Shown here one piece after another: positions 1 to 64,000 of a stretch of DNA of 64,000 nucleotides (the first letter of the stretch is position 1; every line of letters begins with the position of its first letter). Where the stretch lies: positions 32,001 through 96,000 of IMG/VR virus record IMGVR_UViG_3300025108_004223. One strand, 5' to 3'. The translations under genes and the position numbers were made by a program. The stretch is from a virus. The notes beneath the pieces were generated by a model that saw only the letters and a program-made list of their open reading frames with translations, was not told the origin of the DNA and made no database searches.

Positions 1-185
1 TAGATAGATGTCATTGGATGCGTGAAAAAGAATGGCAGCTTATTGATGTGATAGAACCAGTCTATAGAAAAAGTAATATATTGATACAGGTAGATCTTGT
101 TTTTGTAAGACAAGATACATTTAAAATCGTAGAACGTGAGTGTTGGTTTGAAACACCTGATACTGACTATAGAATAAATACGTAA
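1..185 (+). CDS. Partial CDS (3' end), possibly FkbM-family methyltransferase
   Basis: Open frame from 3 to TAA 183-185: DRCHWMREKEWQLIDVIEPVYRKSNILIQVDLVFVRQ...; 'L.Q.DLVFV' resembles FkbM C-termini. Confidence 0.4.
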   Translation, partial: DRCHWMREKEWQLIDVIEPVYRKSNILIQVDLVFVRQDTFKIVERECWFETPDTDYRINT

Positions 186-201
186 TATAAGAGGAAAATA
201 A

Positions 202-840
202 ATGAAAAATGTAAAAGGTGTAATACCAGAACCAAAAGAACAACCGGCACTACCACCTCCACCACCTATGCCTACTCCGCCAATTCCACCTAAACAACCA
301 GGTGACTATTTGCGTGAGAATGGTGTATTGCATATGGAAGATGAATTCAATCAAAAAAATTGTATGCCTTTAGTTAAGATGATTATGGAATATAATTTAA
401 TGCCTGCAGATAAGGCACCTAGTATTATTCATTTATACATCAATAGTCCAGGCGGACTTATTGATAGTTGTATGCATCTTATTGATGTTGTAAAACAGTC
501 ACGCATTCCAGTTTATACATACGGAATGGGCTCAATTGCATCGTGTGGCGTTATGCTTATGATGGCAGGCGCAAAAGGACATAGATATCTCACACAAAAT
601 ACCGCAGTTATGAGTCATGAGTTCAGTAGCGGCACACGTGGACAATATCACAGTATGGTTGAAAGCCGTAAGCATATGGATTGGACTAATGAGAAATTGT
701 TGGAACACTACATTAAATGCACAGGTAAAAAAGAACCATACATTCGTAAACACTTACTTAAACCAAAAACAGACCATTGGCTGACTCCAGAGGAAGCAGT
801 TAAGCATGGTATTGCTGATGAAGTTATAGAGTCTTACTAA
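202..840 (+). CDS. clpP: ClpP-like protease subunit with Pro-rich N-terminus
   Basis: LYINSPGG, GSIASCG (catalytic Ser), MSHE (His), WLTPEEAVKHGIADEVI; RBS GAGG upstream. Confidence 0.9.
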   Translation: MKNVKGVIPEPKEQPALPPPPPMPTPPIPPKQPGDYLRENGVLHMEDEFNQKNCMPLVKMIMEYNLMPADKAPSIIHLYINSPGGLIDSCMHLIDVVKQSRIPVYTYGMGSIASCGVMLMMAGAKGHRYLTQNTAVMSHEFSSGTRGQYHSMVESRKHMDWTNEKLLEHYIKCTGKKEPYIRKHLLKPKTDHWLTPEEAVKHGIADEVIESY

Positions 841-841
841 A

Positions 842-2221
842 GTGGGCCAACTGAGAAATCCAAATCTCGAAGAAATGAAACGAGAACTCGATAATATGGG
901 ATTCAACTCAGAGACCTTTTGCACAGCTCCATACATCAGTATTGACTTAGATCAAGATGGTGCAGTATACACTTGTTACCGAGGTAAACAAAACTTAGGT
1001 GGTTGGAAAAAGACTAGTCTTAAAGATAGTTTCAATAGTCCACAAATGCAAAAGATCCGCAGAGACTTATATGATGGCAGACAAAACAAAAACTGTCGTA
1101 GTTGTTGGGCCGCAGAGAAAAAAGGTAGCAACAGTCCAAGAGTGCATTTTTATTATGATTTCATGGATAGATACTATGAAGATAATCCTGAAGGTGCAAA
1201 AGAGTTTCTAGACAAGATTAAAGCAGATCACATTGAAGCAGATATAAGTGGATTAAAACGTGGCGAACTACGTCCAAGTAGTTTATGTAATTTACGTTGT
1301 ATGCATTGTGGCCCACACAGTAGCACTAAGTGGGTAGAAACATTATCTAAAGGTGATAATGCAAAAACCTATATGGAAAACGAAGGCTTAATGGAAAATG
1401 GCAACGGTATTATTGACAATAATATTGTAGAAACAGGACTAACAACATACTACAAAAACACATTAACAAGTGATACAGACTACGAAGAAGATTTACTAGA
1501 AGTTTTAGATTCACTTGAACATTTAAGTTTCACAGGCGGCGAGCCATTACTTACACCAGAGCATCCACGTTACTTACAGCACTTTATTGACAGTGGTAGT
1601 GCAAAAGAAATGTATTTAGAATACAACACAAATCTCAATATTAAGAATATAGAAAGGTTCTTTCCATTATGGGAACACTTTAAGCACTTACATATTAGAG
1701 CAAGTATTGATGCTAGTTTTGATACATATGAATATTTTCGCACATACGGTAAAATTGATTTACTCAAAGAATGTCTACAAAAAATACAAAAGTTTCGTTT
1801 AGATAAAATGGGTGGAAAAAGACGTATGAAAATTAATGCTACAGTAACACATAATATGTTTAGTGCATTGCGTTGGAAAGATCTTACAAAAGATTGGACA
1901 TCACATGATGTAGCATTTCACGTAAGTTTAATTATTGATCATCCTGTAAGTGTTATATACATGCCAAAAGAATTACGTGAAAAAGCAGTTGCAGAAATGC
2001 AATGGTGCTATGACAATATAGAACAATACACAGATGATGAAGACTATGTAGAAATATATAGACATCACACTGAGCAGTGTATCAAATATACAGCAGAACA
2101 AGATTACGATGGTGATAAGTTTCCTGAGCAAACTATAAAATACATCGACTTCTGTGATAAAGCCAGTGGTAAAAGCTACAAGGATTATTTTCCAGAATTA
2201 GTAAAGTATATAGATGGATAA
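842..2221 (+). CDS. Radical SAM protein with N-terminal twitch/SPASM-like domain
   Basis: CNLRCMHC, FTGGEP, YNTN; N-terminal FCTAPY...TCY...CRSC; GTG start. Confidence 0.88.
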   Translation: MGQLRNPNLEEMKRELDNMGFNSETFCTAPYISIDLDQDGAVYTCYRGKQNLGGWKKTSLKDSFNSPQMQKIRRDLYDGRQNKNCRSCWAAEKKGSNSPRVHFYYDFMDRYYEDNPEGAKEFLDKIKADHIEADISGLKRGELRPSSLCNLRCMHCGPHSSTKWVETLSKGDNAKTYMENEGLMENGNGIIDNNIVETGLTTYYKNTLTSDTDYEEDLLEVLDSLEHLSFTGGEPLLTPEHPRYLQHFIDSGSAKEMYLEYNTNLNIKNIERFFPLWEHFKHLHIRASIDASFDTYEYFRTYGKIDLLKECLQKIQKFRLDKMGGKRRMKINATVTHNMFSALRWKDLTKDWTSHDVAFHVSLIIDHPVSVIYMPKELREKAVAEMQWCYDNIEQYTDDEDYVEIYRHHTEQCIKYTAEQDYDGDKFPEQTIKYIDFCDKASGKSYKDYFPELVKYIDG

Positions 2222-2603
2222 AAGTTTAATACAAGAAATGCCTATTGTGATGTTAAAGCAATGGGCAAATCCATATTACAGTCCAAACGACGACTTGGCT
2301 CTTATGCAAGATATAATGGAAAATGGAATACAAGATCCTATTATATTAAGTATAGGTGTGTGGAGTAGGAAAGTTAGACTAGATACTGGCAATCATAGAA
2401 TATACTTAGCACCACGTTTAGGAATGACACACTTACCAGTAATGTGTAAAGTATGGAACTATTGTGCGTTTAGTAACAGCAATGGCGACCACAGTTTTGA
2501 CTGCGAACATATAACTGCTAAAAAAGAATGGATAGAAGAAGGATACTTTGCTAAGCCAAGCGAAGTATTAGATATAATGACACTACTAACAAACACACTA
2601 TAA
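2214..2603 (+). CDS. ParB/Srx-like domain protein
   Basis: LMQDIMENGIQDPIIL...DTGNHR..A..LG...LPV pattern. Confidence 0.6.
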   Translation: MDKSLIQEMPIVMLKQWANPYYSPNDDLALMQDIMENGIQDPIILSIGVWSRKVRLDTGNHRIYLAPRLGMTHLPVMCKVWNYCAFSNSNGDHSFDCEHITAKKEWIEEGYFAKPSEVLDIMTLLTNTL

Positions 2604-3106
2604 TGGAGATAAAGTTGAAATCAATTAAAGACACATATGCAGATTTTTTCAAATGGGTTAAAGGCACAGAGCTTGTAGAACTAGAAAATATTAATGTAGA
2701 TGAAGATCCAGTAAGACCGGAATTAAGTCTTGAATGGCGTAAAACAAATGGGCGTAAAATCTATGGATTAAAATATCAAGATACAATAGAAGGTATTGTT
2801 TGTGTAGCATTTACCAATGATATACCTACTACCGTTAAAGAGCTAGAACTCATGAGCGAAAATGCTAGTTTAAAAAATGATTTTAATACCGCAGTTGCAT
2901 ATACTGTATGGTCACGCAAACGAGGTGCAGGCAAAGAAATAATTCACAAACTATTAAATCATGTAAAATCAAACGAAGAGATTAAAACAGTAGTTACATT
3001 GTCACCTTTAACACCAATGGCAACACACTTTCATATTAAAAACGGTGCTAAACTAAAACAAATTAGTGCTGAAACACAAAACTTTGAATATAAGATTAAC
3101 ACTTGA
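2603..3106 (+). CDS. Conserved phage protein, putative GNAT fold
   Basis: YTVWS..RGAG, VTLSP..MA..FH..NGA motifs as in T4-like marine phage proteins. Confidence 0.5.
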   Translation: MEIKLKSIKDTYADFFKWVKGTELVELENINVDEDPVRPELSLEWRKTNGRKIYGLKYQDTIEGIVCVAFTNDIPTTVKELELMSENASLKNDFNTAVAYTVWSRKRGAGKEIIHKLLNHVKSNEEIKTVVTLSPLTPMATHFHIKNGAKLKQISAETQNFEYKINT

Positions 3107-3130
3107 CAAATGGGTAAAATCATATATAAT
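3103..3130 (+). promoter_or_regulatory. sigma70-type promoter
   Basis: TTGACA 3103-3108, 16 nt, TATAAT 3125-3130. Confidence 0.7.
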
Positions 3131-3162
3131 AGTAAGATAAAGACAGAAATACGGAGAACAAC

Positions 3163-4086
3163 TTGAAAGACTTATGGGTAGAAAAGTATCGACCGACTAA
3201 TGTTGGCGAGTATGTATTTAAAGATGATTCACAGCGTAAGCAAGTGCAAAACTGGATTGACGATGGTGGCATTCCACACTTGTTGTTTAGTGGTAGTCCA
3301 GGCACAGGTAAAACAACATTAGCAAAAGTTCTTATTGCAGAACTAAATGTAGAGAAAGCAGATGTGCTATACATTAACGCCAGTAGAGATAACGGCGTTG
3401 AAATGATTCGTAAACGTATTAGTGCGTTTAGTGAAACTATGCCTTGGGGTGAATTTAAAGTAATCCTACTTGATGAGGCAGACCATATTAGTCCTGAGGG
3501 ACAAGCGGCATTGCGTGGAGTAATGGAACAGTATCATGCAAGTGTTCGCTTTATACTAACATGTAATTATCCTAACATGATTATTCCTGCTTTACACAGC
3601 AGATGTCAAGGCTTCCATATTGAAGAACTTGACCATACCGATTTCACAGTGCGTGTAGGAGAGATCCTGGCACAAAATGCAGTTCAATTTGATATTGAGA
3701 CCTTAGACGCAATGGTCCGTGCAAATTATCCTGACTTACGTAAAACTATTAACACAGTGCAAATGAGTATTGTGGATAATAAACTCGTGATGCCCGATGA
3801 TGGTGGTAGCACAAGCGAGTGGCGATTAGCTATGGTTGAGCTATTTCGCAGTGGTAAGATTCAAGATGCACGTAAACTCATAATTAAATCTGCACGTGCT
3901 GATGAGTATACCGATATATTTACTTGGCTTTACAAGAATTTAGATCTTTATACAAAGAATGACTTTCAATACGATAGTTGTGTGTTAGCAATTCGAGAAG
4001 GTATGATTAAGCACACTCAAGTAGCAGATCCAGAGATCAATCTAAGTGCTACAATGATCGAGTTGGCTAGAACGCTAAATGAGTAG
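3163..4086 (+). CDS. Sliding-clamp loader subunit (gp44/RFC-small-like AAA+)
   Basis: LWVEKYRP, GSPGTGKT, INAS, LLDEAD, QAALR, LHSRC; TTG start after GGAGA. Confidence 0.93.
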   Translation: MKDLWVEKYRPTNVGEYVFKDDSQRKQVQNWIDDGGIPHLLFSGSPGTGKTTLAKVLIAELNVEKADVLYINASRDNGVEMIRKRISAFSETMPWGEFKVILLDEADHISPEGQAALRGVMEQYHASVRFILTCNYPNMIIPALHSRCQGFHIEELDHTDFTVRVGEILAQNAVQFDIETLDAMVRANYPDLRKTINTVQMSIVDNKLVMPDDGGSTSEWRLAMVELFRSGKIQDARKLIIKSARADEYTDIFTWLYKNLDLYTKNDFQYDSCVLAIREGMIKHTQVADPEINLSATMIELARTLNE

Positions 4087-5134
4087 TTTAGAAAACCTCA
4101 TATTACCTGTAACATTTAATAATTGGAATACATACTCATATAGTCCAAGAGTCAATAAGGTAATAGGTCTTAGTTCAAACATGGGTGCAATGCCTACTAG
4201 TCCTTTAAGCCAATTACATCCACAATATTTTTATGATAGCAATGGTAACCCTATTGATTTACTTGATCGTTGCAAAGAAATTGACGGCAGTGCTGACTTA
4301 GAATCAGACTTAATCAAAATGCTCGAAGATGTAAAAGATATAGAAAATGAACCCATTCTCGATAGTCAATTTAATTTTACATTACCTCATGCTTTTCAAT
4401 ATGCACAAGCAAAAGATATTTCAGTAAGAAAATTTAGTATACACTATGCAGATAGTTTATGGATGGGATTACTTGACTACAAAACAAATACAAGATTTGA
4501 TCCAGATGTTACAAACTTTACATATAAAAGCAATATAAATGATATTGACTTGCTACTCAACGAGCACTTAGATCAACACATAAATTTAATAGGCACCGAC
4601 AACTATTTGTTAGCTATTATAGATGAACTAGCATTACGAAGAAATGAACAAGTTAACGAAGGTGATGCATGTGATTATTTCCTAAACAAGCCTTTTAGAA
4701 TGTTAATATTAGCTGCAGAACATGGCATAAATTATATTATGGAAAATGGATTAGAAGTTTATAAAGATCAATTATATACAGGATACATAGTAGAACGTCC
4801 AAGTAGACAAGAAGTTCCATACATTTATACAACTAGATTGTTTGATAATAGATATGCTGAGAAGTCAGCAATGGCATATGAAAAAATGTGTGAACGCATA
4901 GATATAAAACCTAACTGGAACTTGTTTGAAGAATGGCATCATCACAATTTTAAAGACTGTAATACCCATGAAGATAATCTAGTAAATACTATCAGTAGGA
5001 TATCAACCGGATATGATTTTACTAAAGCAAATTGGAATTACTTCCAACAAGCAGTATTTGAATTAGGATGCAAACAACATACAGATGAAGCCAGCAGTAG
5101 CGTTTTTAAGAAATGGATCAACAATAGAAGGTAG
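4079..5134 (+). CDS. Hypothetical protein (351 aa)
   Basis: Long ORF overlapping the upstream stop; no recognisable motif. Confidence 0.7.
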   Translation: MSSLENLILPVTFNNWNTYSYSPRVNKVIGLSSNMGAMPTSPLSQLHPQYFYDSNGNPIDLLDRCKEIDGSADLESDLIKMLEDVKDIENEPILDSQFNFTLPHAFQYAQAKDISVRKFSIHYADSLWMGLLDYKTNTRFDPDVTNFTYKSNINDIDLLLNEHLDQHINLIGTDNYLLAIIDELALRRNEQVNEGDACDYFLNKPFRMLILAAEHGINYIMENGLEVYKDQLYTGYIVERPSRQEVPYIYTTRLFDNRYAEKSAMAYEKMCERIDIKPNWNLFEEWHHHNFKDCNTHEDNLVNTISRISTGYDFTKANWNYFQQAVFELGCKQHTDEASSSVFKKWINNRR

Positions 5135-5327
5135 AGAAGTATTCCTAGTAACAATGCTAGGCAAAAACTTTATTGATTTAGATCTAGACACAGCAACAAT
5201 TGTTCCACGTGGTAATATATCTACCAGCACCGAACAATATCTTTCAGAAAAAATAAACCAGATGGTATCGGCTTATATATTTCTCGACTCAAAAGAAGCA
5301 ATGTTATTTAGAATTAAGTATACTTAA
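5085..5327 (+). CDS. Hypothetical small protein (C-terminal F..x.EAMLF motif)
   Basis: Ends FLDSKEAMLFRIKYT, like ORF 47137; start uncertain. Confidence 0.55.
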   Translation: MKPAVAFLRNGSTIEGREVFLVTMLGKNFIDLDLDTATIVPRGNISTSTEQYLSEKINQMVSAYIFLDSKEAMLFRIKYT

Positions 5328-5343
5328 CACCTGCACCAGTAAC

Positions 5344-5351
5344 GATAAATA
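5344..5351 (+). promoter_or_regulatory. T4-type late promoter-like motif
   Basis: GATAAATA(C) in the intergenic gap before the ExbB-like gene; similar motifs at 173-180 and 12060-12067. Confidence 0.45.
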
Positions 5352-5430
5352 CTTGTAGCAATACAAAAGAATAATACTAGGGGTATTTGTTAAGTTTTGA
5401 GTTGCACATATTAAAAAAGGAAACATTAGG

Positions 5431-5874
5431 ATGAATACTCGGTTTATGATATGGTGGCTTGCTGCCGTGATACAGATTATTGGTGTAGGAGTTGCAATAG
5501 GTTTTGGCGCAGTAGATTTTTTACTAGAAGCTGATCAGACTTATTTAAGTTTTGTAACTACAACATTATGGATTATTGGAACAATAGCAATTGGCTATAC
5601 TTCGTGGCGCAAAGATAACAATTACGACTCACCCTGGTTTATAGCAGAAAGTTGTATTAGTGTCGGAATGATCGGAACACTAATTGGATTTATGTTGATG
5701 TTAAGTAGCAGTCTTGGTAATGTAGATCCAAGCAATATGGATTCAATGAAACAAGTAATTAGTGATATGGCAAGTGGTATGAGCACAGCACTTGTAACAA
5801 CGCTTTCGGGATTAGTGTTTAGCTTATTCCTTAAGATACAGATTACAATTCAAGAACACAATATGGTAGATTAA
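5431..5874 (+). CDS. MotA/TolQ/ExbB-family proton channel protein
   Basis: About 4 TM segments; GMIGTLIGF and GMSTALVTTLSGL motifs. Confidence 0.8.
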   Translation: MNTRFMIWWLAAVIQIIGVGVAIGFGAVDFLLEADQTYLSFVTTTLWIIGTIAIGYTSWRKDNNYDSPWFIAESCISVGMIGTLIGFMLMLSSSLGNVDPSNMDSMKQVISDMASGMSTALVTTLSGLVFSLFLKIQITIQEHNMVD

Positions 5875-5877
5875 AAC

Positions 5878-6531
5878 ATGTCAAGAAGAAGAAGTGGCAA
5901 CCAGCTTGCATTTAACGACATGCTTTTTAACGTATTACTAGGATTTGTAGTCCTTTTCGTTATTGCATTTTTGTTAATTAACCCGATCACTAAAAAACAA
6001 GATGTGCCATCAAAAGCAGAAACTATGATCATAATGGAATGGGATGATCAAAGTTATACCGATATGGATTTATGGATTCAACGTGATGATAATAGTCCTG
6101 TAGGATTTAACAATAAATCAGGCCAAGGTATGAATTTAGAACGTGACGACTTGGGATCTACAAATGATAGATTTTATGTTGATGGACAAGTTCAAACTAT
6201 TAAAACAAACAGAGAAGTTGTAAATGTTAGAGGTATCGTTCCAGGTGATTATTATCCAAACATACACGCTTATAATTGGTCTGACCAACAACCTTTAGAA
6301 ATTACAGTAACAGTAATTGATGTTAATCCAGTTTATAGAGAAGTATATTCTGTGAAAGTGATGGTAAGTAAACGCGGTGATGTTGTAAGATTACCAGGAT
6401 TTACAATTGATGACAAAGGTCGTATTAGTAAAGTCTTTAATCATACAAAAACTGTAGTTCCAAATAGAGGTAGAACAAGCGATGCACAAGGCACAACATG
6501 GGGACAAAATAGCGGTCAAAGTAGTGAGTAG
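5878..6531 (+). CDS. ExbD/MotB-like partner (single TM with conserved Asp) plus soluble domain
   Basis: AFNDMLFNVLLGFVVLF directly downstream of the MotA-like gene. Confidence 0.65.
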   Translation: MSRRRSGNQLAFNDMLFNVLLGFVVLFVIAFLLINPITKKQDVPSKAETMIIMEWDDQSYTDMDLWIQRDDNSPVGFNNKSGQGMNLERDDLGSTNDRFYVDGQVQTIKTNREVVNVRGIVPGDYYPNIHAYNWSDQQPLEITVTVIDVNPVYREVYSVKVMVSKRGDVVRLPGFTIDDKGRISKVFNHTKTVVPNRGRTSDAQGTTWGQNSGQSSE

Positions 6532-6532
6532 C

Positions 6533-7789
6533 ATGCAATATATTATTGATAATATAAAAAATGCAGACTCTAAAATTGTAAACGATGTAACTATACTAGA
6601 GTTTGAAAATTTTTTCCCTCCAGAACACTTAGAACAATTAATATGGGCAACAAAGCAAACACACTTAATTGATGATGCAGAACCAGTATCCGGTTTTAAA
6701 CCTAGTGCATACGGCTTTGATAAATTACTTGATAAAGAATTATTTAGAAATATCAGCAAACAGTTTAAAAGCGAAGAATTTAAAACAACATTATTAAATA
6801 AATTTCAACTACATGATGTAGAATATTGCCAAAAGCATTTAGATGTTGATATAAGCATACACACAGATCAAGGACATCAATTTGATGATGCACACTCTGA
6901 TCAAAAGAACAATTTATTTTCATTAACCTTACAAGTATATCTACCCGAAACAGATGCAGATGCTGAATACGGAACTATATTCTACGACAACAAAGGCAAT
7001 GAACTATATCTAAGAGAATTTAAAAACAATACAGGTTATTGTTTCTTATCACACAACAACAGTTGGCATGCAGGAAAGCCTGGAATTAAACGTAATAGTT
7101 TTTTTGTAAGAATGGATATAAAGCCACACTATGAATTTAGTTCAACTGTATTCAATTACGACTCTACTATAGATACATGTTATCTTATATGGGATAAAGA
7201 CATGGAAGTTCCACGTCATTACACAGACTATTTGCTACAAGTATCTATGCTAAATGCACAAGAGCTTGGCATTGAAAACGTTGTAGTTTCACAAGATCCA
7301 TGGAAAAACAAGTGTGCATTGTTACACAAACTAAAACAACTTGGCTTTAAAAAGGCGTTTGTAGTGCTAGGTGGTGTGCATTGGGATAAAACACACGCAA
7401 TAGATTTTGCACAAGAATTAGACTTAAATGTCAGTGTATGCGGTAGAACAAACTCAGACGATGCTACACACCTGCTTAGACAGTATGCAGTAATCAATAT
7501 AAATAGTGTTATAGAATTTGAAACTGAACATCCTACACACTTTCCAAATACATCAAGATACTTTGGAGAATGCGTAGACAACAAAGACTATATTGAGATA
7601 GATGATTCACTGGCAGATATACAACATTTCTATCACATGGAAGAAGATATAGATGAATGTGACACATGGACAAGTTGGATTAGATGGTCAGATACATACG
7701 AACACGCAGATATAGATTATTTACGTAGATATAAAGAAAACAATAAGTCATTGGTAGCACTGACAAAATCAATGCACAAAGGATTATAA
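6533..7789 (+). CDS. Fe(II)/2OG oxygenase domain fused to an unknown C-terminal domain
   Basis: FENFFP, HSD (HxD), LQVYLP, GT..YD, SWHAG..RNS; start moved to ATG 6533 after the upstream stop. Confidence 0.7.
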   Translation: MQYIIDNIKNADSKIVNDVTILEFENFFPPEHLEQLIWATKQTHLIDDAEPVSGFKPSAYGFDKLLDKELFRNISKQFKSEEFKTTLLNKFQLHDVEYCQKHLDVDISIHTDQGHQFDDAHSDQKNNLFSLTLQVYLPETDADAEYGTIFYDNKGNELYLREFKNNTGYCFLSHNNSWHAGKPGIKRNSFFVRMDIKPHYEFSSTVFNYDSTIDTCYLIWDKDMEVPRHYTDYLLQVSMLNAQELGIENVVVSQDPWKNKCALLHKLKQLGFKKAFVVLGGVHWDKTHAIDFAQELDLNVSVCGRTNSDDATHLLRQYAVININSVIEFETEHPTHFPNTSRYFGECVDNKDYIEIDDSLADIQHFYHMEEDIDECDTWTSWIRWSDTYEHADIDYLRRYKENNKSLVALTKSMHKGL

Positions 7790-7790
7790 T

Positions 7791-8330
7791 ATGGTTTACT
7801 TAGCCGCAACATTAATTTTTATAACAAGTGTAATTACACTCTATGCTCTTATTTTAAATAAGAAGAACCCTATAGTTATGTTGTTCTTAATTCCAGCATT
7901 ACTGACATCAAGTATATATACTGGTTACTCGATTTATGTATTACAAGGAACACCTATTTCAACAGGATTGCCAACTGATACACAAGTTGAAATTGTATGG
8001 ATTGAACCTGCTAAACCAGTTATACGTTTATTACTAAGAATAGAAGGCGAGGAAACTCCTACATATTATAGTATAGATTATACAGAAAAGAATATGGAAG
8101 AATTAAACAGGGCAATGGCACAAGCAGCCGCATTAGGCAAAGAAGGTCCAGATGGTGAATTCAAAAAAAGCAACGGTGGTGAAGAATCTAATGGTGAATT
8201 CTTCTTTGTGCAAAAACCAAAATCATTTGGTCCAGCAAAAAAACAAGAAGACAATGATGATGATCCATATTCTGAAGAAAACACACTAGAACGTAATGGC
8301 ATGAGCACTGGTCATTCCGGTCAATACTAA
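7791..8330 (+). CDS. Hypothetical membrane protein (2 N-terminal TM)
   Basis: Two hydrophobic segments followed by a soluble acidic domain. Confidence 0.7.
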   Translation: MVYLAATLIFITSVITLYALILNKKNPIVMLFLIPALLTSSIYTGYSIYVLQGTPISTGLPTDTQVEIVWIEPAKPVIRLLLRIEGEETPTYYSIDYTEKNMEELNRAMAQAAALGKEGPDGEFKKSNGGEESNGEFFFVQKPKSFGPAKKQEDNDDDPYSEENTLERNGMSTGHSGQY

Positions 8331-8345
8331 AATGAAATAATACCA

Positions 8346-8373
8346 TTGACAAATATAGCAGATCTGCTATAAT
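8346..8373 (+). promoter_or_regulatory. sigma70-type promoter (extended -10)
   Basis: TTGACA 8346-8351, TGCTATAAT ending 8373. Confidence 0.7.
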
Positions 8374-8402
8374 ATAAGTAATAAGCTCTGAATAGGTAAA
8401 AC

Positions 8403-8678
8403 ATGAAAAACGTAATTAATTTTTTTAAGAAAAGCTATGCCAACGACCGCATGGCCTTTTATGCAGAAATAGTAGAAACAACGGTTCTTATTATAGCAAG
8501 TGCAGTATTAAGTTTCACAATATTAGATCCTGCTACAACAATATTCGTTCCACTTTATTTAATAGGCAGTATGTTAGCAGTTTTTAGCACATATAGACGT
8601 GGCAGCAGTGCTATTGTCTTATGTAGTTGGTTTACTGTTATGAACAGTTGGGCATTTATACAATTGTTTGTGCTATGA
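8403..8678 (+). CDS. Small membrane protein
   Basis: 3 hydrophobic segments; ATGA overlap with DHFR. Confidence 0.7.
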   Translation: MKNVINFFKKSYANDRMAFYAEIVETTVLIIASAVLSFTILDPATTIFVPLYLIGSMLAVFSTYRRGSSAIVLCSWFTVMNSWAFIQLFVL

Positions 8679-9151
8679 TTAAAGCAATATTGGCATGTGA
8701 TGATGCGTGGGGCATAGGTAAAGATGGAACGCTACCTTGGCCGCATAATGCCGCAGATCAAAAATGGTTTGCAGATACAACAAAAGGTGATGTTGTTGTA
8801 ATGGGTAGCACAACATGGAAAGACCCTGACATGCCCAAGCCACTACCAGGTAGATATAATGTAGTGGTAACACGTGGTGTAGCCGATGAGGCGCATTGTG
8901 TGGTTCCAATAGATAAAGCTGAAAAACTATTGGTAGAAGATTTAGAGCAAGAAGATGTTTGGATTATTGGCGGGGCTAAACTCGTAAAAGCATTGATGCC
9001 AATAATTGATGAACTATGGTTAAGTAGAATAGTAGGTGTATACGATTGTGATACACACTTACCAGAAGATGATATATTAAAAAACTACAAACTAGTTGAT
9101 GTTGATACTAGTATTAATACGTTAAGTATTGAAAAATGGAGTAAATTATGA
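8675..9151 (+). CDS. folA: Dihydrofolate reductase
   Basis: ILACDDAWGIGKDGTLPW, D..WF, VVMGSTTW, PLPGRYNVVV, IIGGA; start ATG 8675. Confidence 0.93.
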   Translation: MIKAILACDDAWGIGKDGTLPWPHNAADQKWFADTTKGDVVVMGSTTWKDPDMPKPLPGRYNVVVTRGVADEAHCVVPIDKAEKLLVEDLEQEDVWIIGGAKLVKALMPIIDELWLSRIVGVYDCDTHLPEDDILKNYKLVDVDTSINTLSIEKWSKL

Positions 9152-10002
9152 AAACATATTTAAATGCCCTAGGACATATCCTAGCAAATGGTAAAGGCAA
9201 ACAAGACAGAACTGGAACAGGCACAAAAGGTGTGTTTGGATACCAAATGCACTTTGATTTAGAAAAAGGATTTCCTGCCGTAACAACCAAAACACTTGCA
9301 TGGAAAAGTGTTGTAAGTGAACTGTTATGGTTGTTAGAAGGTAGCACAGACGAACGTAGGCTTGCTGAGATACGCTACGGCTTACCACGTGAAGAACTAA
9401 TAGGTAAGACTACTATTTGGACGGCTAATGCAGATCAACAAGGTGTAGCACTTGGATATGAAAACACAGATACTGTTAAAGAACTAGGACCTGTATACGG
9501 CAAGCAATGGCGTGACTGTAATGGTGTAGATCAAATAGCAGAAATCATTGCACAAATTAAAGCTGACCCAGACAGCAGACGCATTATATTAGATTCATGG
9601 AACGTAAACGAAATAGACAAAATGTCACTTCCACCATGTCACACACTTGCACAATTTTATGTAGCAGATGGCAAACTAAGTTGTCAACTGTATCAACGTA
9701 GTGCAGATATGTTCTTAGGCGTTCCATTTAACATTGCAAGTTATAGTTTGCTTACACATATACTTGCAAGTATCACAGGACTAAAAGTAGGCGAGTTTGT
9801 ATGGACAGGAGGCGACTGCCATATTTACAATAACCATTTGTCACAAGTGTTACAACAGATGTCACGTAAGCCTGCTAAAGCACCTATACTAACTATGCCT
9901 GAGTTTAGTTCGTTAGAAGATGTGTTAAATAGTGGCATAGAGGATTATGCATTGGGAAACTACGCACCTCTTCCTACAATTAAAGCAGAAATGGCGGTAT
10001 AA
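9148..10002 (+). CDS. thyA: Thymidylate synthase ThyA (T4 Td-like)
   Basis: RTGTGT, FPAVTTK, ELLW, LGPVYG, LPPCH, YQRSADMFLGVPFNIASY, GDCHIY. Confidence 0.96.
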   Translation: MKTYLNALGHILANGKGKQDRTGTGTKGVFGYQMHFDLEKGFPAVTTKTLAWKSVVSELLWLLEGSTDERRLAEIRYGLPREELIGKTTIWTANADQQGVALGYENTDTVKELGPVYGKQWRDCNGVDQIAEIIAQIKADPDSRRIILDSWNVNEIDKMSLPPCHTLAQFYVADGKLSCQLYQRSADMFLGVPFNIASYSLLTHILASITGLKVGEFVWTGGDCHIYNNHLSQVLQQMSRKPAKAPILTMPEFSSLEDVLNSGIEDYALGNYAPLPTIKAEMAV

Positions 10003-10003
10003 T

Positions 10004-10519
10004 ATGGCAGACACTTATATAACATGGGACAAATATATGTCCGATATAGAAAAATTAGCAATAAAAGTTGCCGACGATGGATATCAATTTAATCAAATAG
10101 TTTGTATAGCCAAAGGTGGATTACGTGTAGGAGATGTAATACAACGTATATCAGATATGCCTTTAGCAATCATGAGTGTTGAAAGTTATCATGGTGATGG
10201 AGTCAAAGATGAACAAGGACAAATTGTATTTGGAAACTCATTAGCAAAAACAACACCTAACCTAGGCAACAAAGTTTTATTAGTAGACGATTTATGTGAC
10301 TCAGGTGTTACAATGGAAAAATGTGTTAAGTGGTTACAGCATTATCACGGATTCTTTATTGACGATATTAAAACTGGTTGCTTATGGGTTAAAGGTGTTT
10401 CACGTTTTACTCCAGATTATTATATAGATTATTATAAAGATAGTCCATGGATACACCAGCCGATGGAAGAATACGAAAATATGGATATTAATGCATTAAG
10501 AAATAAGATAAATGGATAA
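10004..10519 (+). CDS. Type I phosphoribosyltransferase (purine salvage, Gpt/Hpt-like)
   Basis: IAKGG; PRPP loop VLLVDDLCDSGVT; PDYY; W...PME. Confidence 0.85.
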   Translation: MADTYITWDKYMSDIEKLAIKVADDGYQFNQIVCIAKGGLRVGDVIQRISDMPLAIMSVESYHGDGVKDEQGQIVFGNSLAKTTPNLGNKVLLVDDLCDSGVTMEKCVKWLQHYHGFFIDDIKTGCLWVKGVSRFTPDYYIDYYKDSPWIHQPMEEYENMDINALRNKING

Positions 10520-11042
10520 AGCAATCAGAGACAAATACTTTGGTGATAATTGGCAACCCAATTGGGATCATTATGATTATAGTGGTTGGGCTCTAGTTGA
10601 TAAAATAGATCCAGATGAAACAATATTAGACGTTGGATGTGGATTCAATTTATTTAAAGATGTCTTTGGTGACAGAGTATACGGCATAGATCCTGCAAAC
10701 AAAAAAGCAGACGAACTTGTGGGCATTATAGAATTTGAAACTGATAAGCAATGGGACGTAGCATTTGCTTTAGGTAGTTTAAACTTTGGCACAGCAAAAG
10801 ATGTTGAACCTCAAGTAGAAAAAACAATAAGTTTAGTTAAACCAGGCGGTCGTATTTACTGGAGGCAAAATCCAGGACTAGGTGATCATCCATGGAAAGG
10901 TGTAGAAGAAATACAGTTTTTTCCTTGGAGTATGCAACTTAACTACGAATGGGCAGACAAATATAAGTGTATAGTAGTTGAATGTAAATGGGATGCAAAT
11001 AGTGATAGAATCTATGCTGAATGGAAGAAATCAAGTGTATGA
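10512..11042 (+). CDS. Class I SAM-dependent methyltransferase
   Basis: ILDVGCGFN motif I, GIDP, WDVAFALGS, LVKPGG. Confidence 0.8.
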   Translation: MDKAIRDKYFGDNWQPNWDHYDYSGWALVDKIDPDETILDVGCGFNLFKDVFGDRVYGIDPANKKADELVGIIEFETDKQWDVAFALGSLNFGTAKDVEPQVEKTISLVKPGGRIYWRQNPGLGDHPWKGVEEIQFFPWSMQLNYEWADKYKCIVVECKWDANSDRIYAEWKKSSV

Positions 11043-12031
11043 ACTGGCTAGATAAATTCGACAAGCTAAAAGTAGAAATAACCTCTCATTGTAATGCAAA
11101 ATGTCCTGGATGCACTCGAAACATAACAGGCGGCAAAAATCAACCTGATTTAAAACTAAAACATATGCCATTTGAACTATGGGAACGTATCATGCACGAA
11201 GATACAAAGGGCATGAACATAGTTGAGGTATTGTTTGATGGCACAGTTGGTGATTTTTGTATGAATCCTAAAGCTATTGATTTTATTAAAACGGCACATG
11301 ACGCACACCCTGATATGTTTTTACAAATTAATACAAACGGTGGTGCCAGAACAGAAAAATGGTGGGCAGAACTCGGCGAGGTTATTGCTGAAATTCCACA
11401 TAGAGTAAACTTTGCAATTGATGGATTAGAAGATACACATCATATACACAGACGTAATACATCATATGATATAGTTGTGCGTAACATGAAAGCATTTATT
11501 TCAACTGGTGGGAATGCTAATTGGATATTCACATACTTTGATCATAATTTACATCAATACAAAGAAGCAGAAAAACGTGCAATAGATATGGGGTGCTATT
11601 GGTTCCAAACTAGATGGAGTTGTATTCCTGGCGAAGATTTAGATACAAAAACAGATACAGAAGAATATAAAATTGGAACAGAACATATTTACGAACACAA
11701 AGAATATATGAAGCATACAAGAATTCTGAAACATATGCAACCAGAATATGATGAAGAGTCGCATATATGCCCTGCATATGCTACTTCACAGATTACCATT
11801 GACTTTCGTGGTATACTTTGGCCGTGTAGTTACATATATTCAACCGAAGTTAGAACTAGAGAATGGGCAAGTCCGTTTCGTAACGAAATGCAACACCCAG
11901 GTGAAACAATAAGTTTACATAAATATACATTATCTAATATACTCACTAATACATTTTTTAAAGACCAATTACCAGATGTTATTGCTAATAAAAAGCTAAG
12001 TATATGCAATATGTGGTGTTTTAACGACTAA
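11039..12031 (+). CDS. Radical SAM protein with C-terminal twitch-like domain
   Basis: HCNAKCPGC, NTNGG, FAIDGLEDTH; C-terminal CP...WPCS...C; ATGA overlap at 11039. Confidence 0.88.
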   Translation: MNWLDKFDKLKVEITSHCNAKCPGCTRNITGGKNQPDLKLKHMPFELWERIMHEDTKGMNIVEVLFDGTVGDFCMNPKAIDFIKTAHDAHPDMFLQINTNGGARTEKWWAELGEVIAEIPHRVNFAIDGLEDTHHIHRRNTSYDIVVRNMKAFISTGGNANWIFTYFDHNLHQYKEAEKRAIDMGCYWFQTRWSCIPGEDLDTKTDTEEYKIGTEHIYEHKEYMKHTRILKHMQPEYDEESHICPAYATSQITIDFRGILWPCSYIYSTEVRTREWASPFRNEMQHPGETISLHKYTLSNILTNTFFKDQLPDVIANKKLSICNMWCFND

Positions 12032-12093
12032 TAACTAACGTTAAATCCATCAAGTTATAGGTAAATACTTATAACGTATAGAATGGAATACTA

Positions 12094-13359
12094 ATGATAA
12101 AGTTAAGAACCCCATTGTTGCTTATGCTTGCAACGGTAATAGTCAGTGTCATGGTTAATGCACACTACAGAAGCATACAAGAAACATTACATGAAGGCAT
12201 TAGTTGGGTTTGGCAGAAACACAAACCAACCGGGCAGGCTATTTACGACGTAAATGCTTTTCTTTTCAACGGTAATGCGTTTGATCACGAACGTAGAATA
12301 AAAGATTACATTTACAGCACATATCCTAGTGTTGTAATGGTAAGCGTTTTCCCAAAAGAATCATCACAAAGTAATCCACTAGTTCAGCGTAAGTCTGGAC
12401 GAGGAACTGGATTCTTTGTAGCAACTGATGATACGTCAGCAACAATAATGACTAATTATCATGTTATTGATGGATACTTGGGTTCTGAAGATCTACTAGA
12501 ACTAAAAATCAATACAGCAATGGATATGTGGATGTATGATGCTGAAATTATTGGTTACGACCAGGTGGCAGACATTGCTATATTAAAAATTACTAAGCAA
12601 GATAACGAAGAATGGGAAGCATTAGAATTTGCAGATTACAAAGATATAAGCGAAGGTGATCCTGTTGTAGTTGTTGGACACGGTATGAGTATGCCATGGA
12701 CCAGCACACAAGGTATTGTTACATATGATGGAAGATTTGGACAGCGTCCTTATTCATTAATGCTACAAGTTGATGCAGTTATTAACCAAGGTAACAGCGG
12801 CGGACCTATTATAGGAGATGACGCTTTGGTTATTGGTGTGGCACAAAGTATACTAAGTCCTTCTAGACAGATTCCTGGTTGGGATGGAGTAGGATTAGCA
12901 GTTGGAATTAGACAGGCAAAACGTAGCATGGACTATATTTTATCTGATGCATATGCAGAAAAAGGATATGTTCCATATGTAGATTTATTGTTTAATAGTA
13001 AAAACTTTGAAATAGGAGATGTAGTAGATACTAAACGTAAAGACAGGCACATGTCTTATTTTATTAATCCTGAGCCTGCAGGTGTTCAAGCACCAGACAT
13101 GGAAGCACCACCAGTAAAACTAAATGCCGGACAAATAGCCGGAATGCAAGAAGGTGACATTATACTAGAGTATAACGGTGAAAATGTCTATACAGCATTT
13201 AAAATATTCGTAGAAACTATGTATGCATTACCAGGTGATACAGTAGTTATTAAAGTATTACGTGGTGAAGAAGAATTAGAATTTACACTTACTTACATAG
13301 AAACTGATTTTGATAAACTAATAGAATTAGTTAACAGTCGTCAACAAGCGTATCGCTAA
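12094..13359 (+). CDS. HtrA/DegP-like trypsin serine protease with PDZ domain
   Basis: N-terminal TM; GTGF, TNYHV (His), DIAILK (Asp), GNSGGP (Ser); C-terminal PDZ (GMQEGDIILEYNG). Confidence 0.88.
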   Translation: MIKLRTPLLLMLATVIVSVMVNAHYRSIQETLHEGISWVWQKHKPTGQAIYDVNAFLFNGNAFDHERRIKDYIYSTYPSVVMVSVFPKESSQSNPLVQRKSGRGTGFFVATDDTSATIMTNYHVIDGYLGSEDLLELKINTAMDMWMYDAEIIGYDQVADIAILKITKQDNEEWEALEFADYKDISEGDPVVVVGHGMSMPWTSTQGIVTYDGRFGQRPYSLMLQVDAVINQGNSGGPIIGDDALVIGVAQSILSPSRQIPGWDGVGLAVGIRQAKRSMDYILSDAYAEKGYVPYVDLLFNSKNFEIGDVVDTKRKDRHMSYFINPEPAGVQAPDMEAPPVKLNAGQIAGMQEGDIILEYNGENVYTAFKIFVETMYALPGDTVVIKVLRGEEELEFTLTYIETDFDKLIELVNSRQQAYR

Positions 13360-13366
13360 TAATAGG

Positions 13367-13395
13367 TTGACAAAACCACCAAGATATCTTATAAT
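13367..13395 (+). promoter_or_regulatory. sigma70 promoter containing the AAGATATCTT palindrome
   Basis: TTGACA 13367-72, 17 nt, TATAAT 13390-95; palindrome 13381-13390. Confidence 0.8.
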
Positions 13396-13430
13396 ATAGT
13401 TATATTTAAATTATAACTATGGAGAATAAG

Positions 13431-14822
13431 ATGAAAAAACTGTTAGTTTTACTACTATTTGCCACATCTGCATGTGTGCAAGCAACGGATAGTATCAACG
13501 CTAAATCTTGTGCAGATGGCACTATTCCTGTAAAATCTGTATCTGCTGATGGAAGCTACTATGTCTATCAATGTCCATCATTTCAAGAACCATTAATGGA
13601 CTCAATAGATAATATTGACTATTCTTATTACGCAAAATCAGATTTTGTAAATTTAAAAATTCCCGAAGATTTCCAATATATTAATACAACAAAACTTAAA
13701 TATTTGATGTCTAATAATGCATTTAGAAGGCATGCAGAAACATGGTGGTGGCCAGCCGGCGCCGCAACTTCTTGTTTTGATGCTATGAAACACTTCAAAG
13801 TAACTACAAGTGGACACGGCTTTGATCAGGTTAATGGGTGTGCTAAGGGCACAGGAGGATTTTTACAACTAGATTATCCATATGTATTAAAAAACATGTC
13901 AGATGTTATATTACACCATGCAACGCACAGAAACGTTAAAGCTCAATTCAAACCCGGAGATTCTCCCAATCATCAACACTATGCAAAGTATATGGTAATG
14001 GCCAAAACTGCTGAAATATACGCTGTATTCAAGGATTTGATGCCTTTAACCCCAGAAGAACATGAGATTATTACTGCATATTTTGATGAAATATTTATGG
14101 GTAATTTATTCCATACACAATTAAATAAGCCACAATGTAATATTAATAACCCTGAACTTGATGCGCCAATACCCTTTAAATATAGTCCTATGGGTGGATG
14201 TGGCAGTTATTCATGGCGCTTAGTTTATTCCAGTATTGCCTATTCATTATCTACAAACAACGATAAATTGTTTGAGCGAGCAAAAATGAATTTAACACAT
14301 TTACTTGGATCATTTGATAACGAAGGAATACATGTGAACCAGGCATCACGTGGCGGTAAAGCAATGGGATACCATAATGCAGTTACAGTGAGTCTAGGAA
14401 ACATATCAGAACAATTTTATGCAATAGGATATGACTTCTTAGAACATAGAATGCCAAGAAGTAATATTAAAGTAAAAGATGTATTAGATAAGCATTGGGA
14501 TTTAATGCACGACCATACATTATTAGGAAAATATGCAAAATATAGTAAAGGCATACAAGGCAGCGAACCCAATACAGATTGGCACTATGTTTCACATCTG
14601 TCAACTCCTAAAGCAATAGCAATAATGCCAAGTAGTTTGAAATGGTGGCAAGTTGCACATGCTAATACACGTTATGTCAAAGAATATAGGACACAACCTA
14701 GTATGATGCACACTAAAGAAATAGATTGGCAAGAATTGATTAACAAAAATAATGTTGGTAATTTATGGATAACTTCAGTGTTCCCATCAAAATTAATGTA
14801 TACAGTTAATGAATCTAGGTAG
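13431..14822 (+). CDS. Secreted protein with alginate-lyase-like (alpha/alpha) C-terminal domain
   Basis: Signal peptide MKKLLVLLLFATSAC; NQASRGGKAMGYHNAVTVSL resembles the alginate lyase E..RG..ALHYH motif; start 13431 after GGAGA. Confidence 0.45.
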   Translation: MKKLLVLLLFATSACVQATDSINAKSCADGTIPVKSVSADGSYYVYQCPSFQEPLMDSIDNIDYSYYAKSDFVNLKIPEDFQYINTTKLKYLMSNNAFRRHAETWWWPAGAATSCFDAMKHFKVTTSGHGFDQVNGCAKGTGGFLQLDYPYVLKNMSDVILHHATHRNVKAQFKPGDSPNHQHYAKYMVMAKTAEIYAVFKDLMPLTPEEHEIITAYFDEIFMGNLFHTQLNKPQCNINNPELDAPIPFKYSPMGGCGSYSWRLVYSSIAYSLSTNNDKLFERAKMNLTHLLGSFDNEGIHVNQASRGGKAMGYHNAVTVSLGNISEQFYAIGYDFLEHRMPRSNIKVKDVLDKHWDLMHDHTLLGKYAKYSKGIQGSEPNTDWHYVSHLSTPKAIAIMPSSLKWWQVAHANTRYVKEYRTQPSMMHTKEIDWQELINKNNVGNLWITSVFPSKLMYTVNESR

Positions 14823-14834
14823 TTAACATACACT

Positions 14835-14882
14835 ATATAGTGCCATTAAACGCTAAGTAATCGGTTGATGGCACTATATTTT
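14835..14882 (+). terminator. Long hairpin / intrinsic terminator
   Basis: ATATAGTGCCAT (14835-46) / ATGGCACTATAT (14868-79) followed by TTT. Confidence 0.65.
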
Positions 14883-14891
14883 GTGAAAAGG

Positions 14892-14920
14892 TTGACAAGA
14901 TCGCATAAATATCATATAAT
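14892..14920 (+). promoter_or_regulatory. sigma70 promoter
   Basis: TTGACA-17-TATAAT, perfect consensus. Confidence 0.85.
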
Positions 14921-14948
14921 AGTGTATATTTAATAAAGATTTAGTAGA

Positions 14949-15016
14949 GTTGATTTAAAGGAGTGGGCTCAGTTGTGACCGCTGAAGCTCGGATCAACCG
15001 TCATAAAATCGGTCAC
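14949..15016 (+). ncRNA. Candidate structured cis-regulatory 5' leader (pseudoknot)
   Basis: P1 GTTGATT/GATCAAC, P2 GGGCTCAG/CTGA(A)GCTC; the P2 loop GTGACCG is the exact complement of CGGTCAC 15010-16, just upstream of the RBS. Confidence 0.5.
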
Positions 15017-15035
15017 GTTAATATAGGAGAAATCT

Positions 15036-15257
15036 ATGTTAGACAAAATCTTAAGCGGCGTTAGAGGCGCGACAGAGGCTGGTGTATCGTTGATTGGTCT
15101 TGCTATCGTTTTACAAGTTGTATTCGGTGGTTCAGTTCCTTTCTTAGGCGGTGATGTCATTGGCACTATCATCGGCATCGTATCACAACTAGGTGGTGCT
15201 GGTTTAGTAGGTCTTATTTCTGCAGTTGTTTTGTGGAAACTATTTACACGTGACTAA
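15036..15257 (+). CDS. Small Gly-rich membrane protein (73 aa)
   Basis: RBS AGGAG; hydrophobic throughout; resembles small membrane proteins of marine proteobacteria (from memory, unverified). Confidence 0.8.
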   Translation: MLDKILSGVRGATEAGVSLIGLAIVLQVVFGGSVPFLGGDVIGTIIGIVSQLGGAGLVGLISAVVLWKLFTRD

Positions 15258-15277
15258 TATTAATATATATTAATGTT

Positions 15278-15305
15278 AAAAAACCCAGCAAATGTTGGGT
15301 TTTTT
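15278..15305 (+). terminator. Intrinsic terminator
   Basis: AAAAAACCCAGC-AAAT-GTTGGGTTTTTT. Confidence 0.8.
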
Positions 15306-15310
15306 AATGG

Positions 15311-15339
15311 TTGACAAATCCTATACTTTAGTATATATT
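15311..15339 (+). promoter_or_regulatory. sigma70 promoter
   Basis: TTGACA-17-TATATT. Confidence 0.6.
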
Positions 15340-15372
15340 ATATATAAACAACAATAATAGAAAGGACATAAA

Positions 15373-15642
15373 ATGTCAAAATCTAAAAAAGCAGTAGGAA
15401 CTAAGTTCTTTAAAGAAGGAACTCAAAACCAAAAAATCCTAGCTAAATTTTGGGGCACAGGTAAAACTTTTACTATGGATACTCTAAGAGAAAAAATGGA
15501 TATCCAATCACCTGGTGCTAGACTTTCAGAATTGAAAGACGAAGGCTTTAATGTAAAAGCTAAAGCAACTGCAAATACTTCAGGTTTACAAGGTAGACCA
15601 ACTATGGAATATTCAATTCCTAGAAGAAGAACATTTGCCTAA
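15373..15642 (+). CDS. Small winged helix-turn-helix protein
   Basis: ILAKF...FTMDTLREKMDIQSPGARLSELKDEGFNV, an HTH-like pattern. Confidence 0.6.
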   Translation: MSKSKKAVGTKFFKEGTQNQKILAKFWGTGKTFTMDTLREKMDIQSPGARLSELKDEGFNVKAKATANTSGLQGRPTMEYSIPRRRTFA

Positions 15643-16216
15643 TATAATTAAGCACATTATAACTTTAAATAAGCAGGGCCTTGCCCTGCTTATTTTGACT
15701 GTATTGTTAACTTTCTCACTTCCGTCAAAAGCCGATATGACAAACGAACAGTTTGCATATGAAATAAAAGGTTGTGTAGATGAGTTATATTACGATACAA
15801 ACAAATATCCAATTTCTAAACAAATTCCAATAGAACTTATTATTGCTCAAGCGGCACATGAAAGTGCATGGGGTAATAGTAGATTTGCAGTAGAAGGAAA
15901 TAATCTATTTGGTGTTAGAACCTGGAATGAAAACGATTTACAACTAAAAGCAAAAGGGGCTCCTGATGCTCCTTGGGGTTTAAAAGTATATAATAATTGG
16001 TGCGAAAGCATTGAACATTATTTTCATATACTAGATACACTTCCAATGTATGCTCAATTTAGAGAAGAACTAGAGTTTCAAAATACAATAGCTAAACAAT
16101 CAGATCCAATAAATCTTACATTATATCTCGCTCCGTGGAGTGAACAAGGACCTAAGTATGTTAGGTTGTTACAAGATATAATGGCATGTCTATACCGGAA
16201 AAACTTCTATTCATAA
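15635..16216 (+). CDS. Glucosaminidase (GH73/FlgJ/Bax-like) cell-wall hydrolase
   Basis: IIAQAAHESAWGNSRFAVEGNNLFGVR; N-terminal hydrophobic anchor. Confidence 0.82.
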   Translation: MPNIIKHIITLNKQGLALLILTVLLTFSLPSKADMTNEQFAYEIKGCVDELYYDTNKYPISKQIPIELIIAQAAHESAWGNSRFAVEGNNLFGVRTWNENDLQLKAKGAPDAPWGLKVYNNWCESIEHYFHILDTLPMYAQFREELEFQNTIAKQSDPINLTLYLAPWSEQGPKYVRLLQDIMACLYRKNFYS

Positions 16217-16250
16217 CGGGTTTTTTCTTCAAAATAATTCAAAATAAAGG

Positions 16251-16279
16251 TTGACAACCAAGACATCTTGCTGTATAAT
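16251..16279 (+). promoter_or_regulatory. sigma70 promoter with spacer palindrome CAAGACATCTTG
   Basis: TTGACA-17-TATAAT; palindrome 16259-16270. Confidence 0.85.
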
Positions 16280-16308
16280 ATAGTTATATTACACAATAAA
16301 GGAAGGAT

Positions 16309-16602
16309 ATGAAAAACTCAAAAGCATTTTTAAACAGTTTTAAAACAAAATATATGGTTGGAATTCGTCCTAGAGAGGCGAATTGTTCACATGTTGATAA
16401 TGTTTATGTAAAAGCATTTGGTATACAAGACGCTATGAACAGAGTTGATGCCGCTATTGATCATTTAGACTGGAGAGTTAAAGATGTTATATCAGCAGGT
16501 GATGAGTTATTTGGTGATGATGAGGTATGTTGTTCTGATGGTAGAACACCAGTTAAAGAACTAGGTATTGCTACTGAATTTTTTGGAATTACTTTTTCAT
16601 AA
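16309..16602 (+). CDS. Hypothetical protein
   Basis: RBS AAGGA, own promoter. Confidence 0.7.
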   Translation: MKNSKAFLNSFKTKYMVGIRPREANCSHVDNVYVKAFGIQDAMNRVDAAIDHLDWRVKDVISAGDELFGDDEVCCSDGRTPVKELGIATEFFGITFS

Positions 16603-16607
16603 AAAGG

Positions 16608-16636
16608 TTGACAAGTAAGACATCTTACTGTATACT
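16608..16636 (+). promoter_or_regulatory. sigma70 promoter with spacer palindrome AGTAAGACATCTTACT
   Basis: TTGACA-17-TATACT; palindrome 16614-16629. Confidence 0.85.
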
Positions 16637-16681
16637 GTAAGTATAAAGAATAAAATTTTAACTACAAAGCGAGGAAATAAC

Positions 16682-17041
16682 ATGGAATACACAGTAACTG
16701 AAATGGAAGATATTGGAGTTAAGGCAACACAGGCTGCAAGAAATGCCGCAGGTGATTACCTTGTTGAGAAACTAGGTGGTAAAGATAATTATCCTTGTGG
16801 GTTTGCATGGGTTACTGTTTATCCTGAAAATAAGGGTAATACTAAACTAGGTAAAGCCGAAAGAGGATTACTTGAAAGTATTGGTTTCGAGAAAGATTGG
16901 ACTGGTAAAGCATATCAAATTTGGAATCCAAGTAAGGTTAATGTTCAAAATGTTGACGTTAAAGAAGCAGGTGCTCAAGCATATGCAGACATAATGAAAG
17001 CGGCTGGGTTTAAAGCATATGCTGGTTCAAGGTTAGACTAA
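16682..17041 (+). CDS. Hypothetical phage protein
   Basis: RBS GAGG; YPCGFAWV and KEAGA.AYA motifs, familiar from jumbo-phage hypotheticals. Confidence 0.75.
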   Translation: MEYTVTEMEDIGVKATQAARNAAGDYLVEKLGGKDNYPCGFAWVTVYPENKGNTKLGKAERGLLESIGFEKDWTGKAYQIWNPSKVNVQNVDVKEAGAQAYADIMKAAGFKAYAGSRLD

Positions 17042-17056
17042 TTAGGAGAATAATAA

Positions 17057-17188
17057 ATGGATTACAAGGAAAGTAAAGATATAACTAAAATAGTAGGTGT
17101 GTGTGCTGGTATTATGGCTATTATGTTTCTCACAGTTTATATTGGAAACATAGCAATACTCAGTTATTTACCTGCTGATTTCGGATAA
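17057..17188 (+). CDS. Small membrane protein (43 aa, not in ORF track)
   Basis: RBS AGGAG; MDYKESKDITKIVGVCAGIMAIMFLTVYIGNIAILSYLPADFG. Confidence 0.6.
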   Translation: MDYKESKDITKIVGVCAGIMAIMFLTVYIGNIAILSYLPADFG

Positions 17189-17197
17189 GGAGATAAT

Positions 17198-17335
17198 ATG
17201 GAAACCTGGGAAAAAGATTTAAATGAAAACATGAAATCAATTAGAAGCTCATATGAAAGCATTATGAGAATTGGTTACTCTATCATGGGTGTTATGATTC
17301 TTTGGATTGGCATTGAAATAGGAAAAATGTTATGA
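17198..17335 (+). CDS. Small membrane protein (45 aa, not in ORF track)
   Basis: RBS AAGGAG; METWEKDLNENMKSIRSSYESIMRIGYSIMGVMILWIGIEIGKML; ATGA overlap with the next gene. Confidence 0.6.
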   Translation: METWEKDLNENMKSIRSSYESIMRIGYSIMGVMILWIGIEIGKML

Positions 17336-17784
17336 AAAAGTTTACAATTTTAATGTGTTTAGTTTTAGCGACAGTTATTACAGGTTCTGCGTTCGCACAA
17401 TCAGTAACACTTACTGCTGAACAAGTTGAAAAGATTGAAGCACATATTATTGGACTTGATAAACAAATATCTGAGTTAACCAGAATTAAAGAGATTCAGG
17501 CTAATGCTATTAAAGAGTTAACTAAAAAGAATTTAGATCAGGCAAAACTTCTTAAACAGAAGATGTCTACTGAAGTTGAAGTTTTAAAAGTTAATTGTAA
17601 ACTTTATGAAGAACTAGTTAATGGCAAATGTAAAAGAAAAATAATTAGTTCGCCGGTGAAAATGAGTAATAGTGGTATTTGTCATACGCCAGGTAGCACT
17701 TATTATTCCAGAACTCATAATTATAAATCATACACAAGTCTTTCTGCATGTTTAAATGCAGGTGGACGTAGACCTAAAAACTAA
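17332..17784 (+). CDS. Secreted coiled-coil hypothetical protein with Cys-containing C-terminal domain
   Basis: Signal peptide; C-terminal KMSNSGICH..GSTYY.RT..Y..Y.SL..CL..GGR.PK. Confidence 0.7.
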   Translation: MKKFTILMCLVLATVITGSAFAQSVTLTAEQVEKIEAHIIGLDKQISELTRIKEIQANAIKELTKKNLDQAKLLKQKMSTEVEVLKVNCKLYEELVNGKCKRKIISSPVKMSNSGICHTPGSTYYSRTHNYKSYTSLSACLNAGGRRPKN

Positions 17785-17794
17785 AGGAGACAAT

Positions 17795-17983
17795 ATGAAA
17801 AATACAATCATAGCAATAGCAATAACATTTGCAATTATTTTTGCATTCATTAGTAGTGTTGAAGCAAAAAGGGTTCACAAGTTGGAAGATCAACTAGAAG
17901 CACATAAAATGGCTATAACATTTGCCAACAGTGCAATACATACATTTGCAGATCCTCATTTCAAAGTAGTAAGCGAAAGGTAA
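17795..17983 (+). CDS. Small hypothetical protein with N-terminal signal/TM
   Basis: RBS AAGGAG before ATG 17795. Confidence 0.6.
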   Translation: MKNTIIAIAITFAIIFAFISSVEAKRVHKLEDQLEAHKMAITFANSAIHTFADPHFKVVSER

Positions 17984-17989
17984 ATAGAA

Positions 17990-18163
17990 ATGGTAGATAT
18001 TTTAAAAGATATTGAAGTGCTAGAAAATGCACTTATTCAAATCCAAGAAGGTGCAAGCGATGAAGTATACGGTGCACTATGGAGCTTGGAAAAACTGTTA
18101 TTAGAAAAGAAGGACATAGTTGCTGAATTTGAAGCAACTGCTCCTAACACTATAGGAGGTTAG
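17990..18163 (+). CDS. Small acidic hypothetical protein (57 aa, not in ORF track)
   Basis: MVDILKDIEVLENALIQIQEGASDEVYGALWSLEKLLLEKKDIVAEFEATAPNTIGG. Confidence 0.6.
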   Translation: MVDILKDIEVLENALIQIQEGASDEVYGALWSLEKLLLEKKDIVAEFEATAPNTIGG

Positions 18164-18166
18164 ACT

Positions 18167-18625
18167 ATGAGAAACATTGGTAGAGGATTAATTGTTATAG
18201 CCATTTTAATTGTTGGCTTTATAATTGCAAATCCAATATTTGCAAAAGAAGTAGAGATGGTAGAATATGATTTTCCTATCACAAGAATTATTGATGGTGA
18301 TACTGTAGCCTTTGAGGCAAACTTTTTACCTGATCCACTTAAACAAGAATTAAGTATTCGTGTATATGGTGTTGATACTCCCGAAAAGAGTTGGAGAGCA
18401 GAATGTGATGAAGAAGCATTATGGGGCGAGGAAGCCTCACAGTTTACTAAAGATATGATAAATTCAGCCACTACAATACAAGTAGCCATTTACAAATGGG
18501 ATAAATTTGGTGGGCGAGTATTAGGTGATATTATTATCGATGGAAATAGCCTAAGACATATGCTTATTGAAAACGGATTCGCACGTGAATACTATGGAGA
18601 TAAAAAGGAGAGCTGGTGCGATTAG
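18167..18625 (+). CDS. Thermonuclease (SNase-like), secreted or anchored
   Basis: IIDGDTV, IRVYGVDTPE, DKFGGRVLG, LIENGFA. Confidence 0.88.
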   Translation: MRNIGRGLIVIAILIVGFIIANPIFAKEVEMVEYDFPITRIIDGDTVAFEANFLPDPLKQELSIRVYGVDTPEKSWRAECDEEALWGEEASQFTKDMINSATTIQVAIYKWDKFGGRVLGDIIIDGNSLRHMLIENGFAREYYGDKKESWCD

Positions 18626-18647
18626 CACTAGTTAAAAGGGAGACAGG

Positions 18648-18672
18648 AAAACGCCTTAACTGGCGTTTTTTT
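18648..18672. terminator. Bidirectional intrinsic terminator at the convergence point
   Basis: AAAACGCC-TTAACT-GGCGTTTTTTT between the + and - blocks. Confidence 0.8.
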
Positions 18673-18676
18673 GTGA

Positions 18677-19027
18677 CTAATTATTGCTACAGTTGTTGAC
18701 ACATACCTGAGGCGGCTTGTCACTTTTCCACCCATCATAGTATATGTAAGTTTGAAATATTTCATGTGCAATAATTTCATCAAGACTATGATATTCCAAA
18801 TTATTCCAGTTAGGATCATTATTCATTAGGTCCATAATCCTTTCATCTTCAACAAATGCAATAGAGTCGTATTCTTTAACACGACCTTCGTTATTGTAAA
18901 CGTCTCGTAGAGTCCATGCATTACTGAAAAAGCAACAAGGCCATACTTTATTATCTGGAGTTACTTCCCAACGTCTTATATTTTGGATATGATCCATTGC
19001 CTTGCATTTGATATTACATTTAGACAT
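18677..19027 (-). CDS. Stand-alone SPASM/twitch-like Fe-S domain protein
   Basis: KC...VTPDNKVWPCCF...LDEII...PPQVCVNNC; ATG 19027 (TTG 19033 alternative). Confidence 0.65.
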   Translation of the reverse strand: MSKCNIKCKAMDHIQNIRRWEVTPDNKVWPCCFFSNAWTLRDVYNNEGRVKEYDSIAFVEDERIMDLMNNDPNWNNLEYHSLDEIIAHEIFQTYIYYDGWKSDKPPQVCVNNCSNN

Positions 19028-19029
19028 AA

Positions 19030-19674
19030 TCAATATCCTATATTAATTCCATTGTCGTCACATAATTTATTACATGCCTGCATATTTTCATCAGTTATTA
19101 ATCCATATGATCTATTATTGTAACGGAATATAATTCCAATATTCATATTGTCTGCTATTTGTTTAGCCAGTGTAACCTGTTGCCAATTCCAATCAAATAT
19201 TATATACAACCATTGTGCATATCCACCATTGTCAGCAAATGCTTTCATGTTGTTTATTGCACGTTCAAAATCAACACCTTCTCTATACAACCAATTAACA
19301 TCATGTGTAGCGCCATCTATTGCAAAATCTATCTTTAATCTTTTTTTATACTTTTTTGCAATCGACTCATACCAACCAGGTGCTCGTAACCCACCATTTG
19401 TTGATATAGTAACCATTGGTGCATAATTTAATGCGGTTTCGATAAAGTTATCAACTTGAGGATGCATCATAGGATCGCCAAACTCACCACAAAATTCAAT
19501 ATCATCAAGCTCTACATTTTTAAGATTAGCAAGTCTTTTTTCAAACACATTTAAGTCCATGTGCTTTAATTCAAGCCATGATTCTTTCTCACCTGTGTCC
19601 TCGTTTGTTCTAGCACAACTTCTACACTTAGCTTGGCAATAAGTGGTTAATGCAAAGTCAAAAGAATGTTTCAT
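19030..19674 (-). CDS. Radical SAM core domain (no auxiliary domain)
   Basis: YCQAKCRSC, CGEFGDPMMHP, STNGG, FAIDG. Confidence 0.85.
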   Translation of the reverse strand: MKHSFDFALTTYCQAKCRSCARTNEDTGEKESWLELKHMDLNVFEKRLANLKNVELDDIEFCGEFGDPMMHPQVDNFIETALNYAPMVTISTNGGLRAPGWYESIAKKYKKRLKIDFAIDGATHDVNWLYREGVDFERAINNMKAFADNGGYAQWLYIIFDWNWQQVTLAKQIADNMNIGIIFRYNNRSYGLITDENMQACNKLCDDNGINIGY

Positions 19675-20306
19675 CTTTCACTCAGATGATCCCTTATAAA
19701 CAAATAGCTATCATCTGTTAACTTGGCATTGACTACTAACCAAATACTATCATAATTAGTGCTACAATTAAATAATGTGTGTGCTTTTGTAGTATTCACT
19801 ACGTAACATTGTCCAATCTCAAAGTTAAGTGTTGTATCTTCTAACATAAATCTACAATGAGGCGCATTACAATTTTCTATACCCCATATAAGTCTAAAAC
19901 TAGTTTGCTCACCAAACACATGATCTCTGTGTGGCGGGAAGTATCCGCCTGGTGGCAGTTTTAGGAAGTGCGATCTAACACTCCAATCTAACATAGGACC
20001 CATTACTCGTTGTAGCTCAGAGCTGGTATTATATAATTCTGTAGGAACATTAAAATCATCTTCATGCCATGTTGTTCCATGTTCACGGTTATATTGTCTT
20101 AAACTATCTAATGCAGGACCTGGTCCACATTTGCCACGTTCGTTGAGAACACATAAGCCGTCACGTTTAATCCAATCTTTGTGTGGATTATATTGAGACC
20201 ATTTGTCGTTGTGTGGTGTAACTTCATGTAGTAATTGATCTACATCAAATTCAGCATCGATTTGATAAAAATCACCCCACTGCGTAATTTTTGAAATGTC
20301 ATTCAT
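19671..20306 (-). CDS. Asp/Asn beta-hydroxylase-like Fe(II)/2OG oxygenase
   Basis: LPPGGYFPPHRD, VNTTKAHTLFN. Confidence 0.72.
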   Translation of the reverse strand: MNDISKITQWGDFYQIDAEFDVDQLLHEVTPHNDKWSQYNPHKDWIKRDGLCVLNERGKCGPGPALDSLRQYNREHGTTWHEDDFNVPTELYNTSSELQRVMGPMLDWSVRSHFLKLPPGGYFPPHRDHVFGEQTSFRLIWGIENCNAPHCRFMLEDTTLNFEIGQCYVVNTTKAHTLFNCSTNYDSIWLVVNAKLTDDSYLFIRDHLSER

Positions 20307-20315
20307 TTTGATTTC

Positions 20316-21152
20316 CTACTTGTCGTGTGTGTTGACATAGTTCTGCTTGAACGATGTCTGTGGATTCTCTCCGCCTTTTACACGTTTGTCTAGATGTTTT
20401 ACATATTGAATCATGCCATGATCAGAAAATGAATCTAACCTGCCTTTAAACAATCCTCTGATAATACCACGCCATACGTCTTTGATACGTTGCCAGCCTG
20501 TTAGGTTTCTTAAGTTTCCATAGTGATTAAAGTATTGACAATGTCCATGATGAACATAACCAAATATTAAGAATGGAACTCTAGTTACTATATCTGCATT
20601 ATTAACCCAACGATAATGAGTGAATGGAAAGTTTTCAATATACGTTCTCCACCCAACTCTAGGTGAGCCAAATGTATGTAGTTCTTTTGGATTATTTAAA
20701 GCACTGTCACCTCTACAACGGCTTGCTACTATAGTTGACATAGCTGCACCAAGTGAATGTCCACAGAACCAAATACTACGTTTTGATTGCTCTCTAATTA
20801 GGTCTTCTTTAATTAAATCCCATAATTTATCTACTTCGCCTTTAAATCCACCATGCACTCTGCCTATTGTTTCTGCAACAACTGGAAATGCTCTAGCGTC
20901 TGCTTTAATATCATTGTATTGTGTTGGCTGTGTGCCTCTACATGCAATCACTAAATCATGTTTATTCATAAAGCGATATGCTTCTGCGCCATCTATATTA
21001 TAAAACTCAACAGTAGTGAATCCTAATTTCCTTGCTAGTTTTTTAACCTCAGTTACTTTATAATAAGCAATCTGGGCCAGTTCTGCAAATAATAAGGCTC
21101 TTTTGTTACCTGACAGTAATTCTATTTTATTTGTTAGTTTTATGCTAAACAT
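20316..21152 (-). CDS. Lipase class 3 (alpha/beta hydrolase)
   Basis: IACRGTQ, VHGGF, CGHSLGAA, TFGSPRVG, NADIVTRVP, DH. Confidence 0.9.
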   Translation of the reverse strand: MFSIKLTNKIELLSGNKRALLFAELAQIAYYKVTEVKKLARKLGFTTVEFYNIDGAEAYRFMNKHDLVIACRGTQPTQYNDIKADARAFPVVAETIGRVHGGFKGEVDKLWDLIKEDLIREQSKRSIWFCGHSLGAAMSTIVASRCRGDSALNNPKELHTFGSPRVGWRTYIENFPFTHYRWVNNADIVTRVPFLIFGYVHHGHCQYFNHYGNLRNLTGWQRIKDVWRGIIRGLFKGRLDSFSDHGMIQYVKHLDKRVKGGENPQTSFKQNYVNTHDK

Positions 21153-21157
21153 ATATG

Positions 21158-21165
21158 TATTTATA
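21158..21165 (-). promoter_or_regulatory. T4-type late promoter TATAAATA
   Basis: Exact TATAAATA on the - strand immediately upstream of the lipase ATG. Confidence 0.55.
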
Positions 21166-22282
21166 CTCTACGCTTAGGTATCTTGCTATCAGCACTACTA
21201 ACACATGCTTTTGTTGTGCATAATGTAGGTTTATCAAACAATTTAAAGCCGGTTTCAATATTACCTAACGGTTGATCACCACAACTATAACTACGTTTTA
21301 TACTTCCATCTGGCTCTCTAATAATGATACCTTGGTATCCACTGTTACACATCCAGCCTTTGAAATTGTTAAAATCAAATGCATTAAAACGTTCTGCTTG
21401 GTCCATATACCATTTCTTGCCTTGTGAGTCTGTAAACTCTACTTGCATGTGCCATGGAACACTTGCATCATTTCTGCCTATTGTATAATCTGGAATTTCA
21501 AATTTAGGTTTAGGACGTTTAACTACCCTTGCTTCTGCAGCCTTTTGCTCTGTATAACTACGCTGTGGCATTCCATTGTGTAATTTTGCTTTCATTTCAT
21601 CTGTGTAACCCTCAACAACTTTACTTGCTGTTGGATCACTTTGTGGTTTGAGTGTTACGTTAATACCTTGCTTGTGAAAGAACAATGCATTATCATAATA
21701 CAAGTCAAATACTTCTGGAACCATAACCATGTTAATAGTTACCTGCACATCATGTTGTTGACATAATACTAATTTGTCTGCAAGGTCTTGCATCTTCTCT
21801 GGAGTATCAACATGCTCTACGTGTAAACTACATGTGATACTTGCTCTGTGAAAATGACTTGCATAGTCAACATATGTTTTAAACCATTTTATAGGTCTAC
21901 TACAATTGCTTGTCATGTGTATACTTGTATAGTTTGTGTTATGCACATCATCTGCTAAATGTTTTAGCATGTCTAAATAACCCGGATGGAACGTAGGCTC
22001 ACCTCCACTTAAACTAAAGTGAAAACTATTGAATCCATTCTGTCTTGCTTGGCGTTTTATCTCGTCTATTGTTTTGAGATTGAGTTCGGTAGGACGGTGG
22101 TCTTTACGGTCGCTACGGGCATAAGGCCAACAATAGCTGCATCTGTAGTTGCAGAATCTTCCCAATAGCCAACTAACTGTAAACAAATCACGATACAACA
22201 AAGTCCGCTGACCAACTTGAACCAAGTCGTCAAAAGGTATTTTTGTGAAATCATAATTACTCCAATTCAGTTCTTCACTCAT
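21161..22282 (-). CDS. Radical SAM protein (C-terminal Cys domain)
   Basis: FCNYRCSYC, LSGGEPT, MTSN; C-terminal CNSG...SC...CTTKAC. Confidence 0.88.
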   Translation of the reverse strand: MSEELNWSNYDFTKIPFDDLVQVGQRTLLYRDLFTVSWLLGRFCNYRCSYCWPYARSDRKDHRPTELNLKTIDEIKRQARQNGFNSFHFSLSGGEPTFHPGYLDMLKHLADDVHNTNYTSIHMTSNCSRPIKWFKTYVDYASHFHRASITCSLHVEHVDTPEKMQDLADKLVLCQQHDVQVTINMVMVPEVFDLYYDNALFFHKQGINVTLKPQSDPTASKVVEGYTDEMKAKLHNGMPQRSYTEQKAAEARVVKRPKPKFEIPDYTIGRNDASVPWHMQVEFTDSQGKKWYMDQAERFNAFDFNNFKGWMCNSGYQGIIIREPDGSIKRSYSCGDQPLGNIETGFKLFDKPTLCTTKACVSSADSKIPKRRV

Positions 22283-22294
22283 TTAAAATATTTC

Positions 22295-22855
22295 CTAATC
22301 ATGCTGTAATGGATCTACGCTCAGTTCATTAACTGATAAGTGTTCGGGCATATCAATTACATATTCTATTAAATCTACTGCTTCGTCTAGTGTCATTGTT
22401 TTACGTCCTGGGTGTTTATGTGCATGGTTCTCTAATGTGCCAAATGTAACATAACTTACCTTAGGACCACCTTGCCAAATGCTTTTTAAACCCATTGCAT
22501 TGCTTGTGCTACGCAAGGCCTTTTTTTCTTGTTGATAAAGCCAATCGCTACCCTTTGTAGCTCTGTCAGTTGTAGAGCTTAAATTGACTATATGTAGTCG
22601 TTTAAGGTGTCTTAAACTGGTTTTATAGACTACATCTAGTAGCAAGGTTTGATTGAAGTGCCATAATGCACTACAGTTAATAAAAACGTCAAAGTTAAGA
22701 GCCTTTTCTGCGAGCTTAGATCTATAGCCATTTTCAGTTAAATCGTAACCCCATGTGGTTCTACTAACAAATGTTGCATTAGGCCAGCGTTTAGCAATAG
22801 CACTTGCTACACCTTCTTCTGGATTGCCTGTGCATAGTATTGTTTTAGACATCAA
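22295..22855 (-). CDS. Short-chain dehydrogenase/reductase-like protein
   Basis: ILCTGNPEEGVASAIA, FINCSA, IVNLSS, YQQEK (YxxxK). Confidence 0.7.
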   Translation of the reverse strand: MMSKTILCTGNPEEGVASAIAKRWPNATFVSRTTWGYDLTENGYRSKLAEKALNFDVFINCSALWHFNQTLLLDVVYKTSLRHLKRLHIVNLSSTTDRATKGSDWLYQQEKKALRSTSNAMGLKSIWQGGPKVSYVTFGTLENHAHKHPGRKTMTLDEAVDLIEYVIDMPEHLSVNELSVDPLQHD

Positions 22856-24071
22856 TGTATCCTTTAAACTCAGGACATGCTACAAGTAGTTCACCACGTT
22901 GTAATGTATCCATTTTTAAATTATAGTCTATAAACTGTTGCCATAGTTTGTCATGCCAATCTTCGGCTCTCATATACTTTAATGTGTCCATTACTTTGGG
23001 CCATTTCTGATAAGGCAGTAAACTTAGTATTGCTTTCTCTTTTAGTGCATTAGGTAGCACTCGTATATTCATGCAATCTGGGTGGTTAAGAATATTGAGA
23101 TAAACTTGGTCACCTTCTAACCCACGTGACTCTGCAAAATCTAACAGTTCATGTAACGCACATATGTTAAGGACTTGAACTGTGCAATGTATTTGAATAT
23201 CTACATTATCAAACGTGTTTAGCTCGTCGAAGTTTTTCTCTACTTTTTCCCAACTACTTGGATAACGGATGTATCTATCTCGGTCCCCTACTGCATCAAT
23301 ACTACAGTTAAGTTGGACCCGTTTAAACTTGCTCCAATATTCAATCATCTTAGGTGGAATGTTAGTTAGGTTAGTATTGTATTTTAATTTAATTCCACTC
23401 GCTAAATCGTTTTCAATACAGTAGTCTAGTAATTTATATTGTGATGTAGCAAGTGTAGGTTCACCACCCGTTAAATATATTTCTTGAACTGTATGTGCAA
23501 TGTCTTGAAAGTTTAGCCCAGTTTTCTTAAAGTCTGGCCATTCTGTCATTACATTCATAAATTTTAAAGTCTCACCTGTAAGCTCTACTGGTGGGTCTAA
23601 TTTTGCTGTTGGAATAACTTCGTTCCAATCTTTAATCCACATGCTACTTGCCCAAGGATTACACATTCTACATTTTAAATTACACAAGTTACCCAAACGT
23701 AAATCTACATAACGCACATCTACTGGAATCTCAGTATCTACCTTAACATCATCTGTCCACCATTTTTCATTAAAGCCTGCACGTGGACTGCGTATACCTG
23801 CATCTTCTTCACGGAAACATCTTACACACATTTCTGGTTTCTCACCATCAATAAGCTGTTGTCGTATTTTTGTGTATGTAGGACTGTTCCATACTTCTTC
23901 CAAATCGTTCTTATAAATTTTGTATGGTTTGTCTGTTTCAGGGTTTATAATTTGGTTTGTGTTAGGATTACTATTACAGCATACTCTAAACGAACCAGCG
24001 GCATTTGTTGCCACATGCATAAATGGTAATACGCAAAATGTTTTACTTGGTAATGGTTTATCTGTTTTCAT
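22845..24071 (-). CDS. Radical SAM protein with N-terminal twitch domain
   Basis: FCVLPFMH..VCC..CVRC; LRLGNLCNLKCRMC; LTGGEP; KYNTN. Confidence 0.9.
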   Translation of the reverse strand: MKTDKPLPSKTFCVLPFMHVATNAAGSFRVCCNSNPNTNQIINPETDKPYKIYKNDLEEVWNSPTYTKIRQQLIDGEKPEMCVRCFREEDAGIRSPRAGFNEKWWTDDVKVDTEIPVDVRYVDLRLGNLCNLKCRMCNPWASSMWIKDWNEVIPTAKLDPPVELTGETLKFMNVMTEWPDFKKTGLNFQDIAHTVQEIYLTGGEPTLATSQYKLLDYCIENDLASGIKLKYNTNLTNIPPKMIEYWSKFKRVQLNCSIDAVGDRDRYIRYPSSWEKVEKNFDELNTFDNVDIQIHCTVQVLNICALHELLDFAESRGLEGDQVYLNILNHPDCMNIRVLPNALKEKAILSLLPYQKWPKVMDTLKYMRAEDWHDKLWQQFIDYNLKMDTLQRGELLVACPEFKGYIDV

Positions 24072-24174
24072 TATTTTTAGTTTTTTGACCTTTTCCCGAT
24101 AGGTATTTTACAGTAGTTGGTTGACCAAATACTTTTATATATAATCGTGTAAAAAAAGCTTCTATCTTGCTCAT
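24058..24174 (-). CDS. Small basic ORF (38 aa, not in ORF track)
   Basis: MSKIEAFFTRLYIKVFGQPTTVKYLSGKGQKTKNNENR fills the 24071-24192 gap. Confidence 0.45.
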   Translation of the reverse strand: MSKIEAFFTRLYIKVFGQPTTVKYLSGKGQKTKNNENR

Positions 24175-24191
24175 AACATTATTATTTATTT

Positions 24192-25163
24192 TTAAATAAA
24201 ATCCTGATAGTTTGTTCCATGTATTTTATCCATAATTTTACTTTGTTCTATCAATGTCTTTCTTAGTATTCCATCTTGCATAGCATCTGGCGACATAAAT
24301 GCTGGGCTAATTACTGGTGTTGATTTATACCAGTTAATTTTATTATCCTGGCACCAAGTTATTATCTCATCTAAATTGTTACGGTTAAAAACCATTGGTA
24401 ATACTGTAACTGTTAGATTTGTATTCTTAGGTTTGTGCTTATTAAATATAACAGTGTTATTGCTTGTTGTCAACCAACTTGAACCAGGTCGTATATATTC
24501 ATATCTGTCACCTACTGCTTCTATGCTTATGTTAATATAGACTTGCTTAAATTTCTCAAAGTAATGATTCCATGCAGTCATGTCATGGCTTCCATTTGTT
24601 ATTAGATGTAATTCAATTGCTGGTGCTACATCTTCATCTATTAGTCGTTGTATAATCTTTTTTACTTGTGGTATCATAAATGGTTCACCACCTGTAAACT
24701 TTACAATTTTTGCATCTAACATAAGATGACTAAACTCTAATGATTGTTTAACCCAACCTGTATCTTTTAATTTGTCAAATTGAGGGTGCCAATTCTCTTG
24801 TTGATTTTCTTTAATTATTTTTGCCCATGTGCTACTGCTTGTTTGATTACACATTCTGCATGCAAAGTTGCAAGTGTTGTTTATTTTTAGGTCCCAATGC
24901 TTAATCCCTACTTCGTTCTCAAACTGCTCGTTATATTTCGTGCGTAAACTTTGTCCTGTTAGTTCTTCGCTTAATTTACATTCAGCACATTCGTTTAGCC
25001 ATTCTGTTTCGCTACGCTTACTCCATTCAGCATGACGTGTTTCCCAATCGTCATCCCAATATAAATTCTTTGTTCCTCTTTTTACCTGAAATGCACAACA
25101 AGGTCGCACTGCTCCAGTAGGTCCTATTGTTACACCGTTTTTAAATATCGAACATCTTGGCAT
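24192..25163 (-). CDS. Radical SAM protein with N-terminal twitch domain
   Basis: C...RPCC...CAEC; NTCNFACRMC; FTGGEP; ITNG. Confidence 0.88.
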   Translation of the reverse strand: MPRCSIFKNGVTIGPTGAVRPCCAFQVKRGTKNLYWDDDWETRHAEWSKRSETEWLNECAECKLSEELTGQSLRTKYNEQFENEVGIKHWDLKINNTCNFACRMCNQTSSSTWAKIIKENQQENWHPQFDKLKDTGWVKQSLEFSHLMLDAKIVKFTGGEPFMIPQVKKIIQRLIDEDVAPAIELHLITNGSHDMTAWNHYFEKFKQVYINISIEAVGDRYEYIRPGSSWLTTSNNTVIFNKHKPKNTNLTVTVLPMVFNRNNLDEIITWCQDNKINWYKSTPVISPAFMSPDAMQDGILRKTLIEQSKIMDKIHGTNYQDFI

Positions 25164-25890
25164 AATTTTTGTTTACTATTTTCTTAAATTCATATGATGG
25201 TCCACCATCGAATATCATATGTATACGTGGTTCGTCACTGCGATTCCATACTGCATGATAATGACCAGTGTTTATTTTTATTGCACGACCTGGAGCATAT
25301 GGCATAGCGCCGTAATCTTGTATGACTAGTTTACACCCATCTGGATTATTAATAGCAACGTTAGTTGCTCCTAGCCCTGTTATTCGATCTCTGTCTGTAT
25401 GCGGCCTAATCCATCCGTTTGGTAGCAGGGCCATAAATCTAACACGACTAAAGTTTTCGTATAGCATTTCATCTTGCATCCACTCTTTAGTAATTGGTGT
25501 ATATCTGCTAATATCTGTCCAGTCACTTAATTCATGTTCTGCTTCGTCTGGCATTCCATAATCTTCTGGACAATTAGTATGCACACTACTCATACCATGC
25601 ACACATAAACTTAACCAGCCGCCGCCACTGTTTGCTCTGTGTAAACTAAAGCATTCAGTTTCTAGCAAGTGTATTGCTTCTGCATGTATTTCTTTCCATG
25701 GCACATTAATATCTGGTAATGTTACCCAAGGAACACGTGTGTTGTCCATTATGTCGTTAATTTCATCTGCTATAATTTGTTGTTTATCAGCATCAGCAGG
25801 ATTAGTATTTTTATTTTCGTGTTCGTAGAACCAATCTTTTGCCTCTTCGTCAATTTCTTCCCAATATGCTAATCGTTTATAAGTTTCCAT
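25141..25890 (-). CDS. Asp/Asn beta-hydroxylase-like Fe(II)/2OG oxygenase
   Basis: RVRFMALLPNGWIRPHTD, NTGHYHAVWN.S..PRIH. Confidence 0.78.
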   Translation of the reverse strand: METYKRLAYWEEIDEEAKDWFYEHENKNTNPADADKQQIIADEINDIMDNTRVPWVTLPDINVPWKEIHAEAIHLLETECFSLHRANSGGGWLSLCVHGMSSVHTNCPEDYGMPDEAEHELSDWTDISRYTPITKEWMQDEMLYENFSRVRFMALLPNGWIRPHTDRDRITGLGATNVAINNPDGCKLVIQDYGAMPYAPGRAIKINTGHYHAVWNRSDEPRIHMIFDGGPSYEFKKIVNKNYAKMFDI

Positions 25891-27372
25891 TTAAAATATC
25901 CCCGGTAATGTTCTCATATTTTTATACTCGTAATATTCACCGCCCGGTGTATCACCTGAAAAATATATAGTTTTGTTATTTTGCAATAACTCATTGAATA
26001 GATCAATGAATGCCACTTGAGCATCAAAGTCTGGTGAGTTAATATAGTTAATCTCATATTGCCATATATTACTTAGTTGCAATAATGCTTTACAATCTTT
26101 GCCTATTAACTCGCTTAAACGTTTCCATTCTTTTACTATATCAATTTTAATAAACTGATGATCAAGTGTTTTAATAAAGTCCCAATGCTCTAGCCATTCT
26201 TCTTCATTCTTATAACTTCTAATAAAGTCTAATGCATTTTCTTCATCATACCAAATAAATTCGTCACTTGGTAATCCTAGATCTGTAATAACATGGAAGT
26301 TATCTTTATAAAATTTTGGAAAGTCTTTACCATCCCAATTTTCTAATAGGTGTTTTGTCCACCCAATTCCAAATGGGCTAAAGTCTGTCCATAATATACG
26401 TTTTATTGTATCACGTTGATGGCTAATATGTTTAAATTGATGTAGCCCGCTACAAGGAGCAACAAGTGTGTCAATTCCTAATGGGTCACCTTGTGGCACC
26501 ATTTCTGTATTAGTAACATACATGATGTGTGTATCCATGACCTTGTATTGAAATAATTCACGCTTGTCATTATTTACTAAATTATATCCATAACTACGAC
26601 TCTCGTCAAGACTAAGTCTTGTGTTAAAGTCATAATCAAAAAACCATTCTTTTGTAAATTCTAAATCATCTTCTACATAACAACATATCTTATGTTTACG
26701 TATATCATAATCTAAGTTATGTATTGTTAACCCATTTAAAAATGCTAACGGAAATAATGTATTAAAAAAGTCATCATTAAAATCTTCTGGCTTATCAACT
26801 AGTTTCCATTGGTGGCCGGCCAACACTGCATCTTTGGCAGATACCCACATTGGAGTATAATCGTCATGCATGTGTTCAGCTGATGATCTATAACTTGGAT
26901 GTTGTTGCAATTGATCGCCAATGTTCTCTAAACTTTCAAAATGTGCTAACAAAGGTTCGAATGTTTTAAGGTTAAGAACAATACATTGCTCGTGCCATTG
27001 TGGAGCATCTGTGCCACGTTGTAATATATGTCCTGCAGCTAACCAATTAGTTTCGTTCCATTTGTTATCTATTGCATTTATTACTTCTTCGTCAAACTCT
27101 GTTTCACCTGGCCAATTTCCATCAAACCAAATCACAGCATTTTGATATCCGAGAATACATAGATGTCTGATAACATCTCCAAAAAATCCTTGACTATATC
27201 TATCACAATGCAAGAAAGAATATTCTGTGCTATTGTTAATATTGATTTGCATAAGTTTTTTCAGTTTGCCTGCATAAGCATCTTCATCTTTTAAAGCAGG
27301 ATGTAATACTTCATTGAAGAACACATGAACTATCTTATTATCTTTTAACTCTGGTTTTAATTTTAAATACAC
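25891..27372 (-). CDS. Hypothetical two-domain protein (paralog of 27372-28826)
   Basis: Shared GY....WF.G.W, W..AG, LNL..F, Y..NTE, W.DF motifs. Confidence 0.7.
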   Translation of the reverse strand: MYLKLKPELKDNKIVHVFFNEVLHPALKDEDAYAGKLKKLMQININNSTEYSFLHCDRYSQGFFGDVIRHLCILGYQNAVIWFDGNWPGETEFDEEVINAIDNKWNETNWLAAGHILQRGTDAPQWHEQCIVLNLKTFEPLLAHFESLENIGDQLQQHPSYRSSAEHMHDDYTPMWVSAKDAVLAGHQWKLVDKPEDFNDDFFNTLFPLAFLNGLTIHNLDYDIRKHKICCYVEDDLEFTKEWFFDYDFNTRLSLDESRSYGYNLVNNDKRELFQYKVMDTHIMYVTNTEMVPQGDPLGIDTLVAPCSGLHQFKHISHQRDTIKRILWTDFSPFGIGWTKHLLENWDGKDFPKFYKDNFHVITDLGLPSDEFIWYDEENALDFIRSYKNEEEWLEHWDFIKTLDHQFIKIDIVKEWKRLSELIGKDCKALLQLSNIWQYEINYINSPDFDAQVAFIDLFNELLQNNKTIYFSGDTPGGEYYEYKNMRTLPGIF

Positions 27373-28826
27373 TATTCTAATCCTATTCCTCTATTATCTG
27401 TTGCACTAAGAACAACATTTGCTGGACACATTAAATCATTATCGTTTATATCAGTTCCACTGAACCAACTATCTTCGTGTGTGCTACACACTTTTTCTAT
27501 CATTTCTATAAAACTTTTTTCTAATGCAAAAGGTTTTGCCATTAGCTTTGGTGTGATATAACTATAAATATTACTACTCCAAAATAAAGTCTTTTTATTT
27601 TTTATTTGCTTAAACATTTCAGTATGTTTGTAAATTAAATCTACATTGAAATATTGATGTTCGCATTGTTTTACTTTGTTCCAAAATTCTAACCATTTAA
27701 CTGGTCCGTCAAAATAATCAATTACTGTTGACCAACGCTCGTGTGCCATTGAACGCAATCTATCATTACAACCAGGATGTGCATGAACCCACTTATCTAC
27801 CCATGCAGGAAAATCTTCTCCATTCCAATGCGTAATAGTATCACGTTTAAATTGCACACTATCTGCATCAAAATCAAACCATACAAAACTTGTATTCTCT
27901 GTCATTCCATACTTGTAAGCATAGTATAGAAGCTTAAATCCCGCCGTGCAGCCTACATATTGATCAAACTTAGTATCTAGTGCTTGCGGAGAAATACTTG
28001 GACTGCTAGGCTCTGTATTAACAAAATATATAGGACTAGTAGGTCCGTGTATCCTATTTATTAATCTGTTACCGGTATTAGAAACAACACTAGTGTCGTA
28101 ATTTTGTCCCATAATACCTTTTTCAAATTCAACAGAACCTATATGTGCTTTTGACATAAACACATGATCCATAAGTTTGTTTGATAATCCCCATACTGTA
28201 AGATTATGTATAAAACTCCACTGCACCCAATTTGCACTAAAATTATGTTGATTTATGAATTGTTTTTCGGTTGGTGTATCTGTCCAATCCCAATCTGGAT
28301 CAATATTAAGTCTATATTTGCTATCTTCATAATCTTTGTTTGAATCATAATTTACCCAGTCTGGATGATTTTCCGATACATAAAATGGACTTAGACTTTT
28401 ATTGTCATTCCACTTTGTTATGTTTATAATGATAAATGTTCTTGTAAAATATGGGTATACATTATCATCTGCTTGTAGTTGTCCTGCTAGTATCCATTCT
28501 GGATCTTCTTTATTGTATCTATCTATTTCATCCAGTAATGATAAATTAAATTCTTCGTCGTCTGGCCAAACTCCTTCAAACCATAAACATGCATACTTAT
28601 ATCCTAACTTACCCATTGCAGTTATCCATGTTGAATCATATTGATTGTATACATTTACAATACCGCCACGTAAATGATTATTACATTCAACGTCTTGTAT
28701 GATTCCTAGTTTTTGTTTTAATATAGGTGTGTTGTTAAGTTCTTTATCTAAAGGTAAAAATGCATGAACAATAGGCCATGCTATATCTACATGGCTATAT
28801 TCCCAACTTTGTTGACCTTGTTTCAT
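27372..28826 (-). CDS. Hypothetical two-domain protein (paralog of 25891-27372)
   Basis: GYKYACLWFEGVW, WILAG, YFVNTE, VWFDF. Confidence 0.7.
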   Translation of the reverse strand: MKQGQQSWEYSHVDIAWPIVHAFLPLDKELNNTPILKQKLGIIQDVECNNHLRGGIVNVYNQYDSTWITAMGKLGYKYACLWFEGVWPDDEEFNLSLLDEIDRYNKEDPEWILAGQLQADDNVYPYFTRTFIIINITKWNDNKSLSPFYVSENHPDWVNYDSNKDYEDSKYRLNIDPDWDWTDTPTEKQFINQHNFSANWVQWSFIHNLTVWGLSNKLMDHVFMSKAHIGSVEFEKGIMGQNYDTSVVSNTGNRLINRIHGPTSPIYFVNTEPSSPSISPQALDTKFDQYVGCTAGFKLLYYAYKYGMTENTSFVWFDFDADSVQFKRDTITHWNGEDFPAWVDKWVHAHPGCNDRLRSMAHERWSTVIDYFDGPVKWLEFWNKVKQCEHQYFNVDLIYKHTEMFKQIKNKKTLFWSSNIYSYITPKLMAKPFALEKSFIEMIEKVCSTHEDSWFSGTDINDNDLMCPANVVLSATDNRGIGLE

Positions 28827-28951
28827 TTGATTGTCCTGTCTACTTCATATTCATCAATATACATAATTGCAAGTCCACCTGCATTACCTACTACTATCCC
28901 TAATAACAACGCAAGGAGCATAACAGAAAAAAATTGTAATGCACCTTTCAT
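28823..28951 (-). CDS. Small single-TM protein (42 aa, not in ORF track)
   Basis: MKGALQFFSVMLLALLLGIVVGNAGGLAIMYIDEYEVDRTIK; ATGA overlaps at both ends. Confidence 0.65.
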   Translation of the reverse strand: MKGALQFFSVMLLALLLGIVVGNAGGLAIMYIDEYEVDRTIK

Positions 28952-30183
28952 TTACTTTGTCTTTCGTTTTCTTTTGCTACTACATCCATACCCTCAAGTG
29001 GCATGTCCATATAATTTCTAATCATTTGTTTTAGGCTAGTATCTTGTTTATATCGTTCTTCTATATCACGTGTATACTTTCGCATACGAGCATAAATCAT
29101 ATAATCACTTTTATTGTTTTCCATGTATGTTGCAAACCTATTCATTTCAGGATGTTCTACTTCGTGGTGTCTTAACTTTTCAATAATAGCTTGCCTGTAT
29201 TCATTTTGCCACACTGCTGGTGACAAATACTTAGGTGTTTGCAATATGTTAGCAGTAATAAACTTTAGGTCAACTGGGCTATCTTTCCAAAACTGAAAGA
29301 ACTCTGGCATTTGATATATGTTGTGTGCTTGCACTGTAATACCAGCAGCAACATCAATTCCAGGTTCGTTGTTTAGTGCCATCATGTTGGCGTAAACTGT
29401 ATCCCAATCGCCGTCTTGTCTAATGTAGTTGTATACATCTCCAATACCATCCATGCTTACTTTTATATTTACGTGTTTAAATTCGTTCCATATTTTAATC
29501 AAGTCATATTTCTTAAATTTAATATAACTTAGGTTACTTGCATAACGCAAACGTATACGCTTCTTTGCTTCTGCAGGAATACCTTCCAACAAGTCGTAAT
29601 GTTCTTTGTTGATAATAGGTTCACCACCTGTAAACTGTAGTGTATGCACATGGTCCCATAGTTCAGGCCATTCATTTAAACTTGCAAACAAATCTGTTGG
29701 TCTTAGCAGTCTAGTTTCGTATCCATCTGCTTGATATTTTTTAAGTATGTCTAAGTCAGCTACACGCTTATAAGAACTATGTGTGCTACACATAATGCAT
29801 TTTAAGTTACAGAAGTTACTTACTTTAAGTTCTACCCAATAAGGCGCATTGTTAACGCTGTAATCGTTGTTTACGCTTATCTTATCTGCAAATGTATTCC
29901 AGTTGTCATGTTCCCATTGTTGACGGTTGCTAACGATTCCACTGTCCTCATTGTGCCAGCACACTGCACAGCGTTCCGGTCTTTCGTCATTTGCTAAGGC
30001 CCTTCTTAGCTCTTTATAGTTGTCGTTATTCCAGCTCTCAATTGCTGACTCGCCTGGGTTGTTCAATGGGATCTCTTGTGCTTCGCAACATGGAACCATG
30101 TCACCACCAGCACTGCCATAGATATGCATATACGGTAACATGCAAAAACTTTTGCTATTTTTGAGATCTTCTTTGTTAATCAT
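28948..30183 (-). CDS. Radical SAM protein with N-terminal twitch domain
   Basis: FCMLPYMH..PCC..CAVC; NFCNLKCIMC; FTGGEP. Confidence 0.9.
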   Translation of the reverse strand: MINKEDLKNSKSFCMLPYMHIYGSAGGDMVPCCEAQEIPLNNPGESAIESWNNDNYKELRRALANDERPERCAVCWHNEDSGIVSNRQQWEHDNWNTFADKISVNNDYSVNNAPYWVELKVSNFCNLKCIMCSTHSSYKRVADLDILKKYQADGYETRLLRPTDLFASLNEWPELWDHVHTLQFTGGEPIINKEHYDLLEGIPAEAKKRIRLRYASNLSYIKFKKYDLIKIWNEFKHVNIKVSMDGIGDVYNYIRQDGDWDTVYANMMALNNEPGIDVAAGITVQAHNIYQMPEFFQFWKDSPVDLKFITANILQTPKYLSPAVWQNEYRQAIIEKLRHHEVEHPEMNRFATYMENNKSDYMIYARMRKYTRDIEERYKQDTSLKQMIRNYMDMPLEGMDVVAKENERQSK

Positions 30184-31400
30184 TAGTAAGGTATATACTC
30201 TATTCTATCTTTATACTCTGCTTCACACAAAGTTTTTAATCTGCGTATGCATGGCTCGTTAAAATCAAAGCCACGTATTTTCCAAATGTGTTTTAGGTTA
30301 GCCAAGTAAGCCGCACTAAAATCTTCTACACCATTTGGCTTGCACAAGTCTTCTACTAGCTTCTTCATCTTGTTAACACGGTTGGGATTGATAACAGTTT
30401 CGTTATACTGATAACGAAATGCGTCTAGTAGTTTTTCTTTAAACCAATCAGGCCAGTGTGTAACACTAAGATTGTTTGGTTCGTATACTGTTTGTAGTAT
30501 AACATTATTTACTTTCTTTACATTGCGGGCCCAAACAACAAAGTCATATAGATATAGTATATTCATAACACTAATTGTGCATGCTATATTAACTTTAACC
30601 TTGTCTGGATACTGTTGCTTGAATGCTAACCATTTGTCTAATGTATCTTCTGTCTTTTCCCATGTGCTAGGATAACGTATCATGGAATTAAGTTCACCAT
30701 GTGCATCCATACTCATGCTAAGTGTAAGTTCCTTGAATTGGAACAATGCATCGTATTCTGCTTTCTTGGGCCACCATGTGCAATTACTAAATATTTCCAT
30801 TTGTATCTGTGGAGCCAATCCTGCGTCTGCTAATCTTACAACAAACTTCATAAACTGTGGATGTAGGAATGGTTCGCCACCTGTTACTTTCATATGCTTT
30901 AGATGTTTTAACGCATCTAAGTCAATCTCATCAAAGTTTACAACTTGATTCTTTTTTAGTTTAGCTATTAAATCAATTGCCGCTTGTGAGTTTTTGTTAA
31001 ACTTCAAGTAGTCGTCATCCCACTTGTGACTCCACTCTGGTCCACATGTTTGACAGGTCAAGTTGCATAGTCTACCCACTGTAATTTCTAAATACTCTAA
31101 ACGCACCTCATCAGTAAAGTCATTAAAGAACTCGTCTGCTTCAGTTCGCATGCTACTACCTTTGGTTTCCTCGTCTGCTTTACATTTATAACAACCTTCA
31201 TGCCATTCATTACGCATCATAGTTTCACGTATATCAGTGAACATCTCACCATACACGTTAACATGTTCCTTGTCGCTTTCTTCTAAAAATCTATCATGAA
31301 ATCTACAACATGGAGTTGTTGGAACTCCATGCATAATCATGCCTGCTTTAAAAGGATACGCACATGCGTTTTTAGGTAGTTTTTTTGACATTAGAGCCAA
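30183..31400 (-). CDS. Radical SAM protein with N-terminal twitch domain
   Basis: CAYPF..PCC..CYKC; RLCNLTCQTC; VTGGEP. Confidence 0.9.
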   Translation of the reverse strand: MALMSKKLPKNACAYPFKAGMIMHGVPTTPCCRFHDRFLEESDKEHVNVYGEMFTDIRETMMRNEWHEGCYKCKADEETKGSSMRTEADEFFNDFTDEVRLEYLEITVGRLCNLTCQTCGPEWSHKWDDDYLKFNKNSQAAIDLIAKLKKNQVVNFDEIDLDALKHLKHMKVTGGEPFLHPQFMKFVVRLADAGLAPQIQMEIFSNCTWWPKKAEYDALFQFKELTLSMSMDAHGELNSMIRYPSTWEKTEDTLDKWLAFKQQYPDKVKVNIACTISVMNILYLYDFVVWARNVKKVNNVILQTVYEPNNLSVTHWPDWFKEKLLDAFRYQYNETVINPNRVNKMKKLVEDLCKPNGVEDFSAAYLANLKHIWKIRGFDFNEPCIRRLKTLCEAEYKDRIEYIPY

Positions 31401-32377
31401 GTGCCTTTTTGTTTATAGTTTTTAAGTGCATGTCTAATATTCACTCTATTATACACACCGTCTTTTTTAAATCGTTTCCACTGCTCTGCCTCTGGTGCTT
31501 GTGCAATGTGAATTGTATTAGTTGGTTGTAGTCCATAATGCTCACAGAGCAGTATATGTTCTTTCATATACTTCTTGGGCATAGTGTCAGGACTAAAGTT
31601 TTTCATAAGCTCGTTTGCAATGCATACATTTAAATGAATGCCATGTTTCCATTCTGTTTGCACTGCTAATGCACCTTCGTTAAGTTTGCTGAATACAATA
31701 CCTGCACGCCAGTTGCCACAGCTAAGACCTTTTGTAGTGCTGAACGCAACCATCTTAATACAATCTCTAGCCAAGTTAATCTCAATTCCATGACAAGTTC
31801 CAAACCACGCCATGTCTACAAATACAGGAATGTTATTAGCATCACAAAAGTCTAGTGTTTCTTCCATTTTGCTATGCTTTGCACCTGTGCCACTAAATGG
31901 TAAACTAATAAGCAATGCATCTCCTGTGCTTAATGGTGTGTCGTCTACATATCGCTGACCTATCCATTCTTCACCAAGTATAGCATCTCTGTTGTATGGG
32001 TATTCACCACGAAACATACGGAATTCATATCCATTTGCTAAACACCAATAATGCCACCAATCCATGCCTTGTGTAGTTCCTAAACTTACAAACCTATTTG
32101 GAAATGTGCGTAAGCCTTCTACTTTGTTTAGTTTACTGCTTTCAATCCAATCTGGATACAAGTCTAAGTATGCATCACATTCATCTTGCATACTAAAAAT
32201 ATCCATGTTGCCAAACACATGTTCAACTACGTGATCATAAAATGGCATATTCCAAATACTGTTGCCGTTTGTTTCAAAAATTTCTGTCAGCTTCTTTGCT
32301 TCTTCTACACTAAGATGATCAAATGGACTGTAGTGCGGTGTCATCTCCGTTCTACTTGTTACTTTTTCATTCTTCAT
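31391..32377 (-). CDS. PLP-dependent aminotransferase-fold enzyme
   Basis: VFVDMAW (PLP-binding Asp), FSTTKGL (Schiff-base Lys), R.GI. Confidence 0.7.
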   Translation of the reverse strand: MKNEKVTSRTEMTPHYSPFDHLSVEEAKKLTEIFETNGNSIWNMPFYDHVVEHVFGNMDIFSMQDECDAYLDLYPDWIESSKLNKVEGLRTFPNRFVSLGTTQGMDWWHYWCLANGYEFRMFRGEYPYNRDAILGEEWIGQRYVDDTPLSTGDALLISLPFSGTGAKHSKMEETLDFCDANNIPVFVDMAWFGTCHGIEINLARDCIKMVAFSTTKGLSCGNWRAGIVFSKLNEGALAVQTEWKHGIHLNVCIANELMKNFSPDTMPKKYMKEHILLCEHYGLQPTNTIHIAQAPEAEQWKRFKKDGVYNRVNIRHALKNYKQKGTWL

Positions 32378-33090
32378 ATTTTACTTCCTTTAATAAATGT
32401 ATTCCACTTGTCTGCTATTAGTTTATGTGATCCTACACCGTGATGACCATCATCAAATGCTTTATCAATTATCCAAGAAGGTGAATTTCCTGGAGTATCC
32501 ATTGGGGTAAAATCTATATTCATATTTTTTGTTAGTGATTCAAGTCCTACTTCTTTAGGAGTTAATTCTTTATTAACTAAACCATGATAACAATTTATAC
32601 CACGTTCTTTGCAAAGCAAATCTACAAGTATTATTTCTCGCCATCGTTGAATAGCAAAATCATATTCATCATAGTAATCAGTATAGAATACAGTATCCTT
32701 CTTATCTAATCTATCCAGCCATTGCCTTTCTGAAGGGACACAACCCAACACTATATTATCAGGATTGTAATGAAATATTCCTGTCCTTGCAAATGCTGGC
32801 CATAGTATTGTTACTGTATCTCCATTGGAAATCATATTATGCTGTAAGCATTGTGTAAAAATCCACACGACTTCTTTGCTATTTGCACCACAACATCCAT
32901 AGTTATAACATGTCAAGTTTAATTTATCTGCTAGGAGTTGTGGCCATGCTAATTTACTTCCAAAGTTATAATTCTCTCCAAATTTAGTTGGATAAATCTC
33001 GCCTTCATAACAGTCCATATACTGAATTACATCTGGTAATGCATATCCAAAAGTGTGACTACAACCAAACGCAAATAGATTAGTCTTCAT
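32374..33090 (-). CDS. SGNH/GDSL-like hydrolase/acyltransferase
   Basis: FAFGCSHTFG, AWPQLLA..L, NYG..GANS, C-terminal DGHH. Confidence 0.7.
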   Translation of the reverse strand: MKTNLFAFGCSHTFGYALPDVIQYMDCYEGEIYPTKFGENYNFGSKLAWPQLLADKLNLTCYNYGCCGANSKEVVWIFTQCLQHNMISNGDTVTILWPAFARTGIFHYNPDNIVLGCVPSERQWLDRLDKKDTVFYTDYYDEYDFAIQRWREIILVDLLCKERGINCYHGLVNKELTPKEVGLESLTKNMNIDFTPMDTPGNSPSWIIDKAFDDGHHGVGSHKLIADKWNTFIKGSKI

Positions 33091-33697
33091 ATTTTAGTTC
33101 CCCTAATTGCACTTCTTTCCAATCATAACCGTCGTAGAATAATAGTTTTGCTCTTTTTGTGTCGTCGTATTTGGACCAGTCAACACCATAAGGTTGATGA
33201 TACATAGCTAGTGTTCCTGGTAATGGGTCTATTTCTTGTTTTTCCCAAACATTATCTAAAACTACAGGTGAGCTTATTTTCACTCTCTTTGTGCTGGCGT
33301 TAACCACCACCTTTATAGCTCGCTCATCTTTATCATCTACTCCTACACAAATATGTGCTTCATGTTCGCCACTTTGTCTATATACACCTCTGTATGAAGC
33401 AGTGTGCTTTAATTGATTGTGCATCATATCCGTGCTTATACCAAACATAATACCTTGTCCTATACAGTCTTTAAATCCTTCTTCGAGTGCAGAATAATCA
33501 CAAAGTATTCCTCTAAATAAATCTTCGTTATTTTTGGAACCAATTCTATCCCATCTCATGTTTGAATGTATTGGATAGACCATGCTATGTATTTCAAATT
33601 TTGTTCTAGACCATACATTTAGATCCTTGTCTACACACAATCTATCTTTCAACGGACCTGTATGCATATTCATATCTTCATCTGGTATTATTTTCAT
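33080..33697 (-). CDS. Hypothetical protein
   Basis: Coupled ORF, no motif recognised. Confidence 0.65.
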   Translation of the reverse strand: MKIIPDEDMNMHTGPLKDRLCVDKDLNVWSRTKFEIHSMVYPIHSNMRWDRIGSKNNEDLFRGILCDYSALEEGFKDCIGQGIMFGISTDMMHNQLKHTASYRGVYRQSGEHEAHICVGVDDKDERAIKVVVNASTKRVKISSPVVLDNVWEKQEIDPLPGTLAMYHQPYGVDWSKYDDTKRAKLLFYDGYDWKEVQLGELKYED

Positions 33698-34944
33698 TTG
33701 TATTTCTCCATCTCAGGTATACTCTTAAAAGTATCTGTATCTCTAAGTCTGTCCAAATCCTTTGTATACTTTAAAAACCAATCCCAATACTTGGTAGCGT
33801 CTTCTTCGTTAACATCTCGTCTAAGACCTGCACGTATATCGTCTATGCCTGTTTGATACTCAAACATATCAACTCTGCTGTTGCTAATTGGCCACATCTC
33901 CATACTTGGTATGTGTTCCATTTTTTCCAATGCTAAGTCCTTCAGCTCTCGTGGCATATGTGCAATGTTTAGATATGCTGGTGTTACTACTACATTTGTC
34001 ATACTAATACTAGCACGTTTTCTGTGATTTGTATAGAACCAATCCCATACCTTATCTAAATTGAATATGTTTGTAGTCATTACGGTTACTGCGAATGTTA
34101 CTTCAATGTTACCTTCTGCATAAAACTTTTCTAAGTTATCGTTAAGGTCATCCCATGTATAGTTGCCTCCACGTATAACACTGTATAAATTATCTGTTGC
34201 TTCAATACTAATAAGCAACTCAATGTGTTTAAACTCTTTGAATATCTCTTTGAACCTATCTTCAAATACTGTAGCATTTGTGCTGATGTCCAGTGCAACG
34301 TTCTTAGCAATGCCGTTATCCACAAACCATTTTAACACTTCGTAACAACGCTCGTCATATAATGGCTCGCCTCCTCGTAGTGCAACCCACTGTAAGTTCT
34401 TAAAGTATTCTGGGTTAGCAAACAAGTTATCCATAAAGCCTAGTTCTTTAACACCGTTGAATCCAATTGGTTGCTTGTTCCAATACTCTGGCATTTCTTT
34501 GTTTAGTGATTTGCCATCCTTGGTCCAACCTGTTGATACAAATGGCCCACAATGTATACATGCTAGGTTACACTTGTTGCTGAGTGTAAAGTCTAAGTAT
34601 CTAATATCTGGCGCACTGTCAACGTCAAGTGTTTCGCTTTCCATACGTAAATCGTAATCTAGTTTATCCCAGAAATACATACGTCTGCTACGTCCACTTT
34701 TTTCTTTCTTTGCACAATTGGCACAACTAGGTGGAATCTGTCTGTTACGATGCATCTCACGTAGTTCACGATACTGTGGACCTTCCCATATTTCTTTTAG
34801 AGTGTAGTCATTTATATTGCCTAACTTGTCTTTGTAAATAATATCTGGAACAACATTGCCGCCCCATTTGATTGTTAGTGCATGCCACGGTGCTATGCAC
34901 GTAGGCAAGTTTTCCATATCTAAGAATTTATTTCTATACGCCAC
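33694..34944 (-). CDS. Radical SAM protein with (partly degenerate) N-terminal twitch domain
   Basis: TCIAPW, CANC; NKCNLACIHC; LRGGEP; STN. Confidence 0.9.
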   Translation of the reverse strand: MAYRNKFLDMENLPTCIAPWHALTIKWGGNVVPDIIYKDKLGNINDYTLKEIWEGPQYRELREMHRNRQIPPSCANCAKKEKSGRSRRMYFWDKLDYDLRMESETLDVDSAPDIRYLDFTLSNKCNLACIHCGPFVSTGWTKDGKSLNKEMPEYWNKQPIGFNGVKELGFMDNLFANPEYFKNLQWVALRGGEPLYDERCYEVLKWFVDNGIAKNVALDISTNATVFEDRFKEIFKEFKHIELLISIEATDNLYSVIRGGNYTWDDLNDNLEKFYAEGNIEVTFAVTVMTTNIFNLDKVWDWFYTNHRKRASISMTNVVVTPAYLNIAHMPRELKDLALEKMEHIPSMEMWPISNSRVDMFEYQTGIDDIRAGLRRDVNEEDATKYWDWFLKYTKDLDRLRDTDTFKSIPEMEKYK

Positions 34945-36007
34945 ATTTTACTCCACATATATTTTGGCAACTTTTCCAGCTACCTGTATTAAGTGCATTA
35001 CTTAGAGTTTGATCAAACCATTCATTACTTAGTATATCTCTTAAATTATATTTTTTAAGATCGTTTATTTTACGTGCTTCATGGAAACTAGCATCAACAT
35101 TATCTAAAAGAAATTTGTCTTCATTAATTGGGATGCCATATAAACTTACATGGCAACAAGGCCATACTGTAGCCCATGGATCAATCTGCACTTGCCTATC
35201 ATTATACCAAGGACAAACTGTCTCGGGTTCTGAACGCTGTTTAACCTTTAATTGATCATTTGCATTCATAAAAAACTTATAATCTCTAGAATCACTTAGT
35301 GACCATTTGCGAGAGAATTCGTCTGTTTCAGTAACGACTTGGTATGGCTCTATATTATAACAACCACTGATTTCATAAGAATCTTTACCAAGTTCAAACT
35401 TAATATGTTCACCATGGCTATGTCGCATTGTAAAGTAAACTGATTCAGTGTCCCATGCAATTTGCTCTATTTCTTTAAGTTGATGTTTGTTGTGTTCAAA
35501 TAATGTTGTTGTAACATTTGCTCTACCACCATTACTAGTAAATGCTTTTATATTTTCTATAATTTTATTAAAGTTTGTTTTTCTACGATACAATGAATGA
35601 GTATCTTCCATTCCATCAACAGCAAACACAACTAAATGATTTGTAAACTTTCTACATACAGCACCCAAGTCTCCCCAAAATTTCTTTGTTCTCATACTTC
35701 CGTTGGTATGTAAAAACAAACTAGTTTCTGGATGATACCGGGTCCATATGTGTAGCATTTCTACTAAATTAGGATGCATCATTGGATCGCCCCAATTACC
35801 ATTTAATGCTAAGTCGCCAATAAACCAACCACGTGTATCTTCTGTAGCAAGACGTTCCCATACTTCCATATCAAAATGTTCGAGTGGCAATTCTTCTTTA
35901 ACTTCGTTGCCGTCTTGATTACGTATACATGCACCACAACGGGCATTGCAATGACTTGTAATATCTACTTGTAAATTAGTTACTTCATTTGCCCACTTAT
36001 AATTCAT
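34934..36007 (-). CDS. Radical SAM protein with C-terminal twitch domain (paralog of 11039 and 19030/18677)
   Basis: HCNARCGAC, GNWGDPMMHP, HTNG, FAVDGMEDTH; CPW..WPCC..C. Confidence 0.9.
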   Translation of the reverse strand: MNYKWANEVTNLQVDITSHCNARCGACIRNQDGNEVKEELPLEHFDMEVWERLATEDTRGWFIGDLALNGNWGDPMMHPNLVEMLHIWTRYHPETSLFLHTNGSMRTKKFWGDLGAVCRKFTNHLVVFAVDGMEDTHSLYRRKTNFNKIIENIKAFTSNGGRANVTTTLFEHNKHQLKEIEQIAWDTESVYFTMRHSHGEHIKFELGKDSYEISGCYNIEPYQVVTETDEFSRKWSLSDSRDYKFFMNANDQLKVKQRSEPETVCPWYNDRQVQIDPWATVWPCCHVSLYGIPINEDKFLLDNVDASFHEARKINDLKKYNLRDILSNEWFDQTLSNALNTGSWKSCQNICGVKCGV

Positions 36008-36010
36008 ATT

Positions 36011-37099
36011 TTAAATATACTTTTTATTTGTTATATAGTCGTGGCATCCACCTTCACGAACTAAGTCACTTGTTAGACAGTGAATTCCACCATCCCAAAA
36101 GTATTGATGTCTAAAGCGCCATACAATAGGCTCAATGCCGTGTGCTTCCATTCTACGGAATGCAGCATCATTACGTCCTGTGCATATAACTGTATTTTCA
36201 TCTAGTGATAATACGTTAACATCAAATACACTTTCATCAGCATATCCTACCCAGTGTGATAACCATTTTGCTACATACTCTTTATAGAATCTACGTTTAC
36301 GTGTTTGCTGGAAGTCCTGTGGCATTTCGTGGTCATCATCAACTTCGATAATATCCCAATTTTTAAGTTCGTCAGGAACCCATTTTTTATTCCATGTCAT
36401 TAATACACCTGGGCGTAGCAATGCAATTTTACCATCTGCGTGTCCGCCAACCTTAATATCCAAGAACTTAGTGCCTGGGTAACGTTGCGAGATCTCACGT
36501 TGCATCCATTCTTTACCAAGTAGTGTGCCTTTTCCTTTTTTGTTATCTTCTTCCCATGCTTGTGAAAACAAAATTGTATCTCCACATTTAATCATATTAG
36601 CTGCATGGTATAAAACCTTTTGCTCTGCTGAGTATGTATCATACCCAATACCGCCACGCACCATAGCACCTGGCATTGAAACCCAATCGGCTCCACTCTT
36701 ATATAGCTCTACCATATGATCATAATATGCTAAGTTTTCGAAGTATCTATTATCGCCGCCTGTGAAACATTCAAACACACTGTTGCCATATGGCATTAGT
36801 GTATCACGTGGCATCAATGGGTGGTTAGGAAATCCACAACTCATCCAAGGTAATTGTATTTGTTCATCGCCGTTGATAGTAAAAATGTTACTAGGGCGTA
36901 ATACTTCAATGCCTCTATCTTCTAATAGTTTTGCAAGGACTTCAATGTCCTCTGCTGTTTCTGTAAAGATTTGACGCATAGTATCTCGTGTTTCTGGATC
37001 CTTGTGCCAATCAAAAGTTTCTGGGGGAAATGGAGCGCCAAGTATAACCTTCTTTAAAGGTTGAAACTCTGTCCATACACTAACTGCTGGTGTAGTCAT
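36011..37099 (-). CDS. Amidinotransferase (glycine/inosamine-phosphate amidinotransferase family)
   Basis: WTEFQPLKKVILG, MPRD, HADG, FDVNVLSLD, WDGGIHCLTSDLVR. Confidence 0.88.
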   Translation of the reverse strand: MTTPAVSVWTEFQPLKKVILGAPFPPETFDWHKDPETRDTMRQIFTETAEDIEVLAKLLEDRGIEVLRPSNIFTINGDEQIQLPWMSCGFPNHPLMPRDTLMPYGNSVFECFTGGDNRYFENLAYYDHMVELYKSGADWVSMPGAMVRGGIGYDTYSAEQKVLYHAANMIKCGDTILFSQAWEEDNKKGKGTLLGKEWMQREISQRYPGTKFLDIKVGGHADGKIALLRPGVLMTWNKKWVPDELKNWDIIEVDDDHEMPQDFQQTRKRRFYKEYVAKWLSHWVGYADESVFDVNVLSLDENTVICTGRNDAAFRRMEAHGIEPIVWRFRHQYFWDGGIHCLTSDLVREGGCHDYITNKKYI

Positions 37100-37121
37100 A
37101 AAAAGCCTCTCTTATTTTTTG

Positions 37122-37137
37122 TATAAATATATTTATC
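37122..37137. promoter_or_regulatory. Abutting opposite-strand late-promoter motifs
   Basis: TATAAATA (+, 37122-29) directly followed by TATTTATC (GATAAATA on -, 37130-37). Confidence 0.45.
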
Positions 37138-37184
37138 CATATTAACATAGTAGTTAATTACTAGCCTAGTTTGTATTAATACAA

Positions 37185-37213
37185 TTGACATATAGCCAAA
37201 ATTAATATATACT
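37185..37213 (+). promoter_or_regulatory. sigma70 promoter for the + strand island
   Basis: TTGACA-17-TATACT; RBS AAGGAG follows. Confidence 0.8.
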
Positions 37214-37239
37214 TGTTGTAACTAAGGAGAATTAAAACA

Positions 37240-38076
37240 ATGACACGAATCGCCCTAGACAAAGATCATGCCAATGAGATAACTGTGCATGAATTTGACG
37301 CTACTAATATAGATATTATAGCACACTCTGAAGAATTATACAAGTCTTTTGAGAGCGGATGGCCAGTAGTAATTAAGAATTTAGTTATTCCTGGCATTGA
37401 CTATGATTACTATGATAACCTTGATGATTGGATTATTAAGGATAACAAATGGATTATGCCTTGGTATAACTCACATATTAAGAAACGTGACCGTATGCGT
37501 AGTGAACGTAATTGGACCGAAGAACAAATTGATGAATTTCATAAGAAACACAAGCAAGCCAACAACGGTTGGAATGAGATATTTGATAAACTTTTCCCAC
37601 GATACAACACACCAGAACGTATGCTCAGCCATAGATATAATATGCTGGTTGAGAACAAATTGCACTTAGATGAATTGGACGAGCAACATACCGGACAGGA
37701 ACAACAGATAAGAATGTTTGTTAACTTAGATAAAAAGCGTCCTCGGGTGTTAACATTCGGACCAGACTTAGAACAAATGTGGTATAAGTATAAAGATGAA
37801 TTTAACTTAGAAGAATTAGATAAAACTAACATACATACATTTATTAGTGAGATGCGTAATCGTTGCGTATGGAATGATAAAAAATGGGATCAGTTTCATC
37901 ACCCACTTCATTATCTTACATTTGATCCAGGTGATGTTTGGTTTTTTAATGCACAATGGATTACACATCAAATTGTATTTGGTTCAAAATTACAATGCTT
38001 TGAAACAGACATTATGAATGATAGTTTATTATGTCCAGAACTATGTATGACAGAAAGGATAAAGAACTTTGAGTGA
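37240..38076 (+). CDS. Kdo-hydroxylase-like Fe(II)/2OG oxygenase
   Basis: KLHLD, IRMFVNL...PRV, FDPGDVWF....THQ, resembling the KdoO-family LHVD..ILRVF.NIN..PRVW..FPPG..W..H pattern. Confidence 0.6.
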   Translation: MTRIALDKDHANEITVHEFDATNIDIIAHSEELYKSFESGWPVVIKNLVIPGIDYDYYDNLDDWIIKDNKWIMPWYNSHIKKRDRMRSERNWTEEQIDEFHKKHKQANNGWNEIFDKLFPRYNTPERMLSHRYNMLVENKLHLDELDEQHTGQEQQIRMFVNLDKKRPRVLTFGPDLEQMWYKYKDEFNLEELDKTNIHTFISEMRNRCVWNDKKWDQFHHPLHYLTFDPGDVWFFNAQWITHQIVFGSKLQCFETDIMNDSLLCPELCMTERIKNFE

Positions 38077-39085
38077 TATACAACATACAATAATCGAAAA
38101 CTACTTGCCGAAAGAATTATTCAACAAGTATTATAAAGAATATCCAGTAGATTGGATTAAAGAATATTGTAGTGACCCGACGGTAAGTGAACACGACAGT
38201 AGCTTGTATGGAAACTATAGTGCTCCTACAGAATTATACGATCCAGATTTAATAGAATGGGTTAAACAACAACTACCAGATATTAAATTAAATGCGGTTG
38301 GACGTGAAGTAACGCACGACCATTTTTATACTAACTTTCATTATGACGAACGTGGTAGTTGGATAGAGGAACACAACGACTTAAAAGATATGCGTTGGTT
38401 AGTTACAAATCAGATATACATGTGTAACAATCAAGGTGCAAGATTATTAGATAGAGAACTTAATGTCACTGCTGAAGTTCCTTGTGTGCCTAACACATTT
38501 TATAATATTGTTGCAGACCCTTGGAGTTGGCATGATGTGCCAGAAGTAAGCAACCATAAAAGAAGTATACTATTTCGTGTAGGTAAACGTAGAAGCAATA
38601 GTATTGCACATCCCGATGACGGAGACGATACCGCTTATATCATATACAACAACTTTCAAAAAGACAGACATTATGCAAAGTTAGGTCTACGTATGGGCAA
38701 TCTAACTGAGGCACATCTACATAGTTTAGGTGCTAAAAACATAATGCATACTGCTTGGCGTAGTGAAGAAAGCCTGCATAGAAACATAAAGAAAGCCTTA
38801 CAGCGTTATAAACGGGTGGTTATTGTGCTTAGTGGATACTTACTGCCTAGCTTAACGATCGCTGATAATACCGCACTACAGACGCTTACAGACGCTAATA
38901 CGCCGGTGAATTTAGATGAAAATGTTGAGATTGCGGAGTATTTCCGTATAACTGATGACAATATAGATGCTTATGCAGACTGCGTATTTTCCGATTTAAG
39001 CGGTGATCATGTGTTAGCTGAAGCTGAGCAAGTTATGTATACTTACTACCAAAATAAGCTACATTTGAACTATATAGACCTATAA
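38069..39085 (+). CDS. Fe(II)/2OG oxygenase domain fused to an unknown C-terminal domain (paralog of 6533)
   Basis: IENYLP, EHND, QIYM, SWHDV..KRS; C-terminal DTAYII..LG..N..KRVVIVLSG. Confidence 0.68.
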   Translation: MSDIQHTIIENYLPKELFNKYYKEYPVDWIKEYCSDPTVSEHDSSLYGNYSAPTELYDPDLIEWVKQQLPDIKLNAVGREVTHDHFYTNFHYDERGSWIEEHNDLKDMRWLVTNQIYMCNNQGARLLDRELNVTAEVPCVPNTFYNIVADPWSWHDVPEVSNHKRSILFRVGKRRSNSIAHPDDGDDTAYIIYNNFQKDRHYAKLGLRMGNLTEAHLHSLGAKNIMHTAWRSEESLHRNIKKALQRYKRVVIVLSGYLLPSLTIADNTALQTLTDANTPVNLDENVEIAEYFRITDDNIDAYADCVFSDLSGDHVLAEAEQVMYTYYQNKLHLNYIDL

Positions 39086-39102
39086 AAGGGTGTCTTAGAC
39101 GC

Positions 39103-40365
39103 TCAAATACCGTCCTGTATGCGTTTAAATTCAGGAGCTATACTCATTACATCGTGTCCGCGAAAGATGTCGTAGTTGTTGGTTATATCAACATACTGCT
39201 TCATTATCTCTGGATTATATACATGATCTGGATCCTTACCAAAGTTAACCATTTCCATTAAAGGTTCTTCATAATCCTCGTAATGTGGACTATTATGGAT
39301 TGATTTTAAAAACTCTAGCACTTGTTTTTCTTGCTCATCACGTAACCATTGTGGACTATGTGCCATACTGTAATAATGTGGTTCTACTAATTGATTAGTG
39401 CTCATGCCAATTCCTTTGTCATTCTTACATTGATAATTATGCATGAACTTCCAAAAGTCTACAATGTGCAATGCATTGTGTATTTGGTTGACTGTTGTTA
39501 CACGAACTTTAATACGTTTACCGGCTTTAGTATTTGAAAACTTAACCAGTTTATCAAAGTTTTTCCAAACAGAGGCCCACTTGGAAGGTGGACGTAAATA
39601 ATCATTCATGGCGCCCATGCCTTCCAAGGAGCAGTTTACAATCACTTTTTCAAACTTCCCTAATTGTTCTAACCATCTATCTTGCATATTAGTGATATTG
39701 GTATAGAAACTAAGTTCGATGTGATCAGCGTGTCCGGATTCTACTGCGAGATCTAGCAAAGTAAACATATCCTTTGCAACCGTTGGTTCCCCGCCTATAA
39801 GTTTTATTTTACGAGCTTTTCTTATCATGTCCTTAAAGCTCGCCCAGTCGATTCCAGGTTGAAGAAGTGCCTGCTTCTTGTCTGCAATGTTGGCATGCCA
39901 GTCGGGATGGTTCGCTCCGAGTCCGCTTTGTACCATTGTCGCACGTTCCACACTCACTAAGTGAGATGCTTCTTTGTTGCACATCTGACACTGTAAATTA
40001 CACAAATTGCCAAGCCTGAAATCAAATTGTAAAGGTTGTTTAACCTCCCAATCATTAACGGAAGCGTCAGCAACCACTTCGTCAATTACGTCTTCCCACA
40101 CTTCGTTTTCCCATTGTCTGCTGCTGACAATATTATTGCGTTCCAAGTGTAAACATTCACTACACTCAGGTAACCATTCACCTGCGGTCATGCGTTTACG
40201 AACATCTTTAATGTAGTCGTGGTTCCATGTTCCGTCGATGCCTAGTTTCTCTTGGTCTACTAGTTCTGTGGGTTCTTTGGCCATGCAACATAACCTATAT
40301 CGTCCGCCATTATATGTGCTATATTGAACGAATGGTAATGCACAAAAGCCGTTATCTGTTTTCAT
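39103..40365 (-). CDS. Radical SAM protein with N-terminal twitch domain
   Basis: FCALPF..LCC..CSEC; FRLGNLCNLQCQMC; LIGGEP; YTN. Confidence 0.9.
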   Translation of the reverse strand: MKTDNGFCALPFVQYSTYNGGRYRLCCMAKEPTELVDQEKLGIDGTWNHDYIKDVRKRMTAGEWLPECSECLHLERNNIVSSRQWENEVWEDVIDEVVADASVNDWEVKQPLQFDFRLGNLCNLQCQMCNKEASHLVSVERATMVQSGLGANHPDWHANIADKKQALLQPGIDWASFKDMIRKARKIKLIGGEPTVAKDMFTLLDLAVESGHADHIELSFYTNITNMQDRWLEQLGKFEKVIVNCSLEGMGAMNDYLRPPSKWASVWKNFDKLVKFSNTKAGKRIKVRVTTVNQIHNALHIVDFWKFMHNYQCKNDKGIGMSTNQLVEPHYYSMAHSPQWLRDEQEKQVLEFLKSIHNSPHYEDYEEPLMEMVNFGKDPDHVYNPEIMKQYVDITNNYDIFRGHDVMSIAPEFKRIQDGI

Positions 40366-40958
40366 ATGTATCTCGTTAGTAAACTCTTTCTTACCCGATC
40401 GCCTTGCTCGGTATAATGGTAATCAGCATTTGCGTTACTCCCATATACAAGAAAAGAATTTCTTATTAGTGGTAGTTCTTTGCTTTCTAAAATATCAAAG
40501 CAGTTATCATTATTTTCATTATAGCTATTTTTATCTACATTGCAAAGTATTGTTCCATATTTTTTATAATCTATATCAGGCATGTATATATGCCATTGTA
40601 TTACTTCTTTACCAATGGCATCAGTGTGTAAATGTATATAATGTTCTGGATCATCCCATAGATAATCCGTGTAAATTCTACTTATATCATTCCATGGTCT
40701 AGTGGCTGTTAATTTATTTTTTATTGTATCATATAATTGTTTAGATGTTTCTACAAATTCTCTAAATGGTTTCCATTCTACATCAGCACTAAGACTATGA
40801 TCAGGGGGCCTACATTCAAACTGTTGAGCATGAAAATCTTTTACTAACTGAAAATAATGATCGTCACTTAAAAAATTTTCAATCCATAAATGTTCGTATG
40901 GACTAGTAAGCAATTCTGCAGAGTCTATTTTATCTATGATATAATTAAATTCCTGCAT
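40362..40958 (-). CDS. Fe(II)/2OG oxygenase
   Basis: PYEHLWIENFL, LHTD, IYMP...YGT, HY...RKSL. Confidence 0.72.
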   Translation of the reverse strand: MQEFNYIIDKIDSAELLTSPYEHLWIENFLSDDHYFQLVKDFHAQQFECRPPDHSLSADVEWKPFREFVETSKQLYDTIKNKLTATRPWNDISRIYTDYLWDDPEHYIHLHTDAIGKEVIQWHIYMPDIDYKKYGTILCNVDKNSYNENNDNCFDILESKELPLIRNSFLVYGSNANADYHYTEQGDRVRKSLLTRYI

Positions 40959-41506
40959 TAAACTGTTTTAAGTAAATCTAAAAATAGTTCTGCTCCATTA
41001 GACTGATTTTCTTCCCAAGTTTCTGGTGCATCTTTGTCTGCCATGTCGCTTGCATATTTAATTATCGTAGTTGGCTTGTTAAACATCTTGCCAACTTTAG
41101 CAATTGCATAACCTTCCATGTCAACTAAGTGACTTCTTAATGCAGGTGGGTCTGTTACAAAATTATCACCTGTGCTTAGAATTACTTTACTATCAGCGTT
41201 AAGTGTTATGTCACCTGCAATTTCTGTTGTTTCGTATGGTGTTAGTCCTAAATCAATAACTGGTCTACAATCCATATCACGTTGTCTTACTGCACCTACT
41301 TCTAATAGCTTGCCTGCTAAGTCTGGTGCTAATGCGCCTGCTGTTCCATAATTAATAATACGTTCACAGTCAGGTTGGTTAACAGCCAGTGTTGCTGAAA
41401 CTGTTGCATTAATTTTACCAACGCCTGTATACCATACTTTAAATTTTTCAGGGTTAAGTTTATTCTCTGGCAGTTCGCCTTTGAGTGCTACTAATACGTA
41501 TATCAT
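40958..41506 (-). CDS. 5'-methylthioadenosine/SAH nucleosidase (Pfs/MTAN-like)
   Basis: TGVGKINA, INYGTAG, STGDNFV, DMEGYAIA, KYASD. Confidence 0.88.
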   Translation of the reverse strand: MIYVLVALKGELPENKLNPEKFKVWYTGVGKINATVSATLAVNQPDCERIINYGTAGALAPDLAGKLLEVGAVRQRDMDCRPVIDLGLTPYETTEIAGDITLNADSKVILSTGDNFVTDPPALRSHLVDMEGYAIAKVGKMFNKPTTIIKYASDMADKDAPETWEENQSNGAELFLDLLKTV

Positions 41507-42180
41507 TTTATATCCTTTGTTTTATTTATTATATCTATAAATCTTCTAGCTATATCTTTTTGTTCTTTCGGCCCAGGGTGTTTGCCATCGTGGGCTCTAT
41601 CAACATAGTTACGATGACAAAGAATATGGTCTATTAAATTTATGTCAGACGGCAATGGAAGTTCTTTTTCTTCTACCCCTAAATCTTGCAACATATGATA
41701 ACTTTTTACTCCTATACTTTGACATGCATAATGTGTTAAACTTATCATCATGATAGTGTTCATAATATTGTCATATGCATCTGTAACTTTGTTATACGCT
41801 TTCTCTAATTTTTTATTAGGACCATTTTTAGTCCTACCTTGTCCTGCATCTAATGTTTCTTCAAACTCTTGTTTTAATATAACATGTCTATCAGAATAAC
41901 TCCATAAAAAACATACAATATCATTTTGCTTTATTTTAGGAAGCATGTGTTGAAATCGCCATGCTATTTCTTTATTGCCTGATCCGGGTGTGCCAAAATT
42001 ATAACATTCTTTATTGATGTTTTTAGCAACAAGTGTTGGCCATGCATACTTACTTGCATAACTTTTGTATGGATCATATGTAGGAACTCGATATGGGACC
42101 TTGGGATCAGGCCATACTTTTATATCGTCTAATGCATATCCATATGTAAGACTATCACCAAATGCATATAATTTACTCAT
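41503..42180 (-). CDS. SGNH/GDSL-like hydrolase/acyltransferase (paralog of 32374)
   Basis: YAFGDSLTYG, AWPTLVA, NFG.PGSGN, HDGKHPG. Confidence 0.75.
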   Translation of the reverse strand: MSKLYAFGDSLTYGYALDDIKVWPDPKVPYRVPTYDPYKSYASKYAWPTLVAKNINKECYNFGTPGSGNKEIAWRFQHMLPKIKQNDIVCFLWSYSDRHVILKQEFEETLDAGQGRTKNGPNKKLEKAYNKVTDAYDNIMNTIMMISLTHYACQSIGVKSYHMLQDLGVEEKELPLPSDINLIDHILCHRNYVDRAHDGKHPGPKEQKDIARRFIDIINKTKDIK

Positions 42181-43639
42181 CTAGTAGGTCTGGATCAATT
42201 GCACCTGTTGGTGGTGTCCATGGCTCGTCTAGTAAGTAAGCCATTTCAGGGAATGTCTTGCGGAAATCTGTCCCACGCATAGCATCAAGTTTATTAATAT
42301 ATTCACGGAACTCAGGTAAACGTCTGCTCCAGTCTTCGCTACGTGCAAAACTAATCATACCACGTAAACGCTTAATACCGTAACTTGCGTTTTCCCATTG
42401 TTCTTTAGTTACTTTTCCTTTGTGCCATGTAGGAACACCTAGTTCCCAATTTTCTTTCCACCATTCAATAAATTCTTCATACTTGGCTTCTGTTTTGTCT
42501 AAGAATTCGTCTGGTAGCACTTTAACATTTAAGTGTCCTGGCCAGTATACAAAGTGATAGTTAATACCACCTGCACCAAATGGCCACATATTTGTTTTAT
42601 GTAATCCACTTTCTGCTAGTTTCCATTTAAGGAAATCTGGAATGTAATGAATGTTAAGAGCGTTAACGGCACATGCAATTGTAACTTCTACATTATTAGT
42701 TGTTTCAGTGTCTAAACGTTTAAACATTGCAAGTTGGTGATCCCATTCACTTGGGTAACGAATATAGTCATTCATAGCACCAATGCTGTCAATACTGTAG
42801 TGGAAACGCACTTTCTTAAAGTGTGACCATAACTCTAACAATCTATCCGGTAGTTCAATTCCATTTGAATTATAACGAACTTCCATTTCACTAGCATAAC
42901 CCATTTCGATTACTTTGGCTAGGATTTCATAGTGTTCTTCAATAACTGTAGACTCACCACCTGCAAAGTATAGCTGACGCATGTATGGAATTTGTGCATA
43001 AAATTGATCCCAAAACTCTGGATTGTTTTTGTGCCAGTTATAACTTGCACCAAACTCTTTACCTTTGTTTTCCCAAATCATAGTTTGTTTAAGACTCTCA
43101 TTGGTAATCTGTGGATATAATTTGTTCCAGTCTTTTACCCAGCCTGAGCTATCATGTGGACTACACATAACGCACCCCAACTGACATTTCGTTCCCATAC
43201 GGATATCAATATATCTAAGTTTACTATCTGTTGATCCATCTTCGTATGTTTCCTTTACTAGCTCATCTACATCAATACCATTGTTCATCCAGTATTGTGT
43301 TTCCCATTGACGTTTTGATCTGTGGCCTGCCGCTTCTTCTTTAAAGCACTTTAAACAACTTGCAGGCTTCTCACCATCAAGCATCATCTTACGAACACTT
43401 CGCATATATGTGTTATTCCATGCTGTATTTAGATCTGTTGTGTTTAGGTTAGCAGGCTTGCCATCTTCTGTTTTAACAATACCTACTCGTCCACCATGTT
43501 CTTTATCGTTTGTAGCACCAACACTACTTGCATTGGCTGTGCAACATACTCGCATACTCCCATCTGGTCTTGTGCTTAAATGTATCCATGGTAGTATACA
43601 AAATGTTTCTGATGGGGTGGGTAGGTCGTGTTCGCTCAT
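42173..43639 (-). CDS. Radical SAM protein with N-terminal twitch domain
   Basis: FCILPWIH..VCC..CLKC; TKCQLGCVMC; FAGGE; YNSN. Confidence 0.9.
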   Translation of the reverse strand: MSEHDLPTPSETFCILPWIHLSTRPDGSMRVCCTANASSVGATNDKEHGGRVGIVKTEDGKPANLNTTDLNTAWNNTYMRSVRKMMLDGEKPASCLKCFKEEAAGHRSKRQWETQYWMNNGIDVDELVKETYEDGSTDSKLRYIDIRMGTKCQLGCVMCSPHDSSGWVKDWNKLYPQITNESLKQTMIWENKGKEFGASYNWHKNNPEFWDQFYAQIPYMRQLYFAGGESTVIEEHYEILAKVIEMGYASEMEVRYNSNGIELPDRLLELWSHFKKVRFHYSIDSIGAMNDYIRYPSEWDHQLAMFKRLDTETTNNVEVTIACAVNALNIHYIPDFLKWKLAESGLHKTNMWPFGAGGINYHFVYWPGHLNVKVLPDEFLDKTEAKYEEFIEWWKENWELGVPTWHKGKVTKEQWENASYGIKRLRGMISFARSEDWSRRLPEFREYINKLDAMRGTDFRKTFPEMAYLLDEPWTPPTGAIDPDLLDE

Positions 43640-44317
43640 TTACATCTCCGGGATTTTACAAGTTGCGATGTAGACATCATTGTGCTTAATATTATTATTT
43701 ATCTTGTTATAATCTAATTCAAAAGCATCACTTCTATCAAATCCCGCCCAAGAGGCAAATTCGTTTGTATTGTAAGGTTTAAATGTCAAACCTTTACGCA
43801 TTGCAAAGTCTGTAATCTTAGAACTTTCTTGCCATAGTATCTCATACATTCTATTATAGTCTTTGTAGCCTGGTCTGTAATCTGGATAGTGACTTTCATC
43901 GAAGCACATAACTTCGCTCCACCAAGCAAAACTTTTTTGTGGTTCTCTATAAATTAAAACTATTTTATCGCCTGGAAAGTTATTCCATATAAAATCTAAA
44001 TTAAAATGTCTTGCAAAGAAATGGCTTTTAATAATACGATAGCCTTCTCCAGAGAATACATTGTTAATATCGTCTTGTAATTTATGTTTTGTTAAGTGGT
44101 TAAAGTCAACCCAGTCTTCGCCACAGCCCATGCCAGGCCCCCAATAGCTACCACGATGGCCATTGTTAGCATCGTTTGGATTAAACGCTCTATGATATTG
44201 TGTTCTGTTTGGTGTTTCATCTGTGCGATCACAATGTAAAATGGAACGCATCTGTATATCGATACCGCTCCATCTACTACCTGGAATTCCACAGAACCAT
44301 ATATTTGTATTATTCAT
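43640..44317 (-). CDS. Sulfotransferase-like P-loop protein
   Basis: N-terminal FCGIPGSRWSGI (5'-PSB-like), IKSH, LIYREP (3'-PB-like). Confidence 0.45.
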   Translation of the reverse strand: MNNTNIWFCGIPGSRWSGIDIQMRSILHCDRTDETPNRTQYHRAFNPNDANNGHRGSYWGPGMGCGEDWVDFNHLTKHKLQDDINNVFSGEGYRIIKSHFFARHFNLDFIWNNFPGDKIVLIYREPQKSFAWWSEVMCFDESHYPDYRPGYKDYNRMYEILWQESSKITDFAMRKGLTFKPYNTNEFASWAGFDRSDAFELDYNKINNNIKHNDVYIATCKIPEM

Positions 44318-44337
44318 TATATACCTTTCGGACTAGG

Positions 44338-44359
44338 AAAAGAGGACCTAAGTCCTCTT
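44338..44359 (-). terminator. Intrinsic terminator
   Basis: AAGAGGAC-TTAG-GTCCTCTT-TT on the - strand. Confidence 0.6.
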
Positions 44360-44362
44360 ATA

Positions 44363-44677
44363 TTATTTAAAATATTTTCCTAGAAATCCACCTACTCCGT
44401 TTAATACATCTGATTTAACTAATTCAAAATCAATCTTAACTTGTATGTCTTTGATATCTTCTTTCATTATATGATTAACGACATCCTGTCCAGACTTTTC
44501 AATTCTTACAAGATCTTCTTTTGTCATAGTTACACTCTTACCATCTTGTAACTCTATGATGATTTCAAGTATGTATTCGGCTGGCACATGATCTAGTGAA
44601 ACCTGATCGAATATTATGTCAAACGATCTATCTTTACGCTCAATTGGCATTCCACTAATCCTCTTATGAAGTGACAC
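44363..44677 (-). CDS. Hypothetical protein
   Basis: ORF with GTG start; AATAAATA motif at 44707-14. Confidence 0.65.
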   Translation of the reverse strand: MSLHKRISGMPIERKDRSFDIIFDQVSLDHVPAEYILEIIIELQDGKSVTMTKEDLVRIEKSGQDVVNHIMKEDIKDIQVKIDFELVKSDVLNGVGGFLGKYFK

Positions 44678-44709
44678 TAATTACTCAAGTGGCTATGCCA
44701 CTATACTAT

Positions 44710-45309
44710 TTATTCAGCGACAGGCTGTTTAGCTGGTCTGCCTCTGCGTGGCTTCAATGAAGGATCTAATTCATACGCTTGCGTCTTTAATGACTCTGCT
44801 TCTGCTAAGAATGATTCAGCTTGTGCAATCATACTCTTTGCAAGGTCACCATCTGCTAGTGCATCTGCTTTAGCACCAATTTCTGGAATATCACTTATGT
44901 CACGTGCTGCAGGTTGGATTTGTGTATCATCTGGTGATACAACAGGTGCTCCATCAGTATCTTCTCTAATAATATCATTCAGTTCTTTTAAGTTAACTGA
45001 TACACTATTATTAGGAGTCATTGCAACTTTATCTGTGGGGTATTTAATTAAACGCCCTGAACTATGTAATGTTTGTAACATATTAGTTCCATCAGTAAAT
45101 ACTGTTCTTTCAGCATACTCATAAAAGTTTGCACTTGATTGTGCTCCGGGTGCCTCAACTGCTTTCATTAGATCATCATGCATCCAATCTGGGGCTGCAT
45201 CTGTGTCTACGAGTAAACAGTGTGTTGGATCATCTGGTAATTCACGGAAGACTACAATACACTTTTTCTGTGTATTAATAATCTGTCCTACGTGTTTTAT
45301 ATTTGCCAT
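44710..45309 (-). CDS. Hypothetical conserved jumbo-phage protein
   Basis: IKHVG...KCIVVFRELP; basic C-terminal tail PRRGRP. Confidence 0.75.
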   Translation of the reverse strand: MANIKHVGQIINTQKKCIVVFRELPDDPTHCLLVDTDAAPDWMHDDLMKAVEAPGAQSSANFYEYAERTVFTDGTNMLQTLHSSGRLIKYPTDKVAMTPNNSVSVNLKELNDIIREDTDGAPVVSPDDTQIQPAARDISDIPEIGAKADALADGDLAKSMIAQAESFLAEAESLKTQAYELDPSLKPRRGRPAKQPVAE

Positions 45310-45312
45310 AAT

Positions 45313-45543
45313 TTACTTCTCCTTAGAAGCTTTTGCCTCTTCTGGCTTTGCTTCTTCTTCTTCTGGTGTATTAGCCTTGACAAAGGCTACTAGTTTTTCA
45401 AAGCAAGTGCCAACTTGACCGGCTTCTGCTGCCTTGAATGCTCCACGTTGTGTAGCAAGATCAATAATATTGCAAGCCATTACGATGTCTGCAATTTGAA
45501 TCTGTGCTGTCGCGGTAGAGTCTGGTGTATTTTCTTCGCTCAT
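45313..45543 (-). CDS. Small acidic hypothetical protein
   Basis: RBS GAGGAG; IIDLATQRGAFKA.E...VG. Confidence 0.75.
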   Translation of the reverse strand: MSEENTPDSTATAQIQIADIVMACNIIDLATQRGAFKAAEAGQVGTCFEKLVAFVKANTPEEEEAKPEEAKASKEK

Positions 45544-45593
45544 TAGTTATTCTCCTCGAGTTAAAAATAATTATATACTATGTTTATTTATCC

Positions 45594-45887
45594 TTACTTT
45601 GAAGCAAGTTTATTTAACATAAGTTTTTTCTCAAATTTGTCTAAGTCTTTTAATTCCTCAAACCAAACTTGAAATACCATATTGGACTTGTCGACGGGCC
45701 TAATATGATAGAACGCCGTTACTTCCGATGTTAACCCGTCCCAATCAATTGATGACTTAGGATCATTCGCAACAAGTAAAACCCTGTTACGCATCATGTT
45801 AACGATGATGTCAGTGTCTCGCAAAAGTTGTAAATCACTTTCACTTAAACTTCCACTGTTCTTTACCAGCTTTAAATTACTGTTCAT
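45594..45887 (-). CDS. Hypothetical protein
   Basis: Start moved to ATG 45887 to avoid a long overlap with the vWA gene. Confidence 0.6.
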   Translation of the reverse strand: MNSNLKLVKNSGSLSESDLQLLRDTDIIVNMMRNRVLLVANDPKSSIDWDGLTSEVTAFYHIRPVDKSNMVFQVWFEELKDLDKFEKKLMLNKLASK

Positions 45888-47091
45888 AATGAATAGTAAC
45901 TCCAAATGGTGCTTCGATCTTTCGTTGTGGATCGCCATGTATAACATGTAGCACATCACAGTAATCTGGATTACCCCAACTACCCCATGGGTAGCCATCT
46001 GTAAACATTACCATTTGGTCTGGTTCAATTCCTTCTTGCTCCATGTAGTTATACACTACATCAAAGTCTGTTCCACCGCCACCTGTGATTTCATATTCAT
46101 TCATTGAACGACCATCATCACTAGTAAAAGTTTCTGGAGCATATACATTTGTATCAAACTGTGCAATATGAATTTTATATGCACTGTATTGATCCATGAT
46201 GCCTTGCACTTCACTAAGGAAGTCACGTAGCATATCTTTGCTAATACTTCCACTTGTATCTAGAAATACTGCAATATTTAATTCTTCATCTTTGTTCATA
46301 CCTGGAAATAATACTTCACCTGAACGTTTACTTGGACGCATAAATGTAAAATCATTTTTAAGTGAACTTTCTAATTGTGTTCTCAGAACATCTCGCCAAT
46401 CCATTTTAGGTGCAATAAGCTCACTAATCATACGCTTAACTGATTCTGGAACATCAGGTCCAGCACTTTGAGCCGCTTGTATTACAGCCTGTTTAATTTC
46501 ATCTTGTAGTGCTTTCTTTTCTTCTTCTGACATTTGAACTTTAGTGCCGTCGGCCTCGCCATCGCCTTCACCTTCACCAGATCCAACTTCCATATGAACG
46601 TCCATGCCACCTTCTTGGCCTTTGTTTTCTTCAATTAGTTTATCATAAATCTCAAATGAATTCAGTCCACGATACTTCCAATCCAAACACATTTGGCCGC
46701 CTGCTAAGTTTTCACTTTTAATTGGCTCGCCCACATGGTGTTCAACTAGTGTCATGTTAATGTTATAGTCTGCAGCCGCATTCCATGTCATTTTTTCACG
46801 ATCACCTCTAGCACCCATGTGATCATATACCACATGCAATACTTCATGCCCAACTAAAAAGTCAAGTTCGGGATCTGACAAACGATCAATAAAAGTTGTG
46901 TTATATAAAAACCTACGACCGTCTGTTGCGGCAGTTGGAATATAACTAGTAGCATCTTCAATTCGTAAACGAGTTGCTAGTTGTCCAAAGAAAGGCTTAG
47001 TAAGTAATAGTCTAACACGGCTCTGTGTGATACGTTCTATTGCAGTCTTTTGCATTTCTGTGATCTCCGTTTTTTCGATAGTATCTAACAT
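45877..47091 (-). CDS. Metallopeptidase (HEXXH) + vWA domain protein (DUF2201-like)
   Basis: TAATDG, HEVLH, WN.A.DY.IN; MIDAS LDTSGS, GGGTDF, MFTDG. Confidence 0.87.
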   Translation of the reverse strand: MLDTIEKTEITEMQKTAIERITQSRVRLLLTKPFFGQLATRLRIEDATSYIPTAATDGRRFLYNTTFIDRLSDPELDFLVGHEVLHVVYDHMGARGDREKMTWNAAADYNINMTLVEHHVGEPIKSENLAGGQMCLDWKYRGLNSFEIYDKLIEENKGQEGGMDVHMEVGSGEGEGDGEADGTKVQMSEEEKKALQDEIKQAVIQAAQSAGPDVPESVKRMISELIAPKMDWRDVLRTQLESSLKNDFTFMRPSKRSGEVLFPGMNKDEELNIAVFLDTSGSISKDMLRDFLSEVQGIMDQYSAYKIHIAQFDTNVYAPETFTSDDGRSMNEYEITGGGGTDFDVVYNYMEQEGIEPDQMVMFTDGYPWGSWGNPDYCDVLHVIHGDPQRKIEAPFGVTIHYEQ

Positions 47092-47100
47092 TATAGTAGT

Positions 47101-47129
47101 ATTATAGCATTTATGGTTATTATAGTCAA
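47101..47129 (-). promoter_or_regulatory. sigma70 promoter
   Basis: TTGACT-17-TATAAT on the - strand. Confidence 0.7.
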
Positions 47130-47136
47130 CCTTTAA

Positions 47137-47466
47137 TTAGATTGAAAGTTTAAAAAGCATAGCTTCTTCTGGGTTTTTAAAGTAAATTGCATGTGAATCA
47201 TCTTGATTTGCATATTTTTTAATTACATAATCCTGTTGAAAACAATGTGTTCTGCACCATCTTGTAGCTTTATCTAATCTTCCTCTGATAGTAACTTCAG
47301 TTGCATCTTTACGCCATTTTGTTTTGTATTCAAATATATCTTGTGGAACAGCGTCTTTAAAATCTAATCCGTATAAACGAATGTTTGTCCTTTCTCGAGG
47401 TGAGTAAAGGGAGAGGTCAACTATCTCTCCCTCCCTCAGCTTGGGCGTAATATAACTACTACGCAT
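47137..47466 (-). CDS. Hypothetical protein (C-terminal FKNPEEAMLFKL motif)
   Basis: ORF; start uncertain (47466 chosen). Confidence 0.6.
   Translation of the reverse strand: MRSSYITPKLREGEIVDLSLYSPRERTNIRLYGLDFKDAVPQDIFEYKTKWRKDATEVTIRGRLDKATRWCRTHCFQQDYVIKKYANQDDSHAIYFKNPEEAMLFKLSI
47409..47431 (-). terminator. Possible terminator after the AAA gene
   Basis: GGGAGAG/CTCTCCC stem with short T-tract; lies inside a predicted CDS. Confidence 0.3.
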
Positions 47467-48595
47467 CAAGCACCAAACGTCCATACCTTGAGAAGTATTC
47501 CTCAAAACGTTCGATTTTGTCTTGCTTAGGCACTAGTTTGTATTGTTGCATTGCAACCCTACTAGCCATGATAACCATTTCAGTTTCAAAGTTATCCATC
47601 ATAAACCCAAGCATGTTTGAAAAACTCTTGTGATATTTGTCCATCTTACCGGACTTCTCACCAGCAATATTACGGTCACGTAGTTCGTAACACATTGAAG
47701 TTGCTAGTGCATATTTGGCACTAATTTCTGTTGACTGCATAGTTTTAACTTTGCCGTCTAGCACTGCTACAGGATCTGGTAAGTCACCTGCAATCTTTCT
47801 ATGTGCCATAAACTTAACTGCAACACCTTCGCCTACACAACCTGCAACTAAATCTGTTTGCAATCCATCGCCTAAGTCATCTGCATCTTCAATAAGTTCT
47901 GAAGTAAATGTCCAAGCCCTTGGTGTAGCAAATCCTCTTGAACTTGATTGAGGATCAAAGTTATAAAGATCGTTTTTAGCAAACGACAAGTAACCTACAA
48001 CGTCTGCATCTATATCATGTTGCACTGCCCAATTCAACCAATCCTGGAAATCAACACGTAGTTCAAAGTGAACAAACCTGTTCTCAAGTGGCTTAGGCAT
48101 TCTATACGTAACACCTTTATCTGTTTCACGATTACCTGCGGCAATCATTACAACGTTATCTGGTAGTTCGTATTGACCAATTCTACGATTTAAAATGAGC
48201 TGGTAACCTGCAGCTTGCACACTTGGTGCGGCAGAGTTCATCTCATCTAGGAACACAATAACAGTATCGTATTGTGCGGCAACTTCTTTGCTAGGCAAAT
48301 CAGCTGGTGGGAGCCACTTCATAACACCTGACTTTACATCAGGAACAGGATAACCACGTAAATCAGTTGGCTCAAACAATGCAAGACGCATATCAATAAC
48401 TAGAGTTGAACCTAGTTCGCCTGAGTCGCCAATGCCTTGCACTAGCTCTGATTTACCAATTCCTGGAGGACCCCATAAAAACACAGGGCGTTTCTTTTTA
48501 AACGCTCGTGTAATGAGGGTCTTTGCTTCACTAATCTTAACGGTACGAGTTTCAGTAATAGTTGACATTTTTTCTTCCTTATTTATAGTTGACAT
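47459..48595 (-). CDS. MoxR/dynein-related AAA+ ATPase
   Basis: GPPGIGKS, FLDEMN, AAGNR, PLENRF, TPRAW. Confidence 0.9.
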   Translation of the reverse strand: MSTINKEEKMSTITETRTVKISEAKTLITRAFKKKRPVFLWGPPGIGKSELVQGIGDSGELGSTLVIDMRLALFEPTDLRGYPVPDVKSGVMKWLPPADLPSKEVAAQYDTVIVFLDEMNSAAPSVQAAGYQLILNRRIGQYELPDNVVMIAAGNRETDKGVTYRMPKPLENRFVHFELRVDFQDWLNWAVQHDIDADVVGYLSFAKNDLYNFDPQSSSRGFATPRAWTFTSELIEDADDLGDGLQTDLVAGCVGEGVAVKFMAHRKIAGDLPDPVAVLDGKVKTMQSTEISAKYALATSMCYELRDRNIAGEKSGKMDKYHKSFSNMLGFMMDNFETEMVIMASRVAMQQYKLVPKQDKIERFEEYFSRYGRLVLDA

Positions 48596-48633
48596 AATTA
48601 CATGTTACAGTATTTAAATACAATTGTCAAGCC

Positions 48634-48786
48634 TTAATTGGCTATATAATGCATTAAATACCACCATGTATACTCCTTGCTGTTTTCAACACCAAACATC
48701 CATAGGACGTCTATCCAACCCATTGCAAATACTAACAATATGCTGTATCCAAATAAATCCATAATTGTATCTTTTAGATGTGTCAT
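48634..48786 (-). CDS. Small membrane protein (50 aa, not in ORF track)
   Basis: RBS AAGG; MTHLKDTIMDLFGYSILLVFAMGWIDVLWMFGVENSKEYTWWYLMHYIAN. Confidence 0.6.
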   Translation of the reverse strand: MTHLKDTIMDLFGYSILLVFAMGWIDVLWMFGVENSKEYTWWYLMHYIAN

Positions 48787-48823
48787 TTTTTTACCTTCTT
48801 TCTTATTTACTTACTATACTTAT

Positions 48824-48852
48824 AGTATACAGTAAGACGTCTTACTTGTCAA
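48824..48852 (-). promoter_or_regulatory. sigma70 promoter with perfect spacer palindrome AGTAAGACGTCTTACT
   Basis: TTGACA-17-TATACT on -; palindrome 48831-48846. Confidence 0.85.
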
Positions 48853-48865
48853 CCTTTTAGGTCAT

Positions 48866-48892
48866 AAAAAAACCCTTGTTTACCAAGGGTTT
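48866..48892 (-). terminator. Intrinsic terminator
   Basis: AAACCCTTG-GTAAA-CAAGGGTTT-TTTT on -. Confidence 0.75.
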
Positions 48893-49036
48893 ATAAGTTT
48901 TTTAATTATTTTTTATGTCTAGGTGGGTAATTAGTCGGCAACATATTACTTTTGCGACTCGGTTTTCTTGCAAACTTTCGCACTTTTTTCTTTTTTAAAC
49001 ATAATAATCGTTTAAGGCTAGTAAGCAACAATTATT

Positions 49037-49360
49037 CTAGTTATTAAATTTAGCAACTAACCTGGCTAAATCTTCCGGTGTTGCTAATCTACTTGGCTTT
49101 GTGGTAGGTTTATCATGCGTTTGTTTTTGTTGATTCTTCTTTAATTTAACTAAAAAAGATCCTGTATTATGTCTGTCTTGTTCAACTGCTACTGTTAATG
49201 GATTTCCATTAACCCAACCTTTTATTTCTTCTGACATTTTTCCATGTCCTGTGATTACAATAATCTTTTTAAAGCCTTTTGCATATGATAATTCAACTGT
49301 ATCATTAAATTGTTTCCATGCATCATGCACTTTTAGTCCATGTAAGTCTAGTTTTTTCAT
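49037..49360 (-). CDS. Smr (small MutS-related) domain protein
   Basis: LDLHG....A, IIVITGHG, GSFLVKL. Confidence 0.85.
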   Translation of the reverse strand: MKKLDLHGLKVHDAWKQFNDTVELSYAKGFKKIIVITGHGKMSEEIKGWVNGNPLTVAVEQDRHNTGSFLVKLKKNQQKQTHDKPTTKPSRLATPEDLARLVAKFNN

Positions 49361-49551
49361 ATCTCTCTTTTTATTACGAATTCCATTCCGTGGGAATTCC
49401 CTACATACACACCGGTCTTTGTTCTTTTAAACCAAAGTGGAACACCGTTGAGTAAAACTCTTAATGAGTTTTTTGTTATGCTTACTATTGTTCCTTCAGC
49501 ATTTGTTTCACTGTCTGTGCAATGAACATTAACTTTGTCGTCAATTTTCAT
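49357..49551 (-). CDS. Small hypothetical protein
   Basis: Coupled ORF, beta-rich (SH3-like). Confidence 0.65.
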   Translation of the reverse strand: MKIDDKVNVHCTDSETNAEGTIVSITKNSLRVLLNGVPLWFKRTKTGVYVGNSHGMEFVIKREI

Positions 49552-49555
49552 TTAG

Positions 49556-50248
49556 TTATAGCCAACTCACATACAAATTTGGATCTGGTCTTTTTAAATT
49601 TGCATGTTCATTTGTTGGAAATATTTTTTGTTTATTAGTTCTTGGATCAAGATAACTTGTTGCTTCATGATCTTTATAACCAATTCCTAACAATACAGTA
49701 GGTTCATCTGGATCGTTATTACCTGGGTTTAATACTTTTGCAATTGTCCTTTTGCTACCTTCCAGTTCGTTCATACAACCACAATAACCTGTGCTGAGTC
49801 CACGTGCTGCAGCACTCCATACTATAAAACTACTTGCAATACCTATTTCCAAGTTAGCCATTCTATTGAAAAAGCCTTCTTTATCTGCACCTTCATACTG
49901 ATCGTATTCTTCATCTTCGACTGGACGTCTAGGAGTAAATGCTAATAACCACGGTGCTAATGTTTGTGGATTACCTAAATCACTTGCTACTGGTAATTCA
50001 CTGTCTCGATGTGTGTTTTCAAATATTGTATGTCTTACTATAACATTGCTCCAGTCTAATACCTTAATAGTATAAGGCATCATTGCTTGTTTGCTTGGCA
50101 CATGATTGTGTAAGTCGTCGAGCATGGATTGAATTGTTTCTTTTGTTACTTCTTTGTCAGACCAAGCAAACGTTGTGCTTCGGTTTTCTAACATCTCTTT
50201 CCATTGTTCCATTGTATTCCCCTTTTTAATCTTTGTTCTTAAAGCCAA
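49556..50248 (-). CDS. Nitroreductase-family flavoprotein
   Basis: LENRSTTFAW, PSKQ, GIASSFIVWSAAARGLSTGYCG, LGIGY. Confidence 0.75.
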   Translation of the reverse strand: MALRTKIKKGNTMEQWKEMLENRSTTFAWSDKEVTKETIQSMLDDLHNHVPSKQAMMPYTIKVLDWSNVIVRHTIFENTHRDSELPVASDLGNPQTLAPWLLAFTPRRPVEDEEYDQYEGADKEGFFNRMANLEIGIASSFIVWSAAARGLSTGYCGCMNELEGSKRTIAKVLNPGNNDPDEPTVLLGIGYKDHEATSYLDPRTNKQKIFPTNEHANLKRPDPNLYVSWL

Positions 50249-50559
50249 CCTTCTGTTCCAGCCAGTCTGGCCATAAATGCATCTTGCTCACTGAACAATA
50301 CCATTACTTGTTTATCAATGTAATATGGATGTTGCATCTTACTTTGTAAGTCCATTAAATTTCCTGCTAATTTTCCTGGTGTTTCTACAGTCCACGATCT
50401 AACATTCTTCTTTAATAAACTACAACCTTTTTTAGTCAATCTCAACGAGCTTGGTGTTTGAAACAAAAGTCTAGCACTATTACCTATTTTTGTTACGTTA
50501 GGTAATAACTTTAGTATTAATTCATTTTGTATCGATTTTATCTCGCTTGACGGTTTCAC
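50239..50559 (-). CDS. Hypothetical protein
   Basis: SLRLTKKG, PYYI, LFSEQDA motifs. Confidence 0.65.
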   Translation of the reverse strand: MKPSSEIKSIQNELILKLLPNVTKIGNSARLLFQTPSSLRLTKKGCSLLKKNVRSWTVETPGKLAGNLMDLQSKMQHPYYIDKQVMVLFSEQDAFMARLAGTEGWL

Positions 50560-50824
50560 CTTCTAATAACCTTACTACTGTAAATGATTCTGTGTTGAAT
50601 TTCTTATTCAATCTATCGGCTAAATTAAAAGCATGGCCACTGTTACTAAAGCTAACTTTTTTATACTTAGGACCTGGATAGTTCACCAGGGTATTCATTG
50701 TTCGTAGATTAATTGGTTTATTATTATGGTAAACGGCATATATTGCCTCGGCGTCTAAGATTTGTTCTGTATTATAATTTTTATCAACAATTTCTAACAT
50801 AATGTTGGGTTTAGGTCTTGCCAT
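50522..50824 (-). CDS. Conserved jumbo-phage hypothetical protein
   Basis: MARPKP...GPKYKKVSFSNSGHAFNLA; RBS GGAG. Confidence 0.75.
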   Translation of the reverse strand: MARPKPNIMLEIVDKNYNTEQILDAEAIYAVYHNNKPINLRTMNTLVNYPGPKYKKVSFSNSGHAFNLADRLNKKFNTESFTVVRLLEGETVKRDKIDTK

Positions 50825-50878
50825 ACTTTTCTCTCTCCTATACTTGTATTTAGCAAGATGGAAGAATTAAGTGCTGTT

Positions 50879-51256
50879 TTATTGGCCAATTAACCTAAAA
50901 TTTACTCCTGAATAAATGTTACAAGTTATTCCACTTTGTATATTAACAATAACAATACTGAACTCACTAGTTTCTTCGTTCAGTGCTAAAACTACCTCAC
51001 TAAACACTTCTGTCGGCATTGTTGCTGTGCCTTGTGCAATAGGTAGTTGTCCACGTTGGTAAAGTATAGCTTGAACCATTTGTGTGCTTGTGCATGGCAC
51101 ATCTCTATTAATTCTAAAGATTTCAGGTAATGTCAATTCTTCTTCTGCTTCTGCTGGTGCTTCTGCTGGAAAAAAATTATCCGCTCTTATATCTGATGCG
51201 AATACCATTACTGTAATAACCATTAGTATTGATACTATTGTTCCTTTAATTGTCAT
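50879..51256 (-). CDS. Secreted hypothetical protein
   Basis: Signal peptide (A-x-A type), two Cys. Confidence 0.65.
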   Translation of the reverse strand: MTIKGTIVSILMVITVMVFASDIRADNFFPAEAPAEAEEELTLPEIFRINRDVPCTSTQMVQAILYQRGQLPIAQGTATMPTEVFSEVVLALNEETSEFSIVIVNIQSGITCNIYSGVNFRLIGQ

Positions 51257-51698
51257 TTTGTTTCGCCTTTTTTAATTGTAGATTCATATCCCATTCTGTA
51301 AAATACGGACCTTGATATTCATATTTGTCTAAAGTTTCTGCCTTTGGACAATATGCATGTTGCCAGCCCATTCCATGATATTTAAGTATGTAATAGCCTG
51401 CGGCATAAACAACTTTACCTGTTTCTGTTTTACGAAATAATGGTAAAGTTTCATGCTCTGTTGGTATAACTATACTGCTATTTGTTGGATAACCATTAAG
51501 TGATTGACTTTCAGATTTAGCATCTATTTTGCGTTCTGCTGTTTTAAATCCATCTAATGATTCTAGCATAGTAATACTTTTATCACGTTGATCAAAAAAT
51601 TCAAAGACATCTTTTTGCCTGCGAATAGTTCCTATTTTACTAGTATCTAATTCAACAATCCAAAACTTGTCTTTGATTAATTCTTTGGTAGTAAACAT
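51246..51698 (-). CDS. Hypothetical protein
   Basis: KFWIV, YAAGYY, CPK..TL..Y.YQGP. Confidence 0.7.
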   Translation of the reverse strand: MFTTKELIKDKFWIVELDTSKIGTIRRQKDVFEFFDQRDKSITMLESLDGFKTAERKIDAKSESQSLNGYPTNSSIVIPTEHETLPLFRKTETGKVVYAAGYYILKYHGMGWQHAYCPKAETLDKYEYQGPYFTEWDMNLQLKKAKQNDN

Positions 51699-52001
51699 TT
51701 AGCCAACTGTTCCAGTCGATACGACTGTGTCAATTTCTTTAACTTCAACAACATTTGCTATACGGAAACTTCTAAATCCTTTAGCATTTGTATCCCATAC
51801 AACAAGAACTTCTTCGTTAATTTTACGAATCTTTTTTTGTGTTAATGGGTCATCTTTTTTAGCTGGCGGCAATGCTTCTGGCATTAGTGTGCATTCCATT
51901 ATACGTTTGTCACCATTAACTTTATTAAAAGTGACTTCCATAATTTGTGTTTTTAGTTTACGTTCTAGTTCTTCACGTTTAATAACTAGTTCAGATGACA
52001 T
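51699..52001 (-). CDS. WYL-like / DUF2693-type SH3-fold protein
   Basis: VTFNKVNGDKRIMECTL...VWD....FRSFR; start moved to 52001. Confidence 0.7.
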   Translation of the reverse strand: MSSELVIKREELERKLKTQIMEVTFNKVNGDKRIMECTLMPEALPPAKKDDPLTQKKIRKINEEVLVVWDTNAKGFRSFRIANVVEVKEIDTVVSTGTVG

Positions 52002-52263
52002 GTCCGGCCTCTCTGATTCTACGTTTCCAGGCACCACCTTGTTTTTGCTCGGTGAGCTGTAGCCTACACCATTGTAGTGTTGGCTCTTTAATGTGTGCTT
52101 CAATTGTAGGGTTAACTTCCATTGACTGGATTAGTTGTTCAATTTGTGTCTGTGTTAAACAATTTAGTGTCATATTTGCCTCTTCTATAGTTTTAGTTTG
52201 AAATGCAGCTTCGTATACACCTGCGTATTTTTTAACTCTTTTTGTGTTTCTTCCGGTTGCCAT
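51991..52263 (-). CDS. Hypothetical protein
   Basis: RBS GGAGG. Confidence 0.55.
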   Translation of the reverse strand: MATGRNTKRVKKYAGVYEAAFQTKTIEEANMTLNCLTQTQIEQLIQSMEVNPTIEAHIKEPTLQWCRLQLTEQKQGGAWKRRIREAGHVI

Positions 52264-52265
52264 TA

Positions 52266-53258
52266 TTATCCTCCATATGATTTGTTAAGATATTCTGCGT
52301 GGTCTTGAGCTCGTTCACTTACTCTAACCATATTCCATTTGCCACAAAACTTCAGAAAATGTATACCTACTTGTGACTTGGATTCTTTTTGCACTTGTTC
52401 AACTATCGCATTGTCAAGCTCTGTTTTAATATCATCTGGCTGTGCGGTTAAATCAATAATGTGCATGTTACGTTGATAGTCTTCCAACACACGATGCTCT
52501 GCACCATTGTGATCAGTCCAACGTTGTAGCATAAAGTTATTCCAGTTATAGCCTTTGTTATCTTTATCAGCAAAGGCTTCCATCATACCTACTTTGTTTT
52601 TAGTGCCTTTCTTACGAGCACCTGGGCATGCACTAAACACATTATCACTAGTGTCACCACGTATACATTTCTCAAACAATAACCATTCTGGATCACCTAT
52701 TTGCTTAGGCTCTTTAGTTTTCTTATCCATAACAGGATTACCTTTATCATCAAAGATACCTTCTGTTGTAATAAGTTGTCCTGTAATACCATTGTATTGT
52801 GTTACATTGTCGTTAAGCAATTGATAAAAGTCACTGTCACTGCTTACAATACAATGTTTATCATTAGGATGATTTTGTATCCAACGTGCAATAAAGTCAT
52901 CTGCTTCGCATTGCGAATTCTGTAATACTGTGCAATTAGTTCTACTTTCAAAGAACACCTTTAGTTCATCAAACGCATTCCAAAACATCTTATCTTCTTC
53001 TTGCTCACGTTCAGTTAGTGCCGCACGTGCTGCCGCCCGATTTGCTTTATAAGGTTCATAAACATCTCTACGCCAACTACGGCCTTCTAAACATAGCACA
53101 ACATGACTACCATTCTGATTACGCCATACCTTTGCAATACTATTAAACATAATATGATATGCCATACCTACTTTGTCTTTTGCGTCTGCTCCACGTTGAA
53201 CTACGTGCCTAGCACGAAAAAACATATTAGCTGCATCTACTAAAATATAACTCAACAT
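52266..53258 (-). CDS. rnh: T4-type RNase H / 5'-3' exonuclease (FEN-like)
   Basis: LVDAANMFFR, EGRSWR, YKANR, EADD, VSSDSDFYQL, GDTSDN. Confidence 0.9.
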   Translation of the reverse strand: MLSYILVDAANMFFRARHVVQRGADAKDKVGMAYHIMFNSIAKVWRNQNGSHVVLCLEGRSWRRDVYEPYKANRAAARAALTEREQEEDKMFWNAFDELKVFFESRTNCTVLQNSQCEADDFIARWIQNHPNDKHCIVSSDSDFYQLLNDNVTQYNGITGQLITTEGIFDDKGNPVMDKKTKEPKQIGDPEWLLFEKCIRGDTSDNVFSACPGARKKGTKNKVGMMEAFADKDNKGYNWNNFMLQRWTDHNGAEHRVLEDYQRNMHIIDLTAQPDDIKTELDNAIVEQVQKESKSQVGIHFLKFCGKWNMVRVSERAQDHAEYLNKSYGG

Positions 53259-53272
53259 TGCTCTCCTAATGA

Positions 53273-53536
53273 TTAAATTTCTTCTGATATTTGTTTACAA
53301 AGTGTAGTAAACCATAAGTCAACAATCTCTTCTTCGTTGTCGCCTGTATAGCCTGCTTCTAACAATTGCTTAACAAATAAGTTATTCCATTCCAATTCAA
53401 AGTATCCATCACCTGGATTCTTTTTATCAAATTTAACTTCCAATACTTTAACATACGGTTCGCCTTTAGCAGTAGCTTTGTCTTTATCAGACATGCCTGG
53501 ATTCTTTTTAAACAATTGCTTAATCTTATTGATCAT
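53273..53536 (-). CDS. Hypothetical protein
   Basis: GEPYVKV..FELEWN..FV..L..GY.G. Confidence 0.7.
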   Translation of the reverse strand: MINKIKQLFKKNPGMSDKDKATAKGEPYVKVLEVKFDKKNPGDGYFELEWNNLFVKQLLEAGYTGDNEEEIVDLWFTTLCKQISEEI

Positions 53537-53558
53537 GCTTTTCTCCTAATGTGTTACT

Positions 53559-53587
53559 ATTATAAGACATCTTGAGATGTTTGTCAA
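53559..53587 (-). promoter_or_regulatory. sigma70 promoter containing AAGATGTCTT
   Basis: TTGACA-17-TATAAT on -; palindrome 53564-53573 overlapping the -10 box. Confidence 0.8.
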
Positions 53588-53595
53588 GTGATAGT

Positions 53596-54684
53596 TTACC
53601 ACCCAATTTTCTCCCAAGGAACATCTTTGTTGCCAAAGTGACCATACACACAATTCTCACTATAGCGATAGAAGTTATACATATCAAACCTGTCAATAAT
53701 ACCTTTAGGTGTTAGGTCGATATTCTCTTCAATAAACTTTTGAATAGTTCTGTTATGTCCATTTGAATCTACATAGATACTTGTTGGTTGTTTTACACCA
53801 ATAGCATACGACAATTGGACTTGACACCAATCTGCCATGTTATCAGCTACAACATTCTTTGCTAACCATCGTGCCATGTAGGTTGCACTTCTGTCGACTT
53901 TTGTGGGGTCTTTTCCACTAAAAGCGCCACCGCCATGGGGAGCAAAGCCACCATAAGTATCAACGATAATCTTACGGCCGGTAAGTCCTGTGTCGCCATC
54001 AGGACCACCAATGACAAAATTGCCTGTAGGATTAATATGCCATGTAGTGTCTTCATCTATTAAATCTCCCATTACGCTATTGACTGCTTCTTTTACTGGT
54101 GCTTTAAGACTGTGCATAAAGCCCTTTTTATGTTGTGTGCTTACAACTATTTGATCTGCACGTTGAACTTGTCCGCCAACGTATTGAATACTTACTTGAG
54201 ATTTAGCATCTGGCAGTAAGAAATCATATCCATCTAATCGAAGTTCTTTTAGTTTCTTTAGAATTTCGTGTGAGTAATAAATCGGTGCTGGTAGCATTGC
54301 ATCGTTTTCGTTACTAGCATAGCCAAACATAATGCCTTGGTCGCCTGCGCCAAAGTCGTCTGTTCCCAATCCAATGTCACCTGACTGTGAGTGTATCTCG
54401 TTATAAATGTCTAAGTAATCCCAATGAAATCCATCTTGTTCGTATCCAATTTCTTTAACTTTGTCAATTACGATTTGTTTTACTTCGTCTTTTCTTACGT
54501 TAAAGTTCTTTACTTCACCCGCCAACGTTACATGGTTGGTAGTTACAAGTGTTTCAATTGCCACACGTGTAGTTTCATCACCGTTCTTTAACCCGGCATC
54601 AACTAGTGCGTCAGAGATTTGATCTGATACTTTATCAGGATGTCCATCACTTACACTTTCGCTTGTAAAAATATAGTTATTCAT
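53596..54684 (-). CDS. metK: S-adenosylmethionine synthetase
   Basis: FTSESVSDGHPDK, GAGDQG, PDAKSQV, INPTG.FVIGGP.GD.GLTGRKIIVDTYGG, GGAFSGKD.TKVDRS. Confidence 0.97.
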   Translation of the reverse strand: MNNYIFTSESVSDGHPDKVSDQISDALVDAGLKNGDETTRVAIETLVTTNHVTLAGEVKNFNVRKDEVKQIVIDKVKEIGYEQDGFHWDYLDIYNEIHSQSGDIGLGTDDFGAGDQGIMFGYASNENDAMLPAPIYYSHEILKKLKELRLDGYDFLLPDAKSQVSIQYVGGQVQRADQIVVSTQHKKGFMHSLKAPVKEAVNSVMGDLIDEDTTWHINPTGNFVIGGPDGDTGLTGRKIIVDTYGGFAPHGGGAFSGKDPTKVDRSATYMARWLAKNVVADNMADWCQVQLSYAIGVKQPTSIYVDSNGHNRTIQKFIEENIDLTPKGIIDRFDMYNFYRYSENCVYGHFGNKDVPWEKIGW

Positions 54685-54692
54685 AGTTTATT

Positions 54693-55811
54693 TTATCCTT
54701 TGTTTTTGGTAAAGACATATATGCCTTCCCATTTTTCTCGGCCTTCTTTTTTATCATTGCCAACACCAGGCCTAGTGTTTAGCATCATCTTAATTGTTGT
54801 GTCATGTTTGAATCCAAGTTGCTCTGCAAGTTCAATCCATCTATCCACGACAAAGTATTCTTTGTTTCCATATGATTTATAGTCTGCAATATTTGTAGCA
54901 AATATTCCATCACTGTTTAATCCTTTGTGTATCTGTTGCATTGTTGGTGCAACATACCCATCAAACCAATCATCCATTGTAGTATGTTTAACCATACATT
55001 GAGTAGGCTCATCACTATACTTTTCTAAATTAAAGTATGGTGGACTACTAAATGCTAAGTCAATATTCTCGCATTGATAATCTTCTGAAGGACTGCAAAT
55101 GATTTCTGCATCGTTGGTTAGCAAACTATCTAAGTATTTTAAATACTCAAATGTTTGTGTGTTAGGGTCTGTGCCTATGTATTTATAGTTCATGTTGCTA
55201 CTGGTTATTCCAAGTAGCCTTCCACCATAACCACAGCTATAATCGTAAATACGACCCCATAACACCGGGCATAAACGCTCTGCAATAGCTCTAGCATGTT
55301 GTGGCTTAAAGTTTTGCACGTTCTCGCCTGTAACAAGCTCTAAGCTTCTACGCATTGCTGTTGGGTATACTAACTTGTTTCCTTCTCTAAATTCAAAGCA
55401 GATACGTATAGCACGTTTAAGTTTCGCATCGTCTCGAAACCTATCCATTAAACTGTTTGAGCCTCTTCCTTTTGGCTCCGCTGTCTGCATGTTTGTGAAT
55501 ACAAAACGATTAATTGTTTGTCCTTGATTGTTACCAAGTCCTAATACATTTTGTTCAACTTTCTTATATGATGTGCGTTTAAAGTTCTTTAGTGCTTCAC
55601 GTAATCCTGCTTCTGTGTAATAGACAATAGGAACAATATCTCGTTTACGATATATATCAAATACTTTGTCTATTGTTCCAGGTCCATCTGCTTCGTAAAC
55701 CTCTGCGGTGAATGTATCTAATTCTTCGTATAGGTCTTCGTATCCTGTAAACTCATCTGCAAAGATGTGTTCCGGCTTAATGTTCCAAAACTTGTGTATC
55801 TCATCGATCAA
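54693..55811 (-). CDS. DNA amino-methyltransferase (N6-A/N4-C type)
   Basis: Motif I YDYSCGYGGRLLG, motif IV FSSPPYFN. Confidence 0.75.
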   Translation of the reverse strand: MIDEIHKFWNIKPEHIFADEFTGYEDLYEELDTFTAEVYEADGPGTIDKVFDIYRKRDIVPIVYYTEAGLREALKNFKRTSYKKVEQNVLGLGNNQGQTINRFVFTNMQTAEPKGRGSNSLMDRFRDDAKLKRAIRICFEFREGNKLVYPTAMRRSLELVTGENVQNFKPQHARAIAERLCPVLWGRIYDYSCGYGGRLLGITSSNMNYKYIGTDPNTQTFEYLKYLDSLLTNDAEIICSPSEDYQCENIDLAFSSPPYFNLEKYSDEPTQCMVKHTTMDDWFDGYVAPTMQQIHKGLNSDGIFATNIADYKSYGNKEYFVVDRWIELAEQLGFKHDTTIKMMLNTRPGVGNDKKEGREKWEGIYVFTKNKG

Positions 55812-55813
55812 TG

Positions 55814-56122
55814 TTAGGCTCCAAAGTAATACTTCAGTAAGCCCGTAAAGATTAGTGTAACTAAAACACCATTAAGCAATACCAATGCTCTATCATGCCA
55901 TAACATACCAACCCATAGCCAACCAATAGTTCCAAACAATCCAAACCATAAGTCAACATGTGGCATTGTTCCTGTAGCTCTAGCTGATGTGGCTACTAAA
56001 ATTAGTATAACTGATATCCATTTGACATACCATGACATGTCATACTTGGGTGTTATTTTTTTAAATACCCTTGTAGAATCTAGTTCTTTAATTTTATCAT
56101 CTAGTTTGATTCGTTTATTCAT
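55814..56122 (-). CDS. Small membrane protein
   Basis: 3 TM; W.GMLWHDRAL..LN. Confidence 0.7.
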   Translation of the reverse strand: MNKRIKLDDKIKELDSTRVFKKITPKYDMSWYVKWISVILILVATSARATGTMPHVDLWFGLFGTIGWLWVGMLWHDRALVLLNGVLVTLIFTGLLKYYFGA

Positions 56123-56325
56123 TAGTGAACTGAAGGTCCTTTTGTTGGTATGTCAATGTGTTCTGCTGACGCACCTATATGGTCTGTTAGCATTTTAAAG
56201 TCTTCTTCGCTTAGTATAATTTTATAAATCTTAAGAGCTTGTGCCATCATTATACCTGCAACCATTAATGGATCTTCATTTGCTGTTATGTTTTCAATTT
56301 TTCTATATAATTCTTCCATTACCAA
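56122..56325 (-). CDS. Small hypothetical protein
   Basis: Coupled ORF. Confidence 0.6.
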   Translation of the reverse strand: MVMEELYRKIENITANEDPLMVAGIMMAQALKIYKIILSEEDFKMLTDHIGASAEHIDIPTKGPSVH

Positions 56326-56355
56326 CCTGCTTCTCTAATTTTATCTTCGTAGCTC

Positions 56356-57252
56356 TTATGTGCCCCATGCGTTTCCGAAGAGACTGATGTGGAGTCTTGG
56401 GGTAAAACGCCATCCCCTTTCCATACAGATTTCTGCGACTTCCTGGACGTTAAGATTATATTCTTCACTGCGACCACCCAACGGCATAAGATACACAGGG
56501 CATTCCAACCCAGCTTTGCGATATGCCTTGACAGCTCTATCAACATCAGCAATATCCTCGTTGTCAGCAACAACAAATTTAAGATAGATATCGCTGTTAT
56601 CCACACGACTGTAGTTGAAAGCAACATCAGGCTTGATAGCATCTTCCCAAGATTCTCCCGATACTGTGAGCTTGGGTGAACAACTCCATGTGACTTTAAT
56701 TCTGTCACTGTTGTGGAGATAGTCGAATAAATCGTCATGTAAATGTTGTGTAGTGTTTGTTTCAAATGTAACATTTTTTAAGTCCTTCATGCGTGGATGT
56801 TCAAATAGTTCTACATAAAGTCGTTGCCACGCTAACAACGGCTCACCACCTGTCATAATTAAATGAATGTCTTGTCCATTGTCGCAAGTCCATTTGCCTT
56901 CAGGAGTAAGACTTAGTAGATGATTTACTACTTCGTCAACTTCTGCAAGTTTATTAAAATTTTTAAATTCTGGATAGATACTTGCATAAGTATCACAACC
57001 TGTATGTATAATAGGCAAGTCTGTAAATTGTGTCACGGTATCTGCAATACCACTATCAATTAATCCTTTAACTTCATCATTATAACGATTACCTGCATCA
57101 TGCTTTTCAGCTCTGCTTGGTTCGTTTCTTGGTAACCCAAAATTCATACAACGAAAATTGCAACCAAATGTGCGTAAAAATACGCTAGGAACTCCTACGT
57201 ATTGTCCTTCACCTTGCACACTATAAAATGCTTCTGAATATCTAAGTTTCAT
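56356..57252 (-). CDS. queE: QueE-like radical SAM (7-carboxy-7-deazaguanine synthase family)
   Basis: FYSVQGEG...G.PSVFLRTFGCNFRC...GCDT, TGGEPL, FETN, SCSPK, YLMP, TPRLHI. Confidence 0.8.
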   Translation of the reverse strand: MKLRYSEAFYSVQGEGQYVGVPSVFLRTFGCNFRCMNFGLPRNEPSRAEKHDAGNRYNDEVKGLIDSGIADTVTQFTDLPIIHTGCDTYASIYPEFKNFNKLAEVDEVVNHLLSLTPEGKWTCDNGQDIHLIMTGGEPLLAWQRLYVELFEHPRMKDLKNVTFETNTTQHLHDDLFDYLHNSDRIKVTWSCSPKLTVSGESWEDAIKPDVAFNYSRVDNSDIYLKFVVADNEDIADVDRAVKAYRKAGLECPVYLMPLGGRSEEYNLNVQEVAEICMERGWRFTPRLHISLFGNAWGT

Positions 57253-57688
57253 TTACTAAGTTGCTCCATCTTTTTAATTTATTACGTTTAACTTTTGCAC
57301 GGTCTTTTAAGTCTTCCATGGTAAACATTCCATGTTCTTCCATTAACTTCAGCATACAATATACATCACCTGCTTCTTCAATTAACTTTCTTTTATTAGT
57401 TAATGCATTCTGCACTTTACTATTGGCTTCTTCAATTGTATTAAACTTGCGAACTGTTTTACTACACATCTGTGTTAGTTCACCACATTCTTCTGCGGTA
57501 ATAATCATTAACTGTTGCAATGTGTTAAGTGGATGCTTCTCACGTGCTTCAGCTTCTTCATGCTTTTGTGCTTTGTTATTAAACAAGTCTACTGGATATT
57601 CTTCTTTTAGTCTGCGAGCCATATAGTCTTGATAACTTTCACGCTCGTTTTCGCCATTAAGTGGATTACCTTTACTGTATTGTGCCAT
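57242..57688 (-). CDS. MazG-like NTP pyrophosphohydrolase
   Basis: AEECGELTQ...EEAGDV (ExxE...ExxD). Confidence 0.72.
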   Translation of the reverse strand: MAQYSKGNPLNGENERESYQDYMARRLKEEYPVDLFNNKAQKHEEAEAREKHPLNTLQQLMIITAEECGELTQMCSKTVRKFNTIEEANSKVQNALTNKRKLIEEAGDVYCMLKLMEEHGMFTMEDLKDRAKVKRNKLKRWSNLVNET

Positions 57689-57927
57689 TAGTGTATTGTC
57701 CTATTATTAATTGGTGTTGCATCAGAAGTTATTTGATCGCCGTATATCATACCTAGTATAACTATTATTGTATCTGGCAATTGATCAAAGTCTTCAATTT
57801 CAAATGGCGCAAATATTCCTTGAAATGATCCATCTGCTTTAAGCACTAAAGCATACTCGTCGTCTTCGAGCCAATCATTTATTTCACCTTCTCGTTTTTG
57901 TTCTGCCATTGTTTGCCTCAACATCAT
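57688..57927 (-). CDS. Small hypothetical protein
   Basis: ORF behind its own promoter. Confidence 0.55.
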   Translation of the reverse strand: MMLRQTMAEQKREGEINDWLEDDEYALVLKADGSFQGIFAPFEIEDFDQLPDTIIVILGMIYGDQITSDATPINNRTIH

Positions 57928-57941
57928 TGTTTATACATATA

Positions 57942-57970
57942 ATTATATACGATTTCATACGATTAGTCAA
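57942..57970 (-). promoter_or_regulatory. sigma70 promoter
   Basis: TTGACT-17-TATAAT on -. Confidence 0.7.
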
Positions 57971-57974
57971 CTGT

Positions 57975-58052
57975 TTATAATCCTGCTAGTTTGGCCAATA
58001 ACCATAACATAAGAAATGCAAGTATGGCTATAAATAATGCTCCTTTAATCAT
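57975..58052 (-). CDS. 25-aa hydrophobic peptide (not in ORF track)
   Basis: RBS AAGGAG; MIKGALFIAILAFLMLWLLAKLAGL. Confidence 0.45.
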   Translation of the reverse strand: MIKGALFIAILAFLMLWLLAKLAGL

Positions 58053-58053
58053 A

Positions 58054-58227
58054 TTACTCCTTCTTTTTTATACTCCAGTTGCCGTTAGTAAGTTCTTTCC
58101 AAATCAAAGTATCGCCTACATCCCAACCCACTTGGTTTAATAGGTCAACTGGTAATTCAATAACTAATTCTTCTGTTTTGCCGTCTTTTAGGACTTCTAC
58201 AGTCCATGTTGTTTTTGGTTCTGTCAT
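58054..58227 (-). CDS. AbrB/MazE-like swapped-hairpin protein (57 aa, not in ORF track)
   Basis: ...ELVIELPVDLLNQVGWDVGDTLIW...; start overlaps the prs stop. Confidence 0.7.
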   Translation of the reverse strand: MTEPKTTWTVEVLKDGKTEELVIELPVDLLNQVGWDVGDTLIWKELTNGNWSIKKKE

Positions 58228-59186
58228 TAAATCTTTTGTGTAAACAAACTGCTTACACTCTCCTCATTGCTTACCCTTCTTAGGGCCTCTCCAAACATTT
58301 CTGCTACGCTTACTACACGAGTCTTTTTACAATTGCTTGGACATCTAAAGTCAATAGTGTCTGTGATTACTAGTTCTTTTAACACACTCTTTTCAACTTT
58401 TTTACATGCTTCACCAGTTAATACTCCGTGTGTAATATATGCTCTTACACTTAATGCACCAGCATCCATAATAGCCTGTGCGGCATTACATAGTGTTCCA
58501 CCTGAATCAATGATATCATCTACTAGAATAGCATGAGCACCTTCAACTTCACCAATTAGATTCATTACTTCACTGATGCCTGCTTTCGGTCTACGCTTGT
58601 CTACAATAGCAATATCACTGTGAAACATATCAGCAAACCTACGAGCTCTTACAGTTCCGCCTGCGTCTGGTGAAACAAATACTGTTTCTACTTCATTTAC
58701 ATTACTATCTTCTTTGTAGAACTGCTTTTTAATATCCCTTGCAAATGATATACGACTTGTTAAATCATCTACAGGAATATCAAAGAAGCCTTGAATTTGA
58801 CCGGCGTGTAGATCCATTGTAAGGATTCTATCAGCACCGGATTCGGTTAGCAGGTTCGCTACTAGTTTAGCCGTAATAGGAGTGCGGCTTGCACTTTTAC
58901 GATCCTGCCTTGCATAACCGAAATAAGGTATGACTGCGGTAATACGACTAGCACTGCTACGCTTGGCCGCATCAATCATAATCATTAATTCCATTATATT
59001 ATCGTTAACTGGTGTGCTTGTGCTTTGTATAATAAACACATCCTCACCTCTAACATTCTCTAAAAACTCTACACTGCTTTCGCCATCAGCAAATGTTTTA
59101 ATATCAGCAGGCACAAGTGTAGCAAAACAATGTTGTGCAATTTTTTCTGCTAGTTCAATATTACTGTTACCTGCGATGATTTTCAT
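58227..59186 (-). CDS. prs: Ribose-phosphate pyrophosphokinase
   Basis: [50 protein letters not shown]. Confidence 0.96.
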
Positions 59187-59341
59187 TGTGACTTCTCCTT
59201 GTCAATGAGTGTTAATATTTGTTGTGCGAACTCTTTACGACCTTCAAAGATGTCTTCAGTTCCATCTGTTAGTCCTTGCACGTCATCTTCTAGCTCGCTT
59301 TCGCATGCTTCTATTATTCTTTTTATAGCATCACCGCTCAT
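59183..59341 (-). CDS. Small acidic hypothetical protein (52 aa, not in ORF track)
   Basis: [52 protein letters not shown]; overlaps both neighbours. Confidence 0.6.
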
Positions 59342-59898
59342 TACTTACTCTCCCAATGTTCATGGCAACGTGGTTCATATAGATCTGCGCCGCCTACGTT
59401 TACTCTGCCACCACTTTTTCTAAGTCGTTGCGTCTTACTGCATGGTTGTCCACATATATTACAAAATGCAGTTATTTTCATAATACCATCTGCTAGTGCT
59501 AACAATCTGCCAGTTGTATCAAATGGTATTCCTCTACTGTCTTGATCTAATCCTGCACATACAAAGTTAACACCTTCACGTAATCCTTCTTCTACAAACC
59601 ATAGTGCTTCTTTAGGATCAAAGAATTGCACCTCGTCAATGAATACTGTGTGAAAGTTATAAGGTTTAATTGTGTAATTATCTTTTACTAATTCTAAATC
59701 AATAACACTAATAGCAGGGTGACTAAGTTTATTGTGTGTAACAATCTTGTCTGGGTCATACCTGTCATCTACTAATGGTTTTAGGACTAATGCTTTGTGT
59801 CCTGAATGCTCTAGAAAGAGCAGTCGTTTTAACAACTCACTGCTCTTTCCTGCAAACATAGGTCCTGCAATGACCTCTAGATTGCCTCGTTTATACAT
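59341..59898 (-). CDS. tdk: Thymidine kinase
   Basis: GPMFAGKSSEL, IDEVQFF, AGLD.D..G.PF, C..C, YEPRC..H. Confidence 0.95.
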   Translation of the reverse strand: MYKRGNLEVIAGPMFAGKSSELLKRLLFLEHSGHKALVLKPLVDDRYDPDKIVTHNKLSHPAISVIDLELVKDNYTIKPYNFHTVFIDEVQFFDPKEALWFVEEGLREGVNFVCAGLDQDSRGIPFDTTGRLLALADGIMKITAFCNICGQPCSKTQRLRKSGGRVNVGGADLYEPRCHEHWESK

Positions 59899-59901
59899 TT
59901 A

Positions 59902-62685
59902 TTAAAAGCTCCATGTTAAGTTAAGACCTGCTGTCGTAACTGTTTCGTTTGTTCCTGCATAGTTCAAACGTGCTTCTGCGTGTGCTTTAACAAACATGTT
60001 GTCTGTTACTTTGAAGTTACGAAACACACCTAAGTCTACTTCACGTTGTGTAGCACTTAAATCACTTTCGCTTGTTAAGTAATCTACATCACCAGTTGAA
60101 CTAACACTACTTGCTGATGTAAATGTTGCACTGCCTTGCGTAATTGCTACAGGCACACTTGCTACAAATCCAAAGTCGCCGTTGCTAACGTTACGTTTGA
60201 TACCAAGTGTTGCACTATTACTTAGCAAGTTACTTGCTGATGTCATCATGCTATCACCTACGTTTACTTTAGTAATACCAAACATTGCATTACCAAATAG
60301 TGTAACATCTTCTGTTAGTGCTTTATCTAAGTTATAGCCTGCATAGAATGTAGTTGCACCATTAACATCCATAAGTGGATTGTCTGCAACATTACCAAGG
60401 AAACTATTACCTTCTGTTACTGCGCCAAACATAAACTTATCTACTGTAGTTGCAATTGCTACACTATCTTCATTAATATTTAGTGCGCCTACTTCCATTG
60501 GAATAACTTGTCCATTACCATATCCAAAATAATAGTCTGGAGCAAATCCCATGTCAGCGGCTTGTGTTGGATCTGCACTTCGTGTATCAGCGACAGTAAT
60601 CATATCGTTACCATCTACATAAAAGTTACGATCATAATCATCAACTACCATTGTGTTGCTAATACTACTAATATAAGCACCGCCACTTAATGCAAATGCA
60701 CCCGAGTCTAAATTACTTGTAGCGCCTTCAATACGTCCACTAGTTGGAATACCTATTGCACCTTGTGGGCTAGTTGCTTCATCTAAGTCAAGCATACCTT
60801 GTCCATGAATGTTCTCATCATAGTTTCTAAGATCCTTGTCGGCTGTATTAAGTAACAACTGAACAATGTTCTCGCCTTTCATGTATGGCCACATTTGATG
60901 CACAATACCTACTGCACCTGTAACTGCCGGTGCCGCCATTGATGTTCCGCTATTAGTTCTATATTCACCATTAGCACTTGTTGATGCTACATAACGACCT
61001 GGTGCTAGTATATACCAATCACTAATTCTAGTATCACTTGAACATTCACCATTCGTGCCATAACACATTGTTCCTGCTCTGTTACTTGAGTTTGAGATTT
61101 TATCTGTTTTAAGATCCCATGACCCAACTACAATTGCTTTACCACCAAGCAACAATTCACCATCTTCGTTTTCGGCAACTGCATAATGAGCCGGAAAGGT
61201 TGGAACATCTAAACGTTGGTTACCTGCGGCAAATACAATTACTGCTTCGTTACCTGACATTGCATCTGTAAGTTGTGGCAACATATAATTATCATCTACT
61301 GCTAATCCTGAGTAGCCTTCAAGTGCATATACTCCATCGTAACGTGAGTCCGTGCTATAAAATACACCATCTCCTGCACTTTGTATACTACGCTTATATG
61401 TTGTGTCTACGTTATAGTTACCAGATACGTTTATTGCATCTGCACCATTGTTAACTGCCCACTCAATACCGTTACCTAATGCACTAAACTCATAGTATCC
61501 ATTGTCCCATGCTGTTTTACCAATAAGTAGTTTGGCATCTGGAGCAACACCTGTTGTTCCTACACCATCTAAGTTTGCCGCGGCAATACCTGCCACGTGT
61601 GTTCCGTGTGAATACTTATTTTTATCGTCTATTGTTTCGTTTCCATCTGCACATATACTTGTAAGACATTTACTAGCAATAATCTTATCAGCAAACTCTG
61701 GATGATCTAAATCAATACCAGTATCAAGTATTGCTAACACACTACCTTCGCCTGTCCAACCTTTTGCCCAGGCTTCTGGTGCATTAATACTTTCTAAATT
61801 ATTACCATTATTATATAATCCACTTTCACGTGTAATGTAATCAACATTAATTCTGCTATTCATACTGTGAACTGCATCAATATATGTCTGTGTTCCACCT
61901 AATGATACATCGTCCATTGCTAAGTATTCTTCTACAGTTAATACATTTTCTGTTTTAATACCAATACCATCGTTGACAACGTTCACTGGTTCGTTGACTA
62001 CATCAACGACAACGACCTCCTCCTCAACGACAACGGGTTCTTCAACAACTTCAACAACTTCAACAGGTCGTTCAAGTTCATATGTGCTTACAAAATTACG
62101 TTCAGTTTCTGTTCGTGTAACTTCTTCTACATTTGTAGAAACTAGATCAGTAGTAACTTTCGTAAGAGAAGTATCATCACTAAAATGTGTTGTAGTGTAT
62201 GTGCCTTTATAACTCTTTGTTGTTACTGTTTTTGTATATGTAATTACAACATCTTCATATACATTAACTGTATAATCTTCTGTAACTTCATCTTGTGTGG
62301 AAGATCGTGTGGCTACCTCAGGAGATTCTTCTACCTGATCATAGTTTGTATATTTGTATGTTTTGTGTGTTTCGGTGACTGCTTGTTCAAGTGCACCACC
62401 AATTAATATTGTAAACTTTTCAATCTCATTCTCATAAAAGTTTACTGTTTCGACTAGCCCTGCGGCCCAACTGTAATGTCCGTATTTTTCTGCTAGTGGC
62501 TTTAATGATTTAAGTCCGCTTTCATATGAACGGATCATACTTTTTGCAAAGTTATCTCTTGATTCAACGTTTGCTATATTAGACACCATGTCATAATAAC
62601 TGAATGGTGCCGCTGTTGCTGGTGCAGTAGCTGATATACCTATAACAGCAACCGCAATAGCGATCCAACTTCTTACATTTCTCAT
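59902..62685 (-). CDS. Secreted subtilisin-like (S8) protease with C-terminal beta-rich (autotransporter-like) region
   Basis: Signal peptide; ILDTG (Asp), HGTHVAG (His), FAAGN, GTSMAAP (Ser); ends GLNLTWSF. Confidence 0.88.
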   Translation of the reverse strand: MRNVRSWIAIAVAVIGISATAPATAAPFSYYDMVSNIANVESRDNFAKSMIRSYESGLKSLKPLAEKYGHYSWAAGLVETVNFYENEIEKFTILIGGALEQAVTETHKTYKYTNYDQVEESPEVATRSSTQDEVTEDYTVNVYEDVVITYTKTVTTKSYKGTYTTTHFSDDTSLTKVTTDLVSTNVEEVTRTETERNFVSTYELERPVEVVEVVEEPVVVEEEVVVVDVVNEPVNVVNDGIGIKTENVLTVEEYLAMDDVSLGGTQTYIDAVHSMNSRINVDYITRESGLYNNGNNLESINAPEAWAKGWTGEGSVLAILDTGIDLDHPEFADKIIASKCLTSICADGNETIDDKNKYSHGTHVAGIAAANLDGVGTTGVAPDAKLLIGKTAWDNGYYEFSALGNGIEWAVNNGADAINVSGNYNVDTTYKRSIQSAGDGVFYSTDSRYDGVYALEGYSGLAVDDNYMLPQLTDAMSGNEAVIVFAAGNQRLDVPTFPAHYAVAENEDGELLLGGKAIVVGSWDLKTDKISNSSNRAGTMCYGTNGECSSDTRISDWYILAPGRYVASTSANGEYRTNSGTSMAAPAVTGAVGIVHQMWPYMKGENIVQLLLNTADKDLRNYDENIHGQGMLDLDEATSPQGAIGIPTSGRIEGATSNLDSGAFALSGGAYISSISNTMVVDDYDRNFYVDGNDMITVADTRSADPTQAADMGFAPDYYFGYGNGQVIPMEVGALNINEDSVAIATTVDKFMFGAVTEGNSFLGNVADNPLMDVNGATTFYAGYNLDKALTEDVTLFGNAMFGITKVNVGDSMMTSASNLLSNSATLGIKRNVSNGDFGFVASVPVAITQGSATFTSASSVSSTGDVDYLTSESDLSATQREVDLGVFRNFKVTDNMFVKAHAEARLNYAGTNETVTTAGLNLTWSF

Positions 62686-62722
62686 AATTACACTCCTATT
62701 GCTTTTATGATTTAATACTTAC

Positions 62723-62751
62723 AGTATACAGTAAGATGTCTTGCTTGTCAA
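62723..62751 (-). promoter_or_regulatory. sigma70 promoter with spacer palindrome AGCAAGACATCTTACT
   Basis: TTGACA-17-TATACT on -; palindrome 62730-62745. Confidence 0.85.
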
Positions 62752-62757
62752 CCTCTT

Positions 62758-63321
62758 TTATGTATTATTGTAAAACTCAAATGTTTCTTTAACAATACCA
62801 GTATCTTCTAGTGTATTTTCTAGTGTTTTACGCCCATATTCTACACGATGTAGCAATTTGTCTCCATCAATACTAACTAACGCTAAATTTAACAAATGAT
62901 GACTGAAATCTTCTTCCTCTAAATATCCTGTAAAGAATGTTCCTTTGCATTCTCTGACACCTTTTAGGTAATGTCCTTTACCTAATGTGTTGCAATCCAT
63001 AGTAAATCTTACAGATTCGTCTATTGCACTAGATGAATATACTGTGTTATCATCCTCATCAATCACATGCACATGTATATGACTTGGGCGTGGACCAAAT
63101 ACTTCTATAAGTCTGTTTTGTTTGGACTTTGCCATGCCTAAGAACAATGGATCTTCGTAATCTGTTATAGGATTTCCATTTAGATTAGTTTCTGGATCTT
63201 CAAACAAATGACTGCGTGTTGCTTCAGTGTCTTGTTTGCTCCAAAATTCATATACATTTGGTTCAATGCGTCTTATATGTAAGTGGGCACCATACCCATT
63301 AACTATTATTTTATATTTCAT
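62758..63321 (-). CDS. Hypothetical protein (paralog of 63318-63887)
   Basis: GYG, SHLF.DP, DP.FLG, KG.FF, IDGD shared; ATGA overlap at 63321. Confidence 0.7.
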   Translation of the reverse strand: MKYKIIVNGYGAHLHIRRIEPNVYEFWSKQDTEATRSHLFEDPETNLNGNPITDYEDPLFLGMAKSKQNRLIEVFGPRPSHIHVHVIDEDDNTVYSSSAIDESVRFTMDCNTLGKGHYLKGVRECKGTFFTGYLEEEDFSHHLLNLALVSIDGDKLLHRVEYGRKTLENTLEDTGIVKETFEFYNNT

Positions 63322-63887
63322 AAGTTCTCGTAAAATTCCCAACCAGAGTCTTTGGTAATAGTATCGCCGCCGATGTTATCTAAATCTTCTCCATCATACG
63401 TAATACTATCAATAACTACATCACCATCAATATTAGTAGCACCAAATTTTAGTTTCTTGGGATTAAAATTGTCTAATTCAATGTCACAACTAAAAAAGTT
63501 TCCTTTTTCTGTGTTCCAGCCTTTAAAATAATAACCCTCTGGTTGATCATCTGGATCAGAAATATGTGTTGATTCTATTTCAGGGCTATCGTTTTCGTAA
63601 ATAGTTTTACCATCTTCGTTTGTTACTACAACCTCACACTGGTCGTGGAACGCTCCATGGGCATGATCAATATCATCAATCTCATGCCAGTTTCCAAGGA
63701 AACGTGGATCCTGATCATCTACAATATCATTGCCATCTGATTCTTCATATGGATCCCAAAACAAGTGACTGTTTATTCCATCGTCATCCTCGCTTTTTAT
63801 ACTCCAATGTTCATAGGCTTCCTTAGATACAGAACCGAGAACCATCTCACCTCCATATCCATATATCTCAAGTGTAAATGTCGTCAC
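63318..63887 (-). CDS. Hypothetical acidic protein
   Basis: GTG start after GGAGA. Confidence 0.72.
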   Translation of the reverse strand: MTTFTLEIYGYGGEMVLGSVSKEAYEHWSIKSEDDDGINSHLFWDPYEESDGNDIVDDQDPRFLGNWHEIDDIDHAHGAFHDQCEVVVTNEDGKTIYENDSPEIESTHISDPDDQPEGYYFKGWNTEKGNFFSCDIELDNFNPKKLKFGATNIDGDVVIDSITYDGEDLDNIGGDTITKDSGWEFYENL

Positions 63888-64000
63888 TAGTCTTCTCCTA
63901 ATCTCTTTAAAAACTTCTTTTGTTCAACTCTCTTTTCAATATCTAATTCTACATCGAAGTTTTTAGTTTTTACCATTTCTTTAATGATATCTGTTAGTGC
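63887..64000 (-). CDS. Partial CDS (3' end), hypothetical
   Basis: Open frame ALTDIIKEMVKTKNFDVELDIEKRVEQKKFLKRLGED*. Confidence 0.5.
   Translation of the reverse strand, partial: ALTDIIKEMVKTKNFDVELDIEKRVEQKKFLKRLGED

Follow-up and report, generated by a model that had tools for sequence, protein, structure and literature searches.

Modules that combine several radical SAM genes with an amidinotransferase were described in 2010 in the T4-like Campylobacter phages CP220 and CPt10 and are still uncharacterised; CP220 carries five radical SAM genes, an amidinotransferase and two nucleotide-diphospho-sugar transferases (PMC2853527). In S-SCSM2R, like CP220 a cultured phage, an amidinotransferase, a radical SAM gene, an aminotransferase and 2OG oxygenases are embedded among five glycosyltransferases, a smaller module that its authors call 'antibiotic synthesis genes' (PMC12801897). 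KVP40 contains two genes resembling the N_Twi_rSAM family (NCBIfam NF033640, hereafter N_Twi), adjoining a QueC-like gene. Here we analyse a block of this general type in a 64,000-nucleotide window (positions 32,001 to 96,000 of IMG/VR record IMGVR_UViG_3300025108_004223). The 127 kb contig to which it belongs is incomplete and derives from an uncultured marine phage of the T4-like jumbo type, of which it represents about 35%; it is viral, not cellular.

Organisation and conservation of the cluster

The block contains 27 densely packed open reading frames between positions 18677 and 44317 (genes are named below by their lower coordinate), of which 25 lie on the minus strand; the other two, 37240-38076 and 38069-39085, are on the plus strand. 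Neighbouring genes mostly abut or overlap by 1-23 bases, as an earlier sequence-only reading had noted while counting about 30 genes, and only three intergenic gaps exceed 100 bases; no conserved small ORF was found in these few gaps. Gene order is retained in related IMG/VR contigs, with nearly the whole cluster present in three and its right-hand core in 19 more, and the proposal of a virus-borne biosynthetic or tailoring cluster is upheld.

This type of cluster is not restricted to phages: orthologous, and also larger, superclusters occur in Bdellovibrionota chromosomes, where a 30 kb stretch can contain as many as 13 N_Twi genes. In one locus (L115), eight tandem N_Twi genes adjoin a GT2 glycosyltransferase, a UDP-sugar dehydrogenase, an AsnB-like amidotransferase and a PMT_2 GT-C protein; in another (L117), an operon of 13 radical SAM genes includes GT4, GT28, Aminotran_1_2 and a Sua5/YrdC domain; and in a third (L114) a carbamoyltransferase adjoins an ortholog of 42173. 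The phage contig likewise encodes an NDP-sugar epimerase/dehydratase, a GT4 protein, a UDP-sugar dehydrogenase-like protein and a carbamoyltransferase that adjoins a radical SAM gene.

Radical SAM enzymes

All ten genes proposed as radical SAM enzymes match Radical_SAM or NCBIfam radical SAM models, and each encodes exactly one CxxxCxxC, although the positions originally given for these motifs were the low ends of the genes. Most of them belong to one family. Seven exceed the 170-bit cut-off of NF033640, a family whose auxiliary Fe-S domain is N-terminal, with scores of 182-422 bits: 22845-24071 (373 bits), the short form 24192-25163 (182), 28948-30183 (320), 30183-31400 (229), 33694-34944 (262), 39103-40365 (293) and 42173-43639 (422). 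The conserved N-terminal cysteines of this family are C13, C31/32, C82 and C85, and in 33694 a SPASM match (1.4e-12) covers residues 16-77. The best conserved member is 42173, with 84-96% identity in 22 viral contigs and 59-64% identity to Bdellovibrionota genes; 39103 belongs to a core shared by 23 of 25 related loci, with 70-94% identity where an ortholog is present. Five of the six phage N_Twi paralogs in our tree each have a particular bacterial ortholog as their sister (support 0.96-1.0), including 33694 (0.97) and 30183, whose sisters are the orthologs in L039 and L074 (0.96).

An AlphaFold2 (AF2) model of 22845 (pLDDT 95.8), which has an ortholog of 45% identity in L034, is nearest in fold to anSME (Z 13.1) and BlsE (Z 12.5). 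The solved folds nearest to this N_Twi enzyme also include the peptide maturases SkfB, SuiB and CteB as well as viperin, with Z scores that differ by only about 1.5 from those of anSME and BlsE, so that the fold cannot choose between a sugar and a peptide substrate.

A second radical SAM family is represented by 19030-19674 (PF04055, 6.8e-8; CxxxCxxC at residue 13) and 34934-36007 (PF04055, 9.9e-10), which share 33% identity with each other and with 11021; CP220 holds distant homologs of 34934. The core domain encoded by 19030 appears to have a separate C-terminal partner in 18677-19033, a small SPASM-like protein with 6 Cys whose SPASM match (0.0028) falls under the Pfam cut-off. A comparable split pair (231 aa and 137 aa) occurs in Bdellovibrionia, its small ORF having no BLAST similarity. 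The third type, 21161-22282 (PF04055, 1.4e-13), has no N-terminal twitch domain and is 59-63% identical to Bdellovibrionota genes that adjoin the ortholog of 42173. Both radical SAM genes reported outside the cluster are on the plus strand: 842-2221 is an N_Twi gene (252 bits) with SPASM at residues 27-89, N-terminal to its Radical_SAM domain, and 11021-12031 (PF04055, 1.1e-10) belongs to the second family.

Glycosyltransferase-like paralogs and oxygenases

No HMM matched 25891-27372 or 27372-28826, tandem paralogs with 21% identity over 475 residues (E 1e-18) that had been proposed as glycosyltransferase-like. The AF2 model of 25891 (pLDDT 93.6) nevertheless bears this out, combining a predicted GT-A glycosyltransferase fold (LARGE1, Z 10.8, residues 9-280) with a class-I SAM-methyltransferase-like fold (EgtD, Z 10.2, residues 251-487); the GT-A assignment is that of a predicted fold at Z of about 10. 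An E-N/H-x-H-D-D-Y-T-P motif is conserved, as are G309 (81 of 84 sequences) and D330 (84 of 84). At the next lower coordinates, 25141-25890 encodes an Fe/2OG hydroxylase of PF05118 (Asp_Arg_Hydrox, 3.6e-11), a domain that is fused to 25891 homologs in seven of ten long relatives and in both orders; a functional link of 25141 to 25891 and 27372 is predicted.

Of the five Fe/2OG-type oxygenases originally listed, 25141 is clear and the others are graded. The PF05118-like protein 19671-20306 lies at the cut-off (Asp_Arg_Hydrox, 22.7 bits), with orthologs in Bdellovibrionota loci that are 32% identical and an HxD motif whose H and D are invariant in alignment A7. The plus-strand gene 37240-38076 probably encodes a cupin-type oxygenase: H142, D144 and H243 are invariant in alignment A4, which includes two bacterial orthologs. 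Motifs alone suggest an oxygenase in the remaining two, 38069-39085, an unclassified protein whose HxD region gives a weak hhalign match to the PF05118 group (probability 18%), and 40362-40958, an accessory HxD protein with a single ortholog found and no HMM match.

Amidinotransferase module and cofactor genes

The amidinotransferase claim held for 36011-37099, an arginine-dependent enzyme whose PDB matches are HsvA (2e-26), StrB1 (7e-22) and SxtG (5e-17); its GGIHC aligns with the catalytic Cys and the catalytic His is also kept. Orthologs in Bdellovibrionota are 43-46% identical. The proposed PLP enzyme, 31391-32377, is fold-type-I aminotransferase-like on a weak family match (Aminotran_1_2, 4.2e-5, 23 bits) and has bacterial orthologs of 43-45% identity; a 337-aa Aminotran_1_2 gene in the L117 supercluster belongs to the same family and is a candidate homolog. 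Together 28948, 30183, 31391 and 36011 form a conserved module whose order is kept in a Bdellovibrionales locus (L041).

The short-chain dehydrogenase/reductase (SDR) 22295-22855 was confirmed by profile only (A8 against PDB, SDR structures, best 1.6e-10), with orthologs in bacterial loci at 37-46% identity. An MTA/SAH/5'-deoxyadenosine-type nucleosidase was correctly identified at 40958-41506 (PNP_UDP_1, 2.8e-13) and is present in almost all related contigs. Outside the cluster, on the minus strand, 53596-54684 encodes a SAM synthetase (MetK) with all three S-AdoMet_synt domains (2e-30 to 2e-57).

Esterases and variable genes

Two SGNH proteins had been proposed. The SGNH/GDSL-like hydrolase 41503-42180 is a weak assignment (Lipase_GDSL, 1.8e-4, 22.1 bits, under the cut-off), and 32374-33090 is its paralog (29% identity), a variable gene absent from most relatives; contigs from RNA libraries join 32372 to 33693, bypassing it. 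A clear class-3 lipase/esterase gene, 20316-21152 (Lipase_3, 3.4e-19), is missing from the sequence-only reading's list; it is accessory, occurring in only one related contig among the fetched loci and in none of the fetched bacterial loci. The variable gene 33080-33697 is unclassified (no HMM match; 43-46% identity in two related contigs). For 43640-44317 the sulfotransferase-like label stands as a lead from ESM Atlas, where the nearest clusters are viral 'sulfotransferase family' and the nearest with a Pfam family is Sulfotransfer_3; neither HMM nor PDB searches gave a match.

Discussion

Taking together the enzyme families with intact catalytic motifs, the conserved modules and bacterial orthology, the hydroxylase/GT-A fusions and the co-location with glycosyltransferases, the block is best explained as a modular, horizontally shared cluster for tailoring a sugar molecule, with parts common to predatory Bdellovibrionota. 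More specifically, we give roughly even chances to the assembly or editing, by a cytoplasmic pathway, of a hypermodified glycan that probably bears guanidino groups. The earlier proposal of a glycan or glycolipid product is best backed by context in its glycan form (GT-A domains, nucleotide-sugar genes, glycosyltransferase neighbours), while its KdoO/LPS part found no significant support. Against the glycan reading, enzymes of PF05118 more commonly have a protein or a lipid as substrate, and neither an initiating transferase nor a flippase or polymerase came to light.

An aminoglycoside/aminocyclitol-like or guanidino small molecule, soluble and serving to poison competitors or reprogram the host, is a possible product that we consider unlikely. 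The tailoring of streptomycin, butirosin and saxitoxin is mirrored by the combination of twitch radical SAM enzymes, PLP aminotransferase, amidinotransferase, SDR, carbamoyltransferase and sulfotransferase-like protein, the best PDB matches of the amidinotransferase are small-molecule enzymes, the cluster proteins all look soluble, and the S-SCSM2R module has been read as antibiotic synthesis (PMC12801897). However, no cluster ORF has a Pfam match to inositol-phosphate or 2-deoxy-scyllo-inosose synthase, PKS or NRPS, the cluster lacks an exporter, and the bacterial homologs have neighbours of a polysaccharide type (GT2, GT-C, UDP-sugar dehydrogenase).

Direct modification of proteins or peptides, RiPP-like or on virion proteins and with no glycan built, is improbable. 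Radical SAM enzymes would here cross-link or epimerise residues while PF05118 enzymes hydroxylate side chains, and indeed SPASM/twitch enzymes are mostly peptide maturases, three of which are among the top fold matches, and PF05118 takes its name from protein Asp/Asn hydroxylases. Yet no PqqD/RRE domain was matched in any cluster protein and no conserved small ORF lies in the gaps, in bacteria 8-13 paralogs can form an array that lacks precursor genes, and an amidinotransferase, SDR, GT-A domains and nucleotide-sugar genes are atypical of RiPP tailoring.

More improbable still is hypermodification of phage DNA or nucleotides, in which a complex base or sugar adduct would block restriction. PLP and radical SAM enzymes both feature in known pathways of thymidine hypermodification, the window also encodes thymidylate synthase, a QueE-like radical SAM protein, PRPP synthetase and MetK, and a QueC-like neighbour accompanies the KVP40 pair; against this, the 127-kb contig, itself incomplete, yielded no TGT/DpdA-type transglycosylase, no DNA-binding or DNA-glycosylase domain was matched in the cluster, and orthologous clusters adjoin polysaccharide genes in bacterial chromosomes. 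Direct remodelling of host LPS through Kdo/lipid A hydroxylation and deacylation is the least probable, since the HxD...H triad of 37240, the inclusion of the lipid A hydroxylase LpxO in PF05118 and the presence of lipase and SGNH genes are offset by a non-significant profile match of 37240 to PDB KdoO (E = 0.4) with no Pfam match, by the lack of a membrane-helix-like segment in any cluster protein, and by the accessory nature of the lipase and SGNH genes, absent from most relatives.

For the hypermodified glycan, we infer a sugar substrate, a reaction type for each radical SAM enzyme and an order of steps as follows. The cluster proteins, none of which has a membrane-helix-like hydrophobic segment, look soluble, and we therefore place the work in the host cytoplasm during infection. 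There, 25891 and 27372 would act with the hydroxylases 25141 and 19671, the acceptor being hydroxylated and then glycosylated and methylated. Each N_Twi enzyme may use a SAM-derived 5'-deoxyadenosyl radical to take hydrogen from a different sugar carbon, yielding a keto group, or an epimerisation, deoxygenation or decarboxylation. In the 28948-30183-31391-36011 module, the keto group would be transaminated by the PLP enzyme and the amine amidinated from arginine by 36011, giving a guanidino sugar. The SDR, further oxygenases, the sulfotransferase-like protein and the esterases could add or remove other decorations, while nucleosidase 40958 would clear 5'-deoxyadenosine and SAH and the phage MetK would resupply SAM. 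The finished structure may be destined for a virion protein, the host surface or a soluble glycoside.

The hydroxylase/glycosyltransferase logic proposed here is that of the collagen lysyl hydroxylase/glycosyltransferase LH3, and keto-forming oxidation is the reaction of the twitch enzymes BtrN and anSME. The CP220/CPt10 module is smaller than the present cluster, which is thus a large version of a kind of cluster already known but uncharacterised.

Organization and viral origin of the cluster

The cluster (window 18677-44317) comprises 27 ORFs, 25 on the minus strand and two (37240 and 38069; we name genes by their low-end window coordinate) on the plus strand, and neighboring ORFs mostly overlap by a few bases, with only three gaps longer than 100 bases. 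A hairpin followed by a T-run (18626-18676) marks the end of the block, where two transcription directions converge, and no cluster protein contains a hydrophobic segment of the membrane-helix type. A complete SAM synthetase gene (53596-54684) lies 9 kb from the cluster. In the 121-base gap at 28827-28947, a short minus-strand open frame beginning MLLALLLGIVVG could encode a small hydrophobic peptide.

Directly beside the cluster (45877-48595), a DUF2201 metallopeptidase/VWA protein gene (6e-35) adjoins one for a MoxR/CobS-like ATPase (phrog_1297, 2e-98), the CobS/CobT-like pair frequent in marine phages; the interval from the cluster to the replication genes also includes small genes with Smr, WYL_2 and weak nitroreductase-like domains (49037-52103). 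Two large proteases are encoded in the window, a 927-aa subtilase (Peptidase_S8, 1e-39) at 59902-62685 and a trypsin-like protein with a PDZ domain (2e-23) at 12094-13359. A QueE-like radical SAM gene (56356-57252; phrog_2076, 7e-50) is present despite there being no TGT/DpdA match in the 127-kb contig, and is grouped with genes for PRPP synthetase (58227-59186) and thymidylate synthase (9148-10002). Another stretch of the same contig, L004, encodes a full-length TctA tricarboxylate-transporter membrane subunit (L004:10829-12289, contig bases 118829-120289; 1e-85), which is unusual for a virus.

The window spans bases 32001-96000 of its parent record, which is linear (126,762 bases) and estimated to be ~35% complete. 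The contig's family-B DNA polymerase shares 50% identity with the enzyme of Sinorhizobium phage Phosso, 48% with that of Atu_ph07 and 44-45% with those of Rak2-like jumbo phages, and the contig also codes for a clamp-loader ATPase, thymidylate synthase, 5'-3' exonuclease and QueE-like enzyme. Orthologs of 42173 occur at 84-96% identity in 22 IMG/VR contigs, three of which preserve almost the entire block and its gene order; the remaining relatives have a core in common (39103, 40958, 42173, 43640 and two flanking genes) and differ in their inserts. These relatives have 9-20 radical SAM-type matches each, and one of 192 kb carries a T4-type Gp23 capsid protein (5e-84). The phage-type DNA polymerase and replication genes, together with this Gp23-bearing relative, bear out the earlier assignment of the contig to a virus.

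Many marine metagenomes contain the stretch. Relatives of most cluster genes, 90-99% identical, also appear on contigs from four marine RNA libraries (three studies); as assemblies from libraries in which DNA may be present, these contigs speak to presence only, rather than to expression level, strand or timing, and the parts they leave uncovered carry no meaning. Contigs from three marine RNA libraries join 32372 straight to 33693, which means that some relatives lack both 32374, the SGNH paralog, and 33080; this pair is also variable across the IMG/VR relatives. Phage-related contigs also occur in MAGs labeled Crocinitomicaceae, Gammaproteobacteria, Rickettsiales and Neisseriaceae (loci L031, L032, L049 and L054), with 50-80% identity for 21161 and 22845 in L031 and L032, about 64% for 42173 in L031 and L054, and about 35% for 19030 in L049; these are probably phage sequences that ended up in cellular bins.

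Radical SAM enzymes

All ten genes that the sequence-only reading had listed as radical SAM enzymes match radical SAM models and have one CxxxCxxC apiece; the coordinates it gave as motif positions are gene ends. Seven of the ten pass the Pfam cut-off for PF04055, and 30183, 39103 and 42173 fall slightly below it yet pass NCBIfam NF033640, a family (N_Twi_rSAM, twitch domain-containing radical SAM protein; here N_Twi) that seven cluster proteins (22845, 24192, 28948, 30183, 33694, 39103 and 42173) match over the whole protein at 182-422 bits (curated cut-off, 170 bits). Across the whole contig there are 16 radical SAM matches, of which ten are N_Twi genes above cut-off. A second family consists of 19030, whose small SPASM-like partner is encoded separately at 18677, 34934, and 11021, which lies outside the block; 21161 represents a third type.

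In N_Twi genes a Cys-rich twitch/SPASM-like domain precedes the radical SAM core instead of following it (Pfam SPASM at residues 13-98, Radical_SAM at 120-310). Five cysteines in this region (C13, C31, C32, C82, C85) are nearly invariant among 52 N_Twi sequences, with 33694, which has no CC pair, a partial exception, and the N-terminal domain is predicted to be an auxiliary Fe-S domain. All seven cluster members keep the radical SAM cysteines and a GGE motif while sharing a mutual identity of 21-30%; they are old, deeply diverged paralogs.

The AF2 model of 22845 (pLDDT 95.8) finds its best structural matches in anSME (Z 13.1) and BlsE (Z 12.5), a SPASM/twitch radical SAM oxidase and a sugar-nucleoside decarboxylase, respectively, over the radical SAM core (residues 118-371); compared with both, N_Twi has its auxiliary domain in permuted order. 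SkfB, viperin and other peptide maturases match almost as well, so that no reaction can be transferred to the N_Twi enzymes. We also sought a substrate class in the fold, and the structural matches did not discriminate among peptide, nucleotide and sugar. Our literature searches found no N_Twi member with a known substrate or reaction, and no description of this system in work on N-terminal twitch radical SAM enzymes or on jumbo phage or Bdellovibrio radical SAM clusters.

A GT-A/methyltransferase pair and its hydroxylases

The tandem paralogs 25891 and 27372, previously described as glycosyltransferase-like, have no HMM or PDB sequence match and belong to a small family (168 representatives among 1.84 billion). 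An AlphaFold model of 25891 built from 84 homologs (pLDDT 93.6) nevertheless predicts a GT-A fold at residues 9-280, with middling Z scores (LARGE1, 10.8; chondroitin synthase, 10.5; Mimivirus R699, 9.8; PBCV-1 A64R and SpsA, both 9.1), followed at residues 250-488 by a class-I methyltransferase-like fold (EgtD, Z 10.2; NNMT, Z 9.6). The glycosyltransferase assignment stands on the predicted fold and lacks HMM support. An H-D-D at 169-171, kept in 52-69 of the 84 homologs, is a candidate DxD-type motif; G309 is present in 81 of 84 sequences and D330 in all 84. These residues would fit nucleotide-sugar and SAM binding.

Seven of the ten longer homologs of 25891 carry a PF05118 hydroxylase as a fusion partner, placed before or after, and these hydroxylase-GT-A fusions match the gene order of the cluster, in which 25141 is a PF05118 hydroxylase and 19671 a marginal one by Pfam. 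The oxygenase candidate 37240 has an HxD...H triad that is invariant, two bacterial orthologs included. Its proposed link to KdoO did not reach significance: a ten-ortholog profile searched against PDB reached KdoO at E 0.4 over 50 residues around the HxD, and 37240 had no match to the KdoO family in Pfam at E 0.01. We also considered it as a PF05118 relative, and hhalign showed no relationship; the family of 38069 matched the PF05118 group with 18% hhalign probability only.

Other cluster enzymes

Several further assignments held on closer analysis. The amidinotransferase 36011 matches HsvA (2e-26, residues 6-356), StrB1 (7e-22) and SxtG (5e-17); its GGIHC, near the C-terminus, aligns with the FHC of HsvA and StrB1 that contains the catalytic Cys, and the H of its GGHAD, aligned to the H-x-D of the same two enzymes, corresponds to the catalytic His. 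The nucleosidase 40958 is a PNP_UDP_1 protein. The SDR 22295 has no Pfam match as a single sequence and was seen only with a profile of its orthologs, which matches 130 SDR chains in PDB (best, 1.6e-10 over positions 87-197). Two other proposals survive in part: the PLP enzyme 31391 gave a fold-type-I match, a weak one, and the sulfotransferase-like 43640 has an ESM-Atlas lead and no match in Pfam, NCBIfam or PHROGs. A bacterial radical-SAM supercluster (L117) carries an Aminotran_1_2 gene too. The gene 20316 encodes a class-3 lipase by Pfam. Searches of Pfam, NCBIfam and PHROGs returned no match for 25891, 27372, 33080, 37240, 38069, 40362 or 43640, and single-sequence PDB searches with 25891, 43640, 31391 and 37240 returned nothing useful. 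Models for Glycos_transf_2, TGT and Terminase_6N have no match in the contig, itself incomplete (~35% of the genome).

Orthologous clusters in Bdellovibrionota

When one genome from each prokaryotic species was scanned with an alignment of 22845 orthologs, 80 loci were returned, almost all from Bdellovibrionota MAGs. N_Twi genes above cut-off occur in 45 of 201 sampled Bdellovibrionota genomes, in 3 of 301 from the phylum of a MAG labeled Gammaproteobacteria (the query genome itself counted), and in none of 14 control genomes. Five Bdellovibrionota genomes have 9-20 copies each, often as arrays; in one, 13 N_Twi genes lie within 30 kb adjoining rpoD, dnaG and rpsU, and a tandem row of eight occurs in another.

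These bacterial clusters contain orthologs of further phage genes as well: identities are 59-63% for 21161, 59-64% for 42173, 43-46% for the amidinotransferase, 43-45% for the PLP enzyme, 37% for the SDR, 32-36% for both PF05118 types, 26-34% for 37240 and about 24% for the GT-A/methyltransferase protein. Three modules recur: amidinotransferase and PLP enzyme with 28948 and 30183; 42173 and 21161 with a radical SAM gene of the second family, at some loci next to a carbamoyltransferase; and a GT-A/methyltransferase protein between two hydroxylases. In a FastTree tree of 52 chosen N_Twi sequences (midpoint-rooted, SH-like support), each of five phage paralogs, out of six, has a particular bacterial ortholog as its sister and not another phage paralog (support 0.96-1.0), indicating that the N_Twi paralogs had already diversified when the phage and bacterial copies separated, and that they traveled as sets. 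Some bacterial arrays adjoin genes for GT2, UDP-sugar dehydrogenase, AsnB-like amidotransferase and GT-C; other arrays are in operons that also encode GT4, GT28, an aminotransferase and a YrdC domain.

Predicted function

With moderate confidence, we read the cluster as tailoring a glycan or glycoconjugate. A sugar-type substrate is suggested by the GT-A/methyltransferase pair, by the N_Twi arrays amid sugar genes in bacteria, and by the sugar genes on the contig and in cultured phages. The only cluster transferases with a recognizable acceptor-building fold are 25891 and 27372. Elsewhere the contig encodes an NDP-sugar epimerase/dehydratase beside a GT4, and also a UDP-sugar dehydrogenase-like protein; at L004:14482-17054 a NodU/CmcH-type carbamoyltransferase (phrog_1601, 6e-101) lies directly beside another radical SAM gene, mirroring a Bdellovibrionales locus (L114) in which a carbamoyltransferase is beside the 42173 ortholog.

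The adjacency of radical SAM, PLP enzyme and amidinotransferase genes suggests, by analogy, a route in which a sugar hydroxyl would be oxidized to a ketone by a twitch-type radical SAM enzyme, then aminated by the PLP enzyme and amidinated by the amidinotransferase. Such a sequence would parallel the chemistry of BtrN, a twitch radical SAM dehydrogenase, and of the amidinotransferase StrB1. We infer this reaction type, given that the N_Twi fold matches are near-equal across anSME, BlsE and peptide maturases. The same enzyme classes that serve aminoglycoside and aminocyclitol tailoring (BtrN, PLP aminotransferase, StrB1) adjoin in the module 28948-30183-31391-36011, and the product could in principle be a soluble, aminoglycoside-like compound, which we consider unlikely. 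The twitch domain of BtrN is C-terminal, in contrast to N_Twi, and no cluster ORF has a Pfam match to a myo-inositol-1-phosphate or 2-deoxy-scyllo-inosose synthase, several ORFs being without assignment; the resemblance to aminocyclitol pathways appears to be one of logic only.

Direct modification of a protein or peptide, to which the matches to peptide maturases might point, is improbable: none of 29 proteins scanned has a PqqD/RRE domain, and none of the three gaps longer than 100 bases holds a conserved small ORF that could serve as a RiPP precursor gene. DNA hypermodification is more improbable still; beside the QueE-like enzyme stands the result that TGT/DpdA has no match on the contig, which covers only ~35% of the genome. 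Direct remodeling of LPS, the role that the KdoO comparison of 37240 had implied, has the slightest probability of all.

A fuller form of the glycan-tailoring reading is possible, and we offer it tentatively. The N_Twi enzymes may be a new carbohydrate-editing radical class whose diverged paralogs edit one sugar scaffold position by position, in phage and in predatory Bdellovibrionota; with the hydroxylase-coupled GT-A/methyltransferase and the arginine-dependent amidinotransferase they would make a hypermodified guanidino glycan on hydroxylated protein residues, and this glycan would decide attachment to, or protection from, prey or host. There are thousands of N_Twi radical SAM enzymes, concentrated in large marine phages and Bdellovibrio-type predators, and their genes move between these two kinds of bacterial killers as ordered paralog sets. 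A new decorated glycan, should that be the product, would give access to unexplored radical carbohydrate chemistry, and the trait would probably influence adsorption, host range or self-protection. The phage-borne SAM synthetase and by-product nucleosidase point to heavy metabolic investment during infection.

Comparison with known systems

LH3, a collagen lysyl hydroxylase/glycosyltransferase, follows the logic of hydroxylating and then glycosylating. As in LH3 and Mimivirus R699-type GT-A proteins, whose GT domains are among the fold matches of 25891 (Z 9-9.8), an Fe/2OG hydroxylase is coupled to a GT-A, here via adjacency and, in relatives, fusion; the hydroxylase here is, however, of PF05118 and not the lysyl hydroxylase type, and a methyltransferase-like domain is added.

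Among cultured phages, the T4-like Campylobacter phages CP220 and CPt10 resemble the present phage in grouping multiple radical SAM genes with an amidinotransferase gene and genes for nucleotide-sugar transferases. These phages have 11-12 radical SAM genes and an interchangeable module of five radical SAM genes, an amidinotransferase and two nucleotide-diphospho-sugar transferases that was left unexplained (Timms et al. 2010, PMC2853527). The CP220 amidinotransferase is 26% identical to 36011; its radical SAM genes, however, are homologous to the second family (34934, 19030) and not to N_Twi, and its ~10 kb module is without the PF05118/GT-A pair, SDR and nucleosidase. In the cultured marine T4-like cyanophage S-SCSM2R, the ORF298-310 operon combines an amidinotransferase (23% identical to 36011), a radical SAM enzyme, a PLP enzyme of the sugar-aminotransferase type and several 2OG oxygenases, differing from the present cluster in its single radical SAM enzyme and five classical glycosyltransferases. 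Its authors read the operon in 2025 as antibiotic synthesis genes, and mass spectrometry of virion preparations identified a second amidinotransferase and a prolyl dihydroxylase-like protein, both encoded elsewhere in the genome (PMC12801897). Amidinotransferase homologs lie among glycosyltransferases in both CP220 (PMC2853527) and S-SCSM2R (PMC12801897). In Vibrio phage KVP40, a pair of adjacent, divergent N_Twi-like radical SAM genes (135055-137161) lies beside QueC-like and NAPRTase-family genes.

Already known, then, are NF033640 as a catalogued family and the smaller radical SAM/amidinotransferase/sugar-transferase module described in Campylobacter phages in 2010. The family has been catalogued only, whereas the phage cluster brings many diverged paralogs together, and with ten radical SAM genes in 26 kb it is among the largest versions seen. 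New as well are the fold predicted for the GT-A/methyltransferase proteins, the fusions that link them to PF05118, the paralog-by-paralog orthology with bacterial clusters indicated by sequence comparison, and the putative phage-borne SAM supply and by-product removal. S-SCSM2R, CP220 and KVP40 are cultured phages with smaller versions of this system, which make the question testable.
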